From NCBI GenBank assembly GCA_000091205.1, contig AP006502.2: a stretch of 64,000 nt of DNA; one strand, given 5' to 3'. This DNA comes from Cyanidioschyzon merolae. Lineage: Eukaryota. Numbering within the stretch: position 1 is the first letter of the stretch; each line of letters begins with the position of its first letter. A program made the position numbers and the translations under genes. Shown here one piece after another: positions 1-64,000 of the stretch. Under the pieces are notes generated by a model. It did no database searches. It was not told the DNA's origin and was given only the letters and a program-made list of their open reading frames with translations.

Positions 1-94
1 CAAGCGCGCGCTTTTCCTTTCGATAGAGGATTGGTGGAGCGCGACCTCGCCTATGATGAAACAAGTGCAAGGGTAGGGAATCCATGCTGGAGTA

Positions 95-600
95 CGAATC
101 GACATATAGCTATCCCTGTGCGCTCATTTCATGCGAAGCGATGTCGCACTCCTCATTGGAAGCGATTGCTGCAATAACGAAACTCCAAGCGCAAGACCCT
201 TTTCCATGCAAACAGAAGAGACGCGATCCTCTGGAAGCGTATCCCATGAGAGGCACCGTGCCGCTGGCGAATCTCGTTTTTTGGATGAGGACAACGAGAG
301 AGGGACTTGTTTTTCGAATAGAGTCGATGATTTTTACACGACCAGTCTAGTAAGACTCTGGACATGAACTTGTGCATGGTCGCCAAGCAACGCCACGGAG
401 TTCTCTTCGTCGTCAGTCCGGCGGGATGAGTTGCTGAACCCACGAGTTGCCTTGCAACGGGAAAATGAAATGCTTGAAACATGCTTGTTTCGAACAATCT
501 ACATGTAAGCGCATGGGAGGCATGGAGGTTTGTACACGTGGATTGTATAACGTATCGGTTACTCTAACGAATCCTGTTCGAGGGGCCGTCACAAATCATC
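95..600 (+). repeat. Dispersed repeat family 1, copy A. About 500 bp and non-coding. The core translates spuriously as ..EAIAAITKLQAQDPFPCKQKRRDPLEAYPMRG..
   Basis: Nucleotide similarity to copies at 16.9 kb, 42.6 kb, 52.9 kb, 58.0 kb and 62.9 kb. Shared blocks include ccatgcaaacagaagagacg, ..atttgacgtg(g/a)caag..cagt, cttgccttgaaacag..gaagcatg and ctaacgaatcc. The spurious peptide is conserved across copies (KQKRR..EAYP..RG). Confidence 0.55.
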
Positions 601-1044
601 TTCACGACTGTGACATAGCGAATTCCAGTGACAAGTAGCGGATACAACCACTGCGAAAAACACGACTAAGCATTCTAGAATTGGGTCAGAGTCTGTAAGC
701 TCCTCTCGCTACGCTTCGGGTGCCGAGACCGTACTTCTGAAAAACTGCGGAAGAAATCAGACGACAGGAACATAGCACCCAGTCCAGTGTTCCAGATGCA
801 TCTGGTACGAGTGTCGTCGCTGCCCAGTCAGAGAGCCAAACGACGAACTCGGAGCCGTATGCGACAAGCAACCTCCGCTCAGGTGCCGAGTGTATCAGCA
901 CTTTCCGTAATCGTGCGTGATTTGCATCGTGGAATCAGTGCGTCTCGCCTTCGATCCCATTCGCTGACCGGCTGCCTGCCTGCCTCGCTGGCTGGCTGAT
1001 TTCTTGCTCAGGTCCCGCTGACCCTGCGACTTGGTTCATTGTGC

Positions 1045-4017
1045 TCAGCTGCGTCGACGGGAGCCCGTATCTGTCGCCACACCAGCGAAATCGTTGCCCT
1101 GAAGCCGATACGTTCGATAGGAACGTTGGAGTAAGAATCCTTGCAGATTCAGCATATCGATAAACTGCGAGAAATCGGTTCCATGTTCAATATGATGTTG
1201 CTGAGCGATTTGCCGCAGTTCATCGAGGTGAAAAAGAGCATTCTGGCGACGGTTCGCCTCCTGGTGCAGCACCAAAAGGAACCGCCGAACATCGTTCGCA
1301 CGACTGGTGCCGCCTACGCGCGAAAAGTCAAGCACCCCGCGTTCATCCGAGTACACGTCCAGCATGGAGCACTGCATGATTTCAATGACATCGCGAGCAT
1401 CCTGAGCGCTAACAACGGAGCGAAGTTCAGCGCGCGCTCTTGCTTGTGCAAGTCGTTTCAGCGACTCAAGCTGACGAGTGGTGACCGGTGGCAGCGCCTC
1501 ATGACCGTGAACACCAGCAAGCGCATGCGCATTCCGGCGCATGAGTAGATAAAAATCGCGCAGGATTTGTTTCGCCTCTACACTCAGCACAGGGTGAATA
1601 AAGCGGCGCGCAAAGGCCACGTATGTTCGGAGATCCCGCGTAGATGCGGGCTTTTGTGCCCATTTCCTCGACTGCTGGAGGCGCTGCCAGAGGCTAACGC
1701 CCACGCTGCATTCTCCCGCCTTGTTGTTGGTAGCGGGCGGACTCGAGCCGTCGCTCGACTCTGTCGAGAGCGACCAGCGCATGGGTGCCGCGCGCTGGCG
1801 CCGCCCGCCAAACGTGGCCATGACATGCTCCGAGATGCGCTGGTCGCGGCAGCGGTCAGGCTGATCCTGAATCACAAAGACGAGGTCAAATCGTGAGAGG
1901 AGCGCGGGACACATTTTCAAGTTCTCGCAGACGGTGCGACGCTTGTCGTAGTGCCCTCCGATAGGATTTGCAGCCGCCAAAATGGAAGCCCGGGCAGCGA
2001 GTGTGCCGACAATGCCCGCCTTGGCGACACTGATGCTCTGCTGTTCCATGGCCTCCAAGAGTACCTGATAGTCCGCAGACATCTTATCGAATTCATCGAT
2101 GCAGCAAATGCCCCGGTCGGCGAGGACGAGCGCACCCGCCTCAAGCACGTACTCGCCGCTGCCGGACTCGCGACTTACGGTAACTGTCAAGCCCGAGTTG
2201 GTCGTGGTGTTGCCACAGACATAAACGGAGCGCGGGAGCAGTGCAGCAGCCGCTCGCAGCATCTGCGATTTCCCGACACCGGGATCTCCAACGACGAGTA
2301 CATGGATGTCGCTACGCGCTACGGAATGCTCCAGCGACTGCTGGTGTTCGCTCGCATCGCTCGCGTGCAATGCAGAGAGAATGTCGCTGTCCAGCATAGA
2401 GATGCCTGCTGGCCCGACATTATCTATGGCGGGGACCGGACGGGTTCCGCCACGGTTGCTGCCGCCCAGAATACCCAGCAAAAGCGCCGCCTTAATGATA
2501 TCATGACCGCATATGAGCGGACATAGCGATTGCACGAGGAACTCGAAGACATGTCCGCGATGCTCCAAAATTCCCCGGATGCACCGGAGATCCTCATCCG
2601 TAAACGAATCTGCATGCGGCCTGGAGCCACCGATGCCGGCTGGCCGAACCATGGTACCCTTGGATCGAAGCGACTGCGAGGTCTGGCCTCCGTCTTGCTC
2701 AGTGGCTGGATCTGGGGCGGCTGCCTCGAAGGTTGTCGCATCAGCAGCAAGCTCCCTCTGTTCGCCTTCCTTGGCGTCGTTGGTGGGAGTCAGCGAAATT
2801 ACCTCGAGGTAGACTTGGTAGAGCGCGTGGTCGCGGCCCCGTCGCGCGCGTGACGCATCCGCATCAAGACTCAGAAACCTGACAATGCCAACAACATCGA
2901 CGATATCACCGGGCACTACAGTGTCCAACATGTCTGCATACGTGAGCTCGCACTCCACGGTCCGCGGTATACCGCCGACATCGGCAACATTGCCCACAGA
3001 CGACAGCTCCTGCAGACGAATCCGTTGCCAGTCTAAAGTTACAGCCGAGCACCGATCCGGAAGAAAAACACGCGATTTGCATTCGGCAGACGCCATACAA
3101 TGCGGTGGTGGATTATACTGAAAGTTCGGGCATGTGACACGTTGGCTTTTGCCACATGTCGCGCAGGCAACGCTGATTGAGGACAACTGAGGACGGATGC
3201 TGCTCATTCGAATCACGGTGCCTCGAATACCAACGAGGCGGCCAACCGCATGTGCGCGCAGTTCGCTAAAATCGGTTTGGTCGCGTAGCCCCTGAAGGCG
3301 AACGACGGCGCGCGGTAAGCGAACAGCAGCCAGGTGCTCACCAATAAGGTCCAGGTATTGCTGAGGGCAAGAACCGAGAGCATGGAGATGATCGGCGCGA
3401 ACCCATGCGTGGATCTTCACTACCTGCACGATGGCCAGACCGAGGCAGTTCAGGGACTCCTCGGGGTTCTCTATAACGGCGTCAGCAAAGGTGCTCATGG
3501 TAGGCGAGCGCACAAGCAGCGTGTGCTCGACCGGCACGCTGATCTCATCAATGGTATCCATGAAGACACGGCAGCGCTGCATGTCGCCATCGGTTTCGGC
3601 GGATAAACGCTGCCAGCGATCAGTCGCGTCCATGGACTTTTCTCGGAGAGATTCGTCTCCACTTTCGAACGGGAACACTGACAGACCCGCTGCAGCACCT
3701 ACGATGCAGCTTCCAGAACCCGTGTCGTTCCCAGCAGGTCCCAGAGCGTTTACCCGAGCTGAAGACAGCGGCGCTGGGCGAACGGATTCGAGTGCTTGAC
3801 CTAGAGACGGTATACCAACCGCGGCAGCTGTCTGTTCGTAGCGGCACCGTGCTTGCGTCGCAACTGACTGCCCCTCTTGCGAAAGCAGAAACAATACAAC
3901 ATTTGCGGTGATTGCAAGACGAAAGTCACGATTCGTAGCGTTGCTATCCGCGTCGGTATCGTCTGCCCAAGCGTAGCACTCATACTCTGGCAGCCCAAGG
4001 GGGAAGCGAAGCTGCAT
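1045..4017 (-). CDS. MCM8: MCM8 DNA helicase (MCM family AAA+)
   Basis: A 990-aa ORF carries the MCM Walker A box VVGDPGVGKSQ, Walker B CIDEFDKM, arginine finger SRFDLVFV, and sensor-2 blocks TTRQLESLKRLAQARA and VIEIMQCSMLDVYSDE. Extended blocks match human MCM8 specifically rather than MCM2-7 (e.g. VYVCGNTTTNSGLTVTVSRESGSGEY, LLEAMEQQSISVAKAGIV, ANPIGGHYDKRRTVCENLKM). A C4 zinc finger lies upstream. Confidence 0.93.
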   Translation of the reverse strand: MQLRFPLGLPEYECYAWADDTDADSNATNRDFRLAITANVVLFLLSQEGQSVATQARCRYEQTAAAVGIPSLGQALESVRPAPLSSARVNALGPAGNDTGSGSCIVGAAAGLSVFPFESGDESLREKSMDATDRWQRLSAETDGDMQRCRVFMDTIDEISVPVEHTLLVRSPTMSTFADAVIENPEESLNCLGLAIVQVVKIHAWVRADHLHALGSCPQQYLDLIGEHLAAVRLPRAVVRLQGLRDQTDFSELRAHAVGRLVGIRGTVIRMSSIRPQLSSISVACATCGKSQRVTCPNFQYNPPPHCMASAECKSRVFLPDRCSAVTLDWQRIRLQELSSVGNVADVGGIPRTVECELTYADMLDTVVPGDIVDVVGIVRFLSLDADASRARRGRDHALYQVYLEVISLTPTNDAKEGEQRELAADATTFEAAAPDPATEQDGGQTSQSLRSKGTMVRPAGIGGSRPHADSFTDEDLRCIRGILEHRGHVFEFLVQSLCPLICGHDIIKAALLLGILGGSNRGGTRPVPAIDNVGPAGISMLDSDILSALHASDASEHQQSLEHSVARSDIHVLVVGDPGVGKSQMLRAAAALLPRSVYVCGNTTTNSGLTVTVSRESGSGEYVLEAGALVLADRGICCIDEFDKMSADYQVLLEAMEQQSISVAKAGIVGTLAARASILAAANPIGGHYDKRRTVCENLKMCPALLSRFDLVFVIQDQPDRCRDQRISEHVMATFGGRRQRAAPMRWSLSTESSDGSSPPATNNKAGECSVGVSLWQRLQQSRKWAQKPASTRDLRTYVAFARRFIHPVLSVEAKQILRDFYLLMRRNAHALAGVHGHEALPPVTTRQLESLKRLAQARARAELRSVVSAQDARDVIEIMQCSMLDVYSDERGVLDFSRVGGTSRANDVRRFLLVLHQEANRRQNALFHLDELRQIAQQHHIEHGTDFSQFIDMLNLQGFLLQRSYRTYRLQGNDFAGVATDTGSRRRS

Positions 4018-6248
4018 CGGAGCCGGTTCGGAGGCTTGGCGGTTGCGCTACTCCGGCAGCGCCAGCGTGATCCGCCCGTGAACTTCCCGAAAAGAAAGTA
4101 TGGATGAGATTTCGAGCTCGCGTGGAACGGTAGCGCTTACAGAAACTTGTTAAAACACGAGCTGCCGTCCAACCAGGGCAAGTGTGACGGAGTCTTGTCG
4201 CGAATCGTGTGCAAATGACAACATAGCAGCTGCACTGCTCAGGGAAGTGTTCGACGTTGTCGCTCTGCGCGCACACGCACACACGCACACACGCACTGCA
4301 GCTCCCGTTGCACGCATACGTGACACGTGTCCGCGGCTGCGCATCTGCACGCATGCATTAGATTTCGCGCCAAAAACAATTGCTGGCATCGCTTCATTCG
4401 GCACAAGCGTACGCAGGGCAGTGTTCCCCAGCTGTGCACTTATTCGCAGCGCGCGGTGAAGCATTCATCATTCCGCGCCCTACTTCCAAGTTCCATAACC
4501 CACAACTCTTCTCGGATATACCAGTCGTTTCGTATGTTCTTTCGTTCGCCGAGCGCCTGTCCTGATCATCCGCAAGAGCGCGTCTAGCGCCGATGCGGAA
4601 GCAACACGGAGACAGAGCGGCGTTGCCATACCACAGAGGGCGGCGACTCGAGCATTCCCTGACTCACCCGACGCAGGATCCGGTCTCGTCGTCGATTCAT
4701 GCTTAGCCAGTCTCCGCATGCAGACTAACCGTCGCTGCATGACACGCTGGAGAGACTTCGATGTTCGGAGGAATCCCGGGAGACGCCTCTCGCCTTCGCG
4801 ATCGTTTATGGAATGCATTGTCGGTTCGCGACGCGGGCTTTTGCTTGGCATCCCTCAGTGCTTGGGGGTACAAAGTGCTGGGCTCGTGTGTGCATCCGGT
4901 TCAATGGACCTTCCGCCTAGAGAGCAGACAATTGCTGGTATGCAGTGCGCATAGCGCTGACCAGGCGAGCATCCGCTGGATACAAAGCGCCAGCGGGATA
5001 CACTTTTTCGGGTTTCAACATCGTTTACCTATAAAAGAGATCCTCGAGTGCGCCACTCATACTGTCTTTCAGGAGAGCGTGCATCATCGGTAGATCCATG
5101 ACAAGGGCTGCCTGTACGCGTTGCGCCCTGTCGAAGTTAAGGATGACGTTTGGGGCAGAGGCGCTCGGAATGCCGCTGCACTTGCGAAGACGCTACCCGC
5201 GTGCTTGGATACGTGTCGCGAAACCGTGTGTGTTAGGGGACAACTTGAACGAGGCAGCGGATACACCACTGCAACGATTGCAGAGAACATGTCCAGCAGT
5301 TTGTCCAGCTGGGCAGATGCTCGTTGGCGAATCGCTGCTACGTCCGGATGTGCCTGCCATGGTTCCCGTGCACCTCTCATCCTGGAGGATGCGCGCACGA
5401 TAATTTGGCCACCCGATCCGAGACAACGATCGAGGTTCATGGAAGCCGCAGATCCCATGTTCATTCCGGCAACATGGATGATCTAAGACACAATCCGCAA
5501 GTAATGCATGTGCTCCTTGAACGAAACGCGAACATTAGCATCTCGAGAGCAGTTTCGCGCGCTCTGAAGCGACCAACGAGCGACTTGTCAAGCCCGTGCG
5601 TATCGTACGCGTGCCCCCTGGCATGTCTAAATTTCAGTCGTTGCATCATTCGTCGAAACATTTCGAGTCGAGCGCACGGCAGCGCCATCTCATTCCGGAC
5701 ACCTGATGTTGAGTGATGTCTTCACGAGCGCTACGACGTTGCCAGAATTTCGGGAGGTTTCCGTCCTGTGTAGAGCCACCAGCAATTTGCAAAAGCAGCA
5801 ATTTGAGTCTCTACACAGTTCCGATTAGACGCTTTCGTGATTCGCGTCTAGCGCCCGTGCGAATTATTGAGAGACGCATGCGACGGAAAAGAATGTCTCT
5901 CACGCACTACCGCAAAGCTTCGTTCGAAGTATACGCGCGTGCCGTACAAGCCGCTTCACCCCGGTAGATGTCGAGAGCCGCGTTGATGCCTAGCAAAGCT
6001 TCCAATGCCAAGTTGCTGTGGCTTGTGGCAAATATCCGCCGCCCCCTCGTCTCAAATTCGACCGCTGTAATTTGCAAACGAATGGACCCGTGTAGCGCCC
6101 ATCCAAATAGACCTCGAGTAAAGGCGGCACGTGTCGCTCGCACTCACTACGATCAACGACGAATCGGTGCTGCAGCGGAGACCAGGACAAGCAACTTGGT
6201 CTTGATTCGGCGGCAGTACTCACCGTTCACCTCCGCCGTACGCAGCGT

Positions 6249-8348
6249 CTAACGGTCAGCAAGGCCTAGCCTGTCTGCTTTGGAAAGAAAGCACCACGGA
6301 CGCACCGAAGGTGGCTTTTCTAGGGCGTCACCGGGGTATGCGTCCTGGTGAACAACCCCATCTTTCGGTGCAGGCCAGGCTTCGAGATGCTGCCAAGCGC
6401 TGCCCAGCCGGGAGGCAAGCGCTGCTGGCATCTCGCTCAGGCGGCCGTCACGAGCCTGGAAAAGGCGCGCAGACAGCGCGCCTCGCGGCATCAGGGTTCG
6501 TTTGTCGGTCTCAGCGTGTAATGTAGCCGCTGCTGCCCCGGTCTGGGATAGAAACGCCTCCCAGTGAAGCATCGCGAATGGCGAAAGCGGCCCTTTGAAT
6601 TCGAGCGTGACCGAGTAAGACGGAGTGCAGTCTCGCGGTCCAGTCGAGGAACACGGATGTGATACTTCATCGCCGGCCAGTAACACGTCATCATCGCCGA
6701 TGAATGTATAGTCGGTCAGTACGAGACTTGCACCCATGAACGGAACGTCACTCGAGGCCAGCAAAAGCGGCACATCCGTATTTGAAAACAACCAAGGCCC
6801 AAAATGCAGAAGGAGCTCAAAGAGACCCTGAACGTTTCCGGCGCCACGAACGACAACTGGACAAGAGCGTGACCTGGCAGCGTCAACTGGCTGCGACATC
6901 CAGTCCTTCTCAAATGTCGCATCCGCGCGCATAAAGTGCGGTGAAACTGCAGGTCGCACACTGCGCTGATCTCCTAGCACATCATACTGTACTGCAAAGA
7001 TAGAGTCGAGTAGGTTGCGAACCCGCTCTGTCGTATGGGACATAAAACCAAACGGCAGCGCGAGATTTCGCTGTTTCTCTTCTTTCATCGACTGGGTGTT
7101 CGCATTGGCGCCCATCGACGAGGGTGCCTTTTTCTGATCGCCGCCGCAGTTGCCCTGACGTGGAGCCGTCTCCAGTCCCGATATCCAGCCAAAGGTCGCC
7201 CAGTAATGATCACCAACCACATGGAAACCCGTGGATCGAGCCAAGGTCTCGGGCGGAGTGCATTGCGCAGCTCTTCGATACACACGGTACAGGGGCAGAA
7301 ACGCTTGGCGCCAACGCGAGATGCGTTGTTGCCACCACTGCAAGGCAGGAAGCTCGCAATTCGTCGATAAATGCATATTCCAGCCTGCCAAGTCCTCCAA
7401 CAACAATGGAAGCGTCTGAGGCTGTGGCGACAAGCCTGCCGAGAGTCTGCGATCCGCAGCAGCACCAGCCTGTGAAGCTCGAGCGCCATCACTTTTATTC
7501 GGCAGTTGCGTACCACGTTGCGGCCGTCGCACGCCTGGATGCCAGAGTTGCTGGAAGTCAAACTCCTCCTCATGCAACGCACGGTGGGCTAGGCTCAGGC
7601 GCCGCACCCAGGACCAGGCGCGCTTCTGTTCTGGGCCAGCCGCCGCAGCGGGAAAGCAGTAACACGACATGGCCCTCACAGCTGGCCCAACAGGGTCGAG
7701 GTTGTACCCTCGCGCTTGTCTGCTTTCAGCGATCGATGCGACGGCGTGCAAACGACGCATAGAGCGTACGCACTCGAGCGCACGCTTTCGGTCAACGAAC
7801 CGCAGGGTCATTCGTATGCAGCGCCGAAGCACCAGATCGCCTGGTATATGGGTACAGGGTGCTGGTCCTCGGTTGGGGAGACCCTCCTCGCGTTCGTCCG
7901 GGGGAAACTCGGGTGGCGTTTCCGGTTGCCTACTCGGTGATGCCTCGAGAAGGCTTGCGTCTATCCGCGCAAGCGACTCCTCAAGAACGCTAGAGTGATT
8001 CGTGTAAACTAAAGAGCTACGTTCTTCCCATCCTGTGGACGTTCCTTGCCAACAATCTTCGACATCCAAGCTGCTCGCTGGTTTTTGTAGTTCGTTCGCT
8101 GACCAGACCGGCTCGTTCGAGTCTCGACCACTGTCTGTGGCGCGTCTAGCTTCCCGTCGGCGCTTGTACTCTAGCGCCGTCAGCGTTTCGATTTCTTCAG
8201 CTTCTAAGTCAGCTTTCATAAGCTCATCATCATTACGAAGAGGTGAAGCCCTCGAATCCGTCAACGTCCCCGAAGAGGCGCTCCTGGAAGGACACTGTCG
8301 TTTTTGGTATCTCGCCTGGAATGAGTGCCGGCGCTGGCCAGTATGCAT
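6249..8348 (-). CDS. Hypothetical protein of 699 aa with no recognised domain
   Basis: This is the only long uninterrupted ORF in a region otherwise full of short ORFs. Its composition is protein-like but low in complexity. It was called on ORF length alone. Confidence 0.35.
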   Translation of the reverse strand: MHTGQRRHSFQARYQKRQCPSRSASSGTLTDSRASPLRNDDELMKADLEAEEIETLTALEYKRRREARRATDSGRDSNEPVWSANELQKPASSLDVEDCWQGTSTGWEERSSLVYTNHSSVLEESLARIDASLLEASPSRQPETPPEFPPDEREEGLPNRGPAPCTHIPGDLVLRRCIRMTLRFVDRKRALECVRSMRRLHAVASIAESRQARGYNLDPVGPAVRAMSCYCFPAAAAGPEQKRAWSWVRRLSLAHRALHEEEFDFQQLWHPGVRRPQRGTQLPNKSDGARASQAGAAADRRLSAGLSPQPQTLPLLLEDLAGWNMHLSTNCELPALQWWQQRISRWRQAFLPLYRVYRRAAQCTPPETLARSTGFHVVGDHYWATFGWISGLETAPRQGNCGGDQKKAPSSMGANANTQSMKEEKQRNLALPFGFMSHTTERVRNLLDSIFAVQYDVLGDQRSVRPAVSPHFMRADATFEKDWMSQPVDAARSRSCPVVVRGAGNVQGLFELLLHFGPWLFSNTDVPLLLASSDVPFMGASLVLTDYTFIGDDDVLLAGDEVSHPCSSTGPRDCTPSYSVTLEFKGPLSPFAMLHWEAFLSQTGAAAATLHAETDKRTLMPRGALSARLFQARDGRLSEMPAALASRLGSAWQHLEAWPAPKDGVVHQDAYPGDALEKPPSVRPWCFLSKADRLGLADR

Positions 8349-11300
8349 CGGGCGTGTAGCGCGGCGGGAAATGCACGATGACTCGAGGGCAACGGAGCTT
8401 TCTCGGGTTGTCTCAGTATTGGAGTTGGTTGCTCAAGACAGGTTCAGAGACGAGAGGATGTATTTTGGACGGGGGCCGCGTTCCCCTCGAGAGGCTGGAA
8501 ATCCAAGACGAAGCGCAACCCTCGGCAGCGAGTGTGCGCGCTCGCAAGCTCTCGCGGCAAGCGGTCGTCCGCAATGCACTACGGATGTCCTCGATCCTCG
8601 CTTTGTACCTTCAAGTCGTTGCCAGTAGCACGAACGCAACTGCTGCGCTCTCCTTGCCACGAGGCTGGATATCGTGGAACATTGTCGGCGACAGAAAGTC
8701 CAATCCAGTGCATCCTTTGATAGAGTGACATCGGACTCGGTAGTCTGCGAGGTGTATTCGTTTTCGATGCCATGCACCCGCTGCAACTCGACATCGATGC
8801 CCACAGTATTTCGCGATGCCCCCTGGTCTACCGCGCTGGCTCAGGTGCTGATCGTCACTGGCGCTCATCGATTGCGATTGCTCAAATCATCGGTCTAGGT
8901 ATGCGCATCCATTGCATGCGACACAGGTTCTTCTAAACTCATTGAACAGCAGCTTGTCGCCACGGCAGCGGCACGTGGCAGAGCGCAATCGAGCAGATGC
9001 ATCGGAATATGGCGCGAACGGTTTGGACGAGGCGCTGCACCCTGCAGATGCAGTTACACCCAGAGCGGAGAATTCAGGATCTCCGGTACCTGCACACCAT
9101 TTTTGGGTTTGTCTATCCAGGTAGCAGGTATTCAACAGAGGGAGTGTATCGTGGATGTTGGAAAAAAGTCGCCGAAAGACTTTGTGAAATCACGGCTGGC
9201 GTGGAAGAAACTTGCATGTGTATGTCAGTGACTCTATGGACGGACAGCAGACGGATGAACCGCCCTTCCTGTCGTCCTTGTCCAGAATGTCGCGAGCCGA
9301 AACGGCACCGCTCAAACTAAACCTAAAAGACTGTCTCGTTAACAATACGTTTCACTCTGTTTGGTTTTTGCGAGATACCACCAAAGAAACCCGCGGGTTC
9401 GAAATATTCCTACTTTTGGTACGAACGGTGAAGTAGAGACACGAATGGACTGAGAAAAAAGCACGCTTCTCTGGGAGACAGTCACGCGTTGAACAACACG
9501 GTATTGATTTCGAACGCGAACGTTCATACCAGGAGGGCACGAGTTCTACGCTCCCGCGATGAGACTCCTTTCGGGAAGAATCGTTGACCTGTGTATGCGT
9601 ACGCATACAGGCGCCATCCGATATTCGTATCGGGGAGACAGACGAGCGGAACGACATTACTCGCCCGGGCGTCGATTCAGGTATGCAGTCGCCTACGAAG
9701 AGCTAAACGGACGGATTCGTTCAACAAATAGCCTTTCGTCGAAGCGCTCGTCACGACTTCTCCTTCATATAAATATAGATGCTTCTGTCCTGGTCGGAGA
9801 CACGGTCGCTCTCCATGACTCCAAAACGGCCAGTGTGCATACGTCTGAGAATGGCGCTGAGCAGCACTTGGTGCGAGCCTATTCTCATTCGTTTCATCGA
9901 GCCGAAGGTGGGTACTCTGTTTTCAAAACACCGTTTCTAGGCGCGCCATTTCACAGACGAGTCGTTCGCATCCATGCCACTGAGGCTCTTCGAAAACTCT
10001 TTCTCTGCATTCATGAAGCCCGACCTGCCGTAGTGCTTCTCCGCGACTGCATGGGAGCAGCCGCCCAGCAGCGCATTGACCCGTGGCCGTGCTCGCGACA
10101 GCTGGGGTACTAAAAATGGGCACGAGCACCAGTGGACACATACATACGTAGCAAAAAGCGAGCTTCAATTCAATTGTCCATCGAGTTCGTTTCAGTTCCA
10201 GGGCAAACAAGCGGATACAGTGTATGGCACGCGCATCTCTGCTACCCCGCCAAGTAAAGCAGAACGAGGAGACTCCACTGAACAAAATAGAAGGATCTTT
10301 TCGAAAAGAGGACGAGGCTGGACGCGAAGGAAGCACTGCCGAGGCCAAAACATCAGTCCGAAACCGTTGCCAACGCCTCCATATCCAAGCACATCAACGA
10401 GAAGCATCTTCCAAAGCGTAGGTAACAGACCGCTATCAGGGATCGCGTCGCTTCGTACTCCATGCAGGCTCGTCTAGCTTCTCTCGCCCTGAAGTGCGTC
10501 GTCAAGCAACTGCTAGCATGCCTCTCGGAGACTGGGCAGCAACCTGTACCCATTGCGCTGGCGCTTTCGATCCGACCTCCGTAGTGCAACTGATGTGCGG
10601 AACAGAAGATGCTGAACGATCTGATATCTCAGGGGCTCGTTTTCATCGCGAGTCGGACATGGTGGACGCCACGAAGTATACCAACAAGTTGAATGATGAT
10701 GGCGTCAGGACTCATCTCCAAGCCCTGACCACCGTTTCGAGCAGGGTGGAATGCGCTGGCCATTTGCTCCCGAGCGCACACGAGCGTCCAAAACATACCG
10801 TGCTGCGGAAGCGTCCATCGACTTTGTGTGGAGCGAACTTTCGAGGTTACTTTCTGGTAATAATTCTGGCTATCGTGCTGAAATACTGCGAGCTCTTTAA
10901 TGAAAGAAACCGGTAACCTGCAGGAAGGGGCATTGGATTCCCACCCAGAGCCAGGCAATGGCGTGCCGTATACGTACACCGGAAAGCATTTTCCGGTGCG
11001 GTCGGTAAGCCATAAACCTGATCCATGACTCGACATTCCCGGAGTATACGACTTTGCAGTCCGGATGCAGACGACCGTCAACTCGATCTCCTGCGAGCGG
11101 CTGGGGGCGTCCGCCGATATCTCCAGGGTGCGCTCCGTCCGACACGCCGAGATATGCCCCAGGTTCAGGGCAGCCTGTGCGGGAACTCGCTCAGGACGTG
11201 TATGCTGTACGCTTCTCGTAACGCTGGTTACGACGCAGTTGCCTGAGCAACAGGTATTGACGTAGTTGACCCTAGGTGTCTTGTCTGGTGCACTCGAGCA

Positions 11301-11513
11301 GGTCTCTGTCGACCTGGGGCAAGCTTGTGCTCGTTGTTCGTCGAGCGCCTTCGGGGCCCTAACGAGCTCTTGACGGGCGACGCTCGGTGTGCTTCATCTG
11401 CCTTTCTGGACGCACGCACTGGAGCAGCGGTCCAGAGGAGTGGATACTAGACGGCGTTTCAAAGCAGAGTTCTTCCATGCTGTCACAGCCCGTTTTTTTG
11501 TGAGGTATTCCTC

Positions 11514-13295
11514 ATGTTGGGCCTGTTCAGGAGCACATCGCTGGGTACGGGCCCTTCGCGGCCTCGCAGGAATCCGTGCACGCTATCTCCTCTCTGGCAG
11601 CGGCGTTGCAGCTCGGAAGCTGAGGCGCTACGCTACGACCTGCTCGTTGTAGGCGCCGGTCCAGCAGGCCTGTCGGCAGCAATCCGGGCGAAGCAGTGCC
11701 TCCCAGAGGCACGCGTGGCTATTCTCGAAAAAGGCTCCGAAGTCGGCGCGCATATCCTTTCTGGCAACTGCTTCGAGCCGCGAGCACTCGATGAGCTGCT
11801 GCCAAACTGGCGACAAGACCCAAAATTTCCAGCTCATGAGCCAGTCACTCACGACCAGTTTGCACTGTTCCTGAGCCACCGACGTCAGCTACCGCTCCCT
11901 GTGCCCCATTTGATGCGAAACGATGCGAATTACATCGTCAGCCTCTGCCAGGTCACTCGGTGGCTTGCCAAACAGGCGGAGGCACTCGCAGTGGACATTT
12001 ATCCCGGATTCGCTGGTGCCCGGTTGCTGGTCGACGAGAATCCAACCCGAGTTTACGGAGTCGCAACCAATGCTTTCGGAATAGGTCGCGATGGTCGCCC
12101 AAAACCCAATTATGCACCGCCGGTGTCGATCCACGCAACGTATACGCTGCTCGCGGAGGGTTGTCGAGGATCCCTGACACGTCAGGCGATCGAGCGCTTC
12201 CGCTTGGCCGATGCATCGGAACCGCAGTCTTATGGCCTCGGTGTGAAAGAGCTCTGGCGGGTCCCTGCTTCCGTTCATCAGCCGGGCTCTGTTCTCCACA
12301 CTGTGGGTTGGCCTCTGGACATGCGCACATACGGCGGCTCCTTCATGTATCATTTCCGTGATCGTATCTCAGGTAGCATGGAAAACCTGGTCGCCGTGGG
12401 CCTTGTGGTCGGCCTCGATTACGAGAACCCGCTTCTATCACCGTACGGGTTGTTGCAGAAGTGGAAAACGCACGATCAGATACGCAGGGTGCTTGCGCAG
12501 GGCGAGCTTCTCGAATACGGTGCACGATGCCTGAACGAGGGAGGTTACCAGAGCATCCCGCAAGTTGCATTCCCTGGTGGGGCGCTGATCGGGTGCAGCG
12601 CAGGCTTTTTGAATGTACCAAAACTGAAAGGAACGCATACCGCCATGAAGAGCGGCATGCTTGCTGCCGAGTGCTGTTGCGAGGAGCTCAGAAAACCGGA
12701 ACCTAGTCCAGAGCCCTCACAGTACGCTGAGACGTTACGCCGCAGCTGGATCATCGAAGAGCTGTACGCGGTACGCAACATACGCCCAGGGTTTCGCTGG
12801 GGCCTCCTACCTGGCCTGCTCCACGCTGCAGTGGACACCTATCTGTGGCGAGGTCGTGCGCCCTACACCTGGAAACTCGGCAGGGCTGATCACACCGCAA
12901 CCAGACTGGCTGATCGGTACCGTCGACCGAGCTACCCAGCACCAGACCAGCGGCTGGTGTTTGATATTCTCACAAATCTGGCTCGCAGTGGTACGAATCA
13001 TGAACATGATCAGCCTTGCCATTTGAAGTTGAAAGATCCTACCATCCCAGAGCGGGTGAATTTGCCCCTCTACGGTGGACCAGAACAATTCTACTGCCCA
13101 GCCAAGGTCTACGAGTACACCCCAGCGCCACCGGACCCAGCTTCAAAGACGACGACGACGACGACGACAATCCGGTTGCAAATCAATGCGCAGAACTGCC
13201 TCCATTGCAAGGCCTGCGACATCAAGGACCCGACCCAGAATATCGTGTGGACGCCCCCCGAGGGCGGTGGTGGCCCCAGGTACTCGCGCATGTGA
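11514..13295 (+). CDS. ETFDH: Electron-transfer flavoprotein:ubiquinone oxidoreductase (ETF-QO), mitochondrial
   Basis: The ORF is near-collinear with human ETFDH over its full length. It has the FAD-binding motif VVGAGPAGLSAA, the blocks GSFMYHF, LVAVGLVVGLDYENP and ALNEGGYQSIPQVAFPGG, the C-terminal 4Fe-4S motif LQINAQNCLHCKACDIKDP and the tail PEGGGGPRYSRM. The N-terminus looks like a mitochondrial presequence. An in-frame (ACG)7 run adds a Thr7 tract. Confidence 0.95.
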   Translation: MLGLFRSTSLGTGPSRPRRNPCTLSPLWQRRCSSEAEALRYDLLVVGAGPAGLSAAIRAKQCLPEARVAILEKGSEVGAHILSGNCFEPRALDELLPNWRQDPKFPAHEPVTHDQFALFLSHRRQLPLPVPHLMRNDANYIVSLCQVTRWLAKQAEALAVDIYPGFAGARLLVDENPTRVYGVATNAFGIGRDGRPKPNYAPPVSIHATYTLLAEGCRGSLTRQAIERFRLADASEPQSYGLGVKELWRVPASVHQPGSVLHTVGWPLDMRTYGGSFMYHFRDRISGSMENLVAVGLVVGLDYENPLLSPYGLLQKWKTHDQIRRVLAQGELLEYGARCLNEGGYQSIPQVAFPGGALIGCSAGFLNVPKLKGTHTAMKSGMLAAECCCEELRKPEPSPEPSQYAETLRRSWIIEELYAVRNIRPGFRWGLLPGLLHAAVDTYLWRGRAPYTWKLGRADHTATRLADRYRRPSYPAPDQRLVFDILTNLARSGTNHEHDQPCHLKLKDPTIPERVNLPLYGGPEQFYCPAKVYEYTPAPPDPASKTTTTTTTIRLQINAQNCLHCKACDIKDPTQNIVWTPPEGGGGPRYSRM

Positions 13296-14112
13296 CCCTA
13301 AAGACGCAGCGAGTTGGACTTGACGAGCGCATGCCGCTGATAGACGACGCATTGTGTGCATCTATCTTTGTGTGCATTTATATGCGTTTATGTGCATTCG
13401 CAGTCTCCTGGTGAGAACGCAGCACACGCCCACGGAACGACGTTGAGTAGCGATGCTGCCGCAGATCACCCCTAGGGAGAACCTGCTCCGAATGAACTGG
13501 GTTGCGCCTGGAATCACGTCTCGATTCAAGTGGCGTTTCACGACTCTCGCTTCTTTGACGGCGACTGAGCACCCTGTGAAATGTACAGCGTGTGTGTTCA
13601 GCTGGACATGGAGTCATATTTCGTAGCCCGTCTCGAGGTCACCAGTTCTATCAGAACGACATGGATGTGCATTGGCAGGTCTCGTTCCACGTTGCGAATC
13701 CCTTTGCCCTGCAATTCTTGGATCGGGTCTATATGGTGTGCACGCGATACCGCGGCACCGAATCGAAACACTGAGCATGGACTCTGGCGGAGATCCAAAG
13801 CGCTCCAGAGAGGTCGATTCTCTGGAAGCAGCCATCCCAGGGATTCTCGCAGGCTCAAGCGCGATCGAGTCCCTCGCTGTCGGTATCAGCCAAGTTTTCC
13901 GGTTACTGGAAAGCGCATTTCGCATCCCGGGGGTACCAGAATCCGAAATCACGCCCATATCGATACGTCGAGGCCACAACGTCCGCTTCAATAGACGCTA
14001 TGGTGTACCGAGAACGCAAACGTGCCAAAATCGGGTGCATCCTACGGGGTCTTGGACCGCTCGCTTTATGAGCGAGCAAGGAAGGAAGGAAGCTGTTTTG
14101 CATCCATGGTGC

Positions 14113-16065
14113 TTACAGCGCACGGCTGAGCGCGTAGCGTTCCCGAAACGACCCCGGTGTGTGCATCAGGTCTCCGGCTACGTAAAACGTAGTACCCTTG
14201 GGTATGCTTTGGAAATCCCGCCTACTGCCGATACGTGCTGTGGTGTCACCCTGAAACGCCGCGGTCATGCGCGTCTCCTCGGCAGTGATGCCGCCTATGA
14301 CGTAGACGATCACCACCGAAAATGGAGAGCCGTCCGCAGACGCACTTGGCAGCAGCTCCTCGAAAGTGTCCGTGGGCAAGCGCCCACGTGCAGCGTCCTC
14401 CATGACTTGTGCGAGAAGTGGTTCATGCTGGATATACTGGTTATCCACGCTGGCGCTAAATCCACGTCTCAGCGTATTTTTGGCGCGCGCGAATAGGTCA
14501 CGGTTACCGAACAAGTCCAGAGAACGGTGTTTGGAGCCACAGGTCTGCAAGAGCATGTCCAACGCGGCTAGCTCCGAACTAGGCATCTGCAACTGCTCGT
14601 GCAGTAGTCGTTTGACCTGCTGCAACAGTTCCGGTCGCGTACTCTCGTACCGGAGCGCAAGCAGAGCAGCCAGTCTCCAGGCGTCTGCGAGTCGCGCCGA
14701 GCGCATCCCCAAAGTGGATGCCTTCCCGTCTGCGACGAGCCGCACCCAGTCCCGAAAGCGTCGCAGATGCTCCTGTTCAGCATCCCGAGAAACCACATCC
14801 TGCTCAATTTGCGACATCTGCAAAAGCGCTCGCTCCTTCACTTGCTGGCTCAGCGCGCTAATCAGTGCGACGTGTTTGCTTGCCAACTGCGATTGCCGAC
14901 GAAACTCAGGGAAGAATTCGAGGATCTGCGTCATGCGCTCCGTATCGGTTGCGTCGTAGTCCCCATTCGTGGCAATGTCGATGCCCGGTGCTACAGCAGT
15001 GGGATCCGCGAGCGCTGCATCCTGTCGGGCAGCGTCGGTGACATGCGCAAGAGCGGCATGGCGACGTTCTTGAAAGGAGGCCACAAGCCGATGAACGGCC
15101 TCCCCGATGTCCCCGAACGTCGCATACCGATTCGCTGCGTAGAAGTCATCGCTCTCGGGAAGTACGATGTACTCTTGTTCCTGCGGTGCTGCTGCGTGTG
15201 GCGGATCTTTTCCCTCTAAAGTGGTAGGTATTCGAACCCGACCCGCTCGGATGCCGAAGAATTGATGCAGCATGGCTTCGTACGTCCACTGCGTCAGCAG
15301 AGGAGTGACCGGATCCTCTCTCCGATCCAAGATCACGACTAGGCAGCGTTTAGAGCCTGCTCCATGAGCGCTCAACGGTGAAGTCCCTGGTGAGGGGTCA
15401 GTCGCTGGTACTTCCCAAAGTCGCGACTCCTGGTCAATACGCACTGCGAGCCGTTCTGCAAGCGCACGGCAGCTTCGGAAGGAGCGCAGGACCCGAAGAG
15501 AAGCCGGTTTCTGTTTCAAAGAGACCAGGATGCTGAATAAGGTATCCAGTTGGCGATCCAAGGTGAGCTGGTGCGGGGCAAGGCCGGCAACAGGAAGCCG
15601 CGGCTCGTTCTGAACAGGCGCGTCGCAGAGGCCGCCTCCGGTGGCAACCCACGGGCTCCAGGGAAGAAAGTCAAAGTAGATTTCCTCGACATGGACCACG
15701 CTTTCCAGAGATGCGTCCGCGTCTGCGAGATCCTCCAGCAAAGTGCGGCGAATGAGGTTCACGAGGAAGATGTGGTACGCACCAAAGTGCGGTTGCGCCA
15801 GTTCCCGCCGCAGCGCCAGCAACGTTTCCGTGGAAGGACGACCAACCACGATGCCTGTGACGTATACTTGTCGGTCGCGAGCTGGCTCCTGAACAAGGTT
15901 CTCTAGCTTCTCCACGAGCACAAAGTCTTCTCTGAGCGCCTCTGTTTGCGTCAAAAGCGTCGCGAAGGTTGGCAACGTGTCGGCGTCCAGAACGAGCGCT
16001 TTCAGGCCTTTGGGCGCCGTGATTCGAGACCTGTAGAAGCGACTTGCACTTTCGAAGTTCATCAA
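14113..16065 (-). CDS. Sec1/Munc18 (SM) family vesicle-fusion regulator, VPS45/VPS33-like
   Basis: The 650-aa ORF shows the SM-family block LVVILDRREDPVTPLLTQWTYEAMLHQFFGI (compare VPS45 ..LDR..[21 protein letters not shown]). The N-terminus reads KGLKALVLDADTL and the C-terminus VVIVYVIGGITAEE. The exact paralogue cannot be decided by eye. Confidence 0.72.
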   Translation of the reverse strand: MMNFESASRFYRSRITAPKGLKALVLDADTLPTFATLLTQTEALREDFVLVEKLENLVQEPARDRQVYVTGIVVGRPSTETLLALRRELAQPHFGAYHIFLVNLIRRTLLEDLADADASLESVVHVEEIYFDFLPWSPWVATGGGLCDAPVQNEPRLPVAGLAPHQLTLDRQLDTLFSILVSLKQKPASLRVLRSFRSCRALAERLAVRIDQESRLWEVPATDPSPGTSPLSAHGAGSKRCLVVILDRREDPVTPLLTQWTYEAMLHQFFGIRAGRVRIPTTLEGKDPPHAAAPQEQEYIVLPESDDFYAANRYATFGDIGEAVHRLVASFQERRHAALAHVTDAARQDAALADPTAVAPGIDIATNGDYDATDTERMTQILEFFPEFRRQSQLASKHVALISALSQQVKERALLQMSQIEQDVVSRDAEQEHLRRFRDWVRLVADGKASTLGMRSARLADAWRLAALLALRYESTRPELLQQVKRLLHEQLQMPSSELAALDMLLQTCGSKHRSLDLFGNRDLFARAKNTLRRGFSASVDNQYIQHEPLLAQVMEDAARGRLPTDTFEELLPSASADGSPFSVVIVYVIGGITAEETRMTAAFQGDTTARIGSRRDFQSIPKGTTFYVAGDLMHTPGSFRERYALSRAL

Positions 16066-16879
16066 GAAACGTCCAGCTCAGGATACCAGACTCAGCGCTG
16101 GAACGAGCGTGCCATGCGTTGGTAACGACAGCATCTGCAGCGGTTACGCTGACGCGCCCACCACGGCTGGTCATTCACTAGTTCGTTCGCTTCGACGCAA
16201 AGCGCTGATACGGTGATGACCGCAAATGACATGGGACACGTCCATATGGCTATATCGAGCGTATCCGCTAACGTTCGGGTCAGTTTCCTCGTATGATGAG
16301 CACCAGACGTTGAGAGGTTTCTCTCTGGCTGCTCCATTGTCTTTTGCCTCCTGTATCCGGCTTTCAATCCGACTGTCTCTCCTGCGCCTCCATTTTCGGT
16401 GTCATCCGTCAAAGGTTGTCGATGGTGGTGTTCAAGTCCTGATTCCGCAGCTTTAGGCTCCTGTCAAGGCATTTGATGCACAGGCGCAAGTTGCGATCGT
16501 TGCTTCACTTCCCGTGCTCATCTTGTTTATACGCAGCGTCGGTGCGCTTTTCGCACCGCTTTCATGATTATTCTCAGGCGCCCTGCATGTATCCAGAACT
16601 TTAACTCATCAGGGATGCTGCGCTGTGGAGCGTGAACACAAGCCGCTTCGCTCAGTGCATGCCCTTGACGGGAGCGGATGATACCGTGGAATTCCTTTGC
16701 TCGGTTTCAGCGCCTGGAGCCTTCGACTTCCAAAACGCACCTGTTCTGAACGCTTTCCTGAACGAGTACTGAATCCGCTGGACAAGCAAGTCCAAGATGT
16801 TCCATTCGATCGTGGATTTCCGGAGCGCAATGCTTCCCAGGATGACTCAGGAGCCAGAGAGACCGTTGAGGCTGCAATA

Positions 16880-17420
16880 CATGTCGAGAAACGCCGACCC
16901 GTCTAGGCTCCCTTCATGCACAGCGGTGACGCATGCCGCAGTCGAAGCTATCGCTGTGATAACGCAAGCCCGATTCCAAGACCCTTTCTCCCGTGCAATC
17001 AGAAGAGACGGGTCCCTTTGGTACCATATCGAATGAGAGGTACCATGCCGATTTGGAATTCGGTTTCACCAGTTGCCATACGGGAGACGTGGATTCATCT
17101 GTGGAACGGGGCATCGATTATTTGACGTGACAAGCACAGTGAACACCCGGCATGCGCTTGTGAACAAGTCATCACGGGCGGCGTGGCGTATGTTTCCTCG
17201 TGCATCCACTGGAGAGCATTGCTGCGCCCATGAGCTTCCTTGAAACAGAGAGATCCAAATCTTGAAGCAAGCGAGATTTCAGTACGCGACACATAACGAA
17301 TGGAGAAGCGTGGAGATTTGTCCATATGCGTTGGATTCTGATAACGCATATTTTACGAAAGCTTGTTCGTAGGCGAGATGGATCATCCAGATTGCTGTAT
17401 TCTAACGAATTCCGGGGTAA
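16880..17420 (+). repeat. Dispersed repeat family 1, copy B
   Basis: The same sequence blocks as copy A appear in the same order: ..gaagctatcgctgtgataacg.., caatcagaagagacggg, gattatttgacgtgacaagcacagt, cttccttgaaacagagag, tctaacgaattcc. Confidence 0.55.
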
Positions 17421-18354
17421 GGGAATCCAGGGATGCACTCCAGGAAAACAACATATGAATCCGTTAGCTTTTGTTGCTGGATTCCGAATGTTGACGTTGT
17501 ACATGTGAACAAATGTCGAACAGTCGCAAGTCAAGAGCAGAGCGAGCACTGAAGCGTCCCGTTTTTATCGGACACGACCACAACGTCTGCGTGATACTCG
17601 ATCACCACTAGATCACTGGATCTGTTGCATTCTTATTCAAGGGGAAAATTTCGGAACGGGGGCCTTCGAATATGGAAGCGTTCACATAGCGGGCCTCGTT
17701 GGTAATACACTGACGAGTGACAACATTGGGCCACCCAGCGGAACCCGGTTGTACGCATCCAATCGACACTGCAGGAAGGCTACAGCCGTTGTGTGTACAT
17801 GTCGACACTCAACGGAGACGACAACCGTTACTGATAACGCATCCAAGCCCAGCTTGTGTGCATGAGATAAAGCCAAAATGCTGCGTATTTTGTAATCAGC
17901 GGAGAAGGTGCGGCAGCGCGCTTATCCTTGGGAAAGTTTCCCAAAGAGATCGTGCACAGCAACGAACTGCTATGCTTTGAAGCTGGTTTTTCCGCGTACG
18001 AACACTGCGGTAGGTCACTGAAGCGACGTCCACAGCCAATATGAGAAGACGAACCAGAGCCGCGAACCCTAGGATACTCTTCGCAGCTGCGCTGGCTGCG
18101 AGCGCTCGTCGAAAGTGCTTGCTGCCCAGAACGCAGTGCCGCTCTTGCACCCATACGGCTCTGAGACTGTGACGCACCTGGCGTCTATGGAGAGTAGCAC
18201 ACGTTAGCGGTTGACGAATGTAGTGCGGACAGCAGTCTACCTTGGTTTGCGGCTGTCTGAGCCCAGGTCGCTGAAGCGGATGCGCACGCCTCGTACGCGC
18301 TACAGGACCCCAACTGCCAGACGTTTCTCCGTGCGGAAAAACATAAGCTTGTGT

Positions 18355-18376
18355 GCAGCAGCAGCAGCAGCAGCAG
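18355..18376. repeat. (CAG)n microsatellite, about 7 units
   Basis: A direct read shows gcagcagcagcagcagcagcag. Confidence 0.9.
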
Positions 18377-18705
18377 CTAGGTATTGCATTCGTCGGTTTA
18401 AGTAGCCTGTACACGTCTATGCAGTGCGCTGAACCGAGGCCGCGATGAGAACGACTGCTTCTACAAGCGCACCGCTTGATTCCGAGAGCGCTGTGCTCTC
18501 TGAAGCATCCTTTTTGTGTTGGAAAACAAGCCACCAAGTCACACCATGGGCCAGCGTTCCTCGAATCGTTTCTGATTCCGCACATATCTCCGAGACCAGG
18601 ATTGAGCGGAAGCCACGGTTTCGATGTCCAGTCCCGGTCCTTGCGGAATGTTGTTGCACCCTGCGCGTATCGTCGAGTGGCACATTCGTATACGCACGAG
18701 CCACA

Positions 18706-20043
18706 TCACTGCGTATTCCATTGCTGGACTTGCGCTGGCTGAGACGCTCTCCAGATACCCGTTCCGATCTTGTATGTGAGATACAGTAAAGCGAAGATTC
18801 CGAAAAGTATCCAGGATCCCAGCAGCGTACCCAAAAAGTAGTGTTGCCGCAAAAAACGCCGCCATCCCACAAGTACCCACTCAAAGTGCATCGTCGCGGA
18901 GCCGTCCTCCATTTCCATGAACGGAAACTGTGCTCGATCATACGCGGAGGCGCTTTCCATCGCCGCAAACTGGTAGAGCTCCAGCCGCACGAGCATTTGC
19001 ACTGGCGGATGCGAGCGAACAAAGCGATCGTTGATCCACTCACCGATACCCAGCGGTATCAGAGAAATGAGGCCGCCTAGCAGCTGGTCACGGAATAGTC
19101 GACGGATCACATTATCGCTGAGGACGCCTATCCAGTGAGCTACCGTTCGCAACATCACCACGGCAAAATGAAAAGCCGCCCTTCGGGAAGCATTCCACGT
19201 TCGAAACACAGGCGTGCTCCGTGCCTCTTGGACGATTTGCAAAGTAGCACAACGGAGCAGCTCAATGCTACGCAGCTGAGCGTCTCGGCTCGCGAGACCG
19301 ACCGGCTTTTGGGTCCAGCGCCAAACGCTCAGAGCGCTCAGAAAGGAATGCGGCAACGTGAGAAGGCTTTGCATGGCCCGCTCAGTGCTCGAACGATAGG
19401 CCAAAACGCGGACGCTGCGCCGCTGCTCACAGAGCGGTAACGCAGGTACCCTAGCCCGCCGGTATACTCGCGGATGCGGTTCCTGCCACATCGTCAGAAC
19501 CACCGTCACAGTCCCAGCCTGCTGATTTCGGACCGACTCTGGCAGTACCCAGTGCAGGACAGCGTTAAGTGTACCGCTCGCTTCACAGCGACCTTGCCCG
19601 TCACTCGACGGCATGCAGCGGTCTGGGTTACGAGAGCGACCGCTTTCCAGCGGTACGAGTGTTCGCCGCCTAGTCCATAGCCTGCGAACGAGCAGAGAAG
19701 GCAGCGCCGCTTCCGCTTCGGCAATAACAATCCCCAGCGTGTCGTTTTCGGGCATTCTCGGGGTGAAAACGAAGGCAAGAGGTGCAGAGAAGCGCGTCCG
19801 AAATGGAACGCCCCAGTATAGAACGTTCAACTGCACGAGCACTGCACAGAAGAAGAGTACGACAAGCACGAGTCCAGTTTGCCATAGCTGTTGGAAAAAA
19901 TTGAGCTGCTGTACTCGCTTCGCTGGTTCAGCGTTCCTACTTCCTGGTGCTGCGCGGGTGTGCTGCTGCCGCCAGGGCAACCGTCGCAGCGCCGGCGTGG
20001 TGCCGCCAACATCCATTCCACCAGCAAAACAGGTTGAGAGCAA
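18706..20043 (-). CDS. Hypothetical multi-pass membrane protein of 445 aa
   Basis: The ORF is long and has hydrophobic segments consistent with transmembrane helices (LVLVVLFFCAVLVQLNVLYWGV, FLGTLLGSWILFGIFALLYLTY). No family was recognised. Confidence 0.4.
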   Translation of the reverse strand: MLSTCFAGGMDVGGTTPALRRLPWRQQHTRAAPGSRNAEPAKRVQQLNFFQQLWQTGLVLVVLFFCAVLVQLNVLYWGVPFRTRFSAPLAFVFTPRMPENDTLGIVIAEAEAALPSLLVRRLWTRRRTLVPLESGRSRNPDRCMPSSDGQGRCEASGTLNAVLHWVLPESVRNQQAGTVTVVLTMWQEPHPRVYRRARVPALPLCEQRRSVRVLAYRSSTERAMQSLLTLPHSFLSALSVWRWTQKPVGLASRDAQLRSIELLRCATLQIVQEARSTPVFRTWNASRRAAFHFAVVMLRTVAHWIGVLSDNVIRRLFRDQLLGGLISLIPLGIGEWINDRFVRSHPPVQMLVRLELYQFAAMESASAYDRAQFPFMEMEDGSATMHFEWVLVGWRRFLRQHYFLGTLLGSWILFGIFALLYLTYKIGTGIWRASQPAQVQQWNTQ

Positions 20044-20932
20044 GAGCTACCTTGAGAATATATTTTCACACTTTCATGACTTGTCACCGACGACAAAGAA
20101 GTGTGCACACTCGAGCGCAGCTTCGCCAACAGAAACCCCTACTTGGGCGCTTTCGAAAGGCGGCATGGTAATCGGGACGCACTTGTGTGTCCGATGGCGC
20201 GCGCCTCGGCACACACAGACGACGACTGCGTCTTCGACTGAGGCAAGTTGCTGCCTGCCCCAGATGGGCCCTGCCAAGCCCCCGGGATATCTGGGTGGAA
20301 GGCATTGATCGTCGGCGACGTGCTTAGGAATCGGGTGGGATTTCATCTGCTCATTCGAAAGATCCGAAGTTACGCTGCTTGTGTGGATGTATGGGAACTC
20401 GTTCAGATTCTTCGAGTTTACAGTGGAGAAACAAGGACGTCAAGAGGTTCTTTACCTCTCAAACGCAAAGCCTGGTCATACCGAACCCTAAAGCGGCCGT
20501 CGGACGCACTTCTGATACCTGGAACAAGGCACGTGGCGTACGCAGCAGCCTCTGTGCACCAACAGCACGTACTCAGGCAGTCTGCACTGGTGTCCAGCGG
20601 GGCGCTTACGCCGGGCACTCGGCACCCGGGGAATCGGGTGATCTGCCGGGTATTGCCGACGAAACGTATGCGCAGTGGTCGTTTACGGAGTTCTCAGATC
20701 CGATGTGGAATCCATGACGATTCCTGAGATGCCGAAGAGTGTTGCGAGCAGTGAATCATCCGCTGTTCAATGTCAATCTCGTGTCGATCAGGAATACTAT
20801 CGACGCTGCGCTGAGGAAGCGCTGCTCCCGATATCGGGCAAACGGCACGCGGAAAGCGCCCCAGCAGCGCCGTGACGCCGCCGATCCACTGCAGCGTCTC
20901 CGGCAGCGCGCAGGCGGCGAGAATCAGGCTGC

Positions 20933-21832
20933 TTGCCTACAGAACTTACGGAGGCATTGAGCTCAAAAATGTCCAGAATGTCGAGGGAGCCGCTGTGTTT
21001 CGTGGTAACGGGTGCTCAGCCTCGGCAGCGTGCAGCTCCAAGTGTACGATGTCCGACACCGAGACCTCTCGCTGGCACGGACCGGTGTCCAGTCGTCGTC
21101 GGGGTATGCCGCCGGCGTTCCGGCGTGCGCAAAGCACCGCTGGTGCCGCTCTCGGAACGCCTCGTGCTTAGCACTGTTGAGGACGGGGTCGTTTATCAGC
21201 AACTCCGTGAGAAACTGCACGGTGCCAGCGTGTACCTCGTGGGCATGATGGGCTCTGGCAAGTCCACTCTGGGAGCTTACCTCGCTAAAGCACTTGAGTA
21301 CGCTTTTATTGACACGGATGTCATTATTGAGAGGACGCTGCAGAAAAGCATACCGGAGATCTTTGCTCAGGATGGTGAAGAAACTTTTCGGGACGTTGAG
21401 AGCCTCGTACTCGAGTCGCTGCAAAGCCACGTCCGAACAGTGGTTGCGACTGGCGGTGGCGTTGTACTACGGCAGCGCAACTGGGGAACCTTGCATACGG
21501 GACTCGTTGTGTACCTCAACGGAACGCCCGATATGCTCGCTAAACGGGTGCAGGGCGGTGCGGGTCGCCCGCTGCTCTCCAATACAATGCACGCACCAGC
21601 GGACTCGACTATTCCTGAACCTGCGGCAATTGAAGCACTCAGCGCGCGTCTCGCGGAGATTCTTTCGGAGCGCGAGCATTTCTACAGACAAGCCGATGTG
21701 ACTGTGGAGCTTTTCCCCGACTGTTCCGTGGCAGAAACGTCCCGCGCTGTCGCAGCAAAGCTCATTCGATTCATCGAAGAGAACCCGTCCGCATCGTCGA
21801 AGCATCGCCGTCAGCACAGTTCAGCATCATGA
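20933..21832 (+). CDS. Shikimate kinase, stand-alone, with an N-terminal extension that may be a targeting peptide
   Basis: The kinase domain starts near SVYLVGMMGSGKSTLGAY (P-loop). It continues with FIDTD, the shikimate-binding and lid region VVATGGGVV and RQRNW. About 90 residues upstream are rich in R, S and P. The true start may be an internal Met. Confidence 0.82.
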   Translation: MPTELTEALSSKMSRMSREPLCFVVTGAQPRQRAAPSVRCPTPRPLAGTDRCPVVVGVCRRRSGVRKAPLVPLSERLVLSTVEDGVVYQQLREKLHGASVYLVGMMGSGKSTLGAYLAKALEYAFIDTDVIIERTLQKSIPEIFAQDGEETFRDVESLVLESLQSHVRTVVATGGGVVLRQRNWGTLHTGLVVYLNGTPDMLAKRVQGGAGRPLLSNTMHAPADSTIPEPAAIEALSARLAEILSEREHFYRQADVTVELFPDCSVAETSRAVAAKLIRFIEENPSASSKHRRQHSSAS

Positions 21833-23563
21833 TTTGTGTATGTATCTGGCTGGGAACAAAGAGCGTCCCATGCCAAAAAAGAACACGAGTGAATGGATTT
21901 GCGGTCGTTCGGACCAGTGCAGTGGTGCGGTCGGTGTTCCGGATCATCCTGGAGCAAGAGCGCTGCAGGAATCTGAATGGCATGAAGCGCTCTTGCTTGC
22001 GCTGTGCGGTACCCAATGAAACCCATGCCAATGCCCCCTCCAAGGCTTGCTCGTATCGCTCACCTTAGAATGTGCTTCCTGCGACCGTATGCGCGCCGTT
22101 GACAACACTCACACAGATAGGGTGTCGCTTCCGACCCAGCAAGCCTCGCATCTGCGGCTGCATAATTATAGGAGCGCGTGTCACATATTTCAAAGAGTCT
22201 AGCCTTCAATAGACGGCCGCGTTAGGGTGCGTTGCATCACCGGCAAGCGCTGCTGGACTAGATTCTACTAAACAATGATGTCTACTCTTGGACTTTTAAG
22301 CCCGCGGGAGAGTCGCTCTCATTCCAAGGATGCTCGCGTGCCGCTCTTCGGCGTAACGAAAGATATAAGGGTCATCTGGGCGATTTCCTGTAGGTGATCG
22401 CTGGTATCAAACTGCGCAGGACTGCTGTTCACTACTTTGATGATGACGCTGGCATCGCGGGTGTTCAGCGTCGAAGCGCCGAGCGCACTCCCGTACAATC
22501 CTGGGATACAACGCCTACTTAAGCGATTCGCTCGAAAGGCTTGCCGAGGACGTGCTCAAACAGCACGCCCATAAAGGCTATCGGCTCTGGTCGAGCGTTG
22601 CGCTGCAGCACTGCTGTTGTATGACGATGTAGACCATGAAACCGAGCTACAGCGCGGGGCCGTTTCCACCAGAGGAGCGCGTCCATTCGAGGGGCCTTCA
22701 TCGACATGCCTCGCGATTGGTCATCGTATACCATCAAGCGATTATCAGTAGCCCATGATATCCCTCTAGATCGAGCGTGGAACGAACGGTATGGATACGG
22801 AGCAGCTGACCAGCGTTCAAAGTCGGATGCGTTCGGGAAACTGGTGCTCAAGGAAGAGACGACCTGCTCGTATCTCATGAGTTCCCGGCAGCATCCAGTA
22901 CCGTAAAAGTGTACGACTCGGGATCGATTCACCACCGAGCCTGAGTTCATCGAAGAAAACACTCCGGCCGATGCAGTCTTCACTGCGTTCCGGCAGTTTT
23001 CGCCGCTGGGATGCCGTGCACTCGCCCGGTAAGCATAACGGTACCGCAAAACCTCGCTCGTTTCTCGACAATGAAAGCTATTTGCGTTCATGAGGAAGCA
23101 GGGCGTCCAGGATGAACACGGGAACCCAGTGCCCCCGACACGCTCCTGCGATGAACGTGTGCGCCCAGCCGGTGTATCTCTTTACGGAAACGACGTTTGT
23201 GTTTGTTTGGCGGACGAACTGGAGTCAAGTCCATGCTGCGTTGCTCAACGAGCGCTGCGACGTGCACACAGCTTCGATAAAGCACTTTAGCGAGTGGTTG
23301 TGTGCGCTGTGCTCGGCTGTCTCGAGGAGTTTTGTTGTCGAGACGCGAGGCAGTTTCCGAGGAACGTTCCCAGAACACCGTAAAACGAGATCGGCCGGGT
23401 TTGGGCTCAGGCAAGTGCAGGTGTTTGTGGAACTTGTCGATTCTCTGGTACGCTACACATCAAAAAAGGTGTCGTTTGCTAGATTTCGAGACACACCGGT
23501 GCAGGTGCCTGTGGAACGTCACCGGTTTCCCGGTGTAGAGCGTGCTGGCAACACGAGACGTGC

Positions 23564-24982
23564 ATGGAGGTACAGAGCTGTTCCCTATCACCGAGTCGAC
23601 TACCCCGCGTCGCTGTTGTCGGCTCAGGCGCTATCGGACTCACGCTGTTTGGAAAACTTGTCTCTCTGTACCGAGCTAGTTCCCAGAGCTTCTTCTCAAG
23701 CTTGACGCTCGTTTGTCGTACCGAGGAGAACGCCCGGTGGATCACCAGCCGGGGCGGTATCGCCCTGTATCACGCTTCCAAAACCGAGACACCAGCCACA
23801 TGCGCCTCCGGAGACCTCGAATGGTGTGCGCTGCAACCTCCTGCAGTGAACGTCGTGGATCAACAACGCTTCGCAGAGACTCCAGTGGACCTCGCGCTGG
23901 TCTGCGTAAAGAGTCATCAGGTCGAATCTGTCGCTCCGCTTCTGCGACGCATGTTCGAGCGTCATCGCGAGGCTGGTGTTGTGGTTCCCCTCTGCAACGG
24001 CATCGGGCATGTGGCTCGTTTGGCGACTGCGCTGCCTGCGGATGTCGCTGTGTTACCAGCAGTAACCTACTTGGCAGCGGAGCGGATCGAACGGCATACC
24101 GTTAAGATTCACGGAGCGGGCGCAACCTACGTGCTCGTGAGGGGTAGCTCGCATGCGTCAATGGAGACGCGTCCGAAGCAGGCAATAAACGCCTTCTCTC
24201 GCGAAGCATGCAATGCCGCGAACACGGCAGACCAGACGGAGAGACTGAGAACGCTCCCAGCAAGCGAAGGTGTCGGTGCAACGCGGCTGCCGGCACCAGC
24301 GCCCAACGCTTCCAGTTCGCCAGCGTTACCAGTCGTTACCGGACAAGCAGCGCTTGCGTACCCTGTTGGTACCATGCTGCAGCCGGAGACGCTCCGAGCG
24401 ACCCGGCGGTTCCAGGATGATATGCACTCTGAACCATGGGGCCCTGCACTGCATCTGAGCGCCGCACAGTGCCGCTTACTGGATGAGGATCGCGGCCTCT
24501 GTGCCTGGCTGAATGCCGCTCGACTGGGTCCAGCGCTTGTAACCAATGACGAGCGACCTTTCGTGGAGAAATTGGCGGTGAATTGCGGTGTCAACGCGGT
24601 CGCTACCTTGCTTGGCGTGCGAAACGGTGAGCTGCTGCATCTTCCAGACGCCTGGCAGGTTACCGAGTCCGCTGCAATGGAGGTGGCGACCCTGTTTGGC
24701 CTGCCGCACGCAAGCATCGGGCCACGGCTTCGACAGATTGTCGAAGCGACCTCCGGCAACGTGAACTCGATGCTAAGCGATGTGCTTGCGGGTCGCGTTA
24801 CGGAAGTTGATGCGCTGAACGGCGCTGTGGCTCGACTGTCTATCTCGAGAACGAATCGACCTTCGGTGGTGAACGCGACGCTAGCAGCGCTCGTGCGCGC
24901 TCTGTCTCAGCGTCAGCATCAAGCAGAGTGCTGCATTGCCACGCCACAGCAAACCCATCCTCCCGACACGATTCACAGGTAG
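23564..24982 (+). CDS. 2-dehydropantoate 2-reductase (ketopantoate reductase, ApbA/PanE family) with an internal insertion
   Basis: The N-terminal Rossmann motif is RVAVVGSGAIGLTLFGKL. The C-terminal ApbA domain signature is NSMLSDVLAGRVTEVDALNGAV (compare SMLQD..GR.TEID.LNG). At 472 aa it is longer than typical enzymes of this family (about 300-350 aa). Confidence 0.78.
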   Translation: MEVQSCSLSPSRLPRVAVVGSGAIGLTLFGKLVSLYRASSQSFFSSLTLVCRTEENARWITSRGGIALYHASKTETPATCASGDLEWCALQPPAVNVVDQQRFAETPVDLALVCVKSHQVESVAPLLRRMFERHREAGVVVPLCNGIGHVARLATALPADVAVLPAVTYLAAERIERHTVKIHGAGATYVLVRGSSHASMETRPKQAINAFSREACNAANTADQTERLRTLPASEGVGATRLPAPAPNASSSPALPVVTGQAALAYPVGTMLQPETLRATRRFQDDMHSEPWGPALHLSAAQCRLLDEDRGLCAWLNAARLGPALVTNDERPFVEKLAVNCGVNAVATLLGVRNGELLHLPDAWQVTESAAMEVATLFGLPHASIGPRLRQIVEATSGNVNSMLSDVLAGRVTEVDALNGAVARLSISRTNRPSVVNATLAALVRALSQRQHQAECCIATPQQTHPPDTIHR

Positions 24983-27900
24983 CCCAGCAGCAGCGCATAT
25001 GTACGATAGGAGCGACTTGCGGAGATCCCGTGTGAAACCCCGTATCCAACATCGATACTGGTGCCGGATGCATGCAGGAATATCGCGCTGGTGGACGCAA
25101 CCGCAAATATTGCTTTGTGTGATGTGATGAAAGCGCTCTGTGGGCATTGTGAAGGACGCAGTGCCTCGACTGGATCGGATCCCGAGGAAGCGTACACTGT
25201 TTTCTTTTGGCGGGGCCAATGCCTGACTTGGGTCTGTGGCTCGAAGCGGCAGGGCATCTCGACAGAGCGCATGAGGTAGCCGCTTTCACGCACTGAGACG
25301 CGGGGTCTGCGTCTGGGGCGCGGTGTCGGTTACCCCGTGCCAACGAAGACCCCAGCATCCAGCGATTCGAATCGAGAGGCATCTCAAGCAAAAGACGCAT
25401 TGACGAGAGCGTCGCAAGCAGCGATGCGCCCCAGGGCGTTGGTGTTCAGGCGAATCGTTGTTTGAATCAGCGTCCACTGGATATGTTGTTTGGGGAGAAT
25501 CCAGAAAGCAACCTGGTCTAGACAGAATGTGAATTCAAAGGCAACTGCTGCTGCCGCTGCCGCTGCATATTATCCGCGAAATGCGGCTCGTCGATTGCGC
25601 GATAGAGCGGTCTCGAACTGAGCGGCTTCAAAGCTGTCGCAATGAAGCGTGTCGCAGATATTCGTGATATTGTCAATGGGATTCGCGGATATTCGGCGAC
25701 ATGTCGAAAAAGGCACCTCGCTTGAACAGAACAAAGCCGGGAGTTGAAGACCAAGCGTGGTTCCGGACGGAAGCCTCCACCCGGCTTGGGTTCGTACCGA
25801 GGCAAGCGCAGCAGCCGAGTCTTTCACTCCAGTAGACGCTCGCATACGTTCTCGTCATCATGCAGCGCTATGGATGCATGCAGAAGTGTCGGGCCTCATT
25901 TATTGGCGGCAGAGGCTTCTCTTTACACGCAGTCTGTTCGAATACCTTGTTGGAGCGAGCTCTGATTTCTCCCAGTGGACTTGGATGATCTGAGTACGAC
26001 TCACCATGGGCGATGCCCAGGACGCTCCTTTGTTCTTGCCCGATACTAACGGCCATTTACGAGCACCCTCCCGGGATCCTCAAAAGGGATGAGGGTGTCG
26101 CGGTAAGCTCCGTCGGGCCTGTTGACGCCTCCGTCACCACCGAGAAGACCATTTACGAGAGTACTGCGCTCTTCATGGTGTCAGGAAAGCTCAGCGAGTG
26201 ATCGCAAAGCGAGGCTGACTGCTGCGCTTCATGTGCCTGCAAGCACCGTAGACAGCTGGCCCAGCGCGTTCCCTGCGTATCGAGTCTCTCTGGCAGTCTA
26301 GTCAGACGGTGATGCTCGGCATCCGAACACCAAAGTTCCGGTAGACATGGATGCGTGCTTCTGATGCTGTGCATGCTACAGCGAGTGCCGTTTGTGCTTG
26401 TCCACTGCATCCCGAAACAGATGCGGGAGAATATTGCACCTACCCCACGGAAAAAAAAAGCGAAGCACGTGTCCAGTCCGAGTTCTCTTACCTGCCAGGG
26501 AGCAACGCTATGCAAGCGCTTGTTGCAGCGCAGTTCGAGTTTCTTCGCTTCGTATCGCCCGGAAGCGAACATGCGGCAGCGGTCTCATCGGTAAAGCGTC
26601 TGAAAGTAAACCTGCCTGTGCACTCAATGTGGTTCGATATCGTGTGCAAATGAGGCTGGTCAAGTCGACACTCGGTGTTACGTGACCACGTAACATGCAT
26701 ATGGCCTGCCAGCAGCCACGCAAACCATTTCGTTGCGAGCAAGCAACACTGAGGCCTCTACAAGCGTTCATAGCTCTGTAAGGCAGCGCGCGAGCCCTGT
26801 GTGTCGGCACGTTGGTAGCGATCCCGCGTCTTGCGTTCCGGCCAGCGCTCTCCACGCGGTGGCTGATTCGTCGCTCCTGCAACTCGACAAAGCGCGAGCG
26901 CAGCACGAACGAACAAGTACCTTAAGCGCTGCCGACTGCGAAATACCTCAAAAGCAGTTGCTGCTGTGGTCGTTGTACTCGTGCGAAGAACCCAGAACAA
27001 GCACGTCGACGTTGGACGTCTCTGTCACTGACTCGTAGCTAGAGACTATCGCGACAGGTCGAAATCGCACACATCTTTTGGCGAACGACTTGTTCGGTGG
27101 CCGTGAATCGTAAATTCTTTCGTATAGCTGCCCGCTTTACACCAGATCCACAGACTAGCTGACGTACACGCTGGTGCTGTGTCTGCGCTACCGCGGACAG
27201 CGGCGTGTTCACGCGTGCTGGCAACCCGCTCAAGACGCCGTTGGTGTACAGCAGGTCAAGATCCAACGCTCCCGTCGCGTTCAAGTCTTAGAGTGTCTTC
27301 AGCCGTCAACCAGCAAACAAAACTCTCTAAGACCAGTTTCGCAGCTTGTCGAGGCTGCTTCGAATTCGCACGGAGGCTGCGGTACCACGAGCGCTCATCG
27401 ACATTCAGGCGCCCGTACCCAGCGGGCGGCGTAGGCAGCGCGGATGTCGTCGACGATGGTACTCACTTGTACAGAAATGTTCCGTCTATCAATATCCATC
27501 GCAGTGGGGCAGGCGCTACACCATGCGCTCCACGTGTCCGGCTGCAGCGGGTGAACGCCAATAGCTTGCGCTTGGGCATGTGCCCAGCGGTGGCTACGGA
27601 TAGCGCTGAACGATCCAGGTCAGGCACCGCATCCACCAGACGAGGCTGGCACGAGCTCGGGACCCGGGTACTGGACACCACACGGCTCGGGACGAGCGCG
27701 CAGAGAGCGCTCTGGCGGCCTGGAGCGGGTGCGGCAAGCGAGACGCATGAAAACGTCATGCTTGGGCGCGCATATTCGCCAGCAGAAGGCACGCTCGGCA
27801 TCCGATGGAATGTCTGAACGGACGAGAATCTTCGAACGTAGGCATAGGGTTGGGATTCGTCGAGCCTGGGAGCATGTTGTAGCGCGGTGGACGCTGTCCC

Positions 27901-28255
27901 GAACGCGACGATCCATGACACGATTCTGGGATCCGTGGTCAATGGAAACGTGTCCCCCAACCGAGGCAAAGAAATACGCGCTGGACACGTAGCATCGAAT
28001 CGCCAGTCGAGGGCGTGCGTGTAACAGGTAGACATGTGTCCATAAAATGACAGATATGTACAGATGTCACGTGACGTGACGGGAGGGATCCCCAGCAGCG
28101 CCAGCGGGCTGCCAACGCCGCGTTGCTCCGTCTCGCTTCATTGCGCGGCCTGCGTACCGGAGCGGCGCCCTTCCTGGACCTGCCGCAGTGGACACACCTT
28201 GAAACGCAGGATCCTGTACACTCCGCTCGTTGAGGTCTGCTGTACAGCGCTCAGA

Positions 28256-30280
28256 ATGCAGGCTACGCGGGCTCGAATCGAAGAAAGGCACCGATCTTTC
28301 AAGAAAGCTGTTGATTTGGACGAAGCAAGGCGAAAGCGTGATGAGCACAAGGTGGAAATCCGGAAAACGAAGCGCGAAGAGACGCTGATGAAAAAGCGTC
28401 GTGAGCACCCAGCTGTGCAGGCAACGTCTCGGGCCGGTGCTTCAGTCCCAGGCGACATGGCGGCTGTCCATGACCCGACAGCAGCAGCAGCAGCAGCAGC
28501 TGGAACTGCACGTGCTGCGCCCGCCGTCGGCGAAAACTTGCTATCAGCACCGGTTTCCGGCGAGAAAGCCGCCGGGTCACTGTCGGAGAGCGCTGTACCA
28601 GTAGAGAGCATGCTGGACGCTCCCGGTGAATCGGCCGAAGCGAGCTCCTCTCTGTTAACGACGCGTTCTCGGCAAGAAATCCTGGCAAGCATGCCAGCGC
28701 TCCGAGACACACTCTACCAGGCTGGAGCGAGCCCGGAGCAGCTGTTACGCACTGTCCGCGAGTTTCGCCGTATTCTCTCCATCGAACGAGCTCCACCTAT
28801 TCAAGAAGTCATCGAATGCCAGGGCACCGTCGAGAAACTTGTCGAGTTCTTGAGCTACGACCAGTTTCCGGCGCTTCAGTTCGAGGCGGCATGGGCACTC
28901 ACGAATATAGCCAGTGGGAATACCGAGCAGACCACAGTGGTTGTTCAGGCCGGTGCAGTGCCGCACTTTGTTCGCCTTTTGCGTGCGCCTAATGAGGATG
29001 TTTGTGAGCAGGCTGCATGGGCGCTGGGAAACATCGCCGGAGACTCGGTACAGTATCGTGACTTGGTCCTTGCTCATGGCGCGATGGAACCGCTGCTGCA
29101 GCTTCTCCAGACCCAGCACAAACCAGGCATGCTCCGCAATGCGACGTGGACGTTGAGCAATTTCTGTCGCGGTAAGCCGGCACCAGACATGCCCCTCATT
29201 CTAGCTGCCTTGCCAGTGCTCGCGCAGCTGGCTCAAAGCACAGACGAAGAGGTACTGGTCGACACCTGCTGGGCGTTGTCCTACGTCAGCGATGACAAGA
29301 CCGAGCATAACGCTCAGATCGACGCGCTCATCCGCTCGGGCGTCGTGAAACGGGTCATCGAACTTTTGGGTCACGAGTCCACTGCCATCCAGCAGCCGGC
29401 ATTGCGCACGATCGGCAACATTGTCACGGGTACGGATGAACAAACACAGGTCGTTTTGGATTGCGGGGCGCTCCCGTATCTTCTGCGCTTGCTATCATCC
29501 AGCAAACGACTCATTCGCAAAGAAACGTGCTGGACGATCAGCAATATCACTGCCGGCACGATTGAACAAATTGAATCGGTCATTCAGAGCGGTCTGATAC
29601 CGCCCCTGATCTCCTTACTGGCGAATAGCGACTTTGAGACGCGACGCGAAGCGGCCTGGGCGATCAGCAACGCCACCGCTGGAGGAACCGATGCTCAGAT
29701 ACGAATGCTCGTCCTGCACGGCTGCTTGAAACCGATGTGTGATCTGCTATTCGCGAACGATAGCAAGCTGCTGATTGTCGTTCTCGAAGGCATCGAGAAC
29801 ATTCTCGCATCGGGTGAACGCGAACGGGAACGCCTGCACCAGCCTGCCAATGAATATGCGTCGTTGGTGGAACAGGTCGGTGGCCTCGAGAGAATCGAAA
29901 TGCTGCAGAACCACGTCAACGAGGATATTTACTTCAAGTCGCAACATATTCTTCGGACCTACTTTGATGTTGAGGATGAGGACGAGATTCAGGGGTTGGT
30001 CCCCATGGCCGCCTCAGAGGGTGACGGTTTCGGGTTTGGGATAGAGCGAAACGATGCCTTGGCGCGTTCGGGGTTTCATTTCGGCACGTCGTCGTCGTCG
30101 TTGATGATGACTTCATCGGGTATGATGACCGCGTCCACGAGCGTACCTCATGCGACTCACGAAACCGCGTTCGGTGCTGAGACTGCCTCGCCCCGAACCG
30201 GTCAGGTGTCGTGGCGACCCAGCGACGACACCAATGGCGATGGCGATGACGCAACGAACGGTATGCCCATGGGCTCGTGA
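28256..30280 (+). CDS. Importin subunit alpha (karyopherin alpha). The open frame begins at 28064 but the likely start is the ATG at 28256
   Basis: There is a basic IBB domain (RRHRSFKKAVDLDEARRKRDEHKVEIRKTKREE) followed by ten armadillo repeats with canonical importin-alpha blocks (EAAWALTNIASG, QAAWALGNIAGD, TWTLSNFCRGK, CWALSYVSDD, ALRTIGNIVTG, ETCWTISNITAG, EAAWAISNAT). An in-frame (CAG)n run adds an Ala tract. A C-terminal tail of about 140 aa follows. Confidence 0.95.
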   Translation: MQATRARIEERHRSFKKAVDLDEARRKRDEHKVEIRKTKREETLMKKRREHPAVQATSRAGASVPGDMAAVHDPTAAAAAAAGTARAAPAVGENLLSAPVSGEKAAGSLSESAVPVESMLDAPGESAEASSSLLTTRSRQEILASMPALRDTLYQAGASPEQLLRTVREFRRILSIERAPPIQEVIECQGTVEKLVEFLSYDQFPALQFEAAWALTNIASGNTEQTTVVVQAGAVPHFVRLLRAPNEDVCEQAAWALGNIAGDSVQYRDLVLAHGAMEPLLQLLQTQHKPGMLRNATWTLSNFCRGKPAPDMPLILAALPVLAQLAQSTDEEVLVDTCWALSYVSDDKTEHNAQIDALIRSGVVKRVIELLGHESTAIQQPALRTIGNIVTGTDEQTQVVLDCGALPYLLRLLSSSKRLIRKETCWTISNITAGTIEQIESVIQSGLIPPLISLLANSDFETRREAAWAISNATAGGTDAQIRMLVLHGCLKPMCDLLFANDSKLLIVVLEGIENILASGERERERLHQPANEYASLVEQVGGLERIEMLQNHVNEDIYFKSQHILRTYFDVEDEDEIQGLVPMAASEGDGFGFGIERNDALARSGFHFGTSSSSLMMTSSGMMTASTSVPHATHETAFGAETASPRTGQVSWRPSDDTNGDGDDATNGMPMGS

Positions 30281-30502
30281 GCTGCGCTTGCTTTGCACCC
30301 GCGCAAGCAAGCCAGCGAGCGAGCGAGAATGACTGCTGGATGGCGACATCGGACGCACCACGCGTCGCGTTCAGCATCGAGCGTGGCGAGCGCGAGTGCA
30401 AGCGTGCCGGCATCAGCACGTGTCCATGCTAGCGCGAAGCACAGACAGACGCTGTGCTTGCTGGTGTGCGCGTGGGATGAGGCACTAGGCCTCGGGCAGC
30501 GG

Positions 30503-33500
30503 CTACCGTCGGGATACGTTCGGTGAGGCGTGCGCTGTTGCCGCTGGAGCGCCCTCCACGCGAGATCCAAAGGCATATCGGACGCGTGCGGGCGTACCGG
30601 TGCGCTTTGCTTCATTCGCCTGGCGACGCAGGAGGTCGGCGCGAGTCTCTCGCAAGACAACTCGACGGGCACTCGGTGGAGTCGGCGGGCCAGCGCTTCC
30701 GGTCTTTGACGAACTCGGCAGAGCGGTGACCGCGGAACTGGTTCGTGCGTTGGCGACGGCGACGACGTTCCCGGTGCGCTTGGACGTTGCTTTGGAGGCA
30801 GGCGTATTCGCGATACCAGTCGAAGAGTTGTTGTTGCGCTGCTGCTGCTGCTGCTGCTGATTTGCTGTTGCGAGCGGGGAGCAAAGGCCCCTGGCTAATT
30901 GCCGCTCGGTGACGCTCGTATTGCTTGTGGCGATGCCGGCGTCTGCTGGATTGATGTCGACGGCTGTGTATACCTCAGAGACGCCGTCGACGACGCATGA
31001 CACTGTGGTATCCACGGTGGTGGACGCGTCATTCGCATTGCACCCCTGCAGAGCGTGCAGCGCAGCGGCGCTGTGCCTCGTATTTGTGCCTGGCGGCGAT
31101 GCAGCTGGTGCCAGGCGAGCTGAGCGCCTGCTGTCGCGACGCCCCGCGAAGCAGTTTTCTTTGTCGTCTTCAATGTCGCTGGCGGTGGTGTCATCTGGTG
31201 GCGTCGTTGCCAATGTGCTGCTGTGCGCACGCTGCAGTACCGTACGCTGGTTGGAAACGACCTGAATGCCATTTCGTGTACCAGGCAAAGAACGGATGCT
31301 GGAACAGGTCCCGCGAACCTGAGGCCGCTGCAACTGCTCAATTTGCTTTCGGAGGAGCGCGATTTCATCGTCTCGCGCTCGGATGTCGTCCTGTGCTTTG
31401 GCGACCGCTTTCATATACTTGGCAACTTGGGCGCTTTCCACGTGTTTGCTAGCTCGCGGAAGCTCCACCTTGGCTACGCGCTGTGCGAACATCAGAGAGC
31501 TCAGCGTCTCGGTTTCGTCGGCTGCCGTTGGACTTACGTTCACGAACATGAGGGTTTTGCTGTCGCCGCCGAGCGAGTCTTGCAATAGGTACGTGAGCTT
31601 GCTATTGCGATACGGTACATGTGATTGCTTCGCGAGGAGCGCCATAAATACGTCGCCGAGCGCCGATAAACTCTTGTTGATGTGTTGTGCCTCGCGAAGA
31701 CGATCGCCTTCAGCTTCGCTACGAGAGACGCGTTCGCTACCAGCGAGATCGACGAGGTGCAGTTTGCCTTCGAGCTTATCTCCGGTACTGCGACTGACGG
31801 CCTCGATCATGATGGACACAATGAGGTGGGATCGCGACGAATGAATGTTCATTCGCGTTGCGCCCTGAGAGCGGTTCCGCGTACCCGCCTCGATGACTGA
31901 CCAGACGTGGTCCAGTTGTTCGACGGGGATCCAGATCAAGTCTGGTACATAGGGCTTGCCGTCTGGACCCAGTTTGATCTCGAGGCGGGTCTCTGTCTTG
32001 CCGGATATGAGGTCGCGAAGAGACTCGTTGTAGATCTCCAACATGCTAATTTGAATATGGCATGAAAAGGCAGCACTTCGCTCTTCACAAAGCCGGAAAA
32101 GCTCCGCCAACGCCCGATAATTGACACCCCGTGACTCTGGAGAACCGGACATCGTGTACGTCTTTCCGCTGCCTGTTTGCCCGTAAGCAAAAATGCAAAC
32201 GTTGAAGCCATCTAAGGCGCAGGTGACGAGCGGCGACGTGTCTTCGTAGATCTGCTCCTGAGAGTGCTCTGGACCGAATACGCGATCAAAATCGAAAATC
32301 TTCTGCCGTACAGCGATTTTGTCGTTATCCAGCACGTTGCACACAGTGTGGTCGTTTTCCGTAGGGAGCACGGGACGAACGCGGCAGAAAACTCGAATGT
32401 TGCCGGTAATCTCCTGGACCTGGTTGAAGAGCTTGCGACGCCAGTGGAACTCTTTCCGCCACATGGCCATGCTGTGGTCACGGAGCCGCTGGCACCGCTC
32501 GATTGCTTGAGAGAGCGTCGCGCTCTGGGTGTGAATCATAGACGCAGTCGCGTCGAGAGAGGCGCGAGCTTCCGCTCGTAGCTGCTCCAAAATGGCCTGA
32601 AGCAGCTGCGTTTGCTCCCGGGCATGTCGCAGGCGATGTGCTAAACCTGCGCGATTCAAATCGTGAGCGGGATCCGGTTGCGTGCCTTGGAATGACAGCT
32701 GCGACAGGTTCATCTTTTGCACAGCCAGCGCCGAAACGTTCGCATTCTGGGAGCCTTTGCATTCGGTGTCCAACGATGCTTCCTCGGAAAGCGCCCCAGA
32801 AGGTCTGACGTCAGACCGTGCCTGCAACATACTACGCAGTGTGCTGTTTTCGCGACGCATCTCCTCGAGCTCGTTCCGGATGCGTCGCACTGCAGCCATC
32901 ACACCGTCCTCGGAAGAGCCTAGGATCTTGCTCAAGGGGCTCATGATTCCATTCATGAGATACGAATTCAATACCTTGCGACAGAGCGTTGGAGTATTCC
33001 ACTGGTCGTTCAGACGCACCGTTACATTTGCGTCGCTCTGGTTTTCTGCGATGCGTTCGATGAGCATTTTGCGATTCGGTCCATGCTCCCATATCATGGC
33101 GTTCGTCCGCTGGTTCCGAATAAAGTACTTGTAATCAAAATCACTTGCGGCATCGGGATCTAAGGTGAAACAGTACTCCCAATCACCGTGCCATGAATTC
33201 CGATTGACGCTGCGTCGGCCGGATTCTTTCTGAGCGAGTGCCACGGGCAACACTTTTTCCATGCGTACGGCACGCTCCACGTTCCAGCAACCGAGTTCCG
33301 GGATCGAACCCGAGACATAGATTTCTTCGTGAGCCGGTTCGCTAGGTAGGTGGTGCATGGCGAGTCGAACTTTCACTACTTTGGCGCCACGGTCGTCCAG
33401 TAAAACCTCCGTCGCCATCGCTCGCTGCAATTCGATGAGGTGCTCTGTGTCACGGTTGACCCAGCGATTGACAGAGAACGCCCACTCGGTGCACGCTTCC

Positions 33501-33985
33501 CCTGGACTGCTGCAGATGCTCTCGACGGAAACCCGTTCCAAGAACCAGCCAAGTGCGTCAAGTGCGTCGGTGTCACCGGCTTCGTCCTCCAAACGCAGTA
33601 TTACCTTGTCCAGAGAGCCGATATCTTCTGCGGCAGGCACCGTGAATGACTCAGAACTCGATCTCAGGAGCGGCACGAGTTCGGGCGCCTCGGCGATGGA
33701 GGAGCTCGAGCTTTGTTCGAAACCACCACGAACCAGATGAGCAGACGTGTTCAGTGCAACCTCGGGTAAAGCGTTCAACGAACCAACTAGAGTAATATAC
33801 ACGAAGAAGCGAGCGCCATCTGGAGTTATATCACCGGAGGTCAAGGTTATACGGTACTGCATTTTCGGAAGGGCGCTCGCGTTCACCTGCGAACTACGAG
33901 CACCCTGCGACGCGTCGCTTCCACCGGCCTTGCGACTACGCTTACCCTGCGGTTTCCGTGGCGAACTCGTCTGGTTTTTGGTCAT
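30503..33985 (-). CDS. Kinesin-14 family motor protein with N-terminal PLAT/LH2-like and CBM20-like domains
   Basis: The motor starts with the kinesin-14 neck/motor junction GNIRVFCRVRPV. It has the P-loop FAYGQTGSGKTYTM, switch I SSRSHL and switch II LVDLAGSE. The N-terminus reads YRITLTSGDITPDGARFFVYITLVG...GWFLERVSV, which is PLAT-like. The next segment is EEIYVSGSIPELGCWNVERAVRM...EYCFTL...YKYFIRN...WEHGPNR, which is CBM20-like. Coiled-coil stretches lie between these domains and the motor. The C-terminal tail is low-complexity and includes polyQ from (CTG)n. Confidence 0.93.
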   Translation of the reverse strand: MTKNQTSSPRKPQGKRSRKAGGSDASQGARSSQVNASALPKMQYRITLTSGDITPDGARFFVYITLVGSLNALPEVALNTSAHLVRGGFEQSSSSSIAEAPELVPLLRSSSESFTVPAAEDIGSLDKVILRLEDEAGDTDALDALGWFLERVSVESICSSPGEACTEWAFSVNRWVNRDTEHLIELQRAMATEVLLDDRGAKVVKVRLAMHHLPSEPAHEEIYVSGSIPELGCWNVERAVRMEKVLPVALAQKESGRRSVNRNSWHGDWEYCFTLDPDAASDFDYKYFIRNQRTNAMIWEHGPNRKMLIERIAENQSDANVTVRLNDQWNTPTLCRKVLNSYLMNGIMSPLSKILGSSEDGVMAAVRRIRNELEEMRRENSTLRSMLQARSDVRPSGALSEEASLDTECKGSQNANVSALAVQKMNLSQLSFQGTQPDPAHDLNRAGLAHRLRHAREQTQLLQAILEQLRAEARASLDATASMIHTQSATLSQAIERCQRLRDHSMAMWRKEFHWRRKLFNQVQEITGNIRVFCRVRPVLPTENDHTVCNVLDNDKIAVRQKIFDFDRVFGPEHSQEQIYEDTSPLVTCALDGFNVCIFAYGQTGSGKTYTMSGSPESRGVNYRALAELFRLCEERSAAFSCHIQISMLEIYNESLRDLISGKTETRLEIKLGPDGKPYVPDLIWIPVEQLDHVWSVIEAGTRNRSQGATRMNIHSSRSHLIVSIMIEAVSRSTGDKLEGKLHLVDLAGSERVSRSEAEGDRLREAQHINKSLSALGDVFMALLAKQSHVPYRNSKLTYLLQDSLGGDSKTLMFVNVSPTAADETETLSSLMFAQRVAKVELPRASKHVESAQVAKYMKAVAKAQDDIRARDDEIALLRKQIEQLQRPQVRGTCSSIRSLPGTRNGIQVVSNQRTVLQRAHSSTLATTPPDDTTASDIEDDKENCFAGRRDSRRSARLAPAASPPGTNTRHSAAALHALQGCNANDASTTVDTTVSCVVDGVSEVYTAVDINPADAGIATSNTSVTERQLARGLCSPLATANQQQQQQQRNNNSSTGIANTPASKATSKRTGNVVAVANARTSSAVTALPSSSKTGSAGPPTPPSARRVVLRETRADLLRRQANEAKRTGTPARVRYAFGSRVEGAPAATAHASPNVSRR

Positions 33986-34227
33986 ATATCGGCTAAGCTG
34001 CGTCCAACTTGGTCAGCACGGCTAATAGGTCAACCGCTTCCAGCAGTATACAAAAAAGCGCAGTAGTTTGCGCCTCTGTCGACACGCAATCGTGCTGAAT
34101 CGTTGACACGCACACGAGCACGCATACGATCAATCGCGCCGGTGCGTGCAGCGCTCCCCAATGGGGAATTCGAAATGCAGCGTTACAGCGCAATGCGTTG
34201 CACCGTCGACCGCCGCAGCGATACGTG

Positions 34228-34236
34228 TCCGGATGA

Positions 34237-34267
<31 letters not shown>

Positions 34268-34285
34268 CGCCGCCGCCGCTGCCGT
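34228..34285. repeat. Compound (GCT)n(GCC)n trinucleotide microsatellite
   Basis: A direct read shows gctgctgctgctgctgctgctgctgccgccgccgccgctgcc. Confidence 0.9.
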
Positions 34286-34449
34286 CGTTTCAGATCTCGG
34301 GGCAAGCGCGGCTGCGCTGCACTGCGTGTCTGCGCCGCGTAACGCCTTCGCGATCATCGGCAAACGTCCTTGTAGCGCGCATCCGGATTCCGCTCTGGTG
34401 TACGTCGATGCGCTTTCAACAATCGCTGCCGGCATCCAGTTCACCGGTG

Positions 34450-35100
34450 AGCCAGACGCGAGAAACGTGGGAGAGGGTTTTGTCGTGTAGTCGTCTTCGG
34501 GCGCAATATTGGTTTTCCTGCGAGGCGGTGCATAGCGGGCGCTCGAACACACGATGCCATGTACTGTATGGATCGCAGACGAATTGCCTTGGAGATATAC
34601 ATGCTTTACTGAACAGTCCAAGGAGGACTGCATTCATTCTTCGATTCAGTCATATCTCAGTAGTCAGATGGTTGAGGAGCGTTCAAGGAAATAAGTGGAT
34701 GTGCGGCGAGCCAATAACCGATATTCTGAAGCGTGCTTGTGGTTCATGGCAGAGAACGACCCGTTGATCATTGTCGGGAAAGCAACAGCGATGATCGCGG
34801 CCGCCACGGGCGTCTCTGTTTCTCAACGGCTTGTTTGTTTGGTCCTGAAAACATCGGGATACTGTCCAAGAAAGATTCCTAGTTCTTTGACGGCCATCTT
34901 CCACCTAAATCGCAACTATAGTGTTCCTGGAACGTCGCGACCGGTATGAAGCACAGGGACGACGGTTTGTTTTCTCAGTCGACGATCGTTCCATCGGATG
35001 ATACGGCCGGAGCCTATATGGGTATTCGTGGGGAAGGAGCCTGTTTTATGTGCGATCGAGCTCGAGGAAAGCGACGACATCAGCATCTGTTCCAGCTGCA
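34450..35100 (-). repeat. Dispersed repeat family 2, copy 1, about 600 bp
   Basis: The reverse complement aligns block by block with 47085-47660. Shared blocks are gaatacccatataggctccggc, cgactgagaaaaca, gatcaacgggtcgtt, and cagtcctccttg.actgttcag.aaag...ggcaattc.tct..gatccatac.gtacat.gcatcgtg. Confidence 0.6.
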
Positions 35101-36796
35101 ATGGATTCCTTTGGCGGCCTCAGTTTCGCAAGTAGAGAAGGCTCGTACAACAGCATCCTTTTTGTCGAATCATTGAAGACTTTTCCCGGATGTCTCGCAA
35201 CGCTCCTCTAATGAACAACGTGTCATTTCACCAGTCCCATTGCGTTCGAGCTCTTGCCGATTGTTTTCAGGGGCATAGCTCCTTTTCGTTCGTCCGTGGT
35301 CTACTTGCTTCGACGTCATCGAGGGAGTGTTTCCTATCGTAAAACGAAGTGATCGTTCAACTGGACGAATTGCGAAAGCTTTCGGCCCGCTCAGAGCGGT
35401 GCATATTTCGTATTTCTTCCGCGAGGCCTTCTCCATCCGGGGAGTTCCCGTATCGAAGAGCTTCAACAAGTGGGTTCGTTTGAAGAAATAAAAAGCTCAA
35501 AGGTTGAGCTAGGCTGTACACTTCTGAGGGTCGAGATGGAGAAAAGCCAGCGAAGCGGTTCTGCGACAGAATTATATGCATAGCTGACATAGCAGCAGAT
35601 GGGACAGAGTGCACGAGTCGTAGCAATCCTTGTAGTGATGAGTTCAAGCAGAGGCAGGAAACGCACAGGGTTCCTCAAACGAGACATGTCAACGCCACCA
35701 TTTGTATCAGACGATGTGCGGCGCTGAAGAAGAGAGCCGGTGCACTGACGCCATCCAACTTTTTGGGGCAGCTTCTGAGGCTCGAAATCTACAAGGAGAA
35801 GCTGAAGCCGTTAGCAGCGTGTCGGTTGAGAAATGCTGGGAAACGCGTATGAGTGGATACATATGTATCATCGATGGTCGAGAGTCATTTCTTGTTCCAC
35901 TGATCATGTATATGCCCGTAGAGACGCAACTTGGGAGCTCAGAGCTGTTCGCCCTGTCCACCCGTATCCCTCTATCGCCGTTCGTATGAACAGGTAAGGA
36001 AACATCACTTTTTGTGGCTTCTTCCGTTGTATTTCATCGAGAATTTTTCAAGTGGAATGGATCGTAAAATACACATTCTTGTACGTAGCGTTTTACAGGT
36101 TCTGTTCTGGGTGCACCACGTTCAGAACAACGACTGAACGAAGGGTGCTTCAGCCACCTGCTAACCATTGCGTAACGAACTTGTAGAAGTAAGGCTCTTT
36201 TTCGCAAGCTACGAGCGACAGCATCAGCGCATGCCGCGCCATGTCTCCAACATACAGGAGCCATTCTCTTCGTCGTATTCCTGGGAGAATATCAAACATG
36301 GACGATCAAGTTGTGGTAGTACAGGCTTTCCGGAATTCACTGCTCAGCGTCCAACGATGCGGATGTTCCGATCTTTGCAGAGCATCAGAGAAACAACACA
36401 GCAGCAGCAGAAGCAGCAGAAGCAGAAGCTGCTGCCTGTGGAATTTCTTGGCCACCTTGCCACCGTCTGCTCCCGGGAGCGCAAGCCGCAACACGGCCTG
36501 CCCAGAGAAGCATCCCGTCCCGTGCAGCGCTGAAGCGTCCGCATAAGCTCTGCGCGTTTCTTGTGTATGGTGATCGACGCCTACCTGGCATCGCGTGCCG
36601 TTCATTCGGAACTCGTGTTTGATCTGGGGAAACAACCGCACGGTAAATGCCTCGTGACGGCGTCACTGGCATCATCATGCGCAAGTTGATTGTCATGGTA
36701 CCCGCATGAGTGGCGTTCCACTCGATAACTACGACAACAACAACGCCACCGTGCCTGTATCCGTCACCGGCACTCCGCGGACACGCCGCTCATCGT

Positions 36797-39700
36797 TTAG
36801 GCGCTTAGCAACATGTTGAGCGCCTGCTCAACGTCGCCACGCGAGGCCTCAAGTGCCTGTCGGCTGGCGTCTGCACTAAAGCCCATGCTCATTAGCTGGT
36901 CCAGCTGGTCCGCAAAGGAAAACGTTGGCGCCGCGGCGGCCTCGTTCGCAGAAGCTCCGCGAGTCGTGTTCCAATTCAGGACAGTTCCATCGAAGCGCAG
37001 GGGCTGGTCCATGGACGTTGCAACAGGGTGCAGCGGCTGGACCCGACTCACTGCAGTATCCGATTCGAGACGCAGTCTATCGGATGTCATCCAGTCCACG
37101 CAGGTGGCATCGAAGGCTTCATCGTCGCGACGCCATATGAGCACGAAAGCTTGCTCCAGAGCACTGGGATTTTGTCCAGCATCGAAAACTTTTTCATCGT
37201 TGTAGAGAAGCCAGCGCTTGTTCCGATAGACGTAGGCCACATAATGTCCCGTCTGGAGTGAAGCGCCCAGGTGAACCATAGCCGCCGCCAGCGCATACCG
37301 TGTACGGGAACTGGATGCCAGCGCAGCGGATGTCTCGGCTTCGGTATTTGCTGTCGGTTCTTCCTCGGGTGTCGATGCGCCGTTCGCCGCAGCCGAATTG
37401 GCGCTATCGAGTAGCCATTCGATAGCACGCTCGCCATCATGGTTACTGGCCTGAAGCGCTACTCGTGCCTGCTGCAAGGTGAAACCCATATCCATGAGGA
37501 GCCGTTCAGACGGGTCTATCCGAGTCAAGGCGCGCCCACTCGGTGTGCCCGACGCTGGCGCTTCTGCCGCTTCCATCCGACGCTCCGGAGGCAGACGATC
37601 CCATTCGGATTCGTCGACAACGAGCCAGGGTTTCATATCGAGAACGATGGTACCGTCGGCTCGCTGTTCGAGACCACGCTGCGGGTCTGAGAAGGTCACC
37701 GCGGTGGACACCTTGCGAGGCACCCAGTCCTCACCGGCCTCGAAGCGTCGCAGATGCATAATAAGAAAAGGTGGACACCGACTGGGGCTCTCTCTCCTTT
37801 CAGCCTGATTCGGATCGGCGACTCCGATCGATGCTCGACACGACGGGCACTGGAACGAGAGCAGCTCACTGGCAACGCTGAGGTCGAGGCATGCTGCCAG
37901 GGAGACACGCGCAGAGGATTCCTGGTCCTGCTCCGCGGAGATCGCCTTGCTCCTCGTTGAGTATTCAGCACCTCGGACCGACGACGCAATAGGCACGTAT
38001 AAGGAAGTTGCTTCCGTGGAGTTCATGCCAATGCGATGGCAACGCAAACATTCCGTTCGTTGAACCAGTGGAAAGATGAAGAAGCGGGCTGGGTCTCGAG
38101 TTCCTTGCCGCCGAGCCTCCGCCGTGCATCGACTAAGAAAATACTCGAGAAACTCGTGAGCGTCCTGCTGCCTTTTCGTCGCAAATTCCGGATGACCTTG
38201 CCCGATTAGGTTCTGAAACATTCGCGGTGCAATGCCCTGGGGCGGCTGGTACCGGCGCAACAGCCCTGCGCCCTCTGCTGGCGTCTGAACGTCACTTGTG
38301 GCGGGTGCAGGTTCCGGTTCGGGCGCTTCGGCCATTCTCGAAGGCGCCTCGTGATCCGGAGCTCCAGTTTTCACCGGTTTTGGCATCGTCGCGTGCTCGT
38401 GCTCATGGATTTTGGCTGCAGAGGCGCGCCCCAACTCATCGATGCGTTGTGGAGTGTGTTCACGCTTCCAGTACCGCTGGCTTAGCAAGCCATCCGCTAG
38501 CTTACGCATTTGACATTCAAAGCACTGCAGTGCACTGCCCGCCTCGCACCTCGTGTAATGGCGGTCCAAGGATTTGTTCTTGAATGGGAAGGAAAGCGCA
38601 CGAGGCTCTTGATACCAGCGATAGGGCGCAAATACCAGCGCGTAGATGCACTGGAGCACACTCGAGATATAGCACGTATTCCCCATATTCCGCATTCCAG
38701 TTGCGACGACATCAGGCGCATAGAGACTGGGATCCGTAATCCTGCGCAGACTCGGATTATGGTCCGAGAAATTGGATCCCAGCTCCTTCAAGTTAAGCTG
38801 GACATTCTGCTCTATCTCTAGTTCAATCAGGCTTTTCTCGGTCTTCTCCTCACGACGAATATCAATACCGAACTCGCTCAGATGCCGTTCAAGCTCTGGG
38901 TCTACACGGAGCTCGTCACAGACGTAGCAGTGTACGTCCGCTGTGCCGTCGGCGGTAATGGTACCGAGCTTCACCGCGACAGCATGATCCGCGTTCATCC
39001 CGCCATAGGCTTGAAAATGCTCCCATGCGTGATTCTTTCCACCGGTGCCATCAAAGTTCGTTCGCCCGCACCCAAGGTGCCCACACGAGAGACAGAGCCA
39101 AAGATTTTCGCGCAAATCGCAGGAGGAGCATTTTGCCGTGGAACGACTGAGCGATGTATCCACGTCGATTCCCTCCAAACGACAAACCGTGAGCGTGTGT
39201 TCGCACGGCTGCAACTGCAGCTCCCATGCCTGCACCTGCTCCTTGCGTGACATGGCCGCCGCTTCGTGCACGCTCTCTGCCAGCGTTATCCACGCTTCCA
39301 GCTGTGAGGCCGGGTAGGCCCCAGAGCGGAGATCCGAGCTCCAGTTCCGAGCCGACCCTGCCTCGGGCTCTCGAAGACAAGCTACCCAACACTTTGCAGC
39401 CACGTCGTAGATACCTTCCAAGCGCACTGGAGGAACTGGTGCTTCCAGGGACTCTGCACCCTGTATGGTGTAACCTTCGCTCGTTCGCAGAACTTGAGGC
39501 GCTAACGTGGCTGTTGTGCCTCGCTCGGCCTCTGCTGCATCCTTCTGAGCCTGCACCAGGGTGCTCTGCTCGAGACGATCAGCCTCCGCCAGCGGTGCTC
39601 TTCGCAAGTTCGCAAAAACTTGATGTTTCGTCTTTCGGGTGTGAAGCTCCGCGTGTCTTCGGTATGCACAAAAACACTGCAAACAAGTCAAACAAACACA

Positions 39701-39802
39701 AACACCACCAGGAGAGTCAACGTCTTCAAAACAAAGCGAACACTCCTCTTTTTCAACGCAGTCGATCGACGGCACACCTGATCTATTCATTGTTTGATTC
39801 AC
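36797..39802 (-). CDS. USP5: Ubiquitin carboxyl-terminal hydrolase, USP5/isopeptidase-T type (ZnF-UBP + USP + 2xUBA)
   Basis: A cryptic zinc finger sits at the N-terminus, followed by a ZnF-UBP domain (CSSCDLRENLWLCLSCGHLGCGR..HAWEHF). The catalytic Cys box is GMRNMGNTCYISSVLQ and the His box is GHYVAYV. There are two UBA domains (MDMGFTLQQARVALQASNHDGERAIEWLL and LMSMGFSADASRQALEASRGDVEQALNMLL). Confidence 0.92.
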   Translation of the reverse strand: MNQTMNRSGVPSIDCVEKEECSLCFEDVDSPGGVCVCLTCLQCFCAYRRHAELHTRKTKHQVFANLRRAPLAEADRLEQSTLVQAQKDAAEAERGTTATLAPQVLRTSEGYTIQGAESLEAPVPPVRLEGIYDVAAKCWVACLREPEAGSARNWSSDLRSGAYPASQLEAWITLAESVHEAAAMSRKEQVQAWELQLQPCEHTLTVCRLEGIDVDTSLSRSTAKCSSCDLRENLWLCLSCGHLGCGRTNFDGTGGKNHAWEHFQAYGGMNADHAVAVKLGTITADGTADVHCYVCDELRVDPELERHLSEFGIDIRREEKTEKSLIELEIEQNVQLNLKELGSNFSDHNPSLRRITDPSLYAPDVVATGMRNMGNTCYISSVLQCIYALVFAPYRWYQEPRALSFPFKNKSLDRHYTRCEAGSALQCFECQMRKLADGLLSQRYWKREHTPQRIDELGRASAAKIHEHEHATMPKPVKTGAPDHEAPSRMAEAPEPEPAPATSDVQTPAEGAGLLRRYQPPQGIAPRMFQNLIGQGHPEFATKRQQDAHEFLEYFLSRCTAEARRQGTRDPARFFIFPLVQRTECLRCHRIGMNSTEATSLYVPIASSVRGAEYSTRSKAISAEQDQESSARVSLAACLDLSVASELLSFQCPSCRASIGVADPNQAERRESPSRCPPFLIMHLRRFEAGEDWVPRKVSTAVTFSDPQRGLEQRADGTIVLDMKPWLVVDESEWDRLPPERRMEAAEAPASGTPSGRALTRIDPSERLLMDMGFTLQQARVALQASNHDGERAIEWLLDSANSAAANGASTPEEEPTANTEAETSAALASSSRTRYALAAAMVHLGASLQTGHYVAYVYRNKRWLLYNDEKVFDAGQNPSALEQAFVLIWRRDDEAFDATCVDWMTSDRLRLESDTAVSRVQPLHPVATSMDQPLRFDGTVLNWNTTRGASANEAAAAPTFSFADQLDQLMSMGFSADASRQALEASRGDVEQALNMLLSA

Positions 39803-39996
39803 CCTAGTCTGCGAGTTCGTATACGCAGCACGTCAGCGCAGAGCTCGTCGCTTGTTCAGAAGCGCGTACGCTCGGATCGACCATGGGAATGGCGGCAGTG
39901 CCGCGTGCAGCGCTGCAGGGCAACGATCGCCAAGCGTCGGCTGCTGCAGCTCCGAGCGATGCGAGGCTCCGACCGGCCCAGTGGACTGGTGATGGT

Positions 39997-40220
39997 GATC
40001 CATGGTCAAGAGTGTGGAGGATATGGAGGCACGTACCTGATCCATGGTCAAGAGTGTGGAGGATATGGAGGCACGTACCTGATCCATGGTCAAGACTGTG
40101 GAGGATATGGAGGCACGTACCTGATCCATGGTCAAGACTGTGGAGGATATGGAGGCACGTACCTGATCCATGGTCAAGACTGTGGAGGATATGGAGGCAC
40201 GTACCTGATCCATGGTCATG
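39997..40220. repeat. 42-bp minisatellite, 5 complete units plus a partial one (unit gatccatggtcaagagtgtggaggatatggaggcacgtacct)
   Basis: The unit boundaries are at 39997, 40039, 40081, 40123 and 40165. Units 1-2 carry agagtg and units 3-5 carry agactg, otherwise the units are identical. The array lies about 195 bp upstream of the USP5 start codon in the divergent intergenic region. Confidence 0.9.
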
Positions 40221-40766
40221 CTGGTGCGCCCGAGGAAACTCGTCCAGACTCACTGATTTCGTGTCGGAGACGAAACTACGACATCCGTACGGGTAACGTA
40301 TAGGCGCGTGTTGCACCAACGCGATGCAGCTCGAAGCTCGCTGCGCGGAGGCTGTCTCTTTTTTGTGGCTCTATCTCGAGGGAGAACTCATTCGGATTAG
40401 AGTAGTCTGGGCTTTACTGGACGCGATTGTGGCACAGGAGGAACTGAGGTCTCTGGTCTGCTTACTGGCAGCGTTTGCGCTGTCGAAGATGTCCAGTTCA
40501 GCGCGTTGGCCCCGGAACGGTCGTACGCCGGAATTGAGCGGCGGTGCCGTTGGCGGCTCGCATTGCTCCCGCGAAGCGCCTCTCTGGACGAAAAAACTGT
40601 GAGGGATTCCTGGAAGAGTCGGCGTCCGATGGATCTGCATGTGTTCCTTCTATTCCTAAAAGATACTTACGACCTGAACTTGAGATATGCAAGAACGTGT
40701 TCAGATGCTCGATGATCTCTTCCCTGGCGTTCGAGCAGCATAAGCAGCGCGCTCAAGAGTACAAGA

Positions 40767-41729
40767 TTGACGCACCTGCTGCACGGCATCATGGAATCAC
40801 GTGCCTGCGTTTGCGGCACACGCGAGATCGCCCGCCGCACGCTGCGCCGCTGCAGGCGAAGCGCGCGCGCTGGAGTGCCGACGGGTGCCCCAGCCAGCGG
40901 CAAGCGGGTGATAACACCAGCGACATGTTCGGGCACAGGCTCGTGTGCACTTTCGATGTTCGCGTTTCTACCAGTAGCAAAGGCGGTTTTCCCGATCTTT
41001 TGTCGAAGTTTTCCATCACACGCTAGGTTTAACGAAGCACTGGGTCAGCGTAGGCACGCTTGCGGGTTCGTTCGTATTACGAGGCCGCGCTACGTGGCGC
41101 TTCGCGTTCGACGCCGGCACACCGTGCGTGGCGTTGCGAGAAGCCTCGTGGCGGTCGTGCGGCCCGGAGATGTTGCTCTAGTTCCATCACCGTATCCAGG
41201 CTCGGAGGACGCTGTTGTTTTGGTCGTTGGTCTCGACACAACTGGTCGAACGGCGGACGTCGTAACGTTGCACGCTGTTGGGCGCTCGGAAGACTCGGCG
41301 GTTTTGTACGAGCGCGAGGCAGGCGCTGCAACGCGCTTCGAGCGTGTCGATAAGCTGGCGCCCTTGAAGCGTGTTCAGCGGGATGAAACGAAGGATGTGT
41401 GGAAGGTGACCACAGCGGAACTTGAATCAGTGAAGGCTGCGTTCTTGTCACCCGCGGGACAAGCTGCCGTACAAGCCGAGATGGAACAGATCGAATCTAG
41501 CATTGATCGGCGCATATTTGAGCGTAGCCCGTCACCAGCACCGACGCGGACGCAGCTTCTGACTGGTTCGGGAATATGTGCCGGGGCCTCTGTGGCTTGC
41601 GTGGTAGCACTGTCTCAACACGGCAGTGATGGCCTAGCGTCAGCGTCTGGCGTACTTACGGCTGCCGCTTTCATTCTTTCCATTGTATCTGGAGGACTTG
41701 CTCTCGCTGCTTTGCGCCAACAACAATAG
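40767..41729 (+). CDS. Hypothetical 320-aa protein with a hydrophobic C-terminus
   Basis: The call rests on ORF length. The C-terminal segment AAFILSIVSGGLALAAL looks like a transmembrane or tail anchor. No family was recognised. Confidence 0.3.
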   Translation: MTHLLHGIMESRACVCGTREIARRTLRRCRRSARAGVPTGAPASGKRVITPATCSGTGSCALSMFAFLPVAKAVFPIFCRSFPSHARFNEALGQRRHACGFVRITRPRYVALRVRRRHTVRGVARSLVAVVRPGDVALVPSPYPGSEDAVVLVVGLDTTGRTADVVTLHAVGRSEDSAVLYEREAGAATRFERVDKLAPLKRVQRDETKDVWKVTTAELESVKAAFLSPAGQAAVQAEMEQIESSIDRRIFERSPSPAPTRTQLLTGSGICAGASVACVVALSQHGSDGLASASGVLTAAAFILSIVSGGLALAALRQQQ

Positions 41730-42419
41730 ATGAAGTGATGATGGAATACCATCAGCGCGGCTGACGCGTTATGAAACTGTACAACTCGGAGCGAGTCGTT
41801 ACCAGTTGTTCGCCTTTCAGACAAGAGTTTGTTGGGCGCCTCAGAAAACTAGATAGGTATGCACTGGACGGCAGCGAAGGGCGTTGGATTAGAATCCGGA
41901 ATGCAGCAGCGAAGCGCTCTTGGATTATGACGGAACGCTGTATCTCGAAGCAGACTGTCATAGGAACCCGCATCTGCAGACAGTTTGGTTGGAAACGCTC
42001 TATGGATCCGAGCTCTCCGTGGATGGCAAATGGAGCGCTGCACGGCATGTTTCCGCGTACGATACGCTTTCGCTAGGGCGCAGTGCATTGTTTCGGGCTC
42101 AGGACGAGGTCGTGGTGCTTGCGCGACCTCCCAGGACCCGACCTGTACGCATTTGGGCATGGGTCCAGTTCCGGATGCTACCATGCACCGGTTTCAAGTA
42201 AAAATGGGAAACTGAACTGCTCGCTCTGTTTCTGCCTAGCGATATCCCGCCGTAGATTAACGATTTACTGGCTCGATTTTGAGAAAGCAGCAGTACGGGC
42301 TCACGGATGCAAACATAGTTTTAGGATTCATGGTCGTCTTCGCGGAGTGGCTCCTTCCAAGCTTTGGCGTTGGAATTCCTTACGATACTGGAGTCACGAC
42401 TCCAGATGCCCTCGAACAA

Positions 42420-42900
42420 GCGTTCGTAAACTAATCGACATCATAATCCAGTGTATACGTACAGGCATCCAATCTTCCCATTTCGTTATATGGAGCATGC
42501 TCGGATCACACTTCGTACAAGTTTTCGATCATTCTAATTCATTGCAACTCGTCGAAATAGCAATACGAGGGAAAAAGCTCGACCTTGCCCCTTGACGACT
42601 TGTTCAGAAGCTCTCACCGGAACCTCACTAAACTGCTCACTGCAAATAACCGATTCTCCTCGAAGGGTATATGCTCATCATTTCTAGGCCATCGACGAAG
42701 TGGCGCTTGGTGGCCTCATGATACCTTTCGCATGATACGCTGCCTGGGGTTCCCGTCTCTTCGATTTGGGAGGGAAAGAGTGTTGCATTCGGACTCGGGA
42801 GATCACAGCGATCGCTTCTAGTGGAGTGCGCGCCACCGTTTTCCACGGCTGGGGCGTAGACCTATCGAAATTTCCTGGGTTGTCATCCTGCCTGAATTTT
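42420..42900 (-). repeat. Dispersed repeat family 1, copy C
   Basis: The minus-strand spurious peptide PLEAIAVISRVRMQHSFPPKSKRREPQAAYHAKG is homologous to the copy-A core. A downstream block containing atcgacatcataatccag is also shared. Confidence 0.5.
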
Positions 42901-45166
42901 TCCTGCGTTGCTTGGTTCATCAAGGACACGATCGCATTCCACAAATCCTCTAAAGAAATGGAACAGCATGCGCTTCCAGGTGCATCGAAAAGCGTCCTCG
43001 CAGCCGGCGATCGCCAAGACCAAACAGCGATCGTCGGGTACGGCACCGTGGAGTGCAGAAACGGAGTTCTGCATCAAGATGGACCTTTTCAACGCCTGTC
43101 AAGCGGCATGGATCGACCGATGAAGCAAGTGTCCTCGAAGCACAAGGTGACGCGCTTTGAGAGATGTTCGGTGGACGCATGTGAACCCCTGGCCACTCGG
43201 AAGTGTTGCCGCTGCGGGGACGCACCGATGCTGTACACAACGACGACGAATCCGGTAAGCGAAGCATGGATCGAAACATCCACATCTGCATGAGATTCAT
43301 CCATAACACCCGAGAAGGGAGAAACAGAGACTTGAATGCGGGTATCAACATTCTTGGATCGCTGGCAACCGAGCTCGACGGCCAGATACGGTCGGCGGAT
43401 GTACAGTTGGATATCAGAGAGTGGAAAAGAAGCAGTCAGACCAAAAACCCGCAATGACTAGCGCTGACGATCGTCGAAAGAGCCCAAACGGTTGTGTGTA
43501 CACCCGATTTGGAGTACCTGTCCATTGTATTCTTGACATGGGTATCAATATGATGAACGTCGATCGCGAATCAGGTATGTGGATGCCAAGGGCGCATGCG
43601 CAGACGCGCTCCGATAGGTTGCAAGCGACTTGATCTCTTCAAGGCGCAGCACGAACAACAGACGCATGATCCTTCAAACTGGCTTTGCATCTCGGAATGA
43701 GAAACTTATGGGAGCTGCTATGCGAGAGTTTGCAAGCTCGACTGTTCAAAGCCTGACCAAAGCGAATTTCGGTCTCTGGGTTTCACAGATACGACCGGTA
43801 ACTGCCAAAGACGTCGAGGCGAAAGTTTGCTTGTTTTTCGAAACGCGTTTGGCGCAACGAAAAGTATTGTGGCGCGTGACCAGCAACGGCAAGCAATTCC
43901 AGCAAAACGATGACAACCCACATGCGCGAGTGCTGACCACGCGGCTCAGTTGCGGACTAGAAACGCCTTCTTGAAACAACGTGGTTTGATCCCGCTCGTT
44001 CCTGCCTGGTGGAGAATTCCGATCCAGCAACCGAGCGCGTGCAGTGGGCACACCGAAGGACGTCGCCGACCTGGCGCCAGCATCGACTCGACGTGTCCAG
44101 TTGTCGCTAAACAGGATCATTTAGCTGGGGGCGCCTACGCACCAGTCACTGTGATGCGACCAAGACACAGCGATTGGAATACTTGGCTGTTTCTGAATTT
44201 GCGTAGAGCGTGACTTTCAAAGGGGCTGAGAAATGCAGCTGCGGACAGCACCCTGAGATCCTAAACAAGGCGCTTCCCAGAGATCTCTCAGCGCGCAGCG
44301 AACAACACGAATCTGCCAGTCGAAGCGAGAAGCGCGGATGCCGTCTGTACCTGCGCGTTGCCACAAGCCACGAGACTTTTTTGCAAGCTTCACTTGCCAC
44401 TTTCGGAGCGCATGGTGTTGGTGAGCGGTATTGTTGCAGTTTTCCGAGCGAACGGCACGTCGCCACTGTCTGCATCGCTGCAGGTTCGAAGCAATCTGGT
44501 GGATACTCGTGAGCTGCCGAAAGGTACAACCTTCCTGCATGAGTGCTCGTCAGCGTTGTTTTTTATCTTCGTTGCAATTCAATGGCATCGACGCGCGCTG
44601 TTTCCGATATATTTAATGGTAACGGCTCCGGGACGCACGTTTAACAAGTACACCAGTTCGGAGCCGCGTCTTAATCGAGAAACGCGGGTCGTTGCAAATT
44701 CCTTGCAGAGCCAGAACGACACGCAGGATGTCGCGAAGCCGTCTACGCAATTCTACCGACTCCTTGACAAGTCCAACTTCATATGGAACACGAGCACGTC
44801 AATGAGAGCGTCCATAGTCTGTCTGGTTGCCAGAGAGGTGGCCCCTGAAAGCCGGCCTTTGCCGTCTCCTGAATCAGGGACGACGCAAACAATTGCACAC
44901 CGGAAACGAAACACGCTATTCGGAAACGTGGGTTCACCACGGCAAAGCCGCGTTCAGCGTGATACGCTCGCGTGTGGTTCACCGAAAAACGCGAGGCATA
45001 CCCTCGGCGGAACAAACCGCAGGGACCCCTGCCTGCATCGTCGCGGAATTTCAAACGCTTCCGAGCATGCTGGTCTCCGACTGCTTCCTCGGGCGTTCAG
45101 CGCTGCCGATGACGACCATCATAACCAGGGTTCACGACTTGGGGCGCCAAACGGATGTGGGGATTC

Positions 45167-45727
45167 TCACGATGGTGCGGGAAATCTGTCCGAGGACTCA
45201 TCCGCGGACAGGTGCTGCTCTAAGAGCGGCAGACGTTCGTGGAGAACCATTGCAAGATCTGTATTTTCCAGGACTCGCTCTCGTGCTGCTGTCTCAAGGT
45301 GTTGCAGCACTCGTTCAAGGTCCTCAACGAGCGATTCCGTGCTTTCGAGTTCTTTCCATTCGCGCTCACTGAGCGCGCCACTTGTATGCAAATCTGCAAT
45401 GGCTTGTCTTATAGAGTCAGACGAGGGTTTCGAGGCGCGCTTTCGCCAAACTGTTTCGGACGCCTCCAGTTTCCGTTGGACCGGTGTCGCAAGTTGTTGC
45501 TCGTCGTCCGACGCTCTAGTCCTCGGTCTGCGACCTGTACTCAGCCGCTGTGCAGATACAGGTTTGGGCGGCTGCAACGCGTCACCTGGTGCTACCTGTG
45601 AATCCGTTTCTGCGATTGAGACTAGACTGGTAATCCGGGGAGTTTCTGGCGGACTTTGATTCAACTGCGGGTTCTTCGGAGAACTATTCACTAGTGAAGA
45701 GCATGAACCCACGACATGGTGGTTCAT
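45167..45727 (-). CDS. Possible small coiled-coil protein of 186 aa, uncertain
   Basis: The ORF has protein-like composition and a charged helical C-terminal half. It overlaps an antisense 433-aa low-complexity ORF (44358-45659) that is rich in S and R and looks less protein-like. Confidence 0.25.
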   Translation of the reverse strand: MNHHVVGSCSSLVNSSPKNPQLNQSPPETPRITSLVSIAETDSQVAPGDALQPPKPVSAQRLSTGRRPRTRASDDEQQLATPVQRKLEASETVWRKRASKPSSDSIRQAIADLHTSGALSEREWKELESTESLVEDLERVLQHLETAARERVLENTDLAMVLHERLPLLEQHLSADESSDRFPAPS

Positions 45728-47084
45728 GGCAGATCACTCTGCCAAAGAATCACTCCGAGTCCCGGCAGTTCTACAACGCCTGCTTCGAGTCCCTCTGCGT
45801 CAGCCAAGCTGACGAACGGAACCGAGCCCAGCCTGACCGAGCCGGACTCCGAAGTTGACCTCCACTCTATCGGACACACAGACTAACGTAGTTTCCTTCT
45901 CGGAGAGGCGTCTCCTGGTATATCTATTGCTGCGTTTCCAAGGTGTGCCTCGTGGGTCCGCCGCCAACCGCATCCGCCACCTGGTGCGCCGTACGAACAA
46001 GCGATCCACCGGTTCACGCACCGACGCCGACTTTAAAGCTCCGAATGAAATGTACTTCAGATTTTCCGCGAAAATCTTTGCTCTCTTGCCAGTTTTCAAC
46101 TGGAATGCGCATAATATGCGCGACCCGAACGTTGCAAACAACAGCGCTTCGACACGTGGCTAGGGCAAACGCTGCCATCGACGGTGGACGGTTGTGGCGC
46201 GCCGCCCGCCCTCGAGAGTGCGTCTACAGACGCCGACGCGCAGACGCCTCCCAGACTTGTGTCGATCGGCTGCCTGCTCTCGATTTCAGCTGCTCCTTGT
46301 ATATCTCGAGCATGAGAGGCTGATCCACAAAAAGTCGGCTTGCGACAGCTTTCCGGGCCTCGTCTTCAGGACTACACAGAATCTGGTGTTGATGACGGCA
46401 TTCAAGTCCCGGTTCGCGAACGCCATGTATTTATAGGCGCTGATGGAACTCATACAAGCAAGGAGTCCTCAAACTCGTGCCCTCTGTGTCGCTACAGTCT
46501 CGCCATTGTCGCGTCGGGCAAACTGCTTTTGTCGCATATCTCCCCTGTTCTTCTTCGTCGCTTGCTCGTCTCCGTTCGACGTTCGACGAGAAGAGGATTC
46601 TTTTTCGTTTTTTCTGGCATCTGGCGACGACGGCGCTCCAGGATCTTCGACTTTTATGTCCATACCTTTTCCTTGGAATTTGTATTTCTGTTAATGGAGA
46701 CACTGGTAGATGCCCTTTCGTGAGGATCCCCTTGGAGGGCAAGGGATTTGCGGAAGGGAAACGACATGCGCCCCAGCGGTATCGTGCTTCATGCTTCAGC
46801 GATTTTCCTAGTGGAGCGATCATCACGTTGTACGATAGAAAACACTCCTTCGATGGGTTTGAGCCACGGATCCTCTAGAGGTTTGAAAAGAAGCTCTACC
46901 CCGATATAATCTCAAAAACCGCGAACGCAAGGGGAATGCTGGAATGCCGCGTTATCCAATAGAAGAACGTCGCGAGATGTCAGGGAAAACTTCTTCAATG
47001 ATTCGATGAAGTCTCTGGTTTACTGTGATCCTTGTCTGGGAGCGATACTGAGGCCGCCAAACGAATCCACTACAGCTAGAACAT

Positions 47085-47660
47085 ATGATGATGTCGTCGC
47101 TCTCTTCGGGCTCGGTCGTACGTACAACAGTTCGCTGCTCCGCGAATACCCATATAGGCTCCGGCGGTTCCGTCCGAAGCAAGTCCTATCGACTGAGAAA
47201 ACAAGCCGGTGTCCCTGTGCTTCACATCGATTGCAATGTTCAACGAATTCTATCGTTGCGATTTCGGTGGAAGGTGGCGCTCAATGAACTAGGAATTTCA
47301 AGGGACTGTATCTCAGAAATTTCAGGACCAAACGAAAAACTGCTGAGTACCAGACACACGCGTGGCAGCTTCCATCATCGCCCTTACTTTCCCTCGATTG
47401 ATCAACGGGTCGTTTTTCTACCAGTGACCGCAAGCAGTCCAAAAAATATGGCTCTCTGGCACTGTGCGCATATACTTGATTCGAGGATTGTTCCTGAGTT
47501 ATCTGAGTACTGCGTTTTGACCGACATGAAGGAAAAATACAGTCCTCCTTGCACTGTTCAGAAAAGAAAATATACTAAAGGCAATTCATCTATGATCCAT
47601 ACGGTACATTGCATCGTGATGTCAATCTCCTGCTATAGACCCCAACGGAGATGAAGCAAA
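47085..47660 (+). repeat. Dispersed repeat family 2, copy 2. It carries an intact 189-codon ORF of unknown meaning
   Basis: The copy aligns with the reverse complement of 34450-35100 (see copy 1). The ORF 47085-47654 is uninterrupted here but broken in copy 1. Confidence 0.6.
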
Positions 47661-49226
47661 ACTGAGCTCAAAGCCTCTAAGCCGGACGGTGTCGACAGAT
47701 GCGCTTCGATTCATGGGCGTGCCTGCGACGGACACGGTGACGATGAGGTACTCTGGGAATAGTCGATCCATGCAACTCCATAGAGAAGGCGAGTTTCGAT
47801 CTCACTGTTCACATAGTGTGTCTGAGTCGCAAGGAACAAACCGCTATGAAATATGGTAAACACATGCTTGCAACGAGTCCAAATCAAGGAGCAGGCGAAA
47901 AAGGAGCTAGTCTCTGCATGCAAGTATGAAACATGCGAGCCAAAGCCTAAAGAGCGTTGGCGGAGCTCGTTCCAGGTTTGTAGGTTATGAAGCAAACATT
48001 GAAACAAGTCTACAAGGACGATAGGGACCGACGGAACACCAATCTGTGCGCATATTCGTAAACCTCGGCCAGCGCCGAGCACCGACACGCATGTTCAACT
48101 GTGCCAGGTGGATGACGAGAAAGACTTTATGGTGGGTGCGGATCCCTGCTTTGAGGACGTTATGGTCGTCGCCGTACCTCTACATCAAGAGAATGGAGCC
48201 AAAGTCTTGAGCGCAATGCAAATGTACCTGCTCAGATTCTACAGGGATAGGTATCAATGGGAGGCGGGCATCATGGACGCCAGGAGGCATACCGACAAGT
48301 GCAATGACAACGTCGGAATCCATGACGGCGATCTGCGCACCGTATCGAGCAGAAGTGGATATTTTCTGTACGCTTCACTCAGAACGCGTACCTGGGCGTC
48401 GAAATGGCACAGGCACACGATCTATGGCAGGGGCACGTGAGACGGCGCTGGGGTCGCCAACGATGTCTATTGCGCAGAGGCAAGCAGCGTGCATTTACCA
48501 ACCTATCTCATGCGTTCGCAAAAGAAACCGGGGATACATTGCGTCGCGTGGCGGTAGTCTACGGTGTCGGACGTGTCGTATCCCGCAAAGCATGCACGCG
48601 TATTCCGTCGCGGGCCTGCAACGCGTGCTGGAATCGATTCTGTACGATTCGCGTTAAAGTCTCGAGAACAACACGCTCGCATCACGAGCACGGAAACACG
48701 CGGAAACGGTAAGTGATTTGAAAATTAAAACAGAGTCCGGTACAGGAGGTGGTGTACTGTAAGGAGACCAAACTCCAGATGGCGCGGCAAACAAGGGTAA
48801 GAGGCTTGCTATGGTATGATTCCACCATCAACAATGCGAAGAATCACTTTTTGCGACCAGAATTGAACGCCTTGATTAGCATACGAAAGGATGCCGCACT
48901 TGCGGAACGTCCACCGGCTTTGTTTCGAGCGAACGTTCGATGTCGTCCTTCAGCAGTCAGCGTGGGCATTATGCTGCAACGCTGCAGACTTTCGATGCAC
49001 GGAACCAGCGGCGAGGATATAGAAATTGGAACTCTCACCGCAAACAACGCTCTGGTGTCGAACAGCACAGCAACAACGTTTGTGCTTCGTGTACGCATAC
49101 GCACTGGAAACGATACTCCAAGGCAATCAGAGCACGATAATGACGCCCCAAGATTCGATATCAAAGAGTATCGCTTGCGCACAGCTCAGCGTCACGACAT
49201 CCAATCGTGAACATATCTGCAGAAGC

Positions 49227-50570
49227 TTATAAACCTCGTCGATTCGACTCCCGAGCGAGCGGAATCGAGGGCAGTTTCGCATCGACTTGATCAGCAGCAC
49301 GCCTCAGCTTCGTCATTTCATCCAAGTCAAGGCGCCAGCCCAACGCCTGTGCATTTTGTTGAGCTTGCCAGGCGTTTTTCGCTCCCGGAATAGGTATGGC
49401 TATCGTCGGTTTCTCCCCAGCGGCACGCATCTCGCCTGCAGTGATGACATAGTTCAAAGCGACTGCCGCAAGCGAGACCTGGCGCTTCGCAGCGATCCGC
49501 TCCATCTCGCTGAGCAGAACATCCACGCGTTCCACAAGGGACGCAGCGAGTCGTTTTCTCACGCCAGATGGCAGACGTCCTTTCCGATATCGACCGGTGA
49601 GCAGGCCCTGAGCCAGCGGCGAATATGCTAGAATCTGAATGCCGCGATCTGCGCAGATTTCGCAGAGCGTTCGATCGTCGGTGGCACCCAGGCACCGCAC
49701 CGTCTCCGGGTCTCGGTGCAGGAGACTCCACTGCACCTGATTTGAGGCCAAGGGCACCTCGTGGACTTGGCGGAGATACGTATCGCATTTCAGAAGGCGA
49801 CTGGGGCTGAAGTTACTCACACCCACGCATCGGATGAGGCCTTCGTGGTAGGCCTCGGCGAGGGCGTCCCAGATGGGTTCGTCGTTTTCGCCGACAAACG
49901 CAGGCCAGTGCTGCTGGTACAGGTCGATGTTTTCAAGACCGAGACGGCGCATGGAAGCTCGCAGTGCTCCCAGCACAGATCGACGCACCGTTTCCCGGCG
50001 CTGCGGTCGACTGAGCCATCCCAGCAGGTTCAGCGATAAGCCGGCAGTTCGCCAAGGAAAGGGAGCGTACTTGGTGGCAACATTTATTTCGGGGAGCGGC
50101 GAGTCAGGACCGGCATTTGCGAGAACCTCTTCCGTCACTTGGCGACCGATGCGTCCCACAAGTTGCTCGGAGCGCCCCGGAGGTGTACCGTACACCTCCG
50201 CGGTATCGATGAGCGTGACCCCGTTTCGCAAGCTTTCCCGCACCGCATCCGTATTGTCTTCCTCGGAAGAGCTGCCCCAGTAAAACCGATCACCGAAAGA
50301 CCAAGCACCCAGGCCAAGTGGTACTCGCAGTTGCACGCCACCGTTGCGGCCAGCGAGCAGCACAGGCTTCTCCGCGGCATACGCCACGTCTCCTGATCGA
50401 GTGGTCAAACAGAGACCGAGCGACCGTGCCGAACGCGGTGCGCCCGCAAGCGACGACCCAGGTAACACTGGAAGCTTCACAAGGAAAGCAAGCTTGGAAT
50501 CCATAATCGTTGTACCTTTTCGTCGGTACAAGCGACACTCACTTGTTCGAGGTGAACACGGCAAATTCAC
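49227..50570 (-). CDS. Aldo/keto reductase family oxidoreductase with an N-terminal extension of about 90 aa
   Basis: AKR signatures are present: GAWSFGDRFYWG, LIDTAEVYG, the catalytic region ..DLYQQHWP.., and VGVSNFSPSRL. The N-terminal extension is rich in R and S and may be a targeting peptide. Confidence 0.8.
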   Translation of the reverse strand: MNLPCSPRTSECRLYRRKGTTIMDSKLAFLVKLPVLPGSSLAGAPRSARSLGLCLTTRSGDVAYAAEKPVLLAGRNGGVQLRVPLGLGAWSFGDRFYWGSSSEEDNTDAVRESLRNGVTLIDTAEVYGTPPGRSEQLVGRIGRQVTEEVLANAGPDSPLPEINVATKYAPFPWRTAGLSLNLLGWLSRPQRRETVRRSVLGALRASMRRLGLENIDLYQQHWPAFVGENDEPIWDALAEAYHEGLIRCVGVSNFSPSRLLKCDTYLRQVHEVPLASNQVQWSLLHRDPETVRCLGATDDRTLCEICADRGIQILAYSPLAQGLLTGRYRKGRLPSGVRKRLAASLVERVDVLLSEMERIAAKRQVSLAAVALNYVITAGEMRAAGEKPTIAIPIPGAKNAWQAQQNAQALGWRLDLDEMTKLRRAADQVDAKLPSIPLARESNRRGL

Positions 50571-51185
50571 ACCAGCATTAACGGGTGTGCGCGGGCGGCG
50601 CGTTTGAGCGTACGCATGCTTGCAGCGTAAAGGCGCTGGGGCACGGGATTGTAGCGTTGATGCAGATCCAACTTGTTACGCGAGTGCTGACTGTAACCTG
50701 GAAAGTGTTCAGCTACGGTGGAGCTGCCCTGCACTGATGCAACACCGGCAGTAGGCGAAGCATTTGCAGTATTTCGGGATACACCGTGCCTCTGTTTCGT
50801 GGACTGCTCATGCGATGAACGTCAATCGTCTAGCGCATGTTCGAGGAACTTCGTTTTGGAAGCAGAACAAACCCCCGTTCTTGCGTGTCCTCGACAGCTA
50901 CCTCATTCTGAGAGGTTGCTCTGGCTGCAGCGAACACTGCCGTGGTGCAACACGTACCAGTGCTGAGCGGCACCTTGGCCGGTCGGTGACAGCTGGCGCT
51001 CATGGACCGCCGAGAGGAGTTCGCTGCCACAGGCACTGGATCTCAATCGTTTCGATCGCTGGGAGCTGTCGAGAGCCCCATGCATCGTAGTGCGTTCTAT
51101 GCGTTGTAATCTGCGATTTACACCAAAAAACAGCAAGTCCAAAGTCATCGATCCTTGCGGATATGTGCAGCGCTTTTCGTAGTGC

Positions 51186-52106
51186 TTAACGTTCCGTTCG
51201 ATCCTTGGATAGGATAACTGCATCTCTGGCGGCAGCGATGGCCTCTTCGGGGAGCTTCAGGTGCGGCAGCTTGCCCGGAGGCGGCATCTTGCTTCCGCTG
51301 CCGATCAATGCGATCTTGTTATTGCAGGCGAGACCAGCCCGTGACGGTGAGTTCAGAAACTCCTGCAGCCGCTCCAAACCGTGCACGTTTTGACGCAGCT
51401 GCGAAAGATGCGGGAACGCTTTCAAGCTGCCAGGCAAACAGGTCTCAATGTGATCGAGCAGCTCTGCGAGGAAAAGGTCCGCGTAACTCGGCTCAGACCC
51501 GCCAGTTTGCTGAACAGAGAGAAAACGGGGATCGGAGCCCTTTGCGCAGGCTGCAACTTTGTGCCGACGACAGTAGGATTCTAGCGCTACCAATTTGGGC
51601 ACCATCATTTCCGTATAGACCTGGATGGCTTGGTCTGCAGACTGGGAGCCGTAGCAGGCTCGCGCTGTGGCGCCATTCAACTCCATGACGATATTCGCGA
51701 TCATGTCCACGTATGGATCATTGGCGCCTAGTGCATACTCGCTCACCTGGTGACCGTACGTGCGAGCAAGATGCCGCAGAATCGCAAGTGTCTCCGTGAT
51801 GGCGATCGGGCGCGTTGCGTGCTCACCACGAGCATCGATGAGGTATGGCAAGTTTGGAAAATCGAGTCCAAGCCGGTGTTTCACGGACAACCACGCGTCC
51901 CTCGAGAAAGGTACGTCGTCGTTGTAGTCGCCCTGCACATAGCGCCTGTCCACGAAATCGAGGTTCAGATAGTAGAGCAGGCAGCGAACCGGGGATCCCA
52001 GTCCCCGAATGTCCCAGTACCCGACAACGATAGAGCCGGGTTCACCGGCCGGTGGACTGCGTTCACCGACGGGTTTATCCACTCGATCGACTCGCACGGT
52101 TGGCAT
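51186..52106 (-). CDS. Glutathione S-transferase, mu-class-like
   Basis: The segment VVGYWDIRGLGSPVRCLLYY...LGLDFPNLPYLID...ITETLAILRHLAR is collinear with the human GSTM1 N-terminal domain. Short N- and C-terminal extensions are present. Confidence 0.88.
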   Translation of the reverse strand: MPTVRVDRVDKPVGERSPPAGEPGSIVVGYWDIRGLGSPVRCLLYYLNLDFVDRRYVQGDYNDDVPFSRDAWLSVKHRLGLDFPNLPYLIDARGEHATRPIAITETLAILRHLARTYGHQVSEYALGANDPYVDMIANIVMELNGATARACYGSQSADQAIQVYTEMMVPKLVALESYCRRHKVAACAKGSDPRFLSVQQTGGSEPSYADLFLAELLDHIETCLPGSLKAFPHLSQLRQNVHGLERLQEFLNSPSRAGLACNNKIALIGSGSKMPPPGKLPHLKLPEEAIAAARDAVILSKDRTER

Positions 52107-52699
52107 GCTTCAGAGTTATAAAAAATTGGCTTAGAATTATTGCCGAGAAACTTCAGTAGCCCAGTAGCGTCTTTCGCGGCAGCCCCGAGGCGTCTCGAAA
52201 CCTCTACTCCCAAATGAAGCACGCTGGTACATAGGACGAACGCGCATGCGTGCGCCGCTTCAGAGGTGACATCTCGATACCGTCCGTTAAGTTCTAAAAG
52301 TTACAGAAAAATACATGTTCATGGAGAATGCCGCTCGAGAGGACGACGTCGGATGCCAGCGAGAGTTCCGAGGAGACAGAGCGACGCGTTCGTGCGCCTC
52401 GCCTGGATATGCAGCGTTTCACATTGGTACTGCCTCGCCGAGCGGGTGACCTGTGATCGAGCAGGAGAGCTCATTGACGCTGCATTCGTGTCAGGCGAGA
52501 ATGCGACACTGGACTGCTCGTTCTGTAAACGCGTTGAGGTTTTTGCGTACGTTTTAGGTGGACAAGCCTTTGGCTTCGAAATGTAGCAATAAGGGTTTAC
52601 GAATTCATACGCTTGTTCGGGGTTTTCAGTCCTCGTTTTGGTAGCGGGTCCTTCGATACTTTGCTGCTCGATTTCATGAGGTCAATGGAATCAAGATGT

Positions 52700-53150
52700 T
52701 TCACGACGTATTTGGACATGGGTTTGTGAAACAATCGATATCATGATCCAGCTCATACGAAAAAGGCTGTAATCTTCTCGTTTCCTTTCACGAAGCATGC
52801 TCATATCATGGTTCTTCAATTTTTCAAGCCTTCCGTTCCAAAACATCTCGTGGACCAAGCAAATAGCGCTTCTAGATTGATGAGCAAAGAATTCGACGTG
52901 GTTCCATAAAGCCATCCTCACGAGCTCATACCAAAAAATGACTGAACGCGTCAGATCGAATCATCGTTTCTGTTCGAAATACAAATGCTTCTTCCTTGTT
53001 GCTATCGAGAAATCAGAAATCGACTGCAACGCGATACATCTCTTGGGAGATACAATGACAGGCTCCTGTTTCTCCTTTTTGCATACATGATAGTCTTGGG
53101 CTCGGACTTGAGCCATCGCTGCGATCGCCTCCGGTGATGCGAGCGTCACC
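52700..53150 (-). repeat. Dispersed repeat family 1, copy D
   Basis: The minus-strand spurious peptide reads EAIAAMAQVRAQDYHVCKKEKQEP. Shared blocks are atcgatatcatgatccagctcat and ttcaagccttccgttccaaaacatc, in reverse orientation relative to copy F. Confidence 0.5.
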
Positions 53151-56100
53151 CATTCGCAGGATGGCAGCGTAGAAGAATCGAGATTTCTCTACTTGATAGC
53201 CAATATGAGTATTCCTTACAGTGCTCGTTTCATCATGGACAACTACGCGTTCCGCAACTCCTCCATCGAATAGAACGGCGCGAGCTTGCGTGTACAGCGG
53301 GCACAGTATTCGCCAACTGGATCACCTGGACATAGCTCGTGATCGTTGGATACGGCGCTGCCGGCATTAACGGAAAAGGGCAACGAACGGGGCCTCCTCT
53401 ACCCGTCAAAGGAATGCACTGTGCAATGAATGACGCCGTCCGTCGCCGCGGGACAGCAGCCGAAAGAGGAAGTGTGTTGGACATATGGGAACGCCTGATG
53501 ACAGTCACGTGTCACCGCTGCGAAATGCGCACCGGTTTTGTACACAAAGGCAACGAAAACGACACACAGAGCGTAGATCGCAACTCCCGCCTGTGCACGA
53601 CACGCTTTGACAAGGAAAACGGAGACGACGGAATCGGCAGTTTAACATAGTCAGCAACATCCTTCTACTGCTGATATCGGAGATGCAAGGACGGTCGAGA
53701 CCGGCGTATTCAAAGCCGGACATAAGCGAGATATAAAGGATGCAGTCGAAGAAACAGCCCGCAAAGTCTGCTGGTGATGATTTCAGAAACAGACTCAAAT
53801 TTCGGCGAGACGCCGACTCCTACGAGACCTGCTCCATTGTATTCGGGCGTGGATAGAACCGGATGGTGGCATTGCCATGACGCGTCATCGGCAAACCCGA
53901 ATGATGTACTTCGGAGTCCGAAGGGTCCCTTCAGAGCTCATGCGACACGCTTCGCTGTTTATCTATATCCAGTGCCGAGAGCGTTTCAGGACTGAAGGAA
54001 TTCTGGAGTCGTGCACGCTTCAGCACGAGTTCGTTGCTCGCGAAAATGTCTTAACGCTCCAGGCTATATACAGCTTACCACGCAATTCCATGGGGCGCAC
54101 GGATTGTACCACAGGAAACATTCGTGCTCGCTGCCTCTGTGAGCGAGCACCGGAAACTTTCCAGCATTGTGTATGCAGCGCTTGATATGCGAGGTTGCTA
54201 GCTATCACCAAGAGACCATATGTTTCCTGGTACTCTATTCAAGCAAAAAACTGACCACAAACGTCGACAAGGGAAACTTGAACTTGGGACTGCTCAGAGA
54301 GACTCGCTGCATTCCTAACCCTGGATCGACGCTCGCATCCCAAATTTGTCTCCAATACATGCGACCACGCTACACGAAAACCAGGTGTCCACGTCGATAT
54401 TTTGACATTTTTGTAGCGCAGGCTCCTGGTGCACAACAACACATCGCCAGGCTGGCGAGAGCTCTCACGGGTGAGGCCCTCGGGAGCGACGCGGATCCAT
54501 GGCTGGTAGCTACCGGCACCTGGACAAATCGTATGGAACGACAAAAGCATCCCCAGAAACGGATATCCATCGTGCAATACAGGATTTCCGGTTCAGGGTA
54601 ATGACCCTGTACCATAACGGATAAAAAAGAGATGCCCTCAGGCAGGAGAAACGCTGCATGACTCGTACGCCAGGAGCGAAGCGTCCAGGGACAGCGGCAG
54701 TCGCGATGCTGGCGAACGAGGGCCTCGCGTGCCGACACGCCGGCCAGCCGCATCGCGCCCAGTGCCGCAAACGGGCCGCTTTCCTTCACAGGCGGCGGCG
54801 TTTCTAACTCCAGGGCTTTCATTGAAGGCTTTTACAGTCAGTTGGTGAGCGAGGCCTGCGACCCAGCACAGCACGGGCGTCTTTCACGCTGTAGACGACT
54901 CCTGAGTACTAGATCCCACTGGAGAACGCTGCCCTAGAACGAAGCTTGGATATTAACACGACTTGCACGAGTTTCGTTTGAGGGTAGGTTCGTGGTGGCG
55001 TCCAGTGCCAAGGAAACGCTTCCTCCGCGGTGCAGTTCGGGGTGAGTGTTCTACCGACGCGAACACGCGTGTTGGTTATTGAACTAGAACTAGGGCTTGC
55101 GCTGTTCGGGGAAGGCATGCCGTGTCCGTTCGGGTACAGCATTGAGGACGTGACGACCCCGGTGAATGGGAACGCAAGTCGTTTAAGGAACTGTCACGGC
55201 CTTGCGAGTGCTGCCCGCTCCTGCAACGCGTCCGCTGCGCGTCATGACCAACAAATTGCCGTCGTCGCTAGCAGCGGGAAAGAGCCTGCCGTAGAAGACT
55301 ACGAACAGGACTATTTTCCTGGCATAGGAAGCATTTGTTTGGAGCAGTCTCGCCGAGCACCTGAGGAAGAACGGCCGAACTGCGTGCTTCCGGAACCTCC
55401 TTTGCGACCCGAGGAGCTGAATCAGGGCTACTGGCGGGATGTCGAAGACGAGGAACTGTGCGCTGACGGAGACGAAATGGAAGAACCTCTAGAATCGACT
55501 AGTCCACAAGAGACGCCTCTGGGTACTGAAACACGCCCAACGGAGCACGACGCGGGAGTACTCGTCGTCACCGGCTCGAAAACTTCCGAGGATGCGTCCG
55601 CATTGTCGGGCCCTGTTGCTATACAGCATACAGACGAAGCGAACGAAGCGCTGGCGGGGATGTGCGTTGCCCACGGATCGGACTCGAGCACCTGCAACGG
55701 GTGTACTGCGGAATGCGAGACCTCTCCGGCGAGTCGTGACCCCGTCCATGCGCTTAACAATAGACGAGGATTGGGGAGCTCTCAGCCATGGAACGGGAGC
55801 AACAAGGCCGATTGGTTAGATTGTAGCAGTATTACGGAGAGTGAAAACTCGTTATTCACGGAGCGCGCTTGTCAAGGCGGCATTTGTGGCGACTTGGAGC
55901 CGCGTGCGGCACTGGAGTGCGCACCTGATCCTTTGTCTGGCGACCGTCTGGCGGAGGGTCGAACTCGCACACTACCGAGAAGGGCAGCACGCTCCCCGGC
56001 ATGGCGCCGAGAGGCACCTGTGGCCATGTGGCCACCGCGCCCAGCATCCAGTCTGCAATCTAGCTCGAAGCTCGCTGCAACCGTTTCGGAGAGCAGTGCA

Positions 56101-56199
56101 TCTGCGTCGCACTGGACCTCGACACGAGCAGGTGACTCGCCGCCGGCTCTGGGCTGCATGGCGCCAGCGGGTAACGCAGCAACAAGTCCTGTTCCTCAG

Positions 56200-57372
56200 A
56201 TGGAGTTACCACGGGACCAGCGCAGCACCGCGTACATTCGACAGCGCAAGGGCCGCCCGCTCTACTATAATTCCTATCTCAAACTGGATCGGCTGTTTTC
56301 TTGCCAAGATCCGATCAGTTGGCGGTTTGGCGATCATGCACACGACGAAATGTTGTTCATTACGGTGCACCAGGTATACGAGCTGTGGTTCAAACAACTC
56401 ATCTACGAGCTGGATAGCTTGCGAGCCCTTTTCCTGGCCGAATCGATGGCAACCGATGGAGTCAGAGCTCAGCTCAGGGTTTCTGTGGACGCAAATCGCA
56501 TGATGAATCTCGCTTTGCATCGTCTGGATCGCATGGTGGAAATCCAGCGAATACTCGTCGAGCAGATCCGCGTTCTGGAAACCATGACACCGCAGGAGTT
56601 TCTCACTTTCAGAGATTACCTGTTTCCAGCAAGCGGATTCCAGTCATGGCAGTATCGGCTGCTCGAAGTGAAGCTCGGTGTCCGCGCAGAACAGCGCATC
56701 TCAAATCACTGGAAACTGCATCTGTCGGAGGAGCATCAGGCCGTTTTGAGCGATGCAGAAAAAGAACCCAGTCTCTTCGACTTGATTAACCATTGGCTCG
56801 AGCGACTGCCGTTTGTCGTCACGACCGAGGCCGACTTCAACTTCTGGGACGCGTACCGTAAGGCAACGGAGCGGATGCTGGCCCTCGATCGAGCGTTTAT
56901 CGACCGTGAGATTCACGCTGGCGCAGACCGCGCTCGCGCCTACCGAGAACTAAGTCGCATGCGCAACCTCTACCGCTCGGTGTACGAAGAACAAGTTCAC
57001 CAGGAAATGGTGGAGCGCGGCCAAAGACGCATGAGTTTCAAAGCGATGGCCGCAGCGCTCCTCATCATGCTCTACGAGCGGGAAGCGCCCTACCTCCAGT
57101 TGCCGCATCGGGTGCTACGCCGTCTGCTCGACCTCGACGAGGGCATGGCGCAGTGGCGTTTCCGGCACGTACAACTGGTATCGCGAATGATTGGCTCGAA
57201 AACCGGAACCGGAGGATCGCTGGGCGTTCACTATCTCATGCTCACGTTGGAGGCCAGTCGGGTGTTTACCGACCTTGGCAACATGGCGGCCTTGCTGATC
57301 CCAGCGCGACTCTTACCGGATCTGCCGGAGAAGCTTCGCCAACAACTGGAATACGCCTGGACGCAAGTGTAA
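56200..57372 (+). CDS. TDO2: Tryptophan 2,3-dioxygenase (TDO) core. The open frame extends upstream to 55030
   Basis: From the Met at 56200 the protein is collinear with human TDO2. Matching blocks are RPLYYNSYLKLDRLF, HDEMLFITVHQVYELWFKQLIYELDS, LETMTPQEFLTFRDYLFPASGFQSWQYRLLE and GSKTGTGGSLGVHYL. The upstream 390 codons are open but low in complexity. Confidence 0.9.
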   Translation: MELPRDQRSTAYIRQRKGRPLYYNSYLKLDRLFSCQDPISWRFGDHAHDEMLFITVHQVYELWFKQLIYELDSLRALFLAESMATDGVRAQLRVSVDANRMMNLALHRLDRMVEIQRILVEQIRVLETMTPQEFLTFRDYLFPASGFQSWQYRLLEVKLGVRAEQRISNHWKLHLSEEHQAVLSDAEKEPSLFDLINHWLERLPFVVTTEADFNFWDAYRKATERMLALDRAFIDREIHAGADRARAYRELSRMRNLYRSVYEEQVHQEMVERGQRRMSFKAMAAALLIMLYEREAPYLQLPHRVLRRLLDLDEGMAQWRFRHVQLVSRMIGSKTGTGGSLGVHYLMLTLEASRVFTDLGNMAALLIPARLLPDLPEKLRQQLEYAWTQV

Positions 57373-57779
57373 GTGTGTTTGGATTCCTGCATGGCTTTAT
57401 GAATGCGTTCGGTGTGCGTGTTGGTGTGTGCCATGTTCCAGCATCAGCTATTGGAACAAGGCAGCGTCCGACTCGCTGGTGTCGTCGATCCTGTGGTGTC
57501 CTTGGGTGCCGCGACTCTTACTGCCGGCAGATGGCGCACGCGTGCTCCACTTGTGTGTCAGATAAAAATGGGATACGCGAGTCCTCGCTCCCTTCCTGTT
57601 TCAGCGTTTTTCCACAGAAGCTTTTTAGATAGATAGCCTCGACGTTGCAAGTGCAGTCAAAAGCGCTAACGAATTCGTTCATAGTTTCAGGATGCTCAGA
57701 AGCGCGCTTTCCGAAATGGCTCCGTCGACGCTTTGTAGCGGGAAATTGTTCCCTCATTCGCATCAGGGTGATTTGCGAC

Positions 57780-58240
57780 GCCCTCGGACAAACTTGTGTA
57801 AAACAACCGATATCATCATCGAATTCTTGTGCACGAACTTGTATTCTTCTTCGTCTACCGCGAGTAGTATACTCAAATCACTGATACTTCACGTCTTCGA
57901 TCTTTCTGTTGACATGTAACTCGCGGGTGCAGCAACGTGCGCAGCCGGATTGACGACGAAGAAACACGACGTCATCGTTTGATAACTTCTTCACAAGCGC
58001 ATACCACCTATGCGTTCACTGAACTTGCCACGTCAAATACTCTATTTCGTCCGGGAGAAAAATCAACCTCTCTCATAGTGGTCATCGATTCGTCTGCTTT
58101 CGACGGCCGTTCGATACCCCTCGCGGGATATGCTTCCAGTGGCTCCTGTTTCTTCTGTTTCCATGAAAAAAGGTCTCGCACCTGGACCCGAGTCATCGCA
58201 GCGACGGCTTTTTTAGAGCGTGCATGACTGCTTTGCGTCG
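57780..58240 (-). repeat. Dispersed repeat family 1, copy E
   Basis: The minus-strand spurious peptide reads ..SWKQKKQEPLEAYPARG... Shared blocks are cccggacgaaatagagtatttgacgtggcaagttcagt and gatgatgatatcggttgttttacacaag, both as reverse complements. Confidence 0.55.
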
Positions 58241-59295
58241 AGAGAGCGAAGACAGATCCATTTTTCTCGACCTGTTCTCCGACTTGGATTTCGCTTCTGT
58301 TACTTGTTTCATGGTGAACAGCATTGTGCTTATTGGAACCTCTGTCGAAAAAGGCAGCGTGTGCTTGCGTATGCGCCCGATACAATACGCACCACGGGAA
58401 TCGCCCAGAAGAAGCCCCTGATCGTATAATGTTGAGGCGTGTGCGGAGACGGAGGAATGCATCACCACGAGCCTGTTGTACTCGTTATGTACCGAAGGAT
58501 GAAGCGTGTCTCCATATGGCACAGGGCGGCGCTCTGGGAAGCGGTTCTCGCCGACCCATGAGAACAGCCAAGTGTTGCAGCTGAGACGGTCGCACCGAGT
58601 CTATCGGCAAAACAAGATGAAAATGGTAAGCAATGCGAAGAGCGTAGCTTTTGGCTGTGCTTGACATGCGTCGACTGGAATACGAAGTGGCGAGCTGGTC
58701 ACTTGAACACTACACTGAGCATGCTTGTACTCATGAAAACAGTGCTGGAGGCAAAGGAGAAACTGGTGTATTGTACGCCGGATTTACGAGAGGAAAAGCA
58801 TGCAGTCAATGAAATAGTAAGCAATATCTGGTGTTGATAACTGGAGTAAGAGACCCCAAATCTAGCGTTTACATTCGAGATAGCCGGACGCATCCTTCTC
58901 GTTTCATTCTGGCACGGTTGTAGCAGCGAAAGATGCATGGAAAAGGGTACCTGGCTGTACGACGAGCGCGTTGTATACGACCTCTGCCTGACAGCCTGCC
59001 GGACTGGACACGAGAACGGTTCGCGTTGTGCAAGTCGTACCATGCCCTGCTGTGCTGAGGTCGTCGACCCGCACGGTGTCGCATTCGTTCGGAAACCAGA
59101 TGATTCTTATCTTAACTGAGCGCTTTTTAGGTTTTATCCCGTTGGGATTACGCCGGTTCATCTGCGGGGCCTACCGCTTTCCCTGCGAGCATGTTCCGCA
59201 GCGATGACACTTCTGGCTGGTACTGGAAACTGCGTGGTGTCTCGTAGTCGTCCAAGACGGAGTAACGCGGCACTGATCCCGTTACAGACCCAGCG

Positions 59296-59330
59296 TTGCC
59301 GTGTCGTGCCGTGCCGTGCTGTGCCGTGCC
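59296..59330. repeat. Imperfect (CCGTG)n pentanucleotide repeat
   Basis: A direct read shows ccgtgtcgtgccgtgccgtgctgtgccgtgcc. Confidence 0.8.
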
Positions 59331-59643
59331 CCGCAGAGGCGACCTGGCTGCACCCATGCGATGCGTACCGGTCACTGTCAAGCTTGGATATCGCTCTGTC
59401 TGTTGCAGTGAATCCGATTCCTCGTTTACTGCACGTGTTCAGGGCCAGGTCCCGTCCCGCCGGGAACGCAGCGCTGGACGAGGACGCATCACGAGTACTA
59501 GCTTGCTGCGTTGCTATGCAAGTGATGCGCTTCTGGCCACTGCCGGAGCGCCCTGAACGCTAATGCGTATGCGTTGATGGATAGGAGGCATTGGGTCCAA
59601 TGTTCCAGCGTCAGGGTCTCTTTATCGGCCACGAATTACGCAA

Positions 59644-61782
59644 TTAGCGTCCATGTCGTGGGCGTTTCACCAGTGCCGCAGATGTTCCTGTTTTCTGCTC
59701 TTGAAGTTGTCGCGCAACGAGCTCGTCATACAGCCGCTGCTTCCTCCGACTGAGCAGCATTCGCTGTCGATGACGCTGCTCTGCGAGCTTCTTCTCCACG
59801 GCAATGGGTGTCGTGCCCGCATGTTTCGATTTGGTATACTCAGGAACATCACCATCATCATCGGAATCGGAATCGGCGGCGTCCAGCGTCGCCTCGTGGT
59901 CACTATCGACAGCATCAAGGGGTCTCTGGGACGCTGCAATCTCGGGATTCGTCTGGAGATGATTGGTATGCGAGTCAGACCCGGAAGCCACAGATGCTTG
60001 TGGCTCTTCAAGCCATGCTAATTCTTTGGGTAAAGGAACGCTGGTGGCGCCGGTCTTCACGCGCTCCAAATAGAGGCGATATGCGGGGCGCTGCACTTCG
60101 GCACTGCTCGCTGCATCCGTATGCTGGAGTCGCTGGCGTGTCTCCTCCTCGAGTTCGGACTCCCACGGGCTCAGATGCGGTGGCAAGCGACGCCCAACGC
60201 GATATAACCATGTTGGTAAACGAAACGCTTCATTGATCGAATCGAATACCCATTGAGGTTGGATATACTCCCGATCCAAGCGTCTGCTGGGCAGCATTTC
60301 GAGTGGACGATCAGCAATCACATAGTGAATACGATCGTCATCAATAGTCAGCGGCGATGTTGACGTGCATGGACTCTCATAGCCAACGGCTTCGGCGCCG
60401 CAGGCGTAGAGTACCATTTCCAAGATGTGAACGGGTGTCTCACGATGTACGTAAAAGTAGAGACCCCGGAAGAGATTCGCTAGCGTATCCCTTGAATGAT
60501 CGGTTTGGGCAAGGCCGTCCACGAGTGAAGGCGGCGGAGCAGTTGTCTCGGGAGAATGCGTCCCCTGGTTGGAGACCGTTTCCAGCGCCTCTTCATCGAC
60601 ATCGGTGCCGTTTTGTACTTGCTGCGACGCTGCTGCTCCTGTGCCCGTTCCCGCGCTTGCCAGTCGCAGAGCGCCTGTGCTGTCGTGCATGTTCGAATCC
60701 GTGGAGTCCCTGTTCGAGCGCGAAACCGAAAGCGGTACATCGATGCAATTTGACTCTGGAATAGGCCCTAACTGCGCCAATGTGCGAACTTCCATCATTT
60801 CGCGGAGAAGCGCCCCGCGCGACTCTGCGTTGCGATCGACGCGCGGCGGGTACTCGACCCCTAAGACCCGACGATAGAGTCGAAGCAGCACAAAGTGGAG
60901 CAGTGCCTCATGGAACTCGAGGAACGTGCTCATAACTTTCAAGTCGACCGAAGGCGGCACATACTGAACAAAACGATGCGGCTGCGACCAAAGTATCCGT
61001 ACACCCTCTATTTGAGCTTCGAAATAGAAACCTCTGACACTCGCAAATAGGCGGCGCAGGTGACCTGGTCGCAGCATCAGAAACAGCTGCCATTCTCTGG
61101 CTAACCGCGCACAATTTTCCAGTCGTGCCGGGGGGAAAAGCCCCCGACTGACACCGCGTCGCCCATCGCCCGGTCGAGATATTTCGGCGAACGTGTGCAC
61201 CATCGTTAGCGCATCATCAAGCTCAGCAAGCGCATCCGTAAACGATGGATAGCGTTCGCGTATTAGATGCTCGAGCGAATAAACCGGTGACGATCTGGCC
61301 GCCAGAGCCGCCTGGGAGAACTCGCCACGCGCCAGCGCTCGCCGGTAGCGGCGTCGGAAGGCGGCCAACTCACGGAACTTGTTGATTAAAGGCTCGTGCG
61401 CAAGGAACTGGATATCCTTCTTCAAATAGTATGTCCGCCGCGGCCCCTCGAACTTGTTCCGAGGATCTCGTGGGAATTTGCCCTTTAGGATGCAGAGTCG
61501 GCGAAAGTCGCTGAGCGAGAGCTGCAGCATTCGCAGTGCTTTCGCTCTGGTAACATAGGTGGCAGCGGCCCCGCTTGTGCCTTTTTTATTCCGCTCTGCG
61601 ACCATGGTTGCCGTTTCGCTCGCCGAGATCAGCTGGGACGCTCGCACGGTAAGCGAATCAGGGCCTACCCGGTTCCGTCGAATCTGCTGGAGCGCGTGGT
61701 ACCCGGCTTCGTTGTGGCTCAGTGGACCCCGCACCGCCGAAAAGGTATACACCACTGACAACTCCCGTGAGCGCAGCCACAA
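59644..61782 (-). CDS. PES1: Pescadillo homolog (PES1/NOP7), ribosome biogenesis
   Basis: The N-terminal pescadillo domain is collinear with human PES1 (YVTRAKALRMLQLSLSDFRRLCILKGKFPRDPRNK, TYYLKKDIQFLAHEPLINKFRE, ERYPSFTDALAELDDALTMVHTFAEI). A BRCT region is present (LYFYVHRETP..) together with the motif YIQPQWVFDSINEAF..LPPHLSPW. The C-terminus is acidic and basic. Confidence 0.94.
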   Translation of the reverse strand: MWLRSRELSVVYTFSAVRGPLSHNEAGYHALQQIRRNRVGPDSLTVRASQLISASETATMVAERNKKGTSGAAATYVTRAKALRMLQLSLSDFRRLCILKGKFPRDPRNKFEGPRRTYYLKKDIQFLAHEPLINKFRELAAFRRRYRRALARGEFSQAALAARSSPVYSLEHLIRERYPSFTDALAELDDALTMVHTFAEISRPGDGRRGVSRGLFPPARLENCARLAREWQLFLMLRPGHLRRLFASVRGFYFEAQIEGVRILWSQPHRFVQYVPPSVDLKVMSTFLEFHEALLHFVLLRLYRRVLGVEYPPRVDRNAESRGALLREMMEVRTLAQLGPIPESNCIDVPLSVSRSNRDSTDSNMHDSTGALRLASAGTGTGAAASQQVQNGTDVDEEALETVSNQGTHSPETTAPPPSLVDGLAQTDHSRDTLANLFRGLYFYVHRETPVHILEMVLYACGAEAVGYESPCTSTSPLTIDDDRIHYVIADRPLEMLPSRRLDREYIQPQWVFDSINEAFRLPTWLYRVGRRLPPHLSPWESELEEETRQRLQHTDAASSAEVQRPAYRLYLERVKTGATSVPLPKELAWLEEPQASVASGSDSHTNHLQTNPEIAASQRPLDAVDSDHEATLDAADSDSDDDGDVPEYTKSKHAGTTPIAVEKKLAEQRHRQRMLLSRRKQRLYDELVARQLQEQKTGTSAALVKRPRHGR

Positions 61783-62799
61783 AAATTAGATGAGGATGTC
61801 GAAGCACAAACGGTTTGTAGCGCGGAGTCACCCGGATAACCGTGGAAACACTCGGCACGACGGGTTCAGTTGCTCCAGCACGCTCTTGACGACGACGCAA
61901 GCGGGCCCAGCGCGGACGCGGCATAGCGTCGAAGAAGTACCGACGCGATGCGCATGGGTCTTGCATACGAACTGTCCTTATCGGCCAGGTGCGTCTATAA
62001 ATGTACATATTGTACAAGATGAGCCAAACCGGTTCATGCTGCGCGGGCTATCTCGACTGAATCGCCCGAGCTGCTTCATCGAACAGTAGCTTGCAAGTTT
62101 TGCTGTCATTGTTAGAACCGTGTCAGCGTGGAAGTGGACGCATCAGCTTGGCCAACTCGAACGGTCACGCGACTGCTTGGCCAATTTCCTACGCTCAGCA
62201 GCACTAGATTTTTTGGACTTTTTTCCTGCCATGACATCCTTGTCTTGTCTCTGATCCCGGGCTTTTAACCTTCCGCCGGTCTCTTCTATCAATCCAGCTC
62301 CGCTGTCAATAGTCGAAGGATGCTGATGGTAGCGTTCAAGCTCAGATCTGGGTGCTTCCGGCTTTTGCCTACGCCTTTCAGGTCCGGACAGAAGTTACGA
62401 ACTACGTTTCGCTTGCCATTTTCACCTTCGTAGCATACAGGCCGGATACGCCTTCTCCAGTGGTGCCACTTGGCCGAGGTCAGGTATTGCCATATGTCTA
62501 CCAGAACGCTTCGTCCTCCGAGCGCTGCCCCGTGGCACGTGGATGCATGCTTCATGGCCACGTACGCGACCTCGGCGGATTCAGAAGCTTCCGCTCGATG
62601 CGCTGCTCCCTTGCCCCGCCTGATGCGGTACCAGACGACAGCAGGTTTCCTCAGAGCGACTTGCTGAGCGAGTGCTCAGTTTGGTGCACGCGCAAACGCA
62701 TGCTATTGCATTGGACGGTGGATTTACGGAACAGGATATTGGCCATGATGAAACAGGTATCGGAACGAACATCAACGCTGGGGAACAAGTCGAGAAACT

Positions 62800-63290
62800 T
62801 CGATGCCCCTGCACTCGCTTCACATCAATCGGTGACGTAGTCTCCACGGGACTTGATCGCTGCGATGCCCCAAGCCCGAGTCCGAGGTCCCTTGTTCCAT
62901 GCAAACAGAAGAGACGGTAGCCTCTGGGCGCGTATCCCCTGAGAGGCCGTAAGCACGTGTCGAGCGCCGTTTTGCCGATGGTAAGCATGATCGGATGATT
63001 TGTCTCTCAAGCGGAATACATTATTTGACGTGGCAAGTTCAGTCATTTTTTTATGATCTATTCATCACGTCCTCAATGAACGACGTCGATCTTTCTTTTT
63101 CTTCAATCCCGAGGCACGAGTCGCTGCGCCTGCAACTTGCCTTGAAACAGAAGGATTCAACAGTTGAAGCATGTGTGATTAGAGATGCTGCACGGAAAGA
63201 AGCTGGAAGAATTTATGCTCATGCGAATGATTTGGATCATGATATCGGCTAGTTTACGAATCCTCGTTCAACAGCGCGGCGAATGGCCCT
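62800..63290 (+). repeat. Dispersed repeat family 1, copy F
   Basis: The shared blocks ccatgcaaacagaagagacgg, acattatttgacgtggcaagttcagt, cttgccttgaaacagaagg...gaagcatg, gatcatgatatcggct and tttacgaatcc appear in the same order as in copies A and B. Confidence 0.55.
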
Positions 63291-64000
63291 GATGCCGGTG
63301 ACGTAACGAACTCCATCGGAAAACGAGTCAAATGAAGCACTTTGAAACTGGCTTCCGAGAACTCCAAAGCTACGTACGAACCCCTAAGCACTGCTAGCTG
63401 CACTCTGTATCCCGAACCAGTGCATGTAGGAAAGTTCAGAATAATAGCCATGCAGGTATAGAGCGAGCAGCTCATTGATCGATCTCGATCTGCCAGCGGT
63501 GTGGCGTGTCAGTACGCCGCGGTCGCCCTGCGGGATAAAACAACGGCCAGAGCGACATCAGCCGCAGTTCTTACCAGCTACGGTTGCATAGACGAACTTA
63601 CAAGAGTGTAGCGCTTCGCACTGAAACAAGCAAGGAGCGCCGGTTCGCTAAGGGTCGCACTTCACCGGCTCTCATGGTTCCTCAGCAGACGCCACCAGAC
63701 GACCAAGCGCAGCCACGTACGTTCCACTTTAGCGACAAGTTGGAGAATCACCTGCGTCGAGTGGATGATCCAGGTCTGCGTTGGTGTCAACGTCGCGTTG
63801 AAAGTCGTCTGCGGTATTGGTTAGCACTTGCGCTCACCGCCATCACCACTGTGGAAGCTGGTGTTCTCTTTACGTTCGTCTTGTGCGGGGCCGGCTTTTG
63901 CAGACAAGCCTGCGTTTGGAATATGCACCTGCTCGTATTGAGTCTGGTCTCTCAAGTTCCGAAGCGCTTTATCTGGCGAAGCCGGCCGCACGTGCAACAG

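Follow-up and report, generated by a model that had tools for sequence, protein, structure and literature searches.

The six dispersed repeats in the 64,000-nucleotide stretch of Cyanidioschyzon merolae 10D chromosome 20 analysed here (the window) are, with a probability of about 0.85, the neutrally decaying remains of a single family of DNA transposons of the IS630/Tc1-mariner type, which were non-autonomous and moved by cut-and-paste. Since intact elements of 3.3-3.6 kb carrying a transposase and a Fanzor gene occur in metagenomes, the family is best read as an internal-deletion derivative. This reading starts from the copies themselves, their terminal inverted repeats (TIRs), their homology to two protein families, the junction between the two parts and the intact composite relatives, all of which are documented below.

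Copies in the window

In the nhmmer search of the window, with the first alignment of the repeats as the query, six matches and no others were obtained at E<10, and with leave-one-out profiles built from the other five copies every left-out copy was found again at E=1e-116 to 1e-203. The six copies thus lie at the places and in the orientations given by the sequence-only reading (Table 1), which had recognised a genuine dispersed repeat family present in both orientations; the shared sequence blocks that it quoted are visible in the copies, and the similarity among them is not of low complexity. It had put the unit at about 500 bp. However, the homology runs on past these limits, by ~280 bp on the earlier 3' side and by ~600 bp on the 5' side, and the true unit is ~1.37 kb (full-length copies 1.36-1.39 kb). 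The gene-free and AT-richer setting was borne out, all copies being intergenic with a GC content of 0.49-0.52 against 0.557 for the window. Copy c2 is located 152 bp upstream of the start of a Sec1-family gene (16065), c5 between the tryptophan dioxygenase and pescadillo genes, and c6 333 bp upstream of the pescadillo start. The c2 insertion is also present at the contig end of a 99%-identical strain (L003). Cyanidiococcus lacks the element at the sites orthologous to c1 and c2, with intergenic gaps of 205 and 675 bp there. In metagenomes 30 loci were found, corresponding to ~12 insertion sites, several of them with two copies 2-6 kb apart. The family consensus was built from 21 copies, the six of the window and 15 from hot-spring metagenomes.

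Table 1. Copies of the repeat family in the window and features mapped in copy c4 (remnants located by tblastn)
Feature	Positions	Strand	Description	Transposase remnant	Fanzor remnant
c1	1..813	-	5' part only, 3' part before window start; contains the earlier 95-600; nhmmer match of element profile 2-805; 5' TIR ends at 813	733-80	
c2	16217..17580	-	full length, 1364 bp	17504-16805	16678-16310
c3	42186..43544	+	full length, 1359 bp	42263-42957	42958-43489
c4	52483..53855	+	full length, 1373 bp	52593-53270	53264-53781
c5	57550..58920	+	full length, 1371 bp	57635-58349	58346-58862
c6	62115..63501	-	full length, 1387 bp	63425-62711	62711-62211
5' TIR in c4	52483..52508	+	family consensus CACCCGTGTCAGATGAAAATGGAACA		
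Chimeric junction in c4	53258..53275	+	'..FIMDNxAFxxSSIE' to '..EQRAL..VIVGYGTG', one frame apart		
3' TIR in c4	53830..53855	+	homology among copies ends here		

Transposase and Fanzor parts of the element

The first ~228 codons of the consensus represent part of a ~307-aa transposase of the IS630/Tc1-mariner type, with the HTH region and two of the three catalytic residues, the first and the second Asp; the third is absent. The six-copy consensus matched the NCBIfam IS630 model (NF033545) at E=2.9e-11, which is below the 100-bit equivalog cut-off of the model. The 21-copy consensus matched Pfam DDE_3 with 35.6 bits (gathering threshold 28.6), only over profile positions 3-94 of 146, and gave weak matches to the Pfam families HTH_Tnp_Tc3_2 and HTH_33. 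In BLASTP against the intact 307-aa transposase P0141 (E=4e-26) the alignment was collinear from residue 1 (MYSLDxRxxAIRxY) and stopped at DNxAFHK, before YSPDYNPIE. The family consensus thus resembles the IS630/Tc1-mariner transposases in having an N-terminal HTH region and, after it, the 'DE(T)xF' and 'DNxxxHK' motifs of a DDE_3 RNase-H-like domain; however, its fragment ends after the second Asp, without the YSPxxNPIE region that holds the third catalytic residue. The transposase C-terminus at full length was sought in all copies of the family and was found in none. A 'YSPRGSP' string in the transposase frame was considered as the third catalytic motif and proved to be a coincidence, as it belongs to Fanzor-derived DNA (~70% identity to P0139/L036) that is read in another frame. 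Since the third catalytic residue is missing, the transposase fragment cannot be active and the family is non-autonomous. The incomplete catalytic triad, together with the 26-nt TIRs at the ends, upholds the earlier suggestion of a non-autonomous mobile element.

Beyond the junction the consensus corresponds to the C-terminal ~165 codons of a TnpB-like nuclease, Fanzor1, including the zinc ribbon and the NRDLNAAINIL motif. The consensus matched Pfam PF07282 with 31.2 bits (cut-off 26.3) and a green-algal Fanzor1 C-terminal profile with 33 bits, to which the conceptual translations of c3 and c4 gave 19 and 15 bits (14.7 for c4). Against the intact Fanzor1 protein P0139 the BLASTP E value was 2e-39, with ~70% identity over the first 87 residues. 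The homology to the intact Fanzor1 proteins P0139 and P0140 starts at about residue 315 of 551, and no counterpart of the GLDPGR RuvC-I region or of the N-terminal WED/REC part was found in the consensus; therefore only the last ~165 codons of Fanzor1 are represented. The Fanzor C-terminal motif, [TS][TS]-x-x-C4 zinc finger-x(5,50)-RD as defined by Bao & Jurka 2013 (PMC3627910), is present in the consensus as ..HLTTAKCHRCE..(22 aa)..CMKCVDNSRKRRNRDLNAAINIL. Both the transposase and the Fanzor homologies rest on the consensus, single copies matching weakly or not at all, and in a Pfam search of the real ORF fragments of single copies no matches were obtained. The whole unit is not a compact TnpB/Fanzor gene, because over its N-terminal 228 codons it is IS630-like and can be aligned collinearly with P0141, beginning at the first residue.

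The family had been described as non-coding; on the other strand than the one used before, however, it consists of a decayed IS630/Tc1-like transposase fragment joined to a Fanzor1 3' end. The peptide 'KQKRRDPLEAYPMRG' that had been noted across the copies comes from the antisense strand of the ancestral frame. A conserved small ORF on either strand was also considered. The all-against-all BLASTP of the stop-to-stop ORFs gave matches in all six frames, therefore the similarity is at the nucleotide level only.

In profile coordinates, the DNA homology to the intact Fanzor1 gene (L036) begins at 781, and the truncated copies of L010-L013 have their ends at 751-781. The transposase and Fanzor parts lie in different frames in five of the six window copies; c3 alone is in frame across the junction, because of a private 1-nt insertion. 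This arrangement bears on the question whether the chimera is a decayed family of genuine fusion-protein genes, possibly using frameshift read-through, instead of a deletion product. Such a protein would combine an IS630-type DNA-binding domain and a partial RNase-H domain with a Fanzor RuvC-II/zinc-ribbon/RuvC-III module. Both frames are nearly stop-free in the 21-copy consensus, in which the open stretch of the Fanzor frame comprises ~190 codons and overlaps with the final part of the transposase frame; c3 reads through the junction, and all of this would suit a fusion. However, the frame of c3 is private to it and the consensus itself is out of frame, the transposase part is without the third catalytic residue just as the Fanzor part is without RuvC-I and the N-terminal two thirds, no protein spanning both halves was found in two database searches, and none of the copies shows a codon-position signal. 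We consider a fusion gene very unlikely.

Divergence, ends and independence of the insertions

The window copies share 56-60% pairwise identity over the whole unit and each is ~73% identical to the consensus, while the divergence of the 21 copies from it is 22-33%. The differences at codon positions 1/2/3 amounted to 0.253/0.256/0.255 for the transposase codons and to 0.283/0.278/0.268 for those of Fanzor. No codon-position bias was observed in any copy, and the copies carry stops and frameshifts. This divergence, the flat codon positions and the accumulated stops and frameshifts fit neutral decay, and the even distances, both to the consensus and among the window copies, also speak for a single burst.

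The same data weigh against functional non-coding modules, such as the ncRNA family that had been suggested by the sequence-only reading, a retained Fanzor omega/fRNA gene or promoter/insulator elements. All copies are intergenic and two of them sit 150-330 bp upstream of gene starts; fRNAs are encoded at the 3' end of Fanzor genes (PMC10530073), and a second, unrelated family of the window likewise retains just the 3' end of a Fanzor gene. The 3' 300 nt of the consensus folds slightly better than shuffled sequences (z=-1.77), but this value is not significant, since 7 of 200 shuffles fold equally well. No Rfam match was found at the gathering thresholds in the window, nor in two related loci. 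The divergence is flat and neutral along the length, no segment being better conserved; values of 0.25-0.28 were obtained for the ORF parts and, if anything, higher ones (0.31-0.33) for the 5' leader and for the 3' UTR with its TIR. To explain why the Fanzor 3' end was kept, selection is not required, because any internal deletion has to leave both ends in place. A functional non-coding role is therefore highly improbable.

Each full-length copy is bounded by 26-nt TIRs. In the consensus the 5' TIR and the reverse complement of the 3' end, CACCCATGTCAGAATGAAATGGAACA, match at 23 of 26 positions, and in the 21-copy alignment the conservation changes at the TIRs, rising on entering the element and falling beyond it. 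TA directly follows the 3' end in 9 of the 13 copies that have this end; directly before the 5' end it was found in only 2 of 19 copies, TG and CA being commoner there. At the present divergence of the copies any target-site duplication would be obscured.

These ends leave hardly any probability for a SINE or another retroposed Pol III element, to which the apparent size of ~500 bp, the several copies and the two orientations had pointed: the 1.37-kb unit ends in inverted repeats with no A-rich or simple-repeat tail, no tRNA-like sequence was detected by ARAGORN and no relatedness to 7SL or 5S by Rfam in the window, and the element is made up of remnants of a DDE transposase and of Fanzor. The name MITE, also proposed before, fits only loosely. 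Classical MITEs are shorter than ~800 bp, have no coding capacity and possess TIRs and a target-site duplication. The family shares with them the TIR boundaries, the non-autonomous state, the apparent amplification in a burst and a transposase presumably supplied in trans, but it is longer and ~85% of it is recognisable ORF remnant.

When the ±3.5 kb flanks of the window copies were compared, no similarity was found besides the element. As the homology does not reach beyond the element on either side, the copies are mutually independent insertions and do not belong to a duplicated block, the concern raised earlier. That all six are parts of one larger segmental duplication, as their high local density (six within 64 kb) might suggest, has a practically negligible probability, because besides this sharp end of homology in all copies the orientations are mixed, the pairwise distances are all equal (a star phylogeny) and the unit also occurs at the ~12 unrelated sites in the metagenome contigs.

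Proposed origin and relation to known Fanzor elements

Intact composite elements were found on two metagenome contigs. The transposase P0141 lies on a 3,273-bp contig, with a 636-aa PF07282 protein 93 bp downstream; P0142, on a 3,610-bp contig (L041), has a 657-aa Fanzor1 after it, and a 34-nt inverted repeat encloses the two genes. The transposases of these elements are only ~30% identical to that of the window family. No full-length parent of the six-copy family was found, no transposase was present within 5 kb of the closest intact Fanzor1 genes (the giant-virus-like L036-L040), and the scan of IMG/VR with P0141 and P0140 gave no matches.

From these elements and the consensus a deletion origin can be outlined. 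The parent would have been a composite element of ~3.3-3.6 kb with the order TIR-transposase-Fanzor1-TIR, from which an internal deletion of ~2 kb would have removed the transposase C-terminus with its third catalytic residue and most of the Fanzor gene while both ends were kept. The resulting master copy of ~1.38 kb would start with the 26-nt TIR and a leader of ~80 nt, continue with the ~228 transposase codons, the out-of-frame junction and the ~165 Fanzor1 codons, and finish with a short 3' UTR before the second TIR. Its Fanzor segment would have contained the VIVGYGTG strand, DxxE..TTxKC, the CxxC...CxxC zinc ribbon and NRDLNAAINIL as the RuvC-III motif. With transposase probably supplied in trans by a full-length relative, the derivative may have multiplied in one burst, partly into nearby sites by local hopping, and since then ~27% substitutions, stops and frameshifts would have accumulated without selection.

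Two unrelated families of the window lost most of the Fanzor sequence, yet retain the last 117-165 codons and the 3' end, where the guide RNAs of Fanzor and TnpB are encoded. It is conceivable, although very unlikely, that such deletion derivatives were selected as 'guide-RNA hitch-hikers'. If so, they would borrow the transposase for excision and insertion and the Fanzor nuclease in trans for RNA-guided re-copying into the emptied sites, and this could account for the burst and the local clustering.

For the deletion derivative proposed here the closest known systems are Fanzor1 genes inside Mariner/Tc1 elements, which have been documented before (PMC3627910, PMC10530073), with PUl-1 and PUl-2 of Pythium ultimum and PGv-1 of the Phaeocystis globosa virus as examples (Bao & Jurka 2013, PMC3627910) and as the Fanzor1c-Mariner/Tc1 association (PMC10530073). 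Compared by architecture and domain families, elements of the PUl-1 type and the window family are both TIR-bounded (24 bp in PUl-1, 26 nt here), with a 5' Tc1/mariner-IS630 transposase followed by Fanzor1 in the same orientation. The metagenomic relatives (the P0141 contig and L041) display the full Fanzor1-Mariner/Tc1 architecture at 3.3-3.6 kb, whereas in the window copies of 1.37 kb, all of them pseudogenised, only ~75% of the transposase is left and ~25% of Fanzor. In C. merolae itself, eight 'class II' elements nearest to bacterial transposases were reported (Nozaki 2007, PMC1955436); these may be the best-preserved copies of families like the present one. The published C. merolae Fanzor1 repeat CMe-1A / TE-N2_CMe (~150 and ~70 copies) is probably the same as the '253 copies of a 3.2-kb WSV486-like interspersed repeat' of Nozaki 2007 (PMC1955436). 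Relics of CMe-1A, with strong tblastn matches to the CMe-1 protein, are present in the window at 35506-35855, 46235-46663 and 47958-48964. CMe-1A and the six-copy family are both old interspersed families of this genome with Fanzor1-derived sequence. Membership of the six copies in CMe-1A was rejected, the tblastn search with CMe-1 reaching them only over the 10 residues of 'NRDxNAxINI' (43323-43352). The zinc ribbon (CxxC...CxxC) is intact in the consensus of the window family and degenerate in CMe-1. TIRs and a transposase fragment are present in the window family, while the published description of CMe-1A gives it as unclassified and TIR-less.

C. merolae serves as the textbook example of a "minimal" free-living eukaryotic genome, for which 0.7% transposons and ~5% of one interspersed repeat are quoted. 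Old decayed DNA-transposon relics make up ~18% of the gene-rich 64-kb window, and the six-copy family 12%. No new kind of element or functional RNA is revealed by these relics; their value lies in repeat annotation and in what they tell about the natural history of Fanzor. The pairing of an IS630/Tc1-type transposase with Fanzor1 suggests that the unclassified Fanzor repeats of C. merolae are former mariner-type elements, and elements of this type were possibly exchanged with giant viruses.

Limits and setting of the repeat family

That the six intervals picked out in the sequence-only reading are a true dispersed family was established by repeat scanning and by aligning them with MAFFT, the mean column identity being 66%. 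Their profile matched the window at exactly six places, with nothing further at E<10, and in leave-one-out profiles every omitted copy was found again (E=1e-116 to 1e-203). The orientations were as first given, and the copies do lie in gene-free gaps, all six being intergenic; they are themselves AT-richer, with a GC content of 0.49-0.52 vs 0.557 for the window. The unit size of about 500 bp had to be revised. The homology runs well past the original limits on both sides, and full-length copies measure 1.36-1.39 kb; the "500-bp repeat" corresponds to the 5' ~40% of the full element, read in antisense. The element limits were placed on an alignment of 21 copies, the six of the window and 15 from hot-spring metagenomes.

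Transposon relics located in the window
Feature	Position	Strand	Remark
Copy c1	1-813		cut by window start
Copy c2	16217-17580		full length
Copy c3	42186-43544		full length
Copy c4	52483-53855		full length
Copy c5	57550-58920		full length
Copy c6	62115-63501		full length
Second two-copy family	34532-35855	+	~1.3-1.4 kb
Second two-copy family	46235-47636	-	~1.3-1.4 kb
CMe-1A Fanzor1 relic, larger	47958-48964	+	tblastn, CMe-1 residues 357-706, E=1e-28, two frames

The long ORFs of the window, free of introns, code for housekeeping proteins of eukaryotes (MCM8, ETF-QO, a Sec1-family protein, importin-alpha, kinesin, ubiquitin hydrolase, tryptophan dioxygenase and pescadillo); the one for ETF-QO matches XP_005539143.1 of C. 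merolae strain 10D exactly. Just upstream of the ubiquitin-hydrolase gene (36797-39802, -) a 42-nt unit is repeated 5.3 times in near-perfect tandem (39996-40218, 99% matches), the period being a multiple of three.

Composition of the element

Since the ORF comparison gave matches in all six frames, no copy carries an intact gene, and the identity of the family was visible in consensus sequences. The first consensus, on the strand opposite to the original orientation, matched NCBIfam IS630 (E=2.9e-11) and also Pfam DDE_3. The alignment suggested earlier for defining termini and inverted repeats yielded terminal inverted repeats (TIRs) of 26 nt: the 21-copy consensus starts with CACCCGTGTCAGATGAAAATGGAACA, and the reverse complement of its 3' end, CACCCATGTCAGAATGAAATGGAACA, equals this repeat at 23/26 positions. 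The first ORF, from nt ~100 (MYSLDIRSAAIRAY...VAIDETAFD...FIMDNIAFHKSSIE), has ~238 codons with one stop. It is above the DDE_3 threshold (35.6 bits, profile positions 3-94 of 146 only) and is collinear from residue 1 with P0141, an intact 307-aa transposase from a metagenome contig (E=4e-26). The alignment ends ahead of the P0141 motif YSPDYNPIE, and the transposase C-terminus was found in none of the copies. The second frame, from nt ~810 (EQRALACAADRVLAEGIAQKKPVIVGYGTGRGNGGGH...VVDIWEHLTTAKCHRCE...CMKCVDNSRKRRNRDLNAAINILRLLTTELEGKERPAY), is above the threshold of PF07282, the TnpB/Cas12f zinc-ribbon domain (31.2 bits), matches a green-algal Fanzor1 C-terminus profile (33 bits) and can be aligned to P0139, an intact Fanzor1 protein, over its residues 315-513 (E=2e-39). 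Since the first ORF is transposase-like and the second frame Fanzor1-like, the unit is a chimera: a transposase gene of IS630/Tc1 type is kept for about three quarters of its length, and the Fanzor1 gene that follows is represented by its last quarter. The family is a real but ordinary fossil, namely a DNA transposon of the IS630/Tc1-mariner type that is non-autonomous and carries a Fanzor1 gene stump; it is possibly already in Repbase.

A genuine transposase-Fanzor fusion protein is improbable. In the consensus, and in all window copies but c3, the transposase and Fanzor parts occupy different frames, and c3 reads through only by virtue of a 1-nt insertion private to it; moreover, the catalytic sets of both halves are incomplete, and database searches gave no protein across both. 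The ncRNA gene family or conserved intergenic module considered earlier is slightly less probable still: Rfam gave no match, divergence is flat and the fold of the 3' 300 nt is unconvincing (z=-1.77). Of the suggestion of a non-autonomous element such as a SINE, the first part holds, the element having a transposase fragment only, while a SINE is very improbable, as there is no relatedness to tRNA, 7SL or 5S, the ends are TIRs with no tail, and the content derives from protein genes. Segments of a larger duplicated block are equally implausible: the copy ends are sharp and the flanks beyond them unrelated, thus the six copies are independent insertions.

Proposed parent architecture and related elements

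Nucleotide homology of the fossil transposon to an intact Fanzor1 gene (L036) begins at profile position 781, and truncated copies at the metagenome loci L010-L013 end at positions 751-781. At these loci (e.g. L011 2853-3634 and 5106-5856) two 5' halves, from position 1 to ~750-780 and stopping at the chimeric junction, lie face to face, separated by ~1.5 kb of DNA that is unrelated and apparently non-coding; they may be two insertions that were truncated, or a variant whose 3' part differs.

The predicted parent architecture, transposase and Fanzor1 together, was found on metagenome contigs. P0141 lies on a 3,273-bp contig with a PF07282 protein of 636 aa 93 bp downstream, and P0142, another intact transposase, adjoins a 657-aa Fanzor1 on a 3,610-bp contig, the pair being bracketed by a 34-nt inverted repeat. 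Mariner/Tc1 elements with Fanzor1 genes inside have been described (PMC3627910, PMC10530073). We infer that the simplest history of the chimera would be an internal deletion of ~2 kb in a composite transposase-Fanzor1 element, the deleted copy then being mobilised in trans. A full-length parent sharing the TIRs of the family was not found.

Membership of the six copies in CMe-1A, the published C. merolae Fanzor repeat, was rejected, as the CMe-1 protein (sequence from the supplement of PMC3627910) matches ten residues only; it has clear matches at three other places of the window. The second family shows no DNA similarity to the first and is built alike. Its two copies, inverted and 69-73% identical, hold a P0142-like IS630/Tc1 transposase including the C-terminal YSP..NPIE region (47217-46723; 35279-35452) and, ~50 bp 3' of it, the ~117 C-terminal codons of a Fanzor1 of CMe-1 type (35506-35855; 46483-46235). 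This build suggests that the CMe-1 repeats of C. merolae, Fanzor-bearing and 'unclassified', are former mariner/IS630-type elements. The larger CMe-1A relic directly adjoins a second-family copy. Very weak tblastn matches at 9444-9749 and 10348-10551 (+), to P0142 residues 110-214 (E=0.003) and the CMe-1 N-terminus (E=0.003), could be due to chance or to an even older relic.

Among intact proteins, P0140 (712 aa), P0137 (610 aa) and P0139 (551 aa) are most closely related to the Fanzor remnant; all come from metagenome contigs (L036 5001-7139; L037-L040, the P0137 gene). The neighbouring genes resemble those of giant viruses (RNA polymerase Rpb2, UvrD helicase, a 2,625-aa Peptidase_S74 protein, ATG8 and many short unannotated genes), a hint that Fanzor genes may have been exchanged between cyanidiophyte algae and these viruses. 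No transposase was found within 5 kb of these Fanzor1 genes.

Age and abundance

The 21 copies diverge from the consensus by 22-33% (mean 27%), and all window copies show pairwise identities of 56-60%, the star-like pattern expected of one burst. Substitutions at codon positions 1/2/3 are even (transposase part, 0.253/0.256/0.255; Fanzor part, 0.283/0.278/0.268), and the untranslated ends (0.31-0.33) are no better conserved than the ORF parts. Thus the copies decay neutrally, with no sign that a function, whether coding or not, has been kept. At the two orthologous sites checkable in Cyanidiococcus yangmingshanensis the element is absent, the intergenic gaps of 205 and 675 bp giving no profile match. 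A metagenomic strain of 99% identity also has copy c2, which forms the end of the contig there.

A degenerate-pattern scan of JGI metagenomes gave 30 further loci from hot-spring samples, about 12 insertion sites with ~16 copies, all of the same 1.37-kb unit. The scan detects only copies keeping at least one of six exact 8-residue consensus words, and none of the six window copies keeps any, yet ~16 copies were found; we therefore infer that the family is considerably larger than the 22 copies seen. At L006-L009 (e.g. L006 2801-4202) an internal tandem duplication of ~140 nt was observed, profile positions ~991-1129 occurring twice. Several metagenomic loci have two copies within 2-6 kb of sequence, and this clustering, like that of six copies in 64 kb, could plausibly have arisen by local transposition.

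Nozaki et al. reported only eight "class II" elements in C. merolae, closest to bacterial transposases, and 253 copies of a WSV486-like (Fanzor1-like) repeat (PMC1955436). The present relics are probably partly hidden in these counts or missing from them; the repeat-overlapping ORFs that were looked up have no entry among the C. merolae proteins of NCBI. Taken together, the six copies, the second family and the CMe-1A fragment, as recognisable transposon relics, make up 11.4 kb, or 17.8%, of the gene-rich window, the published whole-genome figures being 0.7% transposons and ~5% interspersed repeat. For this model "minimal" genome, the six-copy family gives a finer view of the transposon content and of the history of Fanzor.

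Follow-up and report, generated by a model that had tools for sequence, protein, structure and literature searches.

The gene CMT097C covers positions 30503..33985 on the minus strand of the window, that is, of the whole 64,000-nucleotide stretch of Cyanidioschyzon merolae DNA that was analysed. An ORF scan gives a single-exon frame of 1160 codons plus stop with an ATG start and zero internal stops, the translation of which (1160 aa) is a 100% match to BAM83113.1 / XP_005539149.1 / UniProt M1VMB3 from C. merolae 10D. The BAM83113.1 record carries the annotation "kinesin-related protein, C-terminal motor subfamily". In Table 2 of Richardson et al. (2006), the 1160-aa protein stands as an EST-supported, one-exon kinesin-14 with CC and LH2 regions, and these authors class its motor as 'internal' (PMC1434745). 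According to a literature search, CMT097C is named in one paper only, as a table entry. Because the 3.5-kb ORF holds three or four significant domain matches, chance is excluded as its origin.

An internal kinesin-14 motor between basic termini

The neck and motor (residues 510-845; 31451..32458, minus strand) are recognized by the Pfam families Kinesin (PF00225; residues 547-839, E 3.9e-106) and Microtub_bd (PF16796, neck; residues 510-660, E 1e-43). With the P-loop GQTGSGKT, switch I SSRSH and switch II DLAGSE readable in the translation, the protein belongs to the kinesin superfamily, and the kinesin-14 neck EITGNIRVFCRVRP (residues 526-538; consensus GNIRVxCRxRP) lies directly N-terminal of the motor. 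All best relatives in the PDB are kinesin-14s; in a sequence search of solved structures, the motor is nearer to the cargo-type members KIFC3 (330 bits) and KCBP (292/270 bits) than to Ncd/Kar3 (249 bits). A strictly C-terminal motor is ruled out, as the motor ends at about residue 845 of 1160, leaving a C-terminal extension of 315 residues. This internal position does not bar kinesin-14 membership, because plant kinesin-14 subgroups include internal motors, and in the work of Richardson et al. (2006) the red-algal kinesin-14 falls within or next to the plant kinesin-14 clade with internal motors (PMC1434745). CMT097C is thus best explained as a kinesin-14 of the KIFC3/KCBP/KCH-like (kinesin-14B, internal-motor) type that is presumably minus-end-directed and probably dimeric.

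Animal KIFC3 (kinesin-14B) is a cargo-carrying, minus-end-directed motor. Besides being the nearest solved motor by sequence, it has the GNIRV neck motif in common with CMT097C, but its motor is C-terminal and its tail is devoid of PLAT and CBM20, whereas the internal motor of CMT097C runs on into the basic C-terminal extension. The plant kinesin-like calmodulin-binding protein KCBP, the second-nearest motor, likewise harbors folded cargo-binding domains in its N-terminal tail (putatively so in CMT097C), and the alignment to its structure 3h4s reaches query residue 370 (protein residue 875). The post-motor helix of CMT097C (residues 846-890; 31316..31450, minus strand) hence aligns with the start of the KCBP neck mimic/regulatory helix. 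The KCBP tail, however, is of the MyTH4-FERM type, its motor is followed by a calmodulin-binding helix, and the Pfam scan of CMT097C detected neither MyTH4 nor FERM; an assignment as KCBP was rejected, with only the neck-mimic-like segment aligning. KCH-type land-plant kinesin-14s share the internal motor position, but carry an actin-binding calponin-homology (CH) tail in place of the red-algal PLAT and CBM20, in effect an exchange of tails on a related chassis. No CH domain was found in the Pfam scan of CMT097C, which sets it apart from KCH proper, and the domain is absent from the red and green algal members (Richardson 2006, PMC1434745).

Upstream of the neck, the central stalk (residues 393-509), which is predicted to be helical and is given as the coiled coil 'CC' by Richardson et al. 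(2006), is preceded by post-CBM20 helices (residues 329-392; together 32459..33001, minus strand), which AF2 places at residues 333-344, 350-355 and 359-392. Within the Cyanidiales these helices are 73-95% identical, compared with 17-48% for stalk and tails in the per-domain comparison of Cyanidiales and Cyanidium. The two ends of the protein are strongly basic and disordered. The N-terminal segment (residues 1-41, pI 12.0; 33863..33985, minus strand) contains the stretch PRKPQGKRSRK, which also occurs in Cyanidiococcus P0037 and may represent an NLS-like element or an additional microtubule-binding patch. One JGI orthologue model begins at the methionine equivalent to M42, so that only residues 1-41 are concerned. 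The low-complexity C-terminal tail (residues 891-1160, pI 10.9; 30506..31315, minus strand) includes a KEN box, DDKEN, that is invariant in the orthologue alignment (residues 940-944; window 31154-31168), as well as the conserved terminal motif RETRADLLRRQANEAKRxGTPxRVxYAFGSR (residues 1112-1142; window 30560-30652), the YAFG[ST]R part of which is also found in Galdieria and Logan P0127.

A PLAT/LH2 sandwich and a CBM20 module in the tail

The PLAT/LH2 β-sandwich (residues ~43-197; 33395..33859, minus strand) has a marginal Pfam match (PF01477; residues 106-182, E 7e-5, 24.0 bits vs a cut-off of 23) that spans only part of the profile (positions 44-110 of 117); a scan restricted to the N-terminal 360 aa raises it to 27.1 bits. 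The AF2 model (pLDDT 80-93 over residues 42-200) agrees with this assignment, as do its best Foldseek matches, the N-terminal PLAT domains of lipoxygenases and the C-terminal ones of pancreatic lipases (E 1.5e-6, prob 1.0). The domain is divergent in the Cyanidiales, where the 'W-AGTDA' motif is lost and an extra loop is present at about residues 85-105; its identity within this group amounts to about 57-58% (42% to Cyanidium), far below that of CBM20. In the four non-cyanidialean orthologues in which Pfam detects PLAT, the match extends over the full profile with 35-62 bits, and in Rhodosorus P0182 and Logan P0084 no PLAT match was detected by Pfam. By sequence, the red-algal PLAT is most strongly related to multi-PLAT repeat proteins, in which 7-16 stretches match. 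The modelled β-sandwich is the fold of lipoxygenases, pancreatic lipases, polycystin-1 and LOXHD1-type repeats, but CMT097C differs from these proteins by its single PLAT copy fused to CBM20 and kinesin and, in the Cyanidiales, by the missing W-AGTDA.

The adjacent CBM20 starch-binding module (residues ~203-328; 33002..33379, minus strand) gives a Pfam match of 43.5 bits vs a gathering cut-off of 23.3 (PF00686; residues 206-311, E 2.7e-11), which rises to 47.2 bits with the tail scanned alone. Its core is modelled by AF2 with a pLDDT of 90-98 and holds a Cyanidiales-specific loop at about residues 247-264. In a Foldseek search of the PDB, the top 33 matches are all CBM20 domains (E 7.5e-9), with target-normalised TM-scores of 0.71-0.78 to the isolated starch-binding domains 1kul and 1cqy and with glucoamylase, CGTase, laforin (4rkk) and GDE5 (2z0b) among the fold relatives. 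In site 1, W234/K286/W299/E300/N304 align one-to-one with W543/K578/W590/E591/N595 of Aspergillus niger glucoamylase and are invariant in all five Cyanidiophyceae compared (Cyanidioschyzon, Cyanidiococcus, a third cyanidialean from JGI, Cyanidium and Galdieria). Beyond this class site 1 is degraded, with partial substitution in the Rhodophytina orthologues (F/K/W/N/A in Porphyridium and W/R/F/E/K in Rhodosorus) and further decay in the Logan orthologues; therefore, glucan binding may not be what the module has been conserved for. Site 2 is predicted to be only partly canonical. W269, which we take to be the equivalent of laforin W60, is invariant in 10/10 red-algal orthologues and corresponds to glucoamylase W563 in a manual alignment, a place that Y271 occupies in the gapless HMMER alignment. 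The equivalent of glucoamylase Y527 is Ala218 or a gap, and W265 may replace Y556, as judged from the alignment. With 86-88% identity within the Cyanidiales (68% to Cyanidium), CBM20 is as conserved as the motor (84-86% and 72%, respectively) and under strong purifying selection. The C. merolae module probably binds starch, although this falls well short of certainty.

The initial annotation, made from the sequence, had read the locus as a kinesin-14 motor with N-terminal PLAT/LH2-like and CBM20-like domains. All three parts are borne out by the profile matches and, in the tail, by model and fold comparison, and every motif it cited occurs in the translation (GNIRVFCRVRPV, FAYGQTGSGKTYTM, SSRSHL, LVDLAGSE, GARFFVYITLVG, GWFLERVSV, EIYVSGSIPELGCWNVERAVRM, YKYFIRN and WEHGPNR). 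A lack of significant CBM_20 and PLAT matches in the N-terminal tail, which would have spoken against this reading, was not seen.

Distribution and age of the fusion

An exhaustive search of 1.84 billion (1.84e9) representative proteins with a tail-profile HMM returned 147 matches. Among these, all PLAT+CBM20+kinesin combinations are red-algal or group with red algae, the named carriers being Cyanidioschyzon, Cyanidiococcus, Cyanidium, Galdieria, Porphyridium and Rhodosorus, and no match is a kinesin from outside the red-algal group. Orthologues with the same domain order, which the initial annotation had proposed to look for in stramenopiles, alveolates and other protists, hence do exist, but in red algae, and the DNA itself is from a red alga rather than a stramenopile or alveolate. 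Among the proteins covered, the design is restricted to red algae and conserved across those represented, and its two folded tail domains have been conserved since the deepest split within the group. Since the combination is limited to several red algae and assemblies clustering with them, the design is old and lineage-wide, and a gene-model artefact is ruled out. Such an artefact would mean that PLAT and CBM20 stem from a separate upstream gene and are fused to the motor in the ORF call only, for which the orthologue start at the M42 equivalent is the sole hint. The frame runs continuously and without stops from tail to motor, the fusion recurs in at least ten independent orthologues, including Rhodosorus transcripts from MMETSP and single-exon genes on Logan contigs, and EST support and the single exon are on record (Richardson 2006, PMC1434745); the idea of a separate gene is effectively refuted. 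The PLAT, CBM20 and kinesin architecture of CMT097C is almost certainly real. As for its description as non-standard, the literature search yielded neither a paper linking a kinesin to CBM20 nor a published case of a cytoskeletal motor with a CBM; however, CMT097C and its LH2 (PLAT) domain appear in a table published in 2006 (PMC1434745), and precomputed Pfam annotations already contain the CBM_20 match.

Starch, membranes and the spindle as possible partners of the tail

C. merolae has only five kinesins and is devoid of dynein and myosin; among the five, CMR497C is a second kinesin-14, whose motor is C-terminal (PMC1434745). The starch of red algae is stored in the cytosol (PMC8504449) and is therefore reachable by a kinesin. 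In C. merolae, which divides at night using starch made by day, amylopectin is bound by the Cm-laforin CBM20, which also labels floridean starch granules at their surface (PMC2064834). In laforin, STBD1, GWD3/PWD and GDE5, CBM20 targets a non-hydrolase to insoluble cytosolic α-glucan, floridean starch in the case of Cm-laforin, as it would in CMT097C, but their effectors are a phosphatase, an autophagy receptor, a dikinase and an esterase, whereas that of CMT097C is a microtubule motor. Tubulin of C. merolae is expressed and organised only around division, with β-tubulin foci on the mitochondrial edge in G2 (PMC8052221), and the mitochondrion, Golgi, vacuoles and peroxisome are inherited via contact with the spindle poles or the mitochondrion (PMC8504449). 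A microarray study of the C. merolae cell cycle describes 158 S/G2-M-induced genes and does not use the word 'kinesin' in its main text, which thus offers no positive evidence for mitotic induction.

On the favored reading, CBM20 would dock the motor on the surface of a floridean starch granule via its pair of aromatic platforms for glucan (site 1, W234/K286/W299/E300/N304; site 2, W269 with or without W265), PLAT would add a second contact to lipid or protein, and the motor would engage microtubules, aided by the basic terminal tails. As C. merolae has microtubules only from G2 until just after cytokinesis and dynein and myosin are missing, CMT097C would act at division. Granules, perhaps with attached membranes, could then be drawn or held toward the minus ends at the spindle poles and, through this placement, be partitioned to the two daughters like the membrane organelles. 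Glucan binding, the direction of movement, dimerisation, the identity of the cargo and the role in partitioning are our inferences. To the functional model as a whole, in which division-phase microtubules are linked via the tail to floridean starch granules of the cytosol and perhaps also to membranes, we assign a probability of roughly 45%; the tethering of starch or membrane cargo put forward in the initial annotation is plausible. More tentatively, CMT097C may represent a lineage-wide red-algal 'starch-granule kinesin' that predates the split between Cyanidiophyceae and other red algae. Working on microtubules in cells without dynein and myosin, it would position cytosolic granules of floridean starch or partition them, and it would be the first cytoskeletal motor to bind a polysaccharide cargo directly through a CBM.

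Motors are normally linked to their cargo via membrane or protein adaptors. A direct grip on an insoluble polysaccharide granule would, if true, constitute a new principle of cargo recognition and answer the little-studied question of how dense, membrane-less granules are positioned and shared at division with a very reduced cytoskeletal toolkit, which concerns red algae and possibly other cytosolic-starch lineages. Through its phylogenetic distribution, the design ties motor evolution to where in the cell starch is made. If CBM20 binds no glucan, the finding shrinks to a lineage-specific variant of a kinesin-14 tail, mainly of interest to kinesin taxonomists. C. merolae offers gene targeting by homologous recombination, good synchrony and live tubulin imaging, and the starch-kinesin hypothesis is therefore directly testable.

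The tail could instead serve membranes, with PLAT as the real adaptor that links a membrane organelle (the mitochondrial edge, Golgi, peroxisome or vacuole) to spindle-pole microtubules and CBM20, no longer dependent on glucan, co-opted for protein interaction or as a structural module. The canonical PLAT sequence in the four higher-scoring non-cyanidialean orthologues, in which CBM20 site 1 is degraded, fits this idea, as do the inheritance of organelles via spindle poles or mitochondrion, the G2 tubulin foci and the proximity of the motor to KIFC3, generally known as a membrane-cargo kinesin-14. Within the Cyanidiales, however, PLAT is less conserved than CBM20 (42-58% vs 68-88%) and has lost W-AGTDA, every site-1 ligand residue is kept in the Cyanidiophyceae, and confinement to a cytosolic-starch lineage would be a coincidence. 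We consider a pure membrane adaptor unlikely.

The chances are slimmer still that CMT097C is an ordinary spindle kinesin-14, whose motor and basic, ATP-independent microtubule-binding tails cross-link, slide or focus spindle microtubules with PLAT-CBM20 as an accessory. Its disordered termini do resemble the microtubule-binding tails of other kinesin-14s, the invariant KEN box and the NLS-like N-terminus are features of mitotically regulated motors, and microtubules are present only around division; yet CMR497C is the likelier Ncd/Kar3-type spindle motor, the motor of CMT097C is nearer to KIFC3 and KCBP, and two folded ligand-binding domains kept since the deepest red-algal split point to a specific cargo. 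Rather improbable, too, is a carbon-status sensor, in which binding of starch, glycogen or soluble malto-oligosaccharide to CBM20 would regulate the motor, for instance by relieving a tail-motor autoinhibition or by sequestering the motor on granules. Microtubule functions in the division phase would thereby be tied to the carbohydrate reserves, in analogy to the CBM48 of the AMPK β-subunit. The glucan site is predicted to be intact, the extremely conserved post-CBM20 helices could form an intramolecular regulatory interface, and division at night draws on day-made starch (PMC2064834), but a sensor leaves PLAT unexplained, and the tail-motor contact is conjecture. Regulation and cargo binding by the CMT097C tail are mutually compatible.

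Gene model and domain architecture of CMT097C

The gene CMT097C (30503..33985, minus strand) lies on a 1.62-Mb contig and consists of one unbroken open reading frame of 1160 codons with an ATG start, whose translation contains all peptides quoted in the initial annotation. Its product is identical over 1160/1160 residues to a protein of Cyanidioschyzon merolae 10D (BAM83113.1, XP_005539149.1, UniProt M1VMB3) that bears the database name "kinesin-related protein, C-terminal motor subfamily". A kinesin census, according to which C. merolae has only five kinesins and neither dynein nor myosin, lists CMT097C as an EST-supported, one-exon protein of 1160 aa with the features "CC, LH2", i.e. as a kinesin-14 with internal motor, and makes no mention of its starch-binding domain (Richardson et al. 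2006, PMC1434745). In the literature searched, the locus name occurs nowhere but in the table of this census.

In a Pfam-A scan, the motor is matched by Kinesin (residues 547-839, E 3.9e-106) and by Microtub_bd, the kinesin-14 neck/N-terminal motor model (residues 510-660, E 1e-43). The tail is matched by CBM_20 at residues 206-311 (E 2.7e-11; 43.5 bits, gathering cut-off 23.3) and by PLAT at residues 106-182 (E 7e-5; 24.0 bits, gathering cut-off 23), with up to 47.2 and 27.1 bits, respectively, when the first 360 residues are scanned alone. All three domains proposed in the initial annotation are thus supported by Pfam matches. Judged by bits and coverage, the CBM20 assignment is solid by sequence and that of PLAT marginal, as the latter match is partial and spans profile positions 44-110 of 117.

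Structure prediction recovered both tail folds. An AlphaFold2 model of residues 42-355, based on an alignment of four cyanidialean sequences, contains a confident beta-sandwich at residues ~42-200 (pLDDT 80-93), with the CBM20 region at pLDDT ~30. Foldseek matched the beta-sandwich in the PDB to lipoxygenase N-terminal and pancreatic-lipase C-terminal domains (E 1.5e-6, probability 1.0), the archetypal PLAT/LH2 domains, with which residues ~42-200 are thus predicted to share their fold. The alignment for a second run, on residues 196-400, comprised 36 sequences, some of them distant orthologues and CBM20 domains retrieved by the search of representatives described below. This run gave a mean pLDDT of 81 and 90-98 for the CBM20 core, together with a Cyanidiales-specific loop of lower confidence (residues ~245-265) and a long helix starting at residue 359. 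Every one of the 33 best matches in the PDB is a CBM20 starch-binding domain (best E 7.5e-9), including those of maltogenic amylase, fungal glucoamylases, CGTases, laforin (4rkk) and GDE5, and isolated glucoamylase and beta-amylase starch-binding domains reach target-normalised TM-scores of 0.71-0.78. In an alignment of orthologues over residues 42-400, the extra loop of the Cyanidiales CBM20 (residues ~247-264) is basic, and the linker between PLAT and CBM20 comprises ~20 residues in Cyanidiales and 60-100 low-complexity residues in the Galdieria, Porphyridium and Logan assembly orthologues.

A fusion artefact, in which PLAT and CBM20 would stem from a separate gene split from the motor by a stop codon or intron, is ruled out by the continuous frame, the EST and single-exon record, and the presence of the fusion in at least 10 independent orthologues.

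Regarding the motor class, the neck motif EITGNIRVFCRVRP and the ranking of relatives in the PDB (KIFC3 with 330 bits, followed by KCBP with 292/270 and Ncd/Kar3 with ~249) place CMT097C with the kinesin-14B cargo type rather than with the Ncd/Kar3 spindle type. The alignment to KCBP extends ~30 residues past the motor into the neck-mimic region. This post-motor segment, PRASKHVESAQVAKYMKAVAKAQ (residues 846-875; 31361-31450, minus strand), aligns with the KCBP neck mimic/start of the regulatory helix (3h4s), hinting at a KCBP-like regulatory element. Red-algal kinesin-14 adjoins the plant clade of internal-motor CH-domain kinesins (KCH), with the algal proteins devoid of the CH domain (Richardson et al. 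2006, PMC1434745). As the Pfam scan detected no MyTH4, FERM or CH domains in CMT097C, it is neither a KCBP nor a KCH.

Conservation of the tail and its putative glucan site

Using a profile of cyanidialean tails aligned to the starch-binding domain of Aspergillus niger glucoamylase (1ac0), residues W234, K286, W299, E300 and N304 were mapped to glucoamylase W543, K578, W590, E591 and N595, respectively, which constitute CBM20 site 1. All five are invariant in four Cyanidiales sequences and in Galdieria partita. The equivalent of the site-2 residue Y527 is non-aromatic. W269, invariant in 10/10 red-algal orthologues, can be equated with glucoamylase W563 of site 2 and with laforin W60, one of four signature aromatics (PMC2064834), by manual realignment with a two-residue gap, whereas the gapless HMMER alignment puts Y271 at this position.

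Within Cyanidiales, identity to the closer orthologues and to Cyanidium amounts to 86-88% and 68% for CBM20, 87-95% and 73% for the helices just after it, 84-86% and 72% for the motor, and 57-58% and 42% for PLAT; stalk and tails reach 17-48% with the closer orthologues. The match between the CBM20 and motor values indicates that selection on CBM20 is as strong as that on the motor.

Distribution across red algae

The tail (residues 42-355) was turned into a profile, which was run exhaustively against 1.84 billion representatives at 50% identity (E <= 1e-3). The 147 matches are dominated by proteins with multiple PLAT repeats and by unrelated CBM20 proteins. When all were rescanned with motor and tail profiles, the PLAT and CBM20 regions occurred together only in kinesins, with P0005 (EukProt EP00166, Cyanidium caldarium) as the one exception. 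This entry retains the tail, but its motor is read out of frame owing to a frameshift and it carries a spurious N-terminus of ~340 aa; it is an erroneous model of the Cyanidium gene that P0004 also represents. Kinesins with the domain order of CMT097C, as sought since the initial annotation, were thus found, and they come from red algae or from assemblies that group with them; the 147 matches include no kinesin from outside this group. The kinesins that carry this tail are those of the Cyanidioschyzon/Cyanidiococcus/Cyanidium group, of Galdieria partita (GJQ13818.1) and Porphyridium purpureum (KAA8492972.1, annotated "KIN-14S"), of Rhodosorus marinus (MMETSP transcripts) and of three Logan assemblies, two of them encoded by single-exon genes on 13-15 kb contigs. 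Pfam confirmed the full PLAT, CBM_20 and Kinesin architecture in four kinesin matches and detected CBM_20 and Kinesin, without PLAT, in the Rhodosorus protein P0182 and the Logan protein P0084.

In a rough neighbour-joining tree without bootstrap, the motors of all tail-bearing kinesins form one clade with monophyletic Cyanidiophyceae, a topology compatible with vertical inheritance since before the deepest red-algal split. As judged from Cyanidiophyceae, Porphyridium and Rhodosorus, PLAT-CBM20-kinesin-14 appears to be a red-alga-wide design. A word-indexed homologue search proved insensitive, as the 304-aa tail missed itself and a seven-sequence full-length alignment missed its own members P0058 (Galdieria) and P0146, so that its blanks do not denote absence.

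The bare architecture is no discovery, since the gene, its kinesin-14 class and LH2 are on record (PMC1434745) and the CBM_20 match is already in precomputed Pfam annotations. Nothing linking a kinesin to CBM20, a starch-binding domain or floridean starch was found in the literature searched. A starch-binding module on a kinesin, a seemingly intact CBM20 ligand site with motor-level conservation in a kinesin tail, and the red-alga-wide occurrence of this design hence appear to be unreported there.

A putative starch-granule motor and its genomic surroundings

Red algae store floridean starch as cytosolic granules, and membrane organelles of C. merolae are inherited via contacts with spindle poles or mitochondria (PMC8504449). 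This alga expresses tubulin and assembles it into microtubules only around division; foci are initially seen at the mitochondrial edge and subsequently form the spindle (PMC8052221). The CBM20 phosphatase Cm-laforin binds amylopectin through its CBM20 and coats the granule surface in C. merolae (PMC2064834). Combining these reports with the anatomy of CMT097C, which besides its conservation and distribution is all that is demonstrated here, the most economical model would be a minus-end motor that grips starch granules. Conceivably, CMT097C acts as a dimer whose tail holds granules through CBM20, and PLAT may add a second contact to lipid or protein. From G2 to cytokinesis, the motor could then collect or retain granules close to the minus ends of microtubules and so give each daughter a share. 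We infer binding, direction, dimerisation and the role in partitioning, which together form a specific hypothesis that can be tested in this tractable alga.

As a universal function, starch binding is most strongly challenged by the degradation of site 1 outside Cyanidiophyceae, where it is only partly kept (in the order W234/K286/W299/E300/N304, F/K/W/N/A in Porphyridium and W/R/F/E/K in Rhodosorus). Other functions are possible and partly compatible with a starch-granule motor. PLAT might drive transport of membrane cargo, which the initial annotation had named beside glucan granules, or the protein could act as a sensor of carbon status. It might also be an ordinary spindle cross-linker.

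Both termini are basic and disordered, with a pI of 12.0 (N) and 10.9 (C). The N-terminal residues 1-41 (33863-33985, minus strand; pI 12) contain the NLS-like PRKPQGKRSRK, which is present in Cyanidiococcus too; as one JGI orthologue model begins at a methionine matching M42, the true start may be M1 or M42. In the C-terminal tail, the KEN-box-like APC/C degron motif DDKEN (residues 940-944; 31154-31168, minus strand) is invariant in 4/4 Cyanidiales orthologues amid otherwise ~20% identity, which suggests cell-cycle-controlled degradation. The Galdieria tail has SKEN. Further downstream, the motif RETRADLLRRQANEAKRxGTPxRVxYAFGSR (residues 1112-1142; 30560-30652, minus strand) is 70-90% identical within Cyanidiales, could not be assigned to any known family or function, and has its YAFG[ST]R core in common with the C-terminal ends of the Galdieria protein P0058 and the Logan protein P0127.

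The window has ~57% GC and long intron-less open reading frames, and Rfam and tRNA scans over its 64,000 nt gave no matches. Its other genes are unrelated housekeeping genes (importin-alpha, USP5-type deubiquitinase, Sec1, ETF-QO, shikimate kinase, ketopantoate reductase, aldo-keto reductase and a seipin-like protein) without functional clustering around CMT097C, as expected in a eukaryotic nuclear genome. The importin-alpha gene (IBB and Arm repeats; 28064-30280, plus strand) is convergent with CMT097C, with 222 bp between the stop codons; its real start may be an internal methionine (MQATRAR…), since the longest frame begins ~65-74 codons ahead of the IBB domain. About 250 bp upstream of the CMT097C start codon, a (GCT)14.7 microsatellite (34239-34282) gives rise to poly-Ala runs in spurious frames on both strands. 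Farther upstream, ~1.3 kb (~34800-36100) of slightly lower GC (0.53) have no frame of at least 100 aa and no tRNA or Rfam match, a rather long gap given how compact the C. merolae genome is. The adjacent upstream gene shares the strand of CMT097C and encodes an apparently ordinary USP5/13-type deubiquitinase (36797-39802, minus strand) with a zf-UBP variant, zf-UBP, UCH and two UBA domains.
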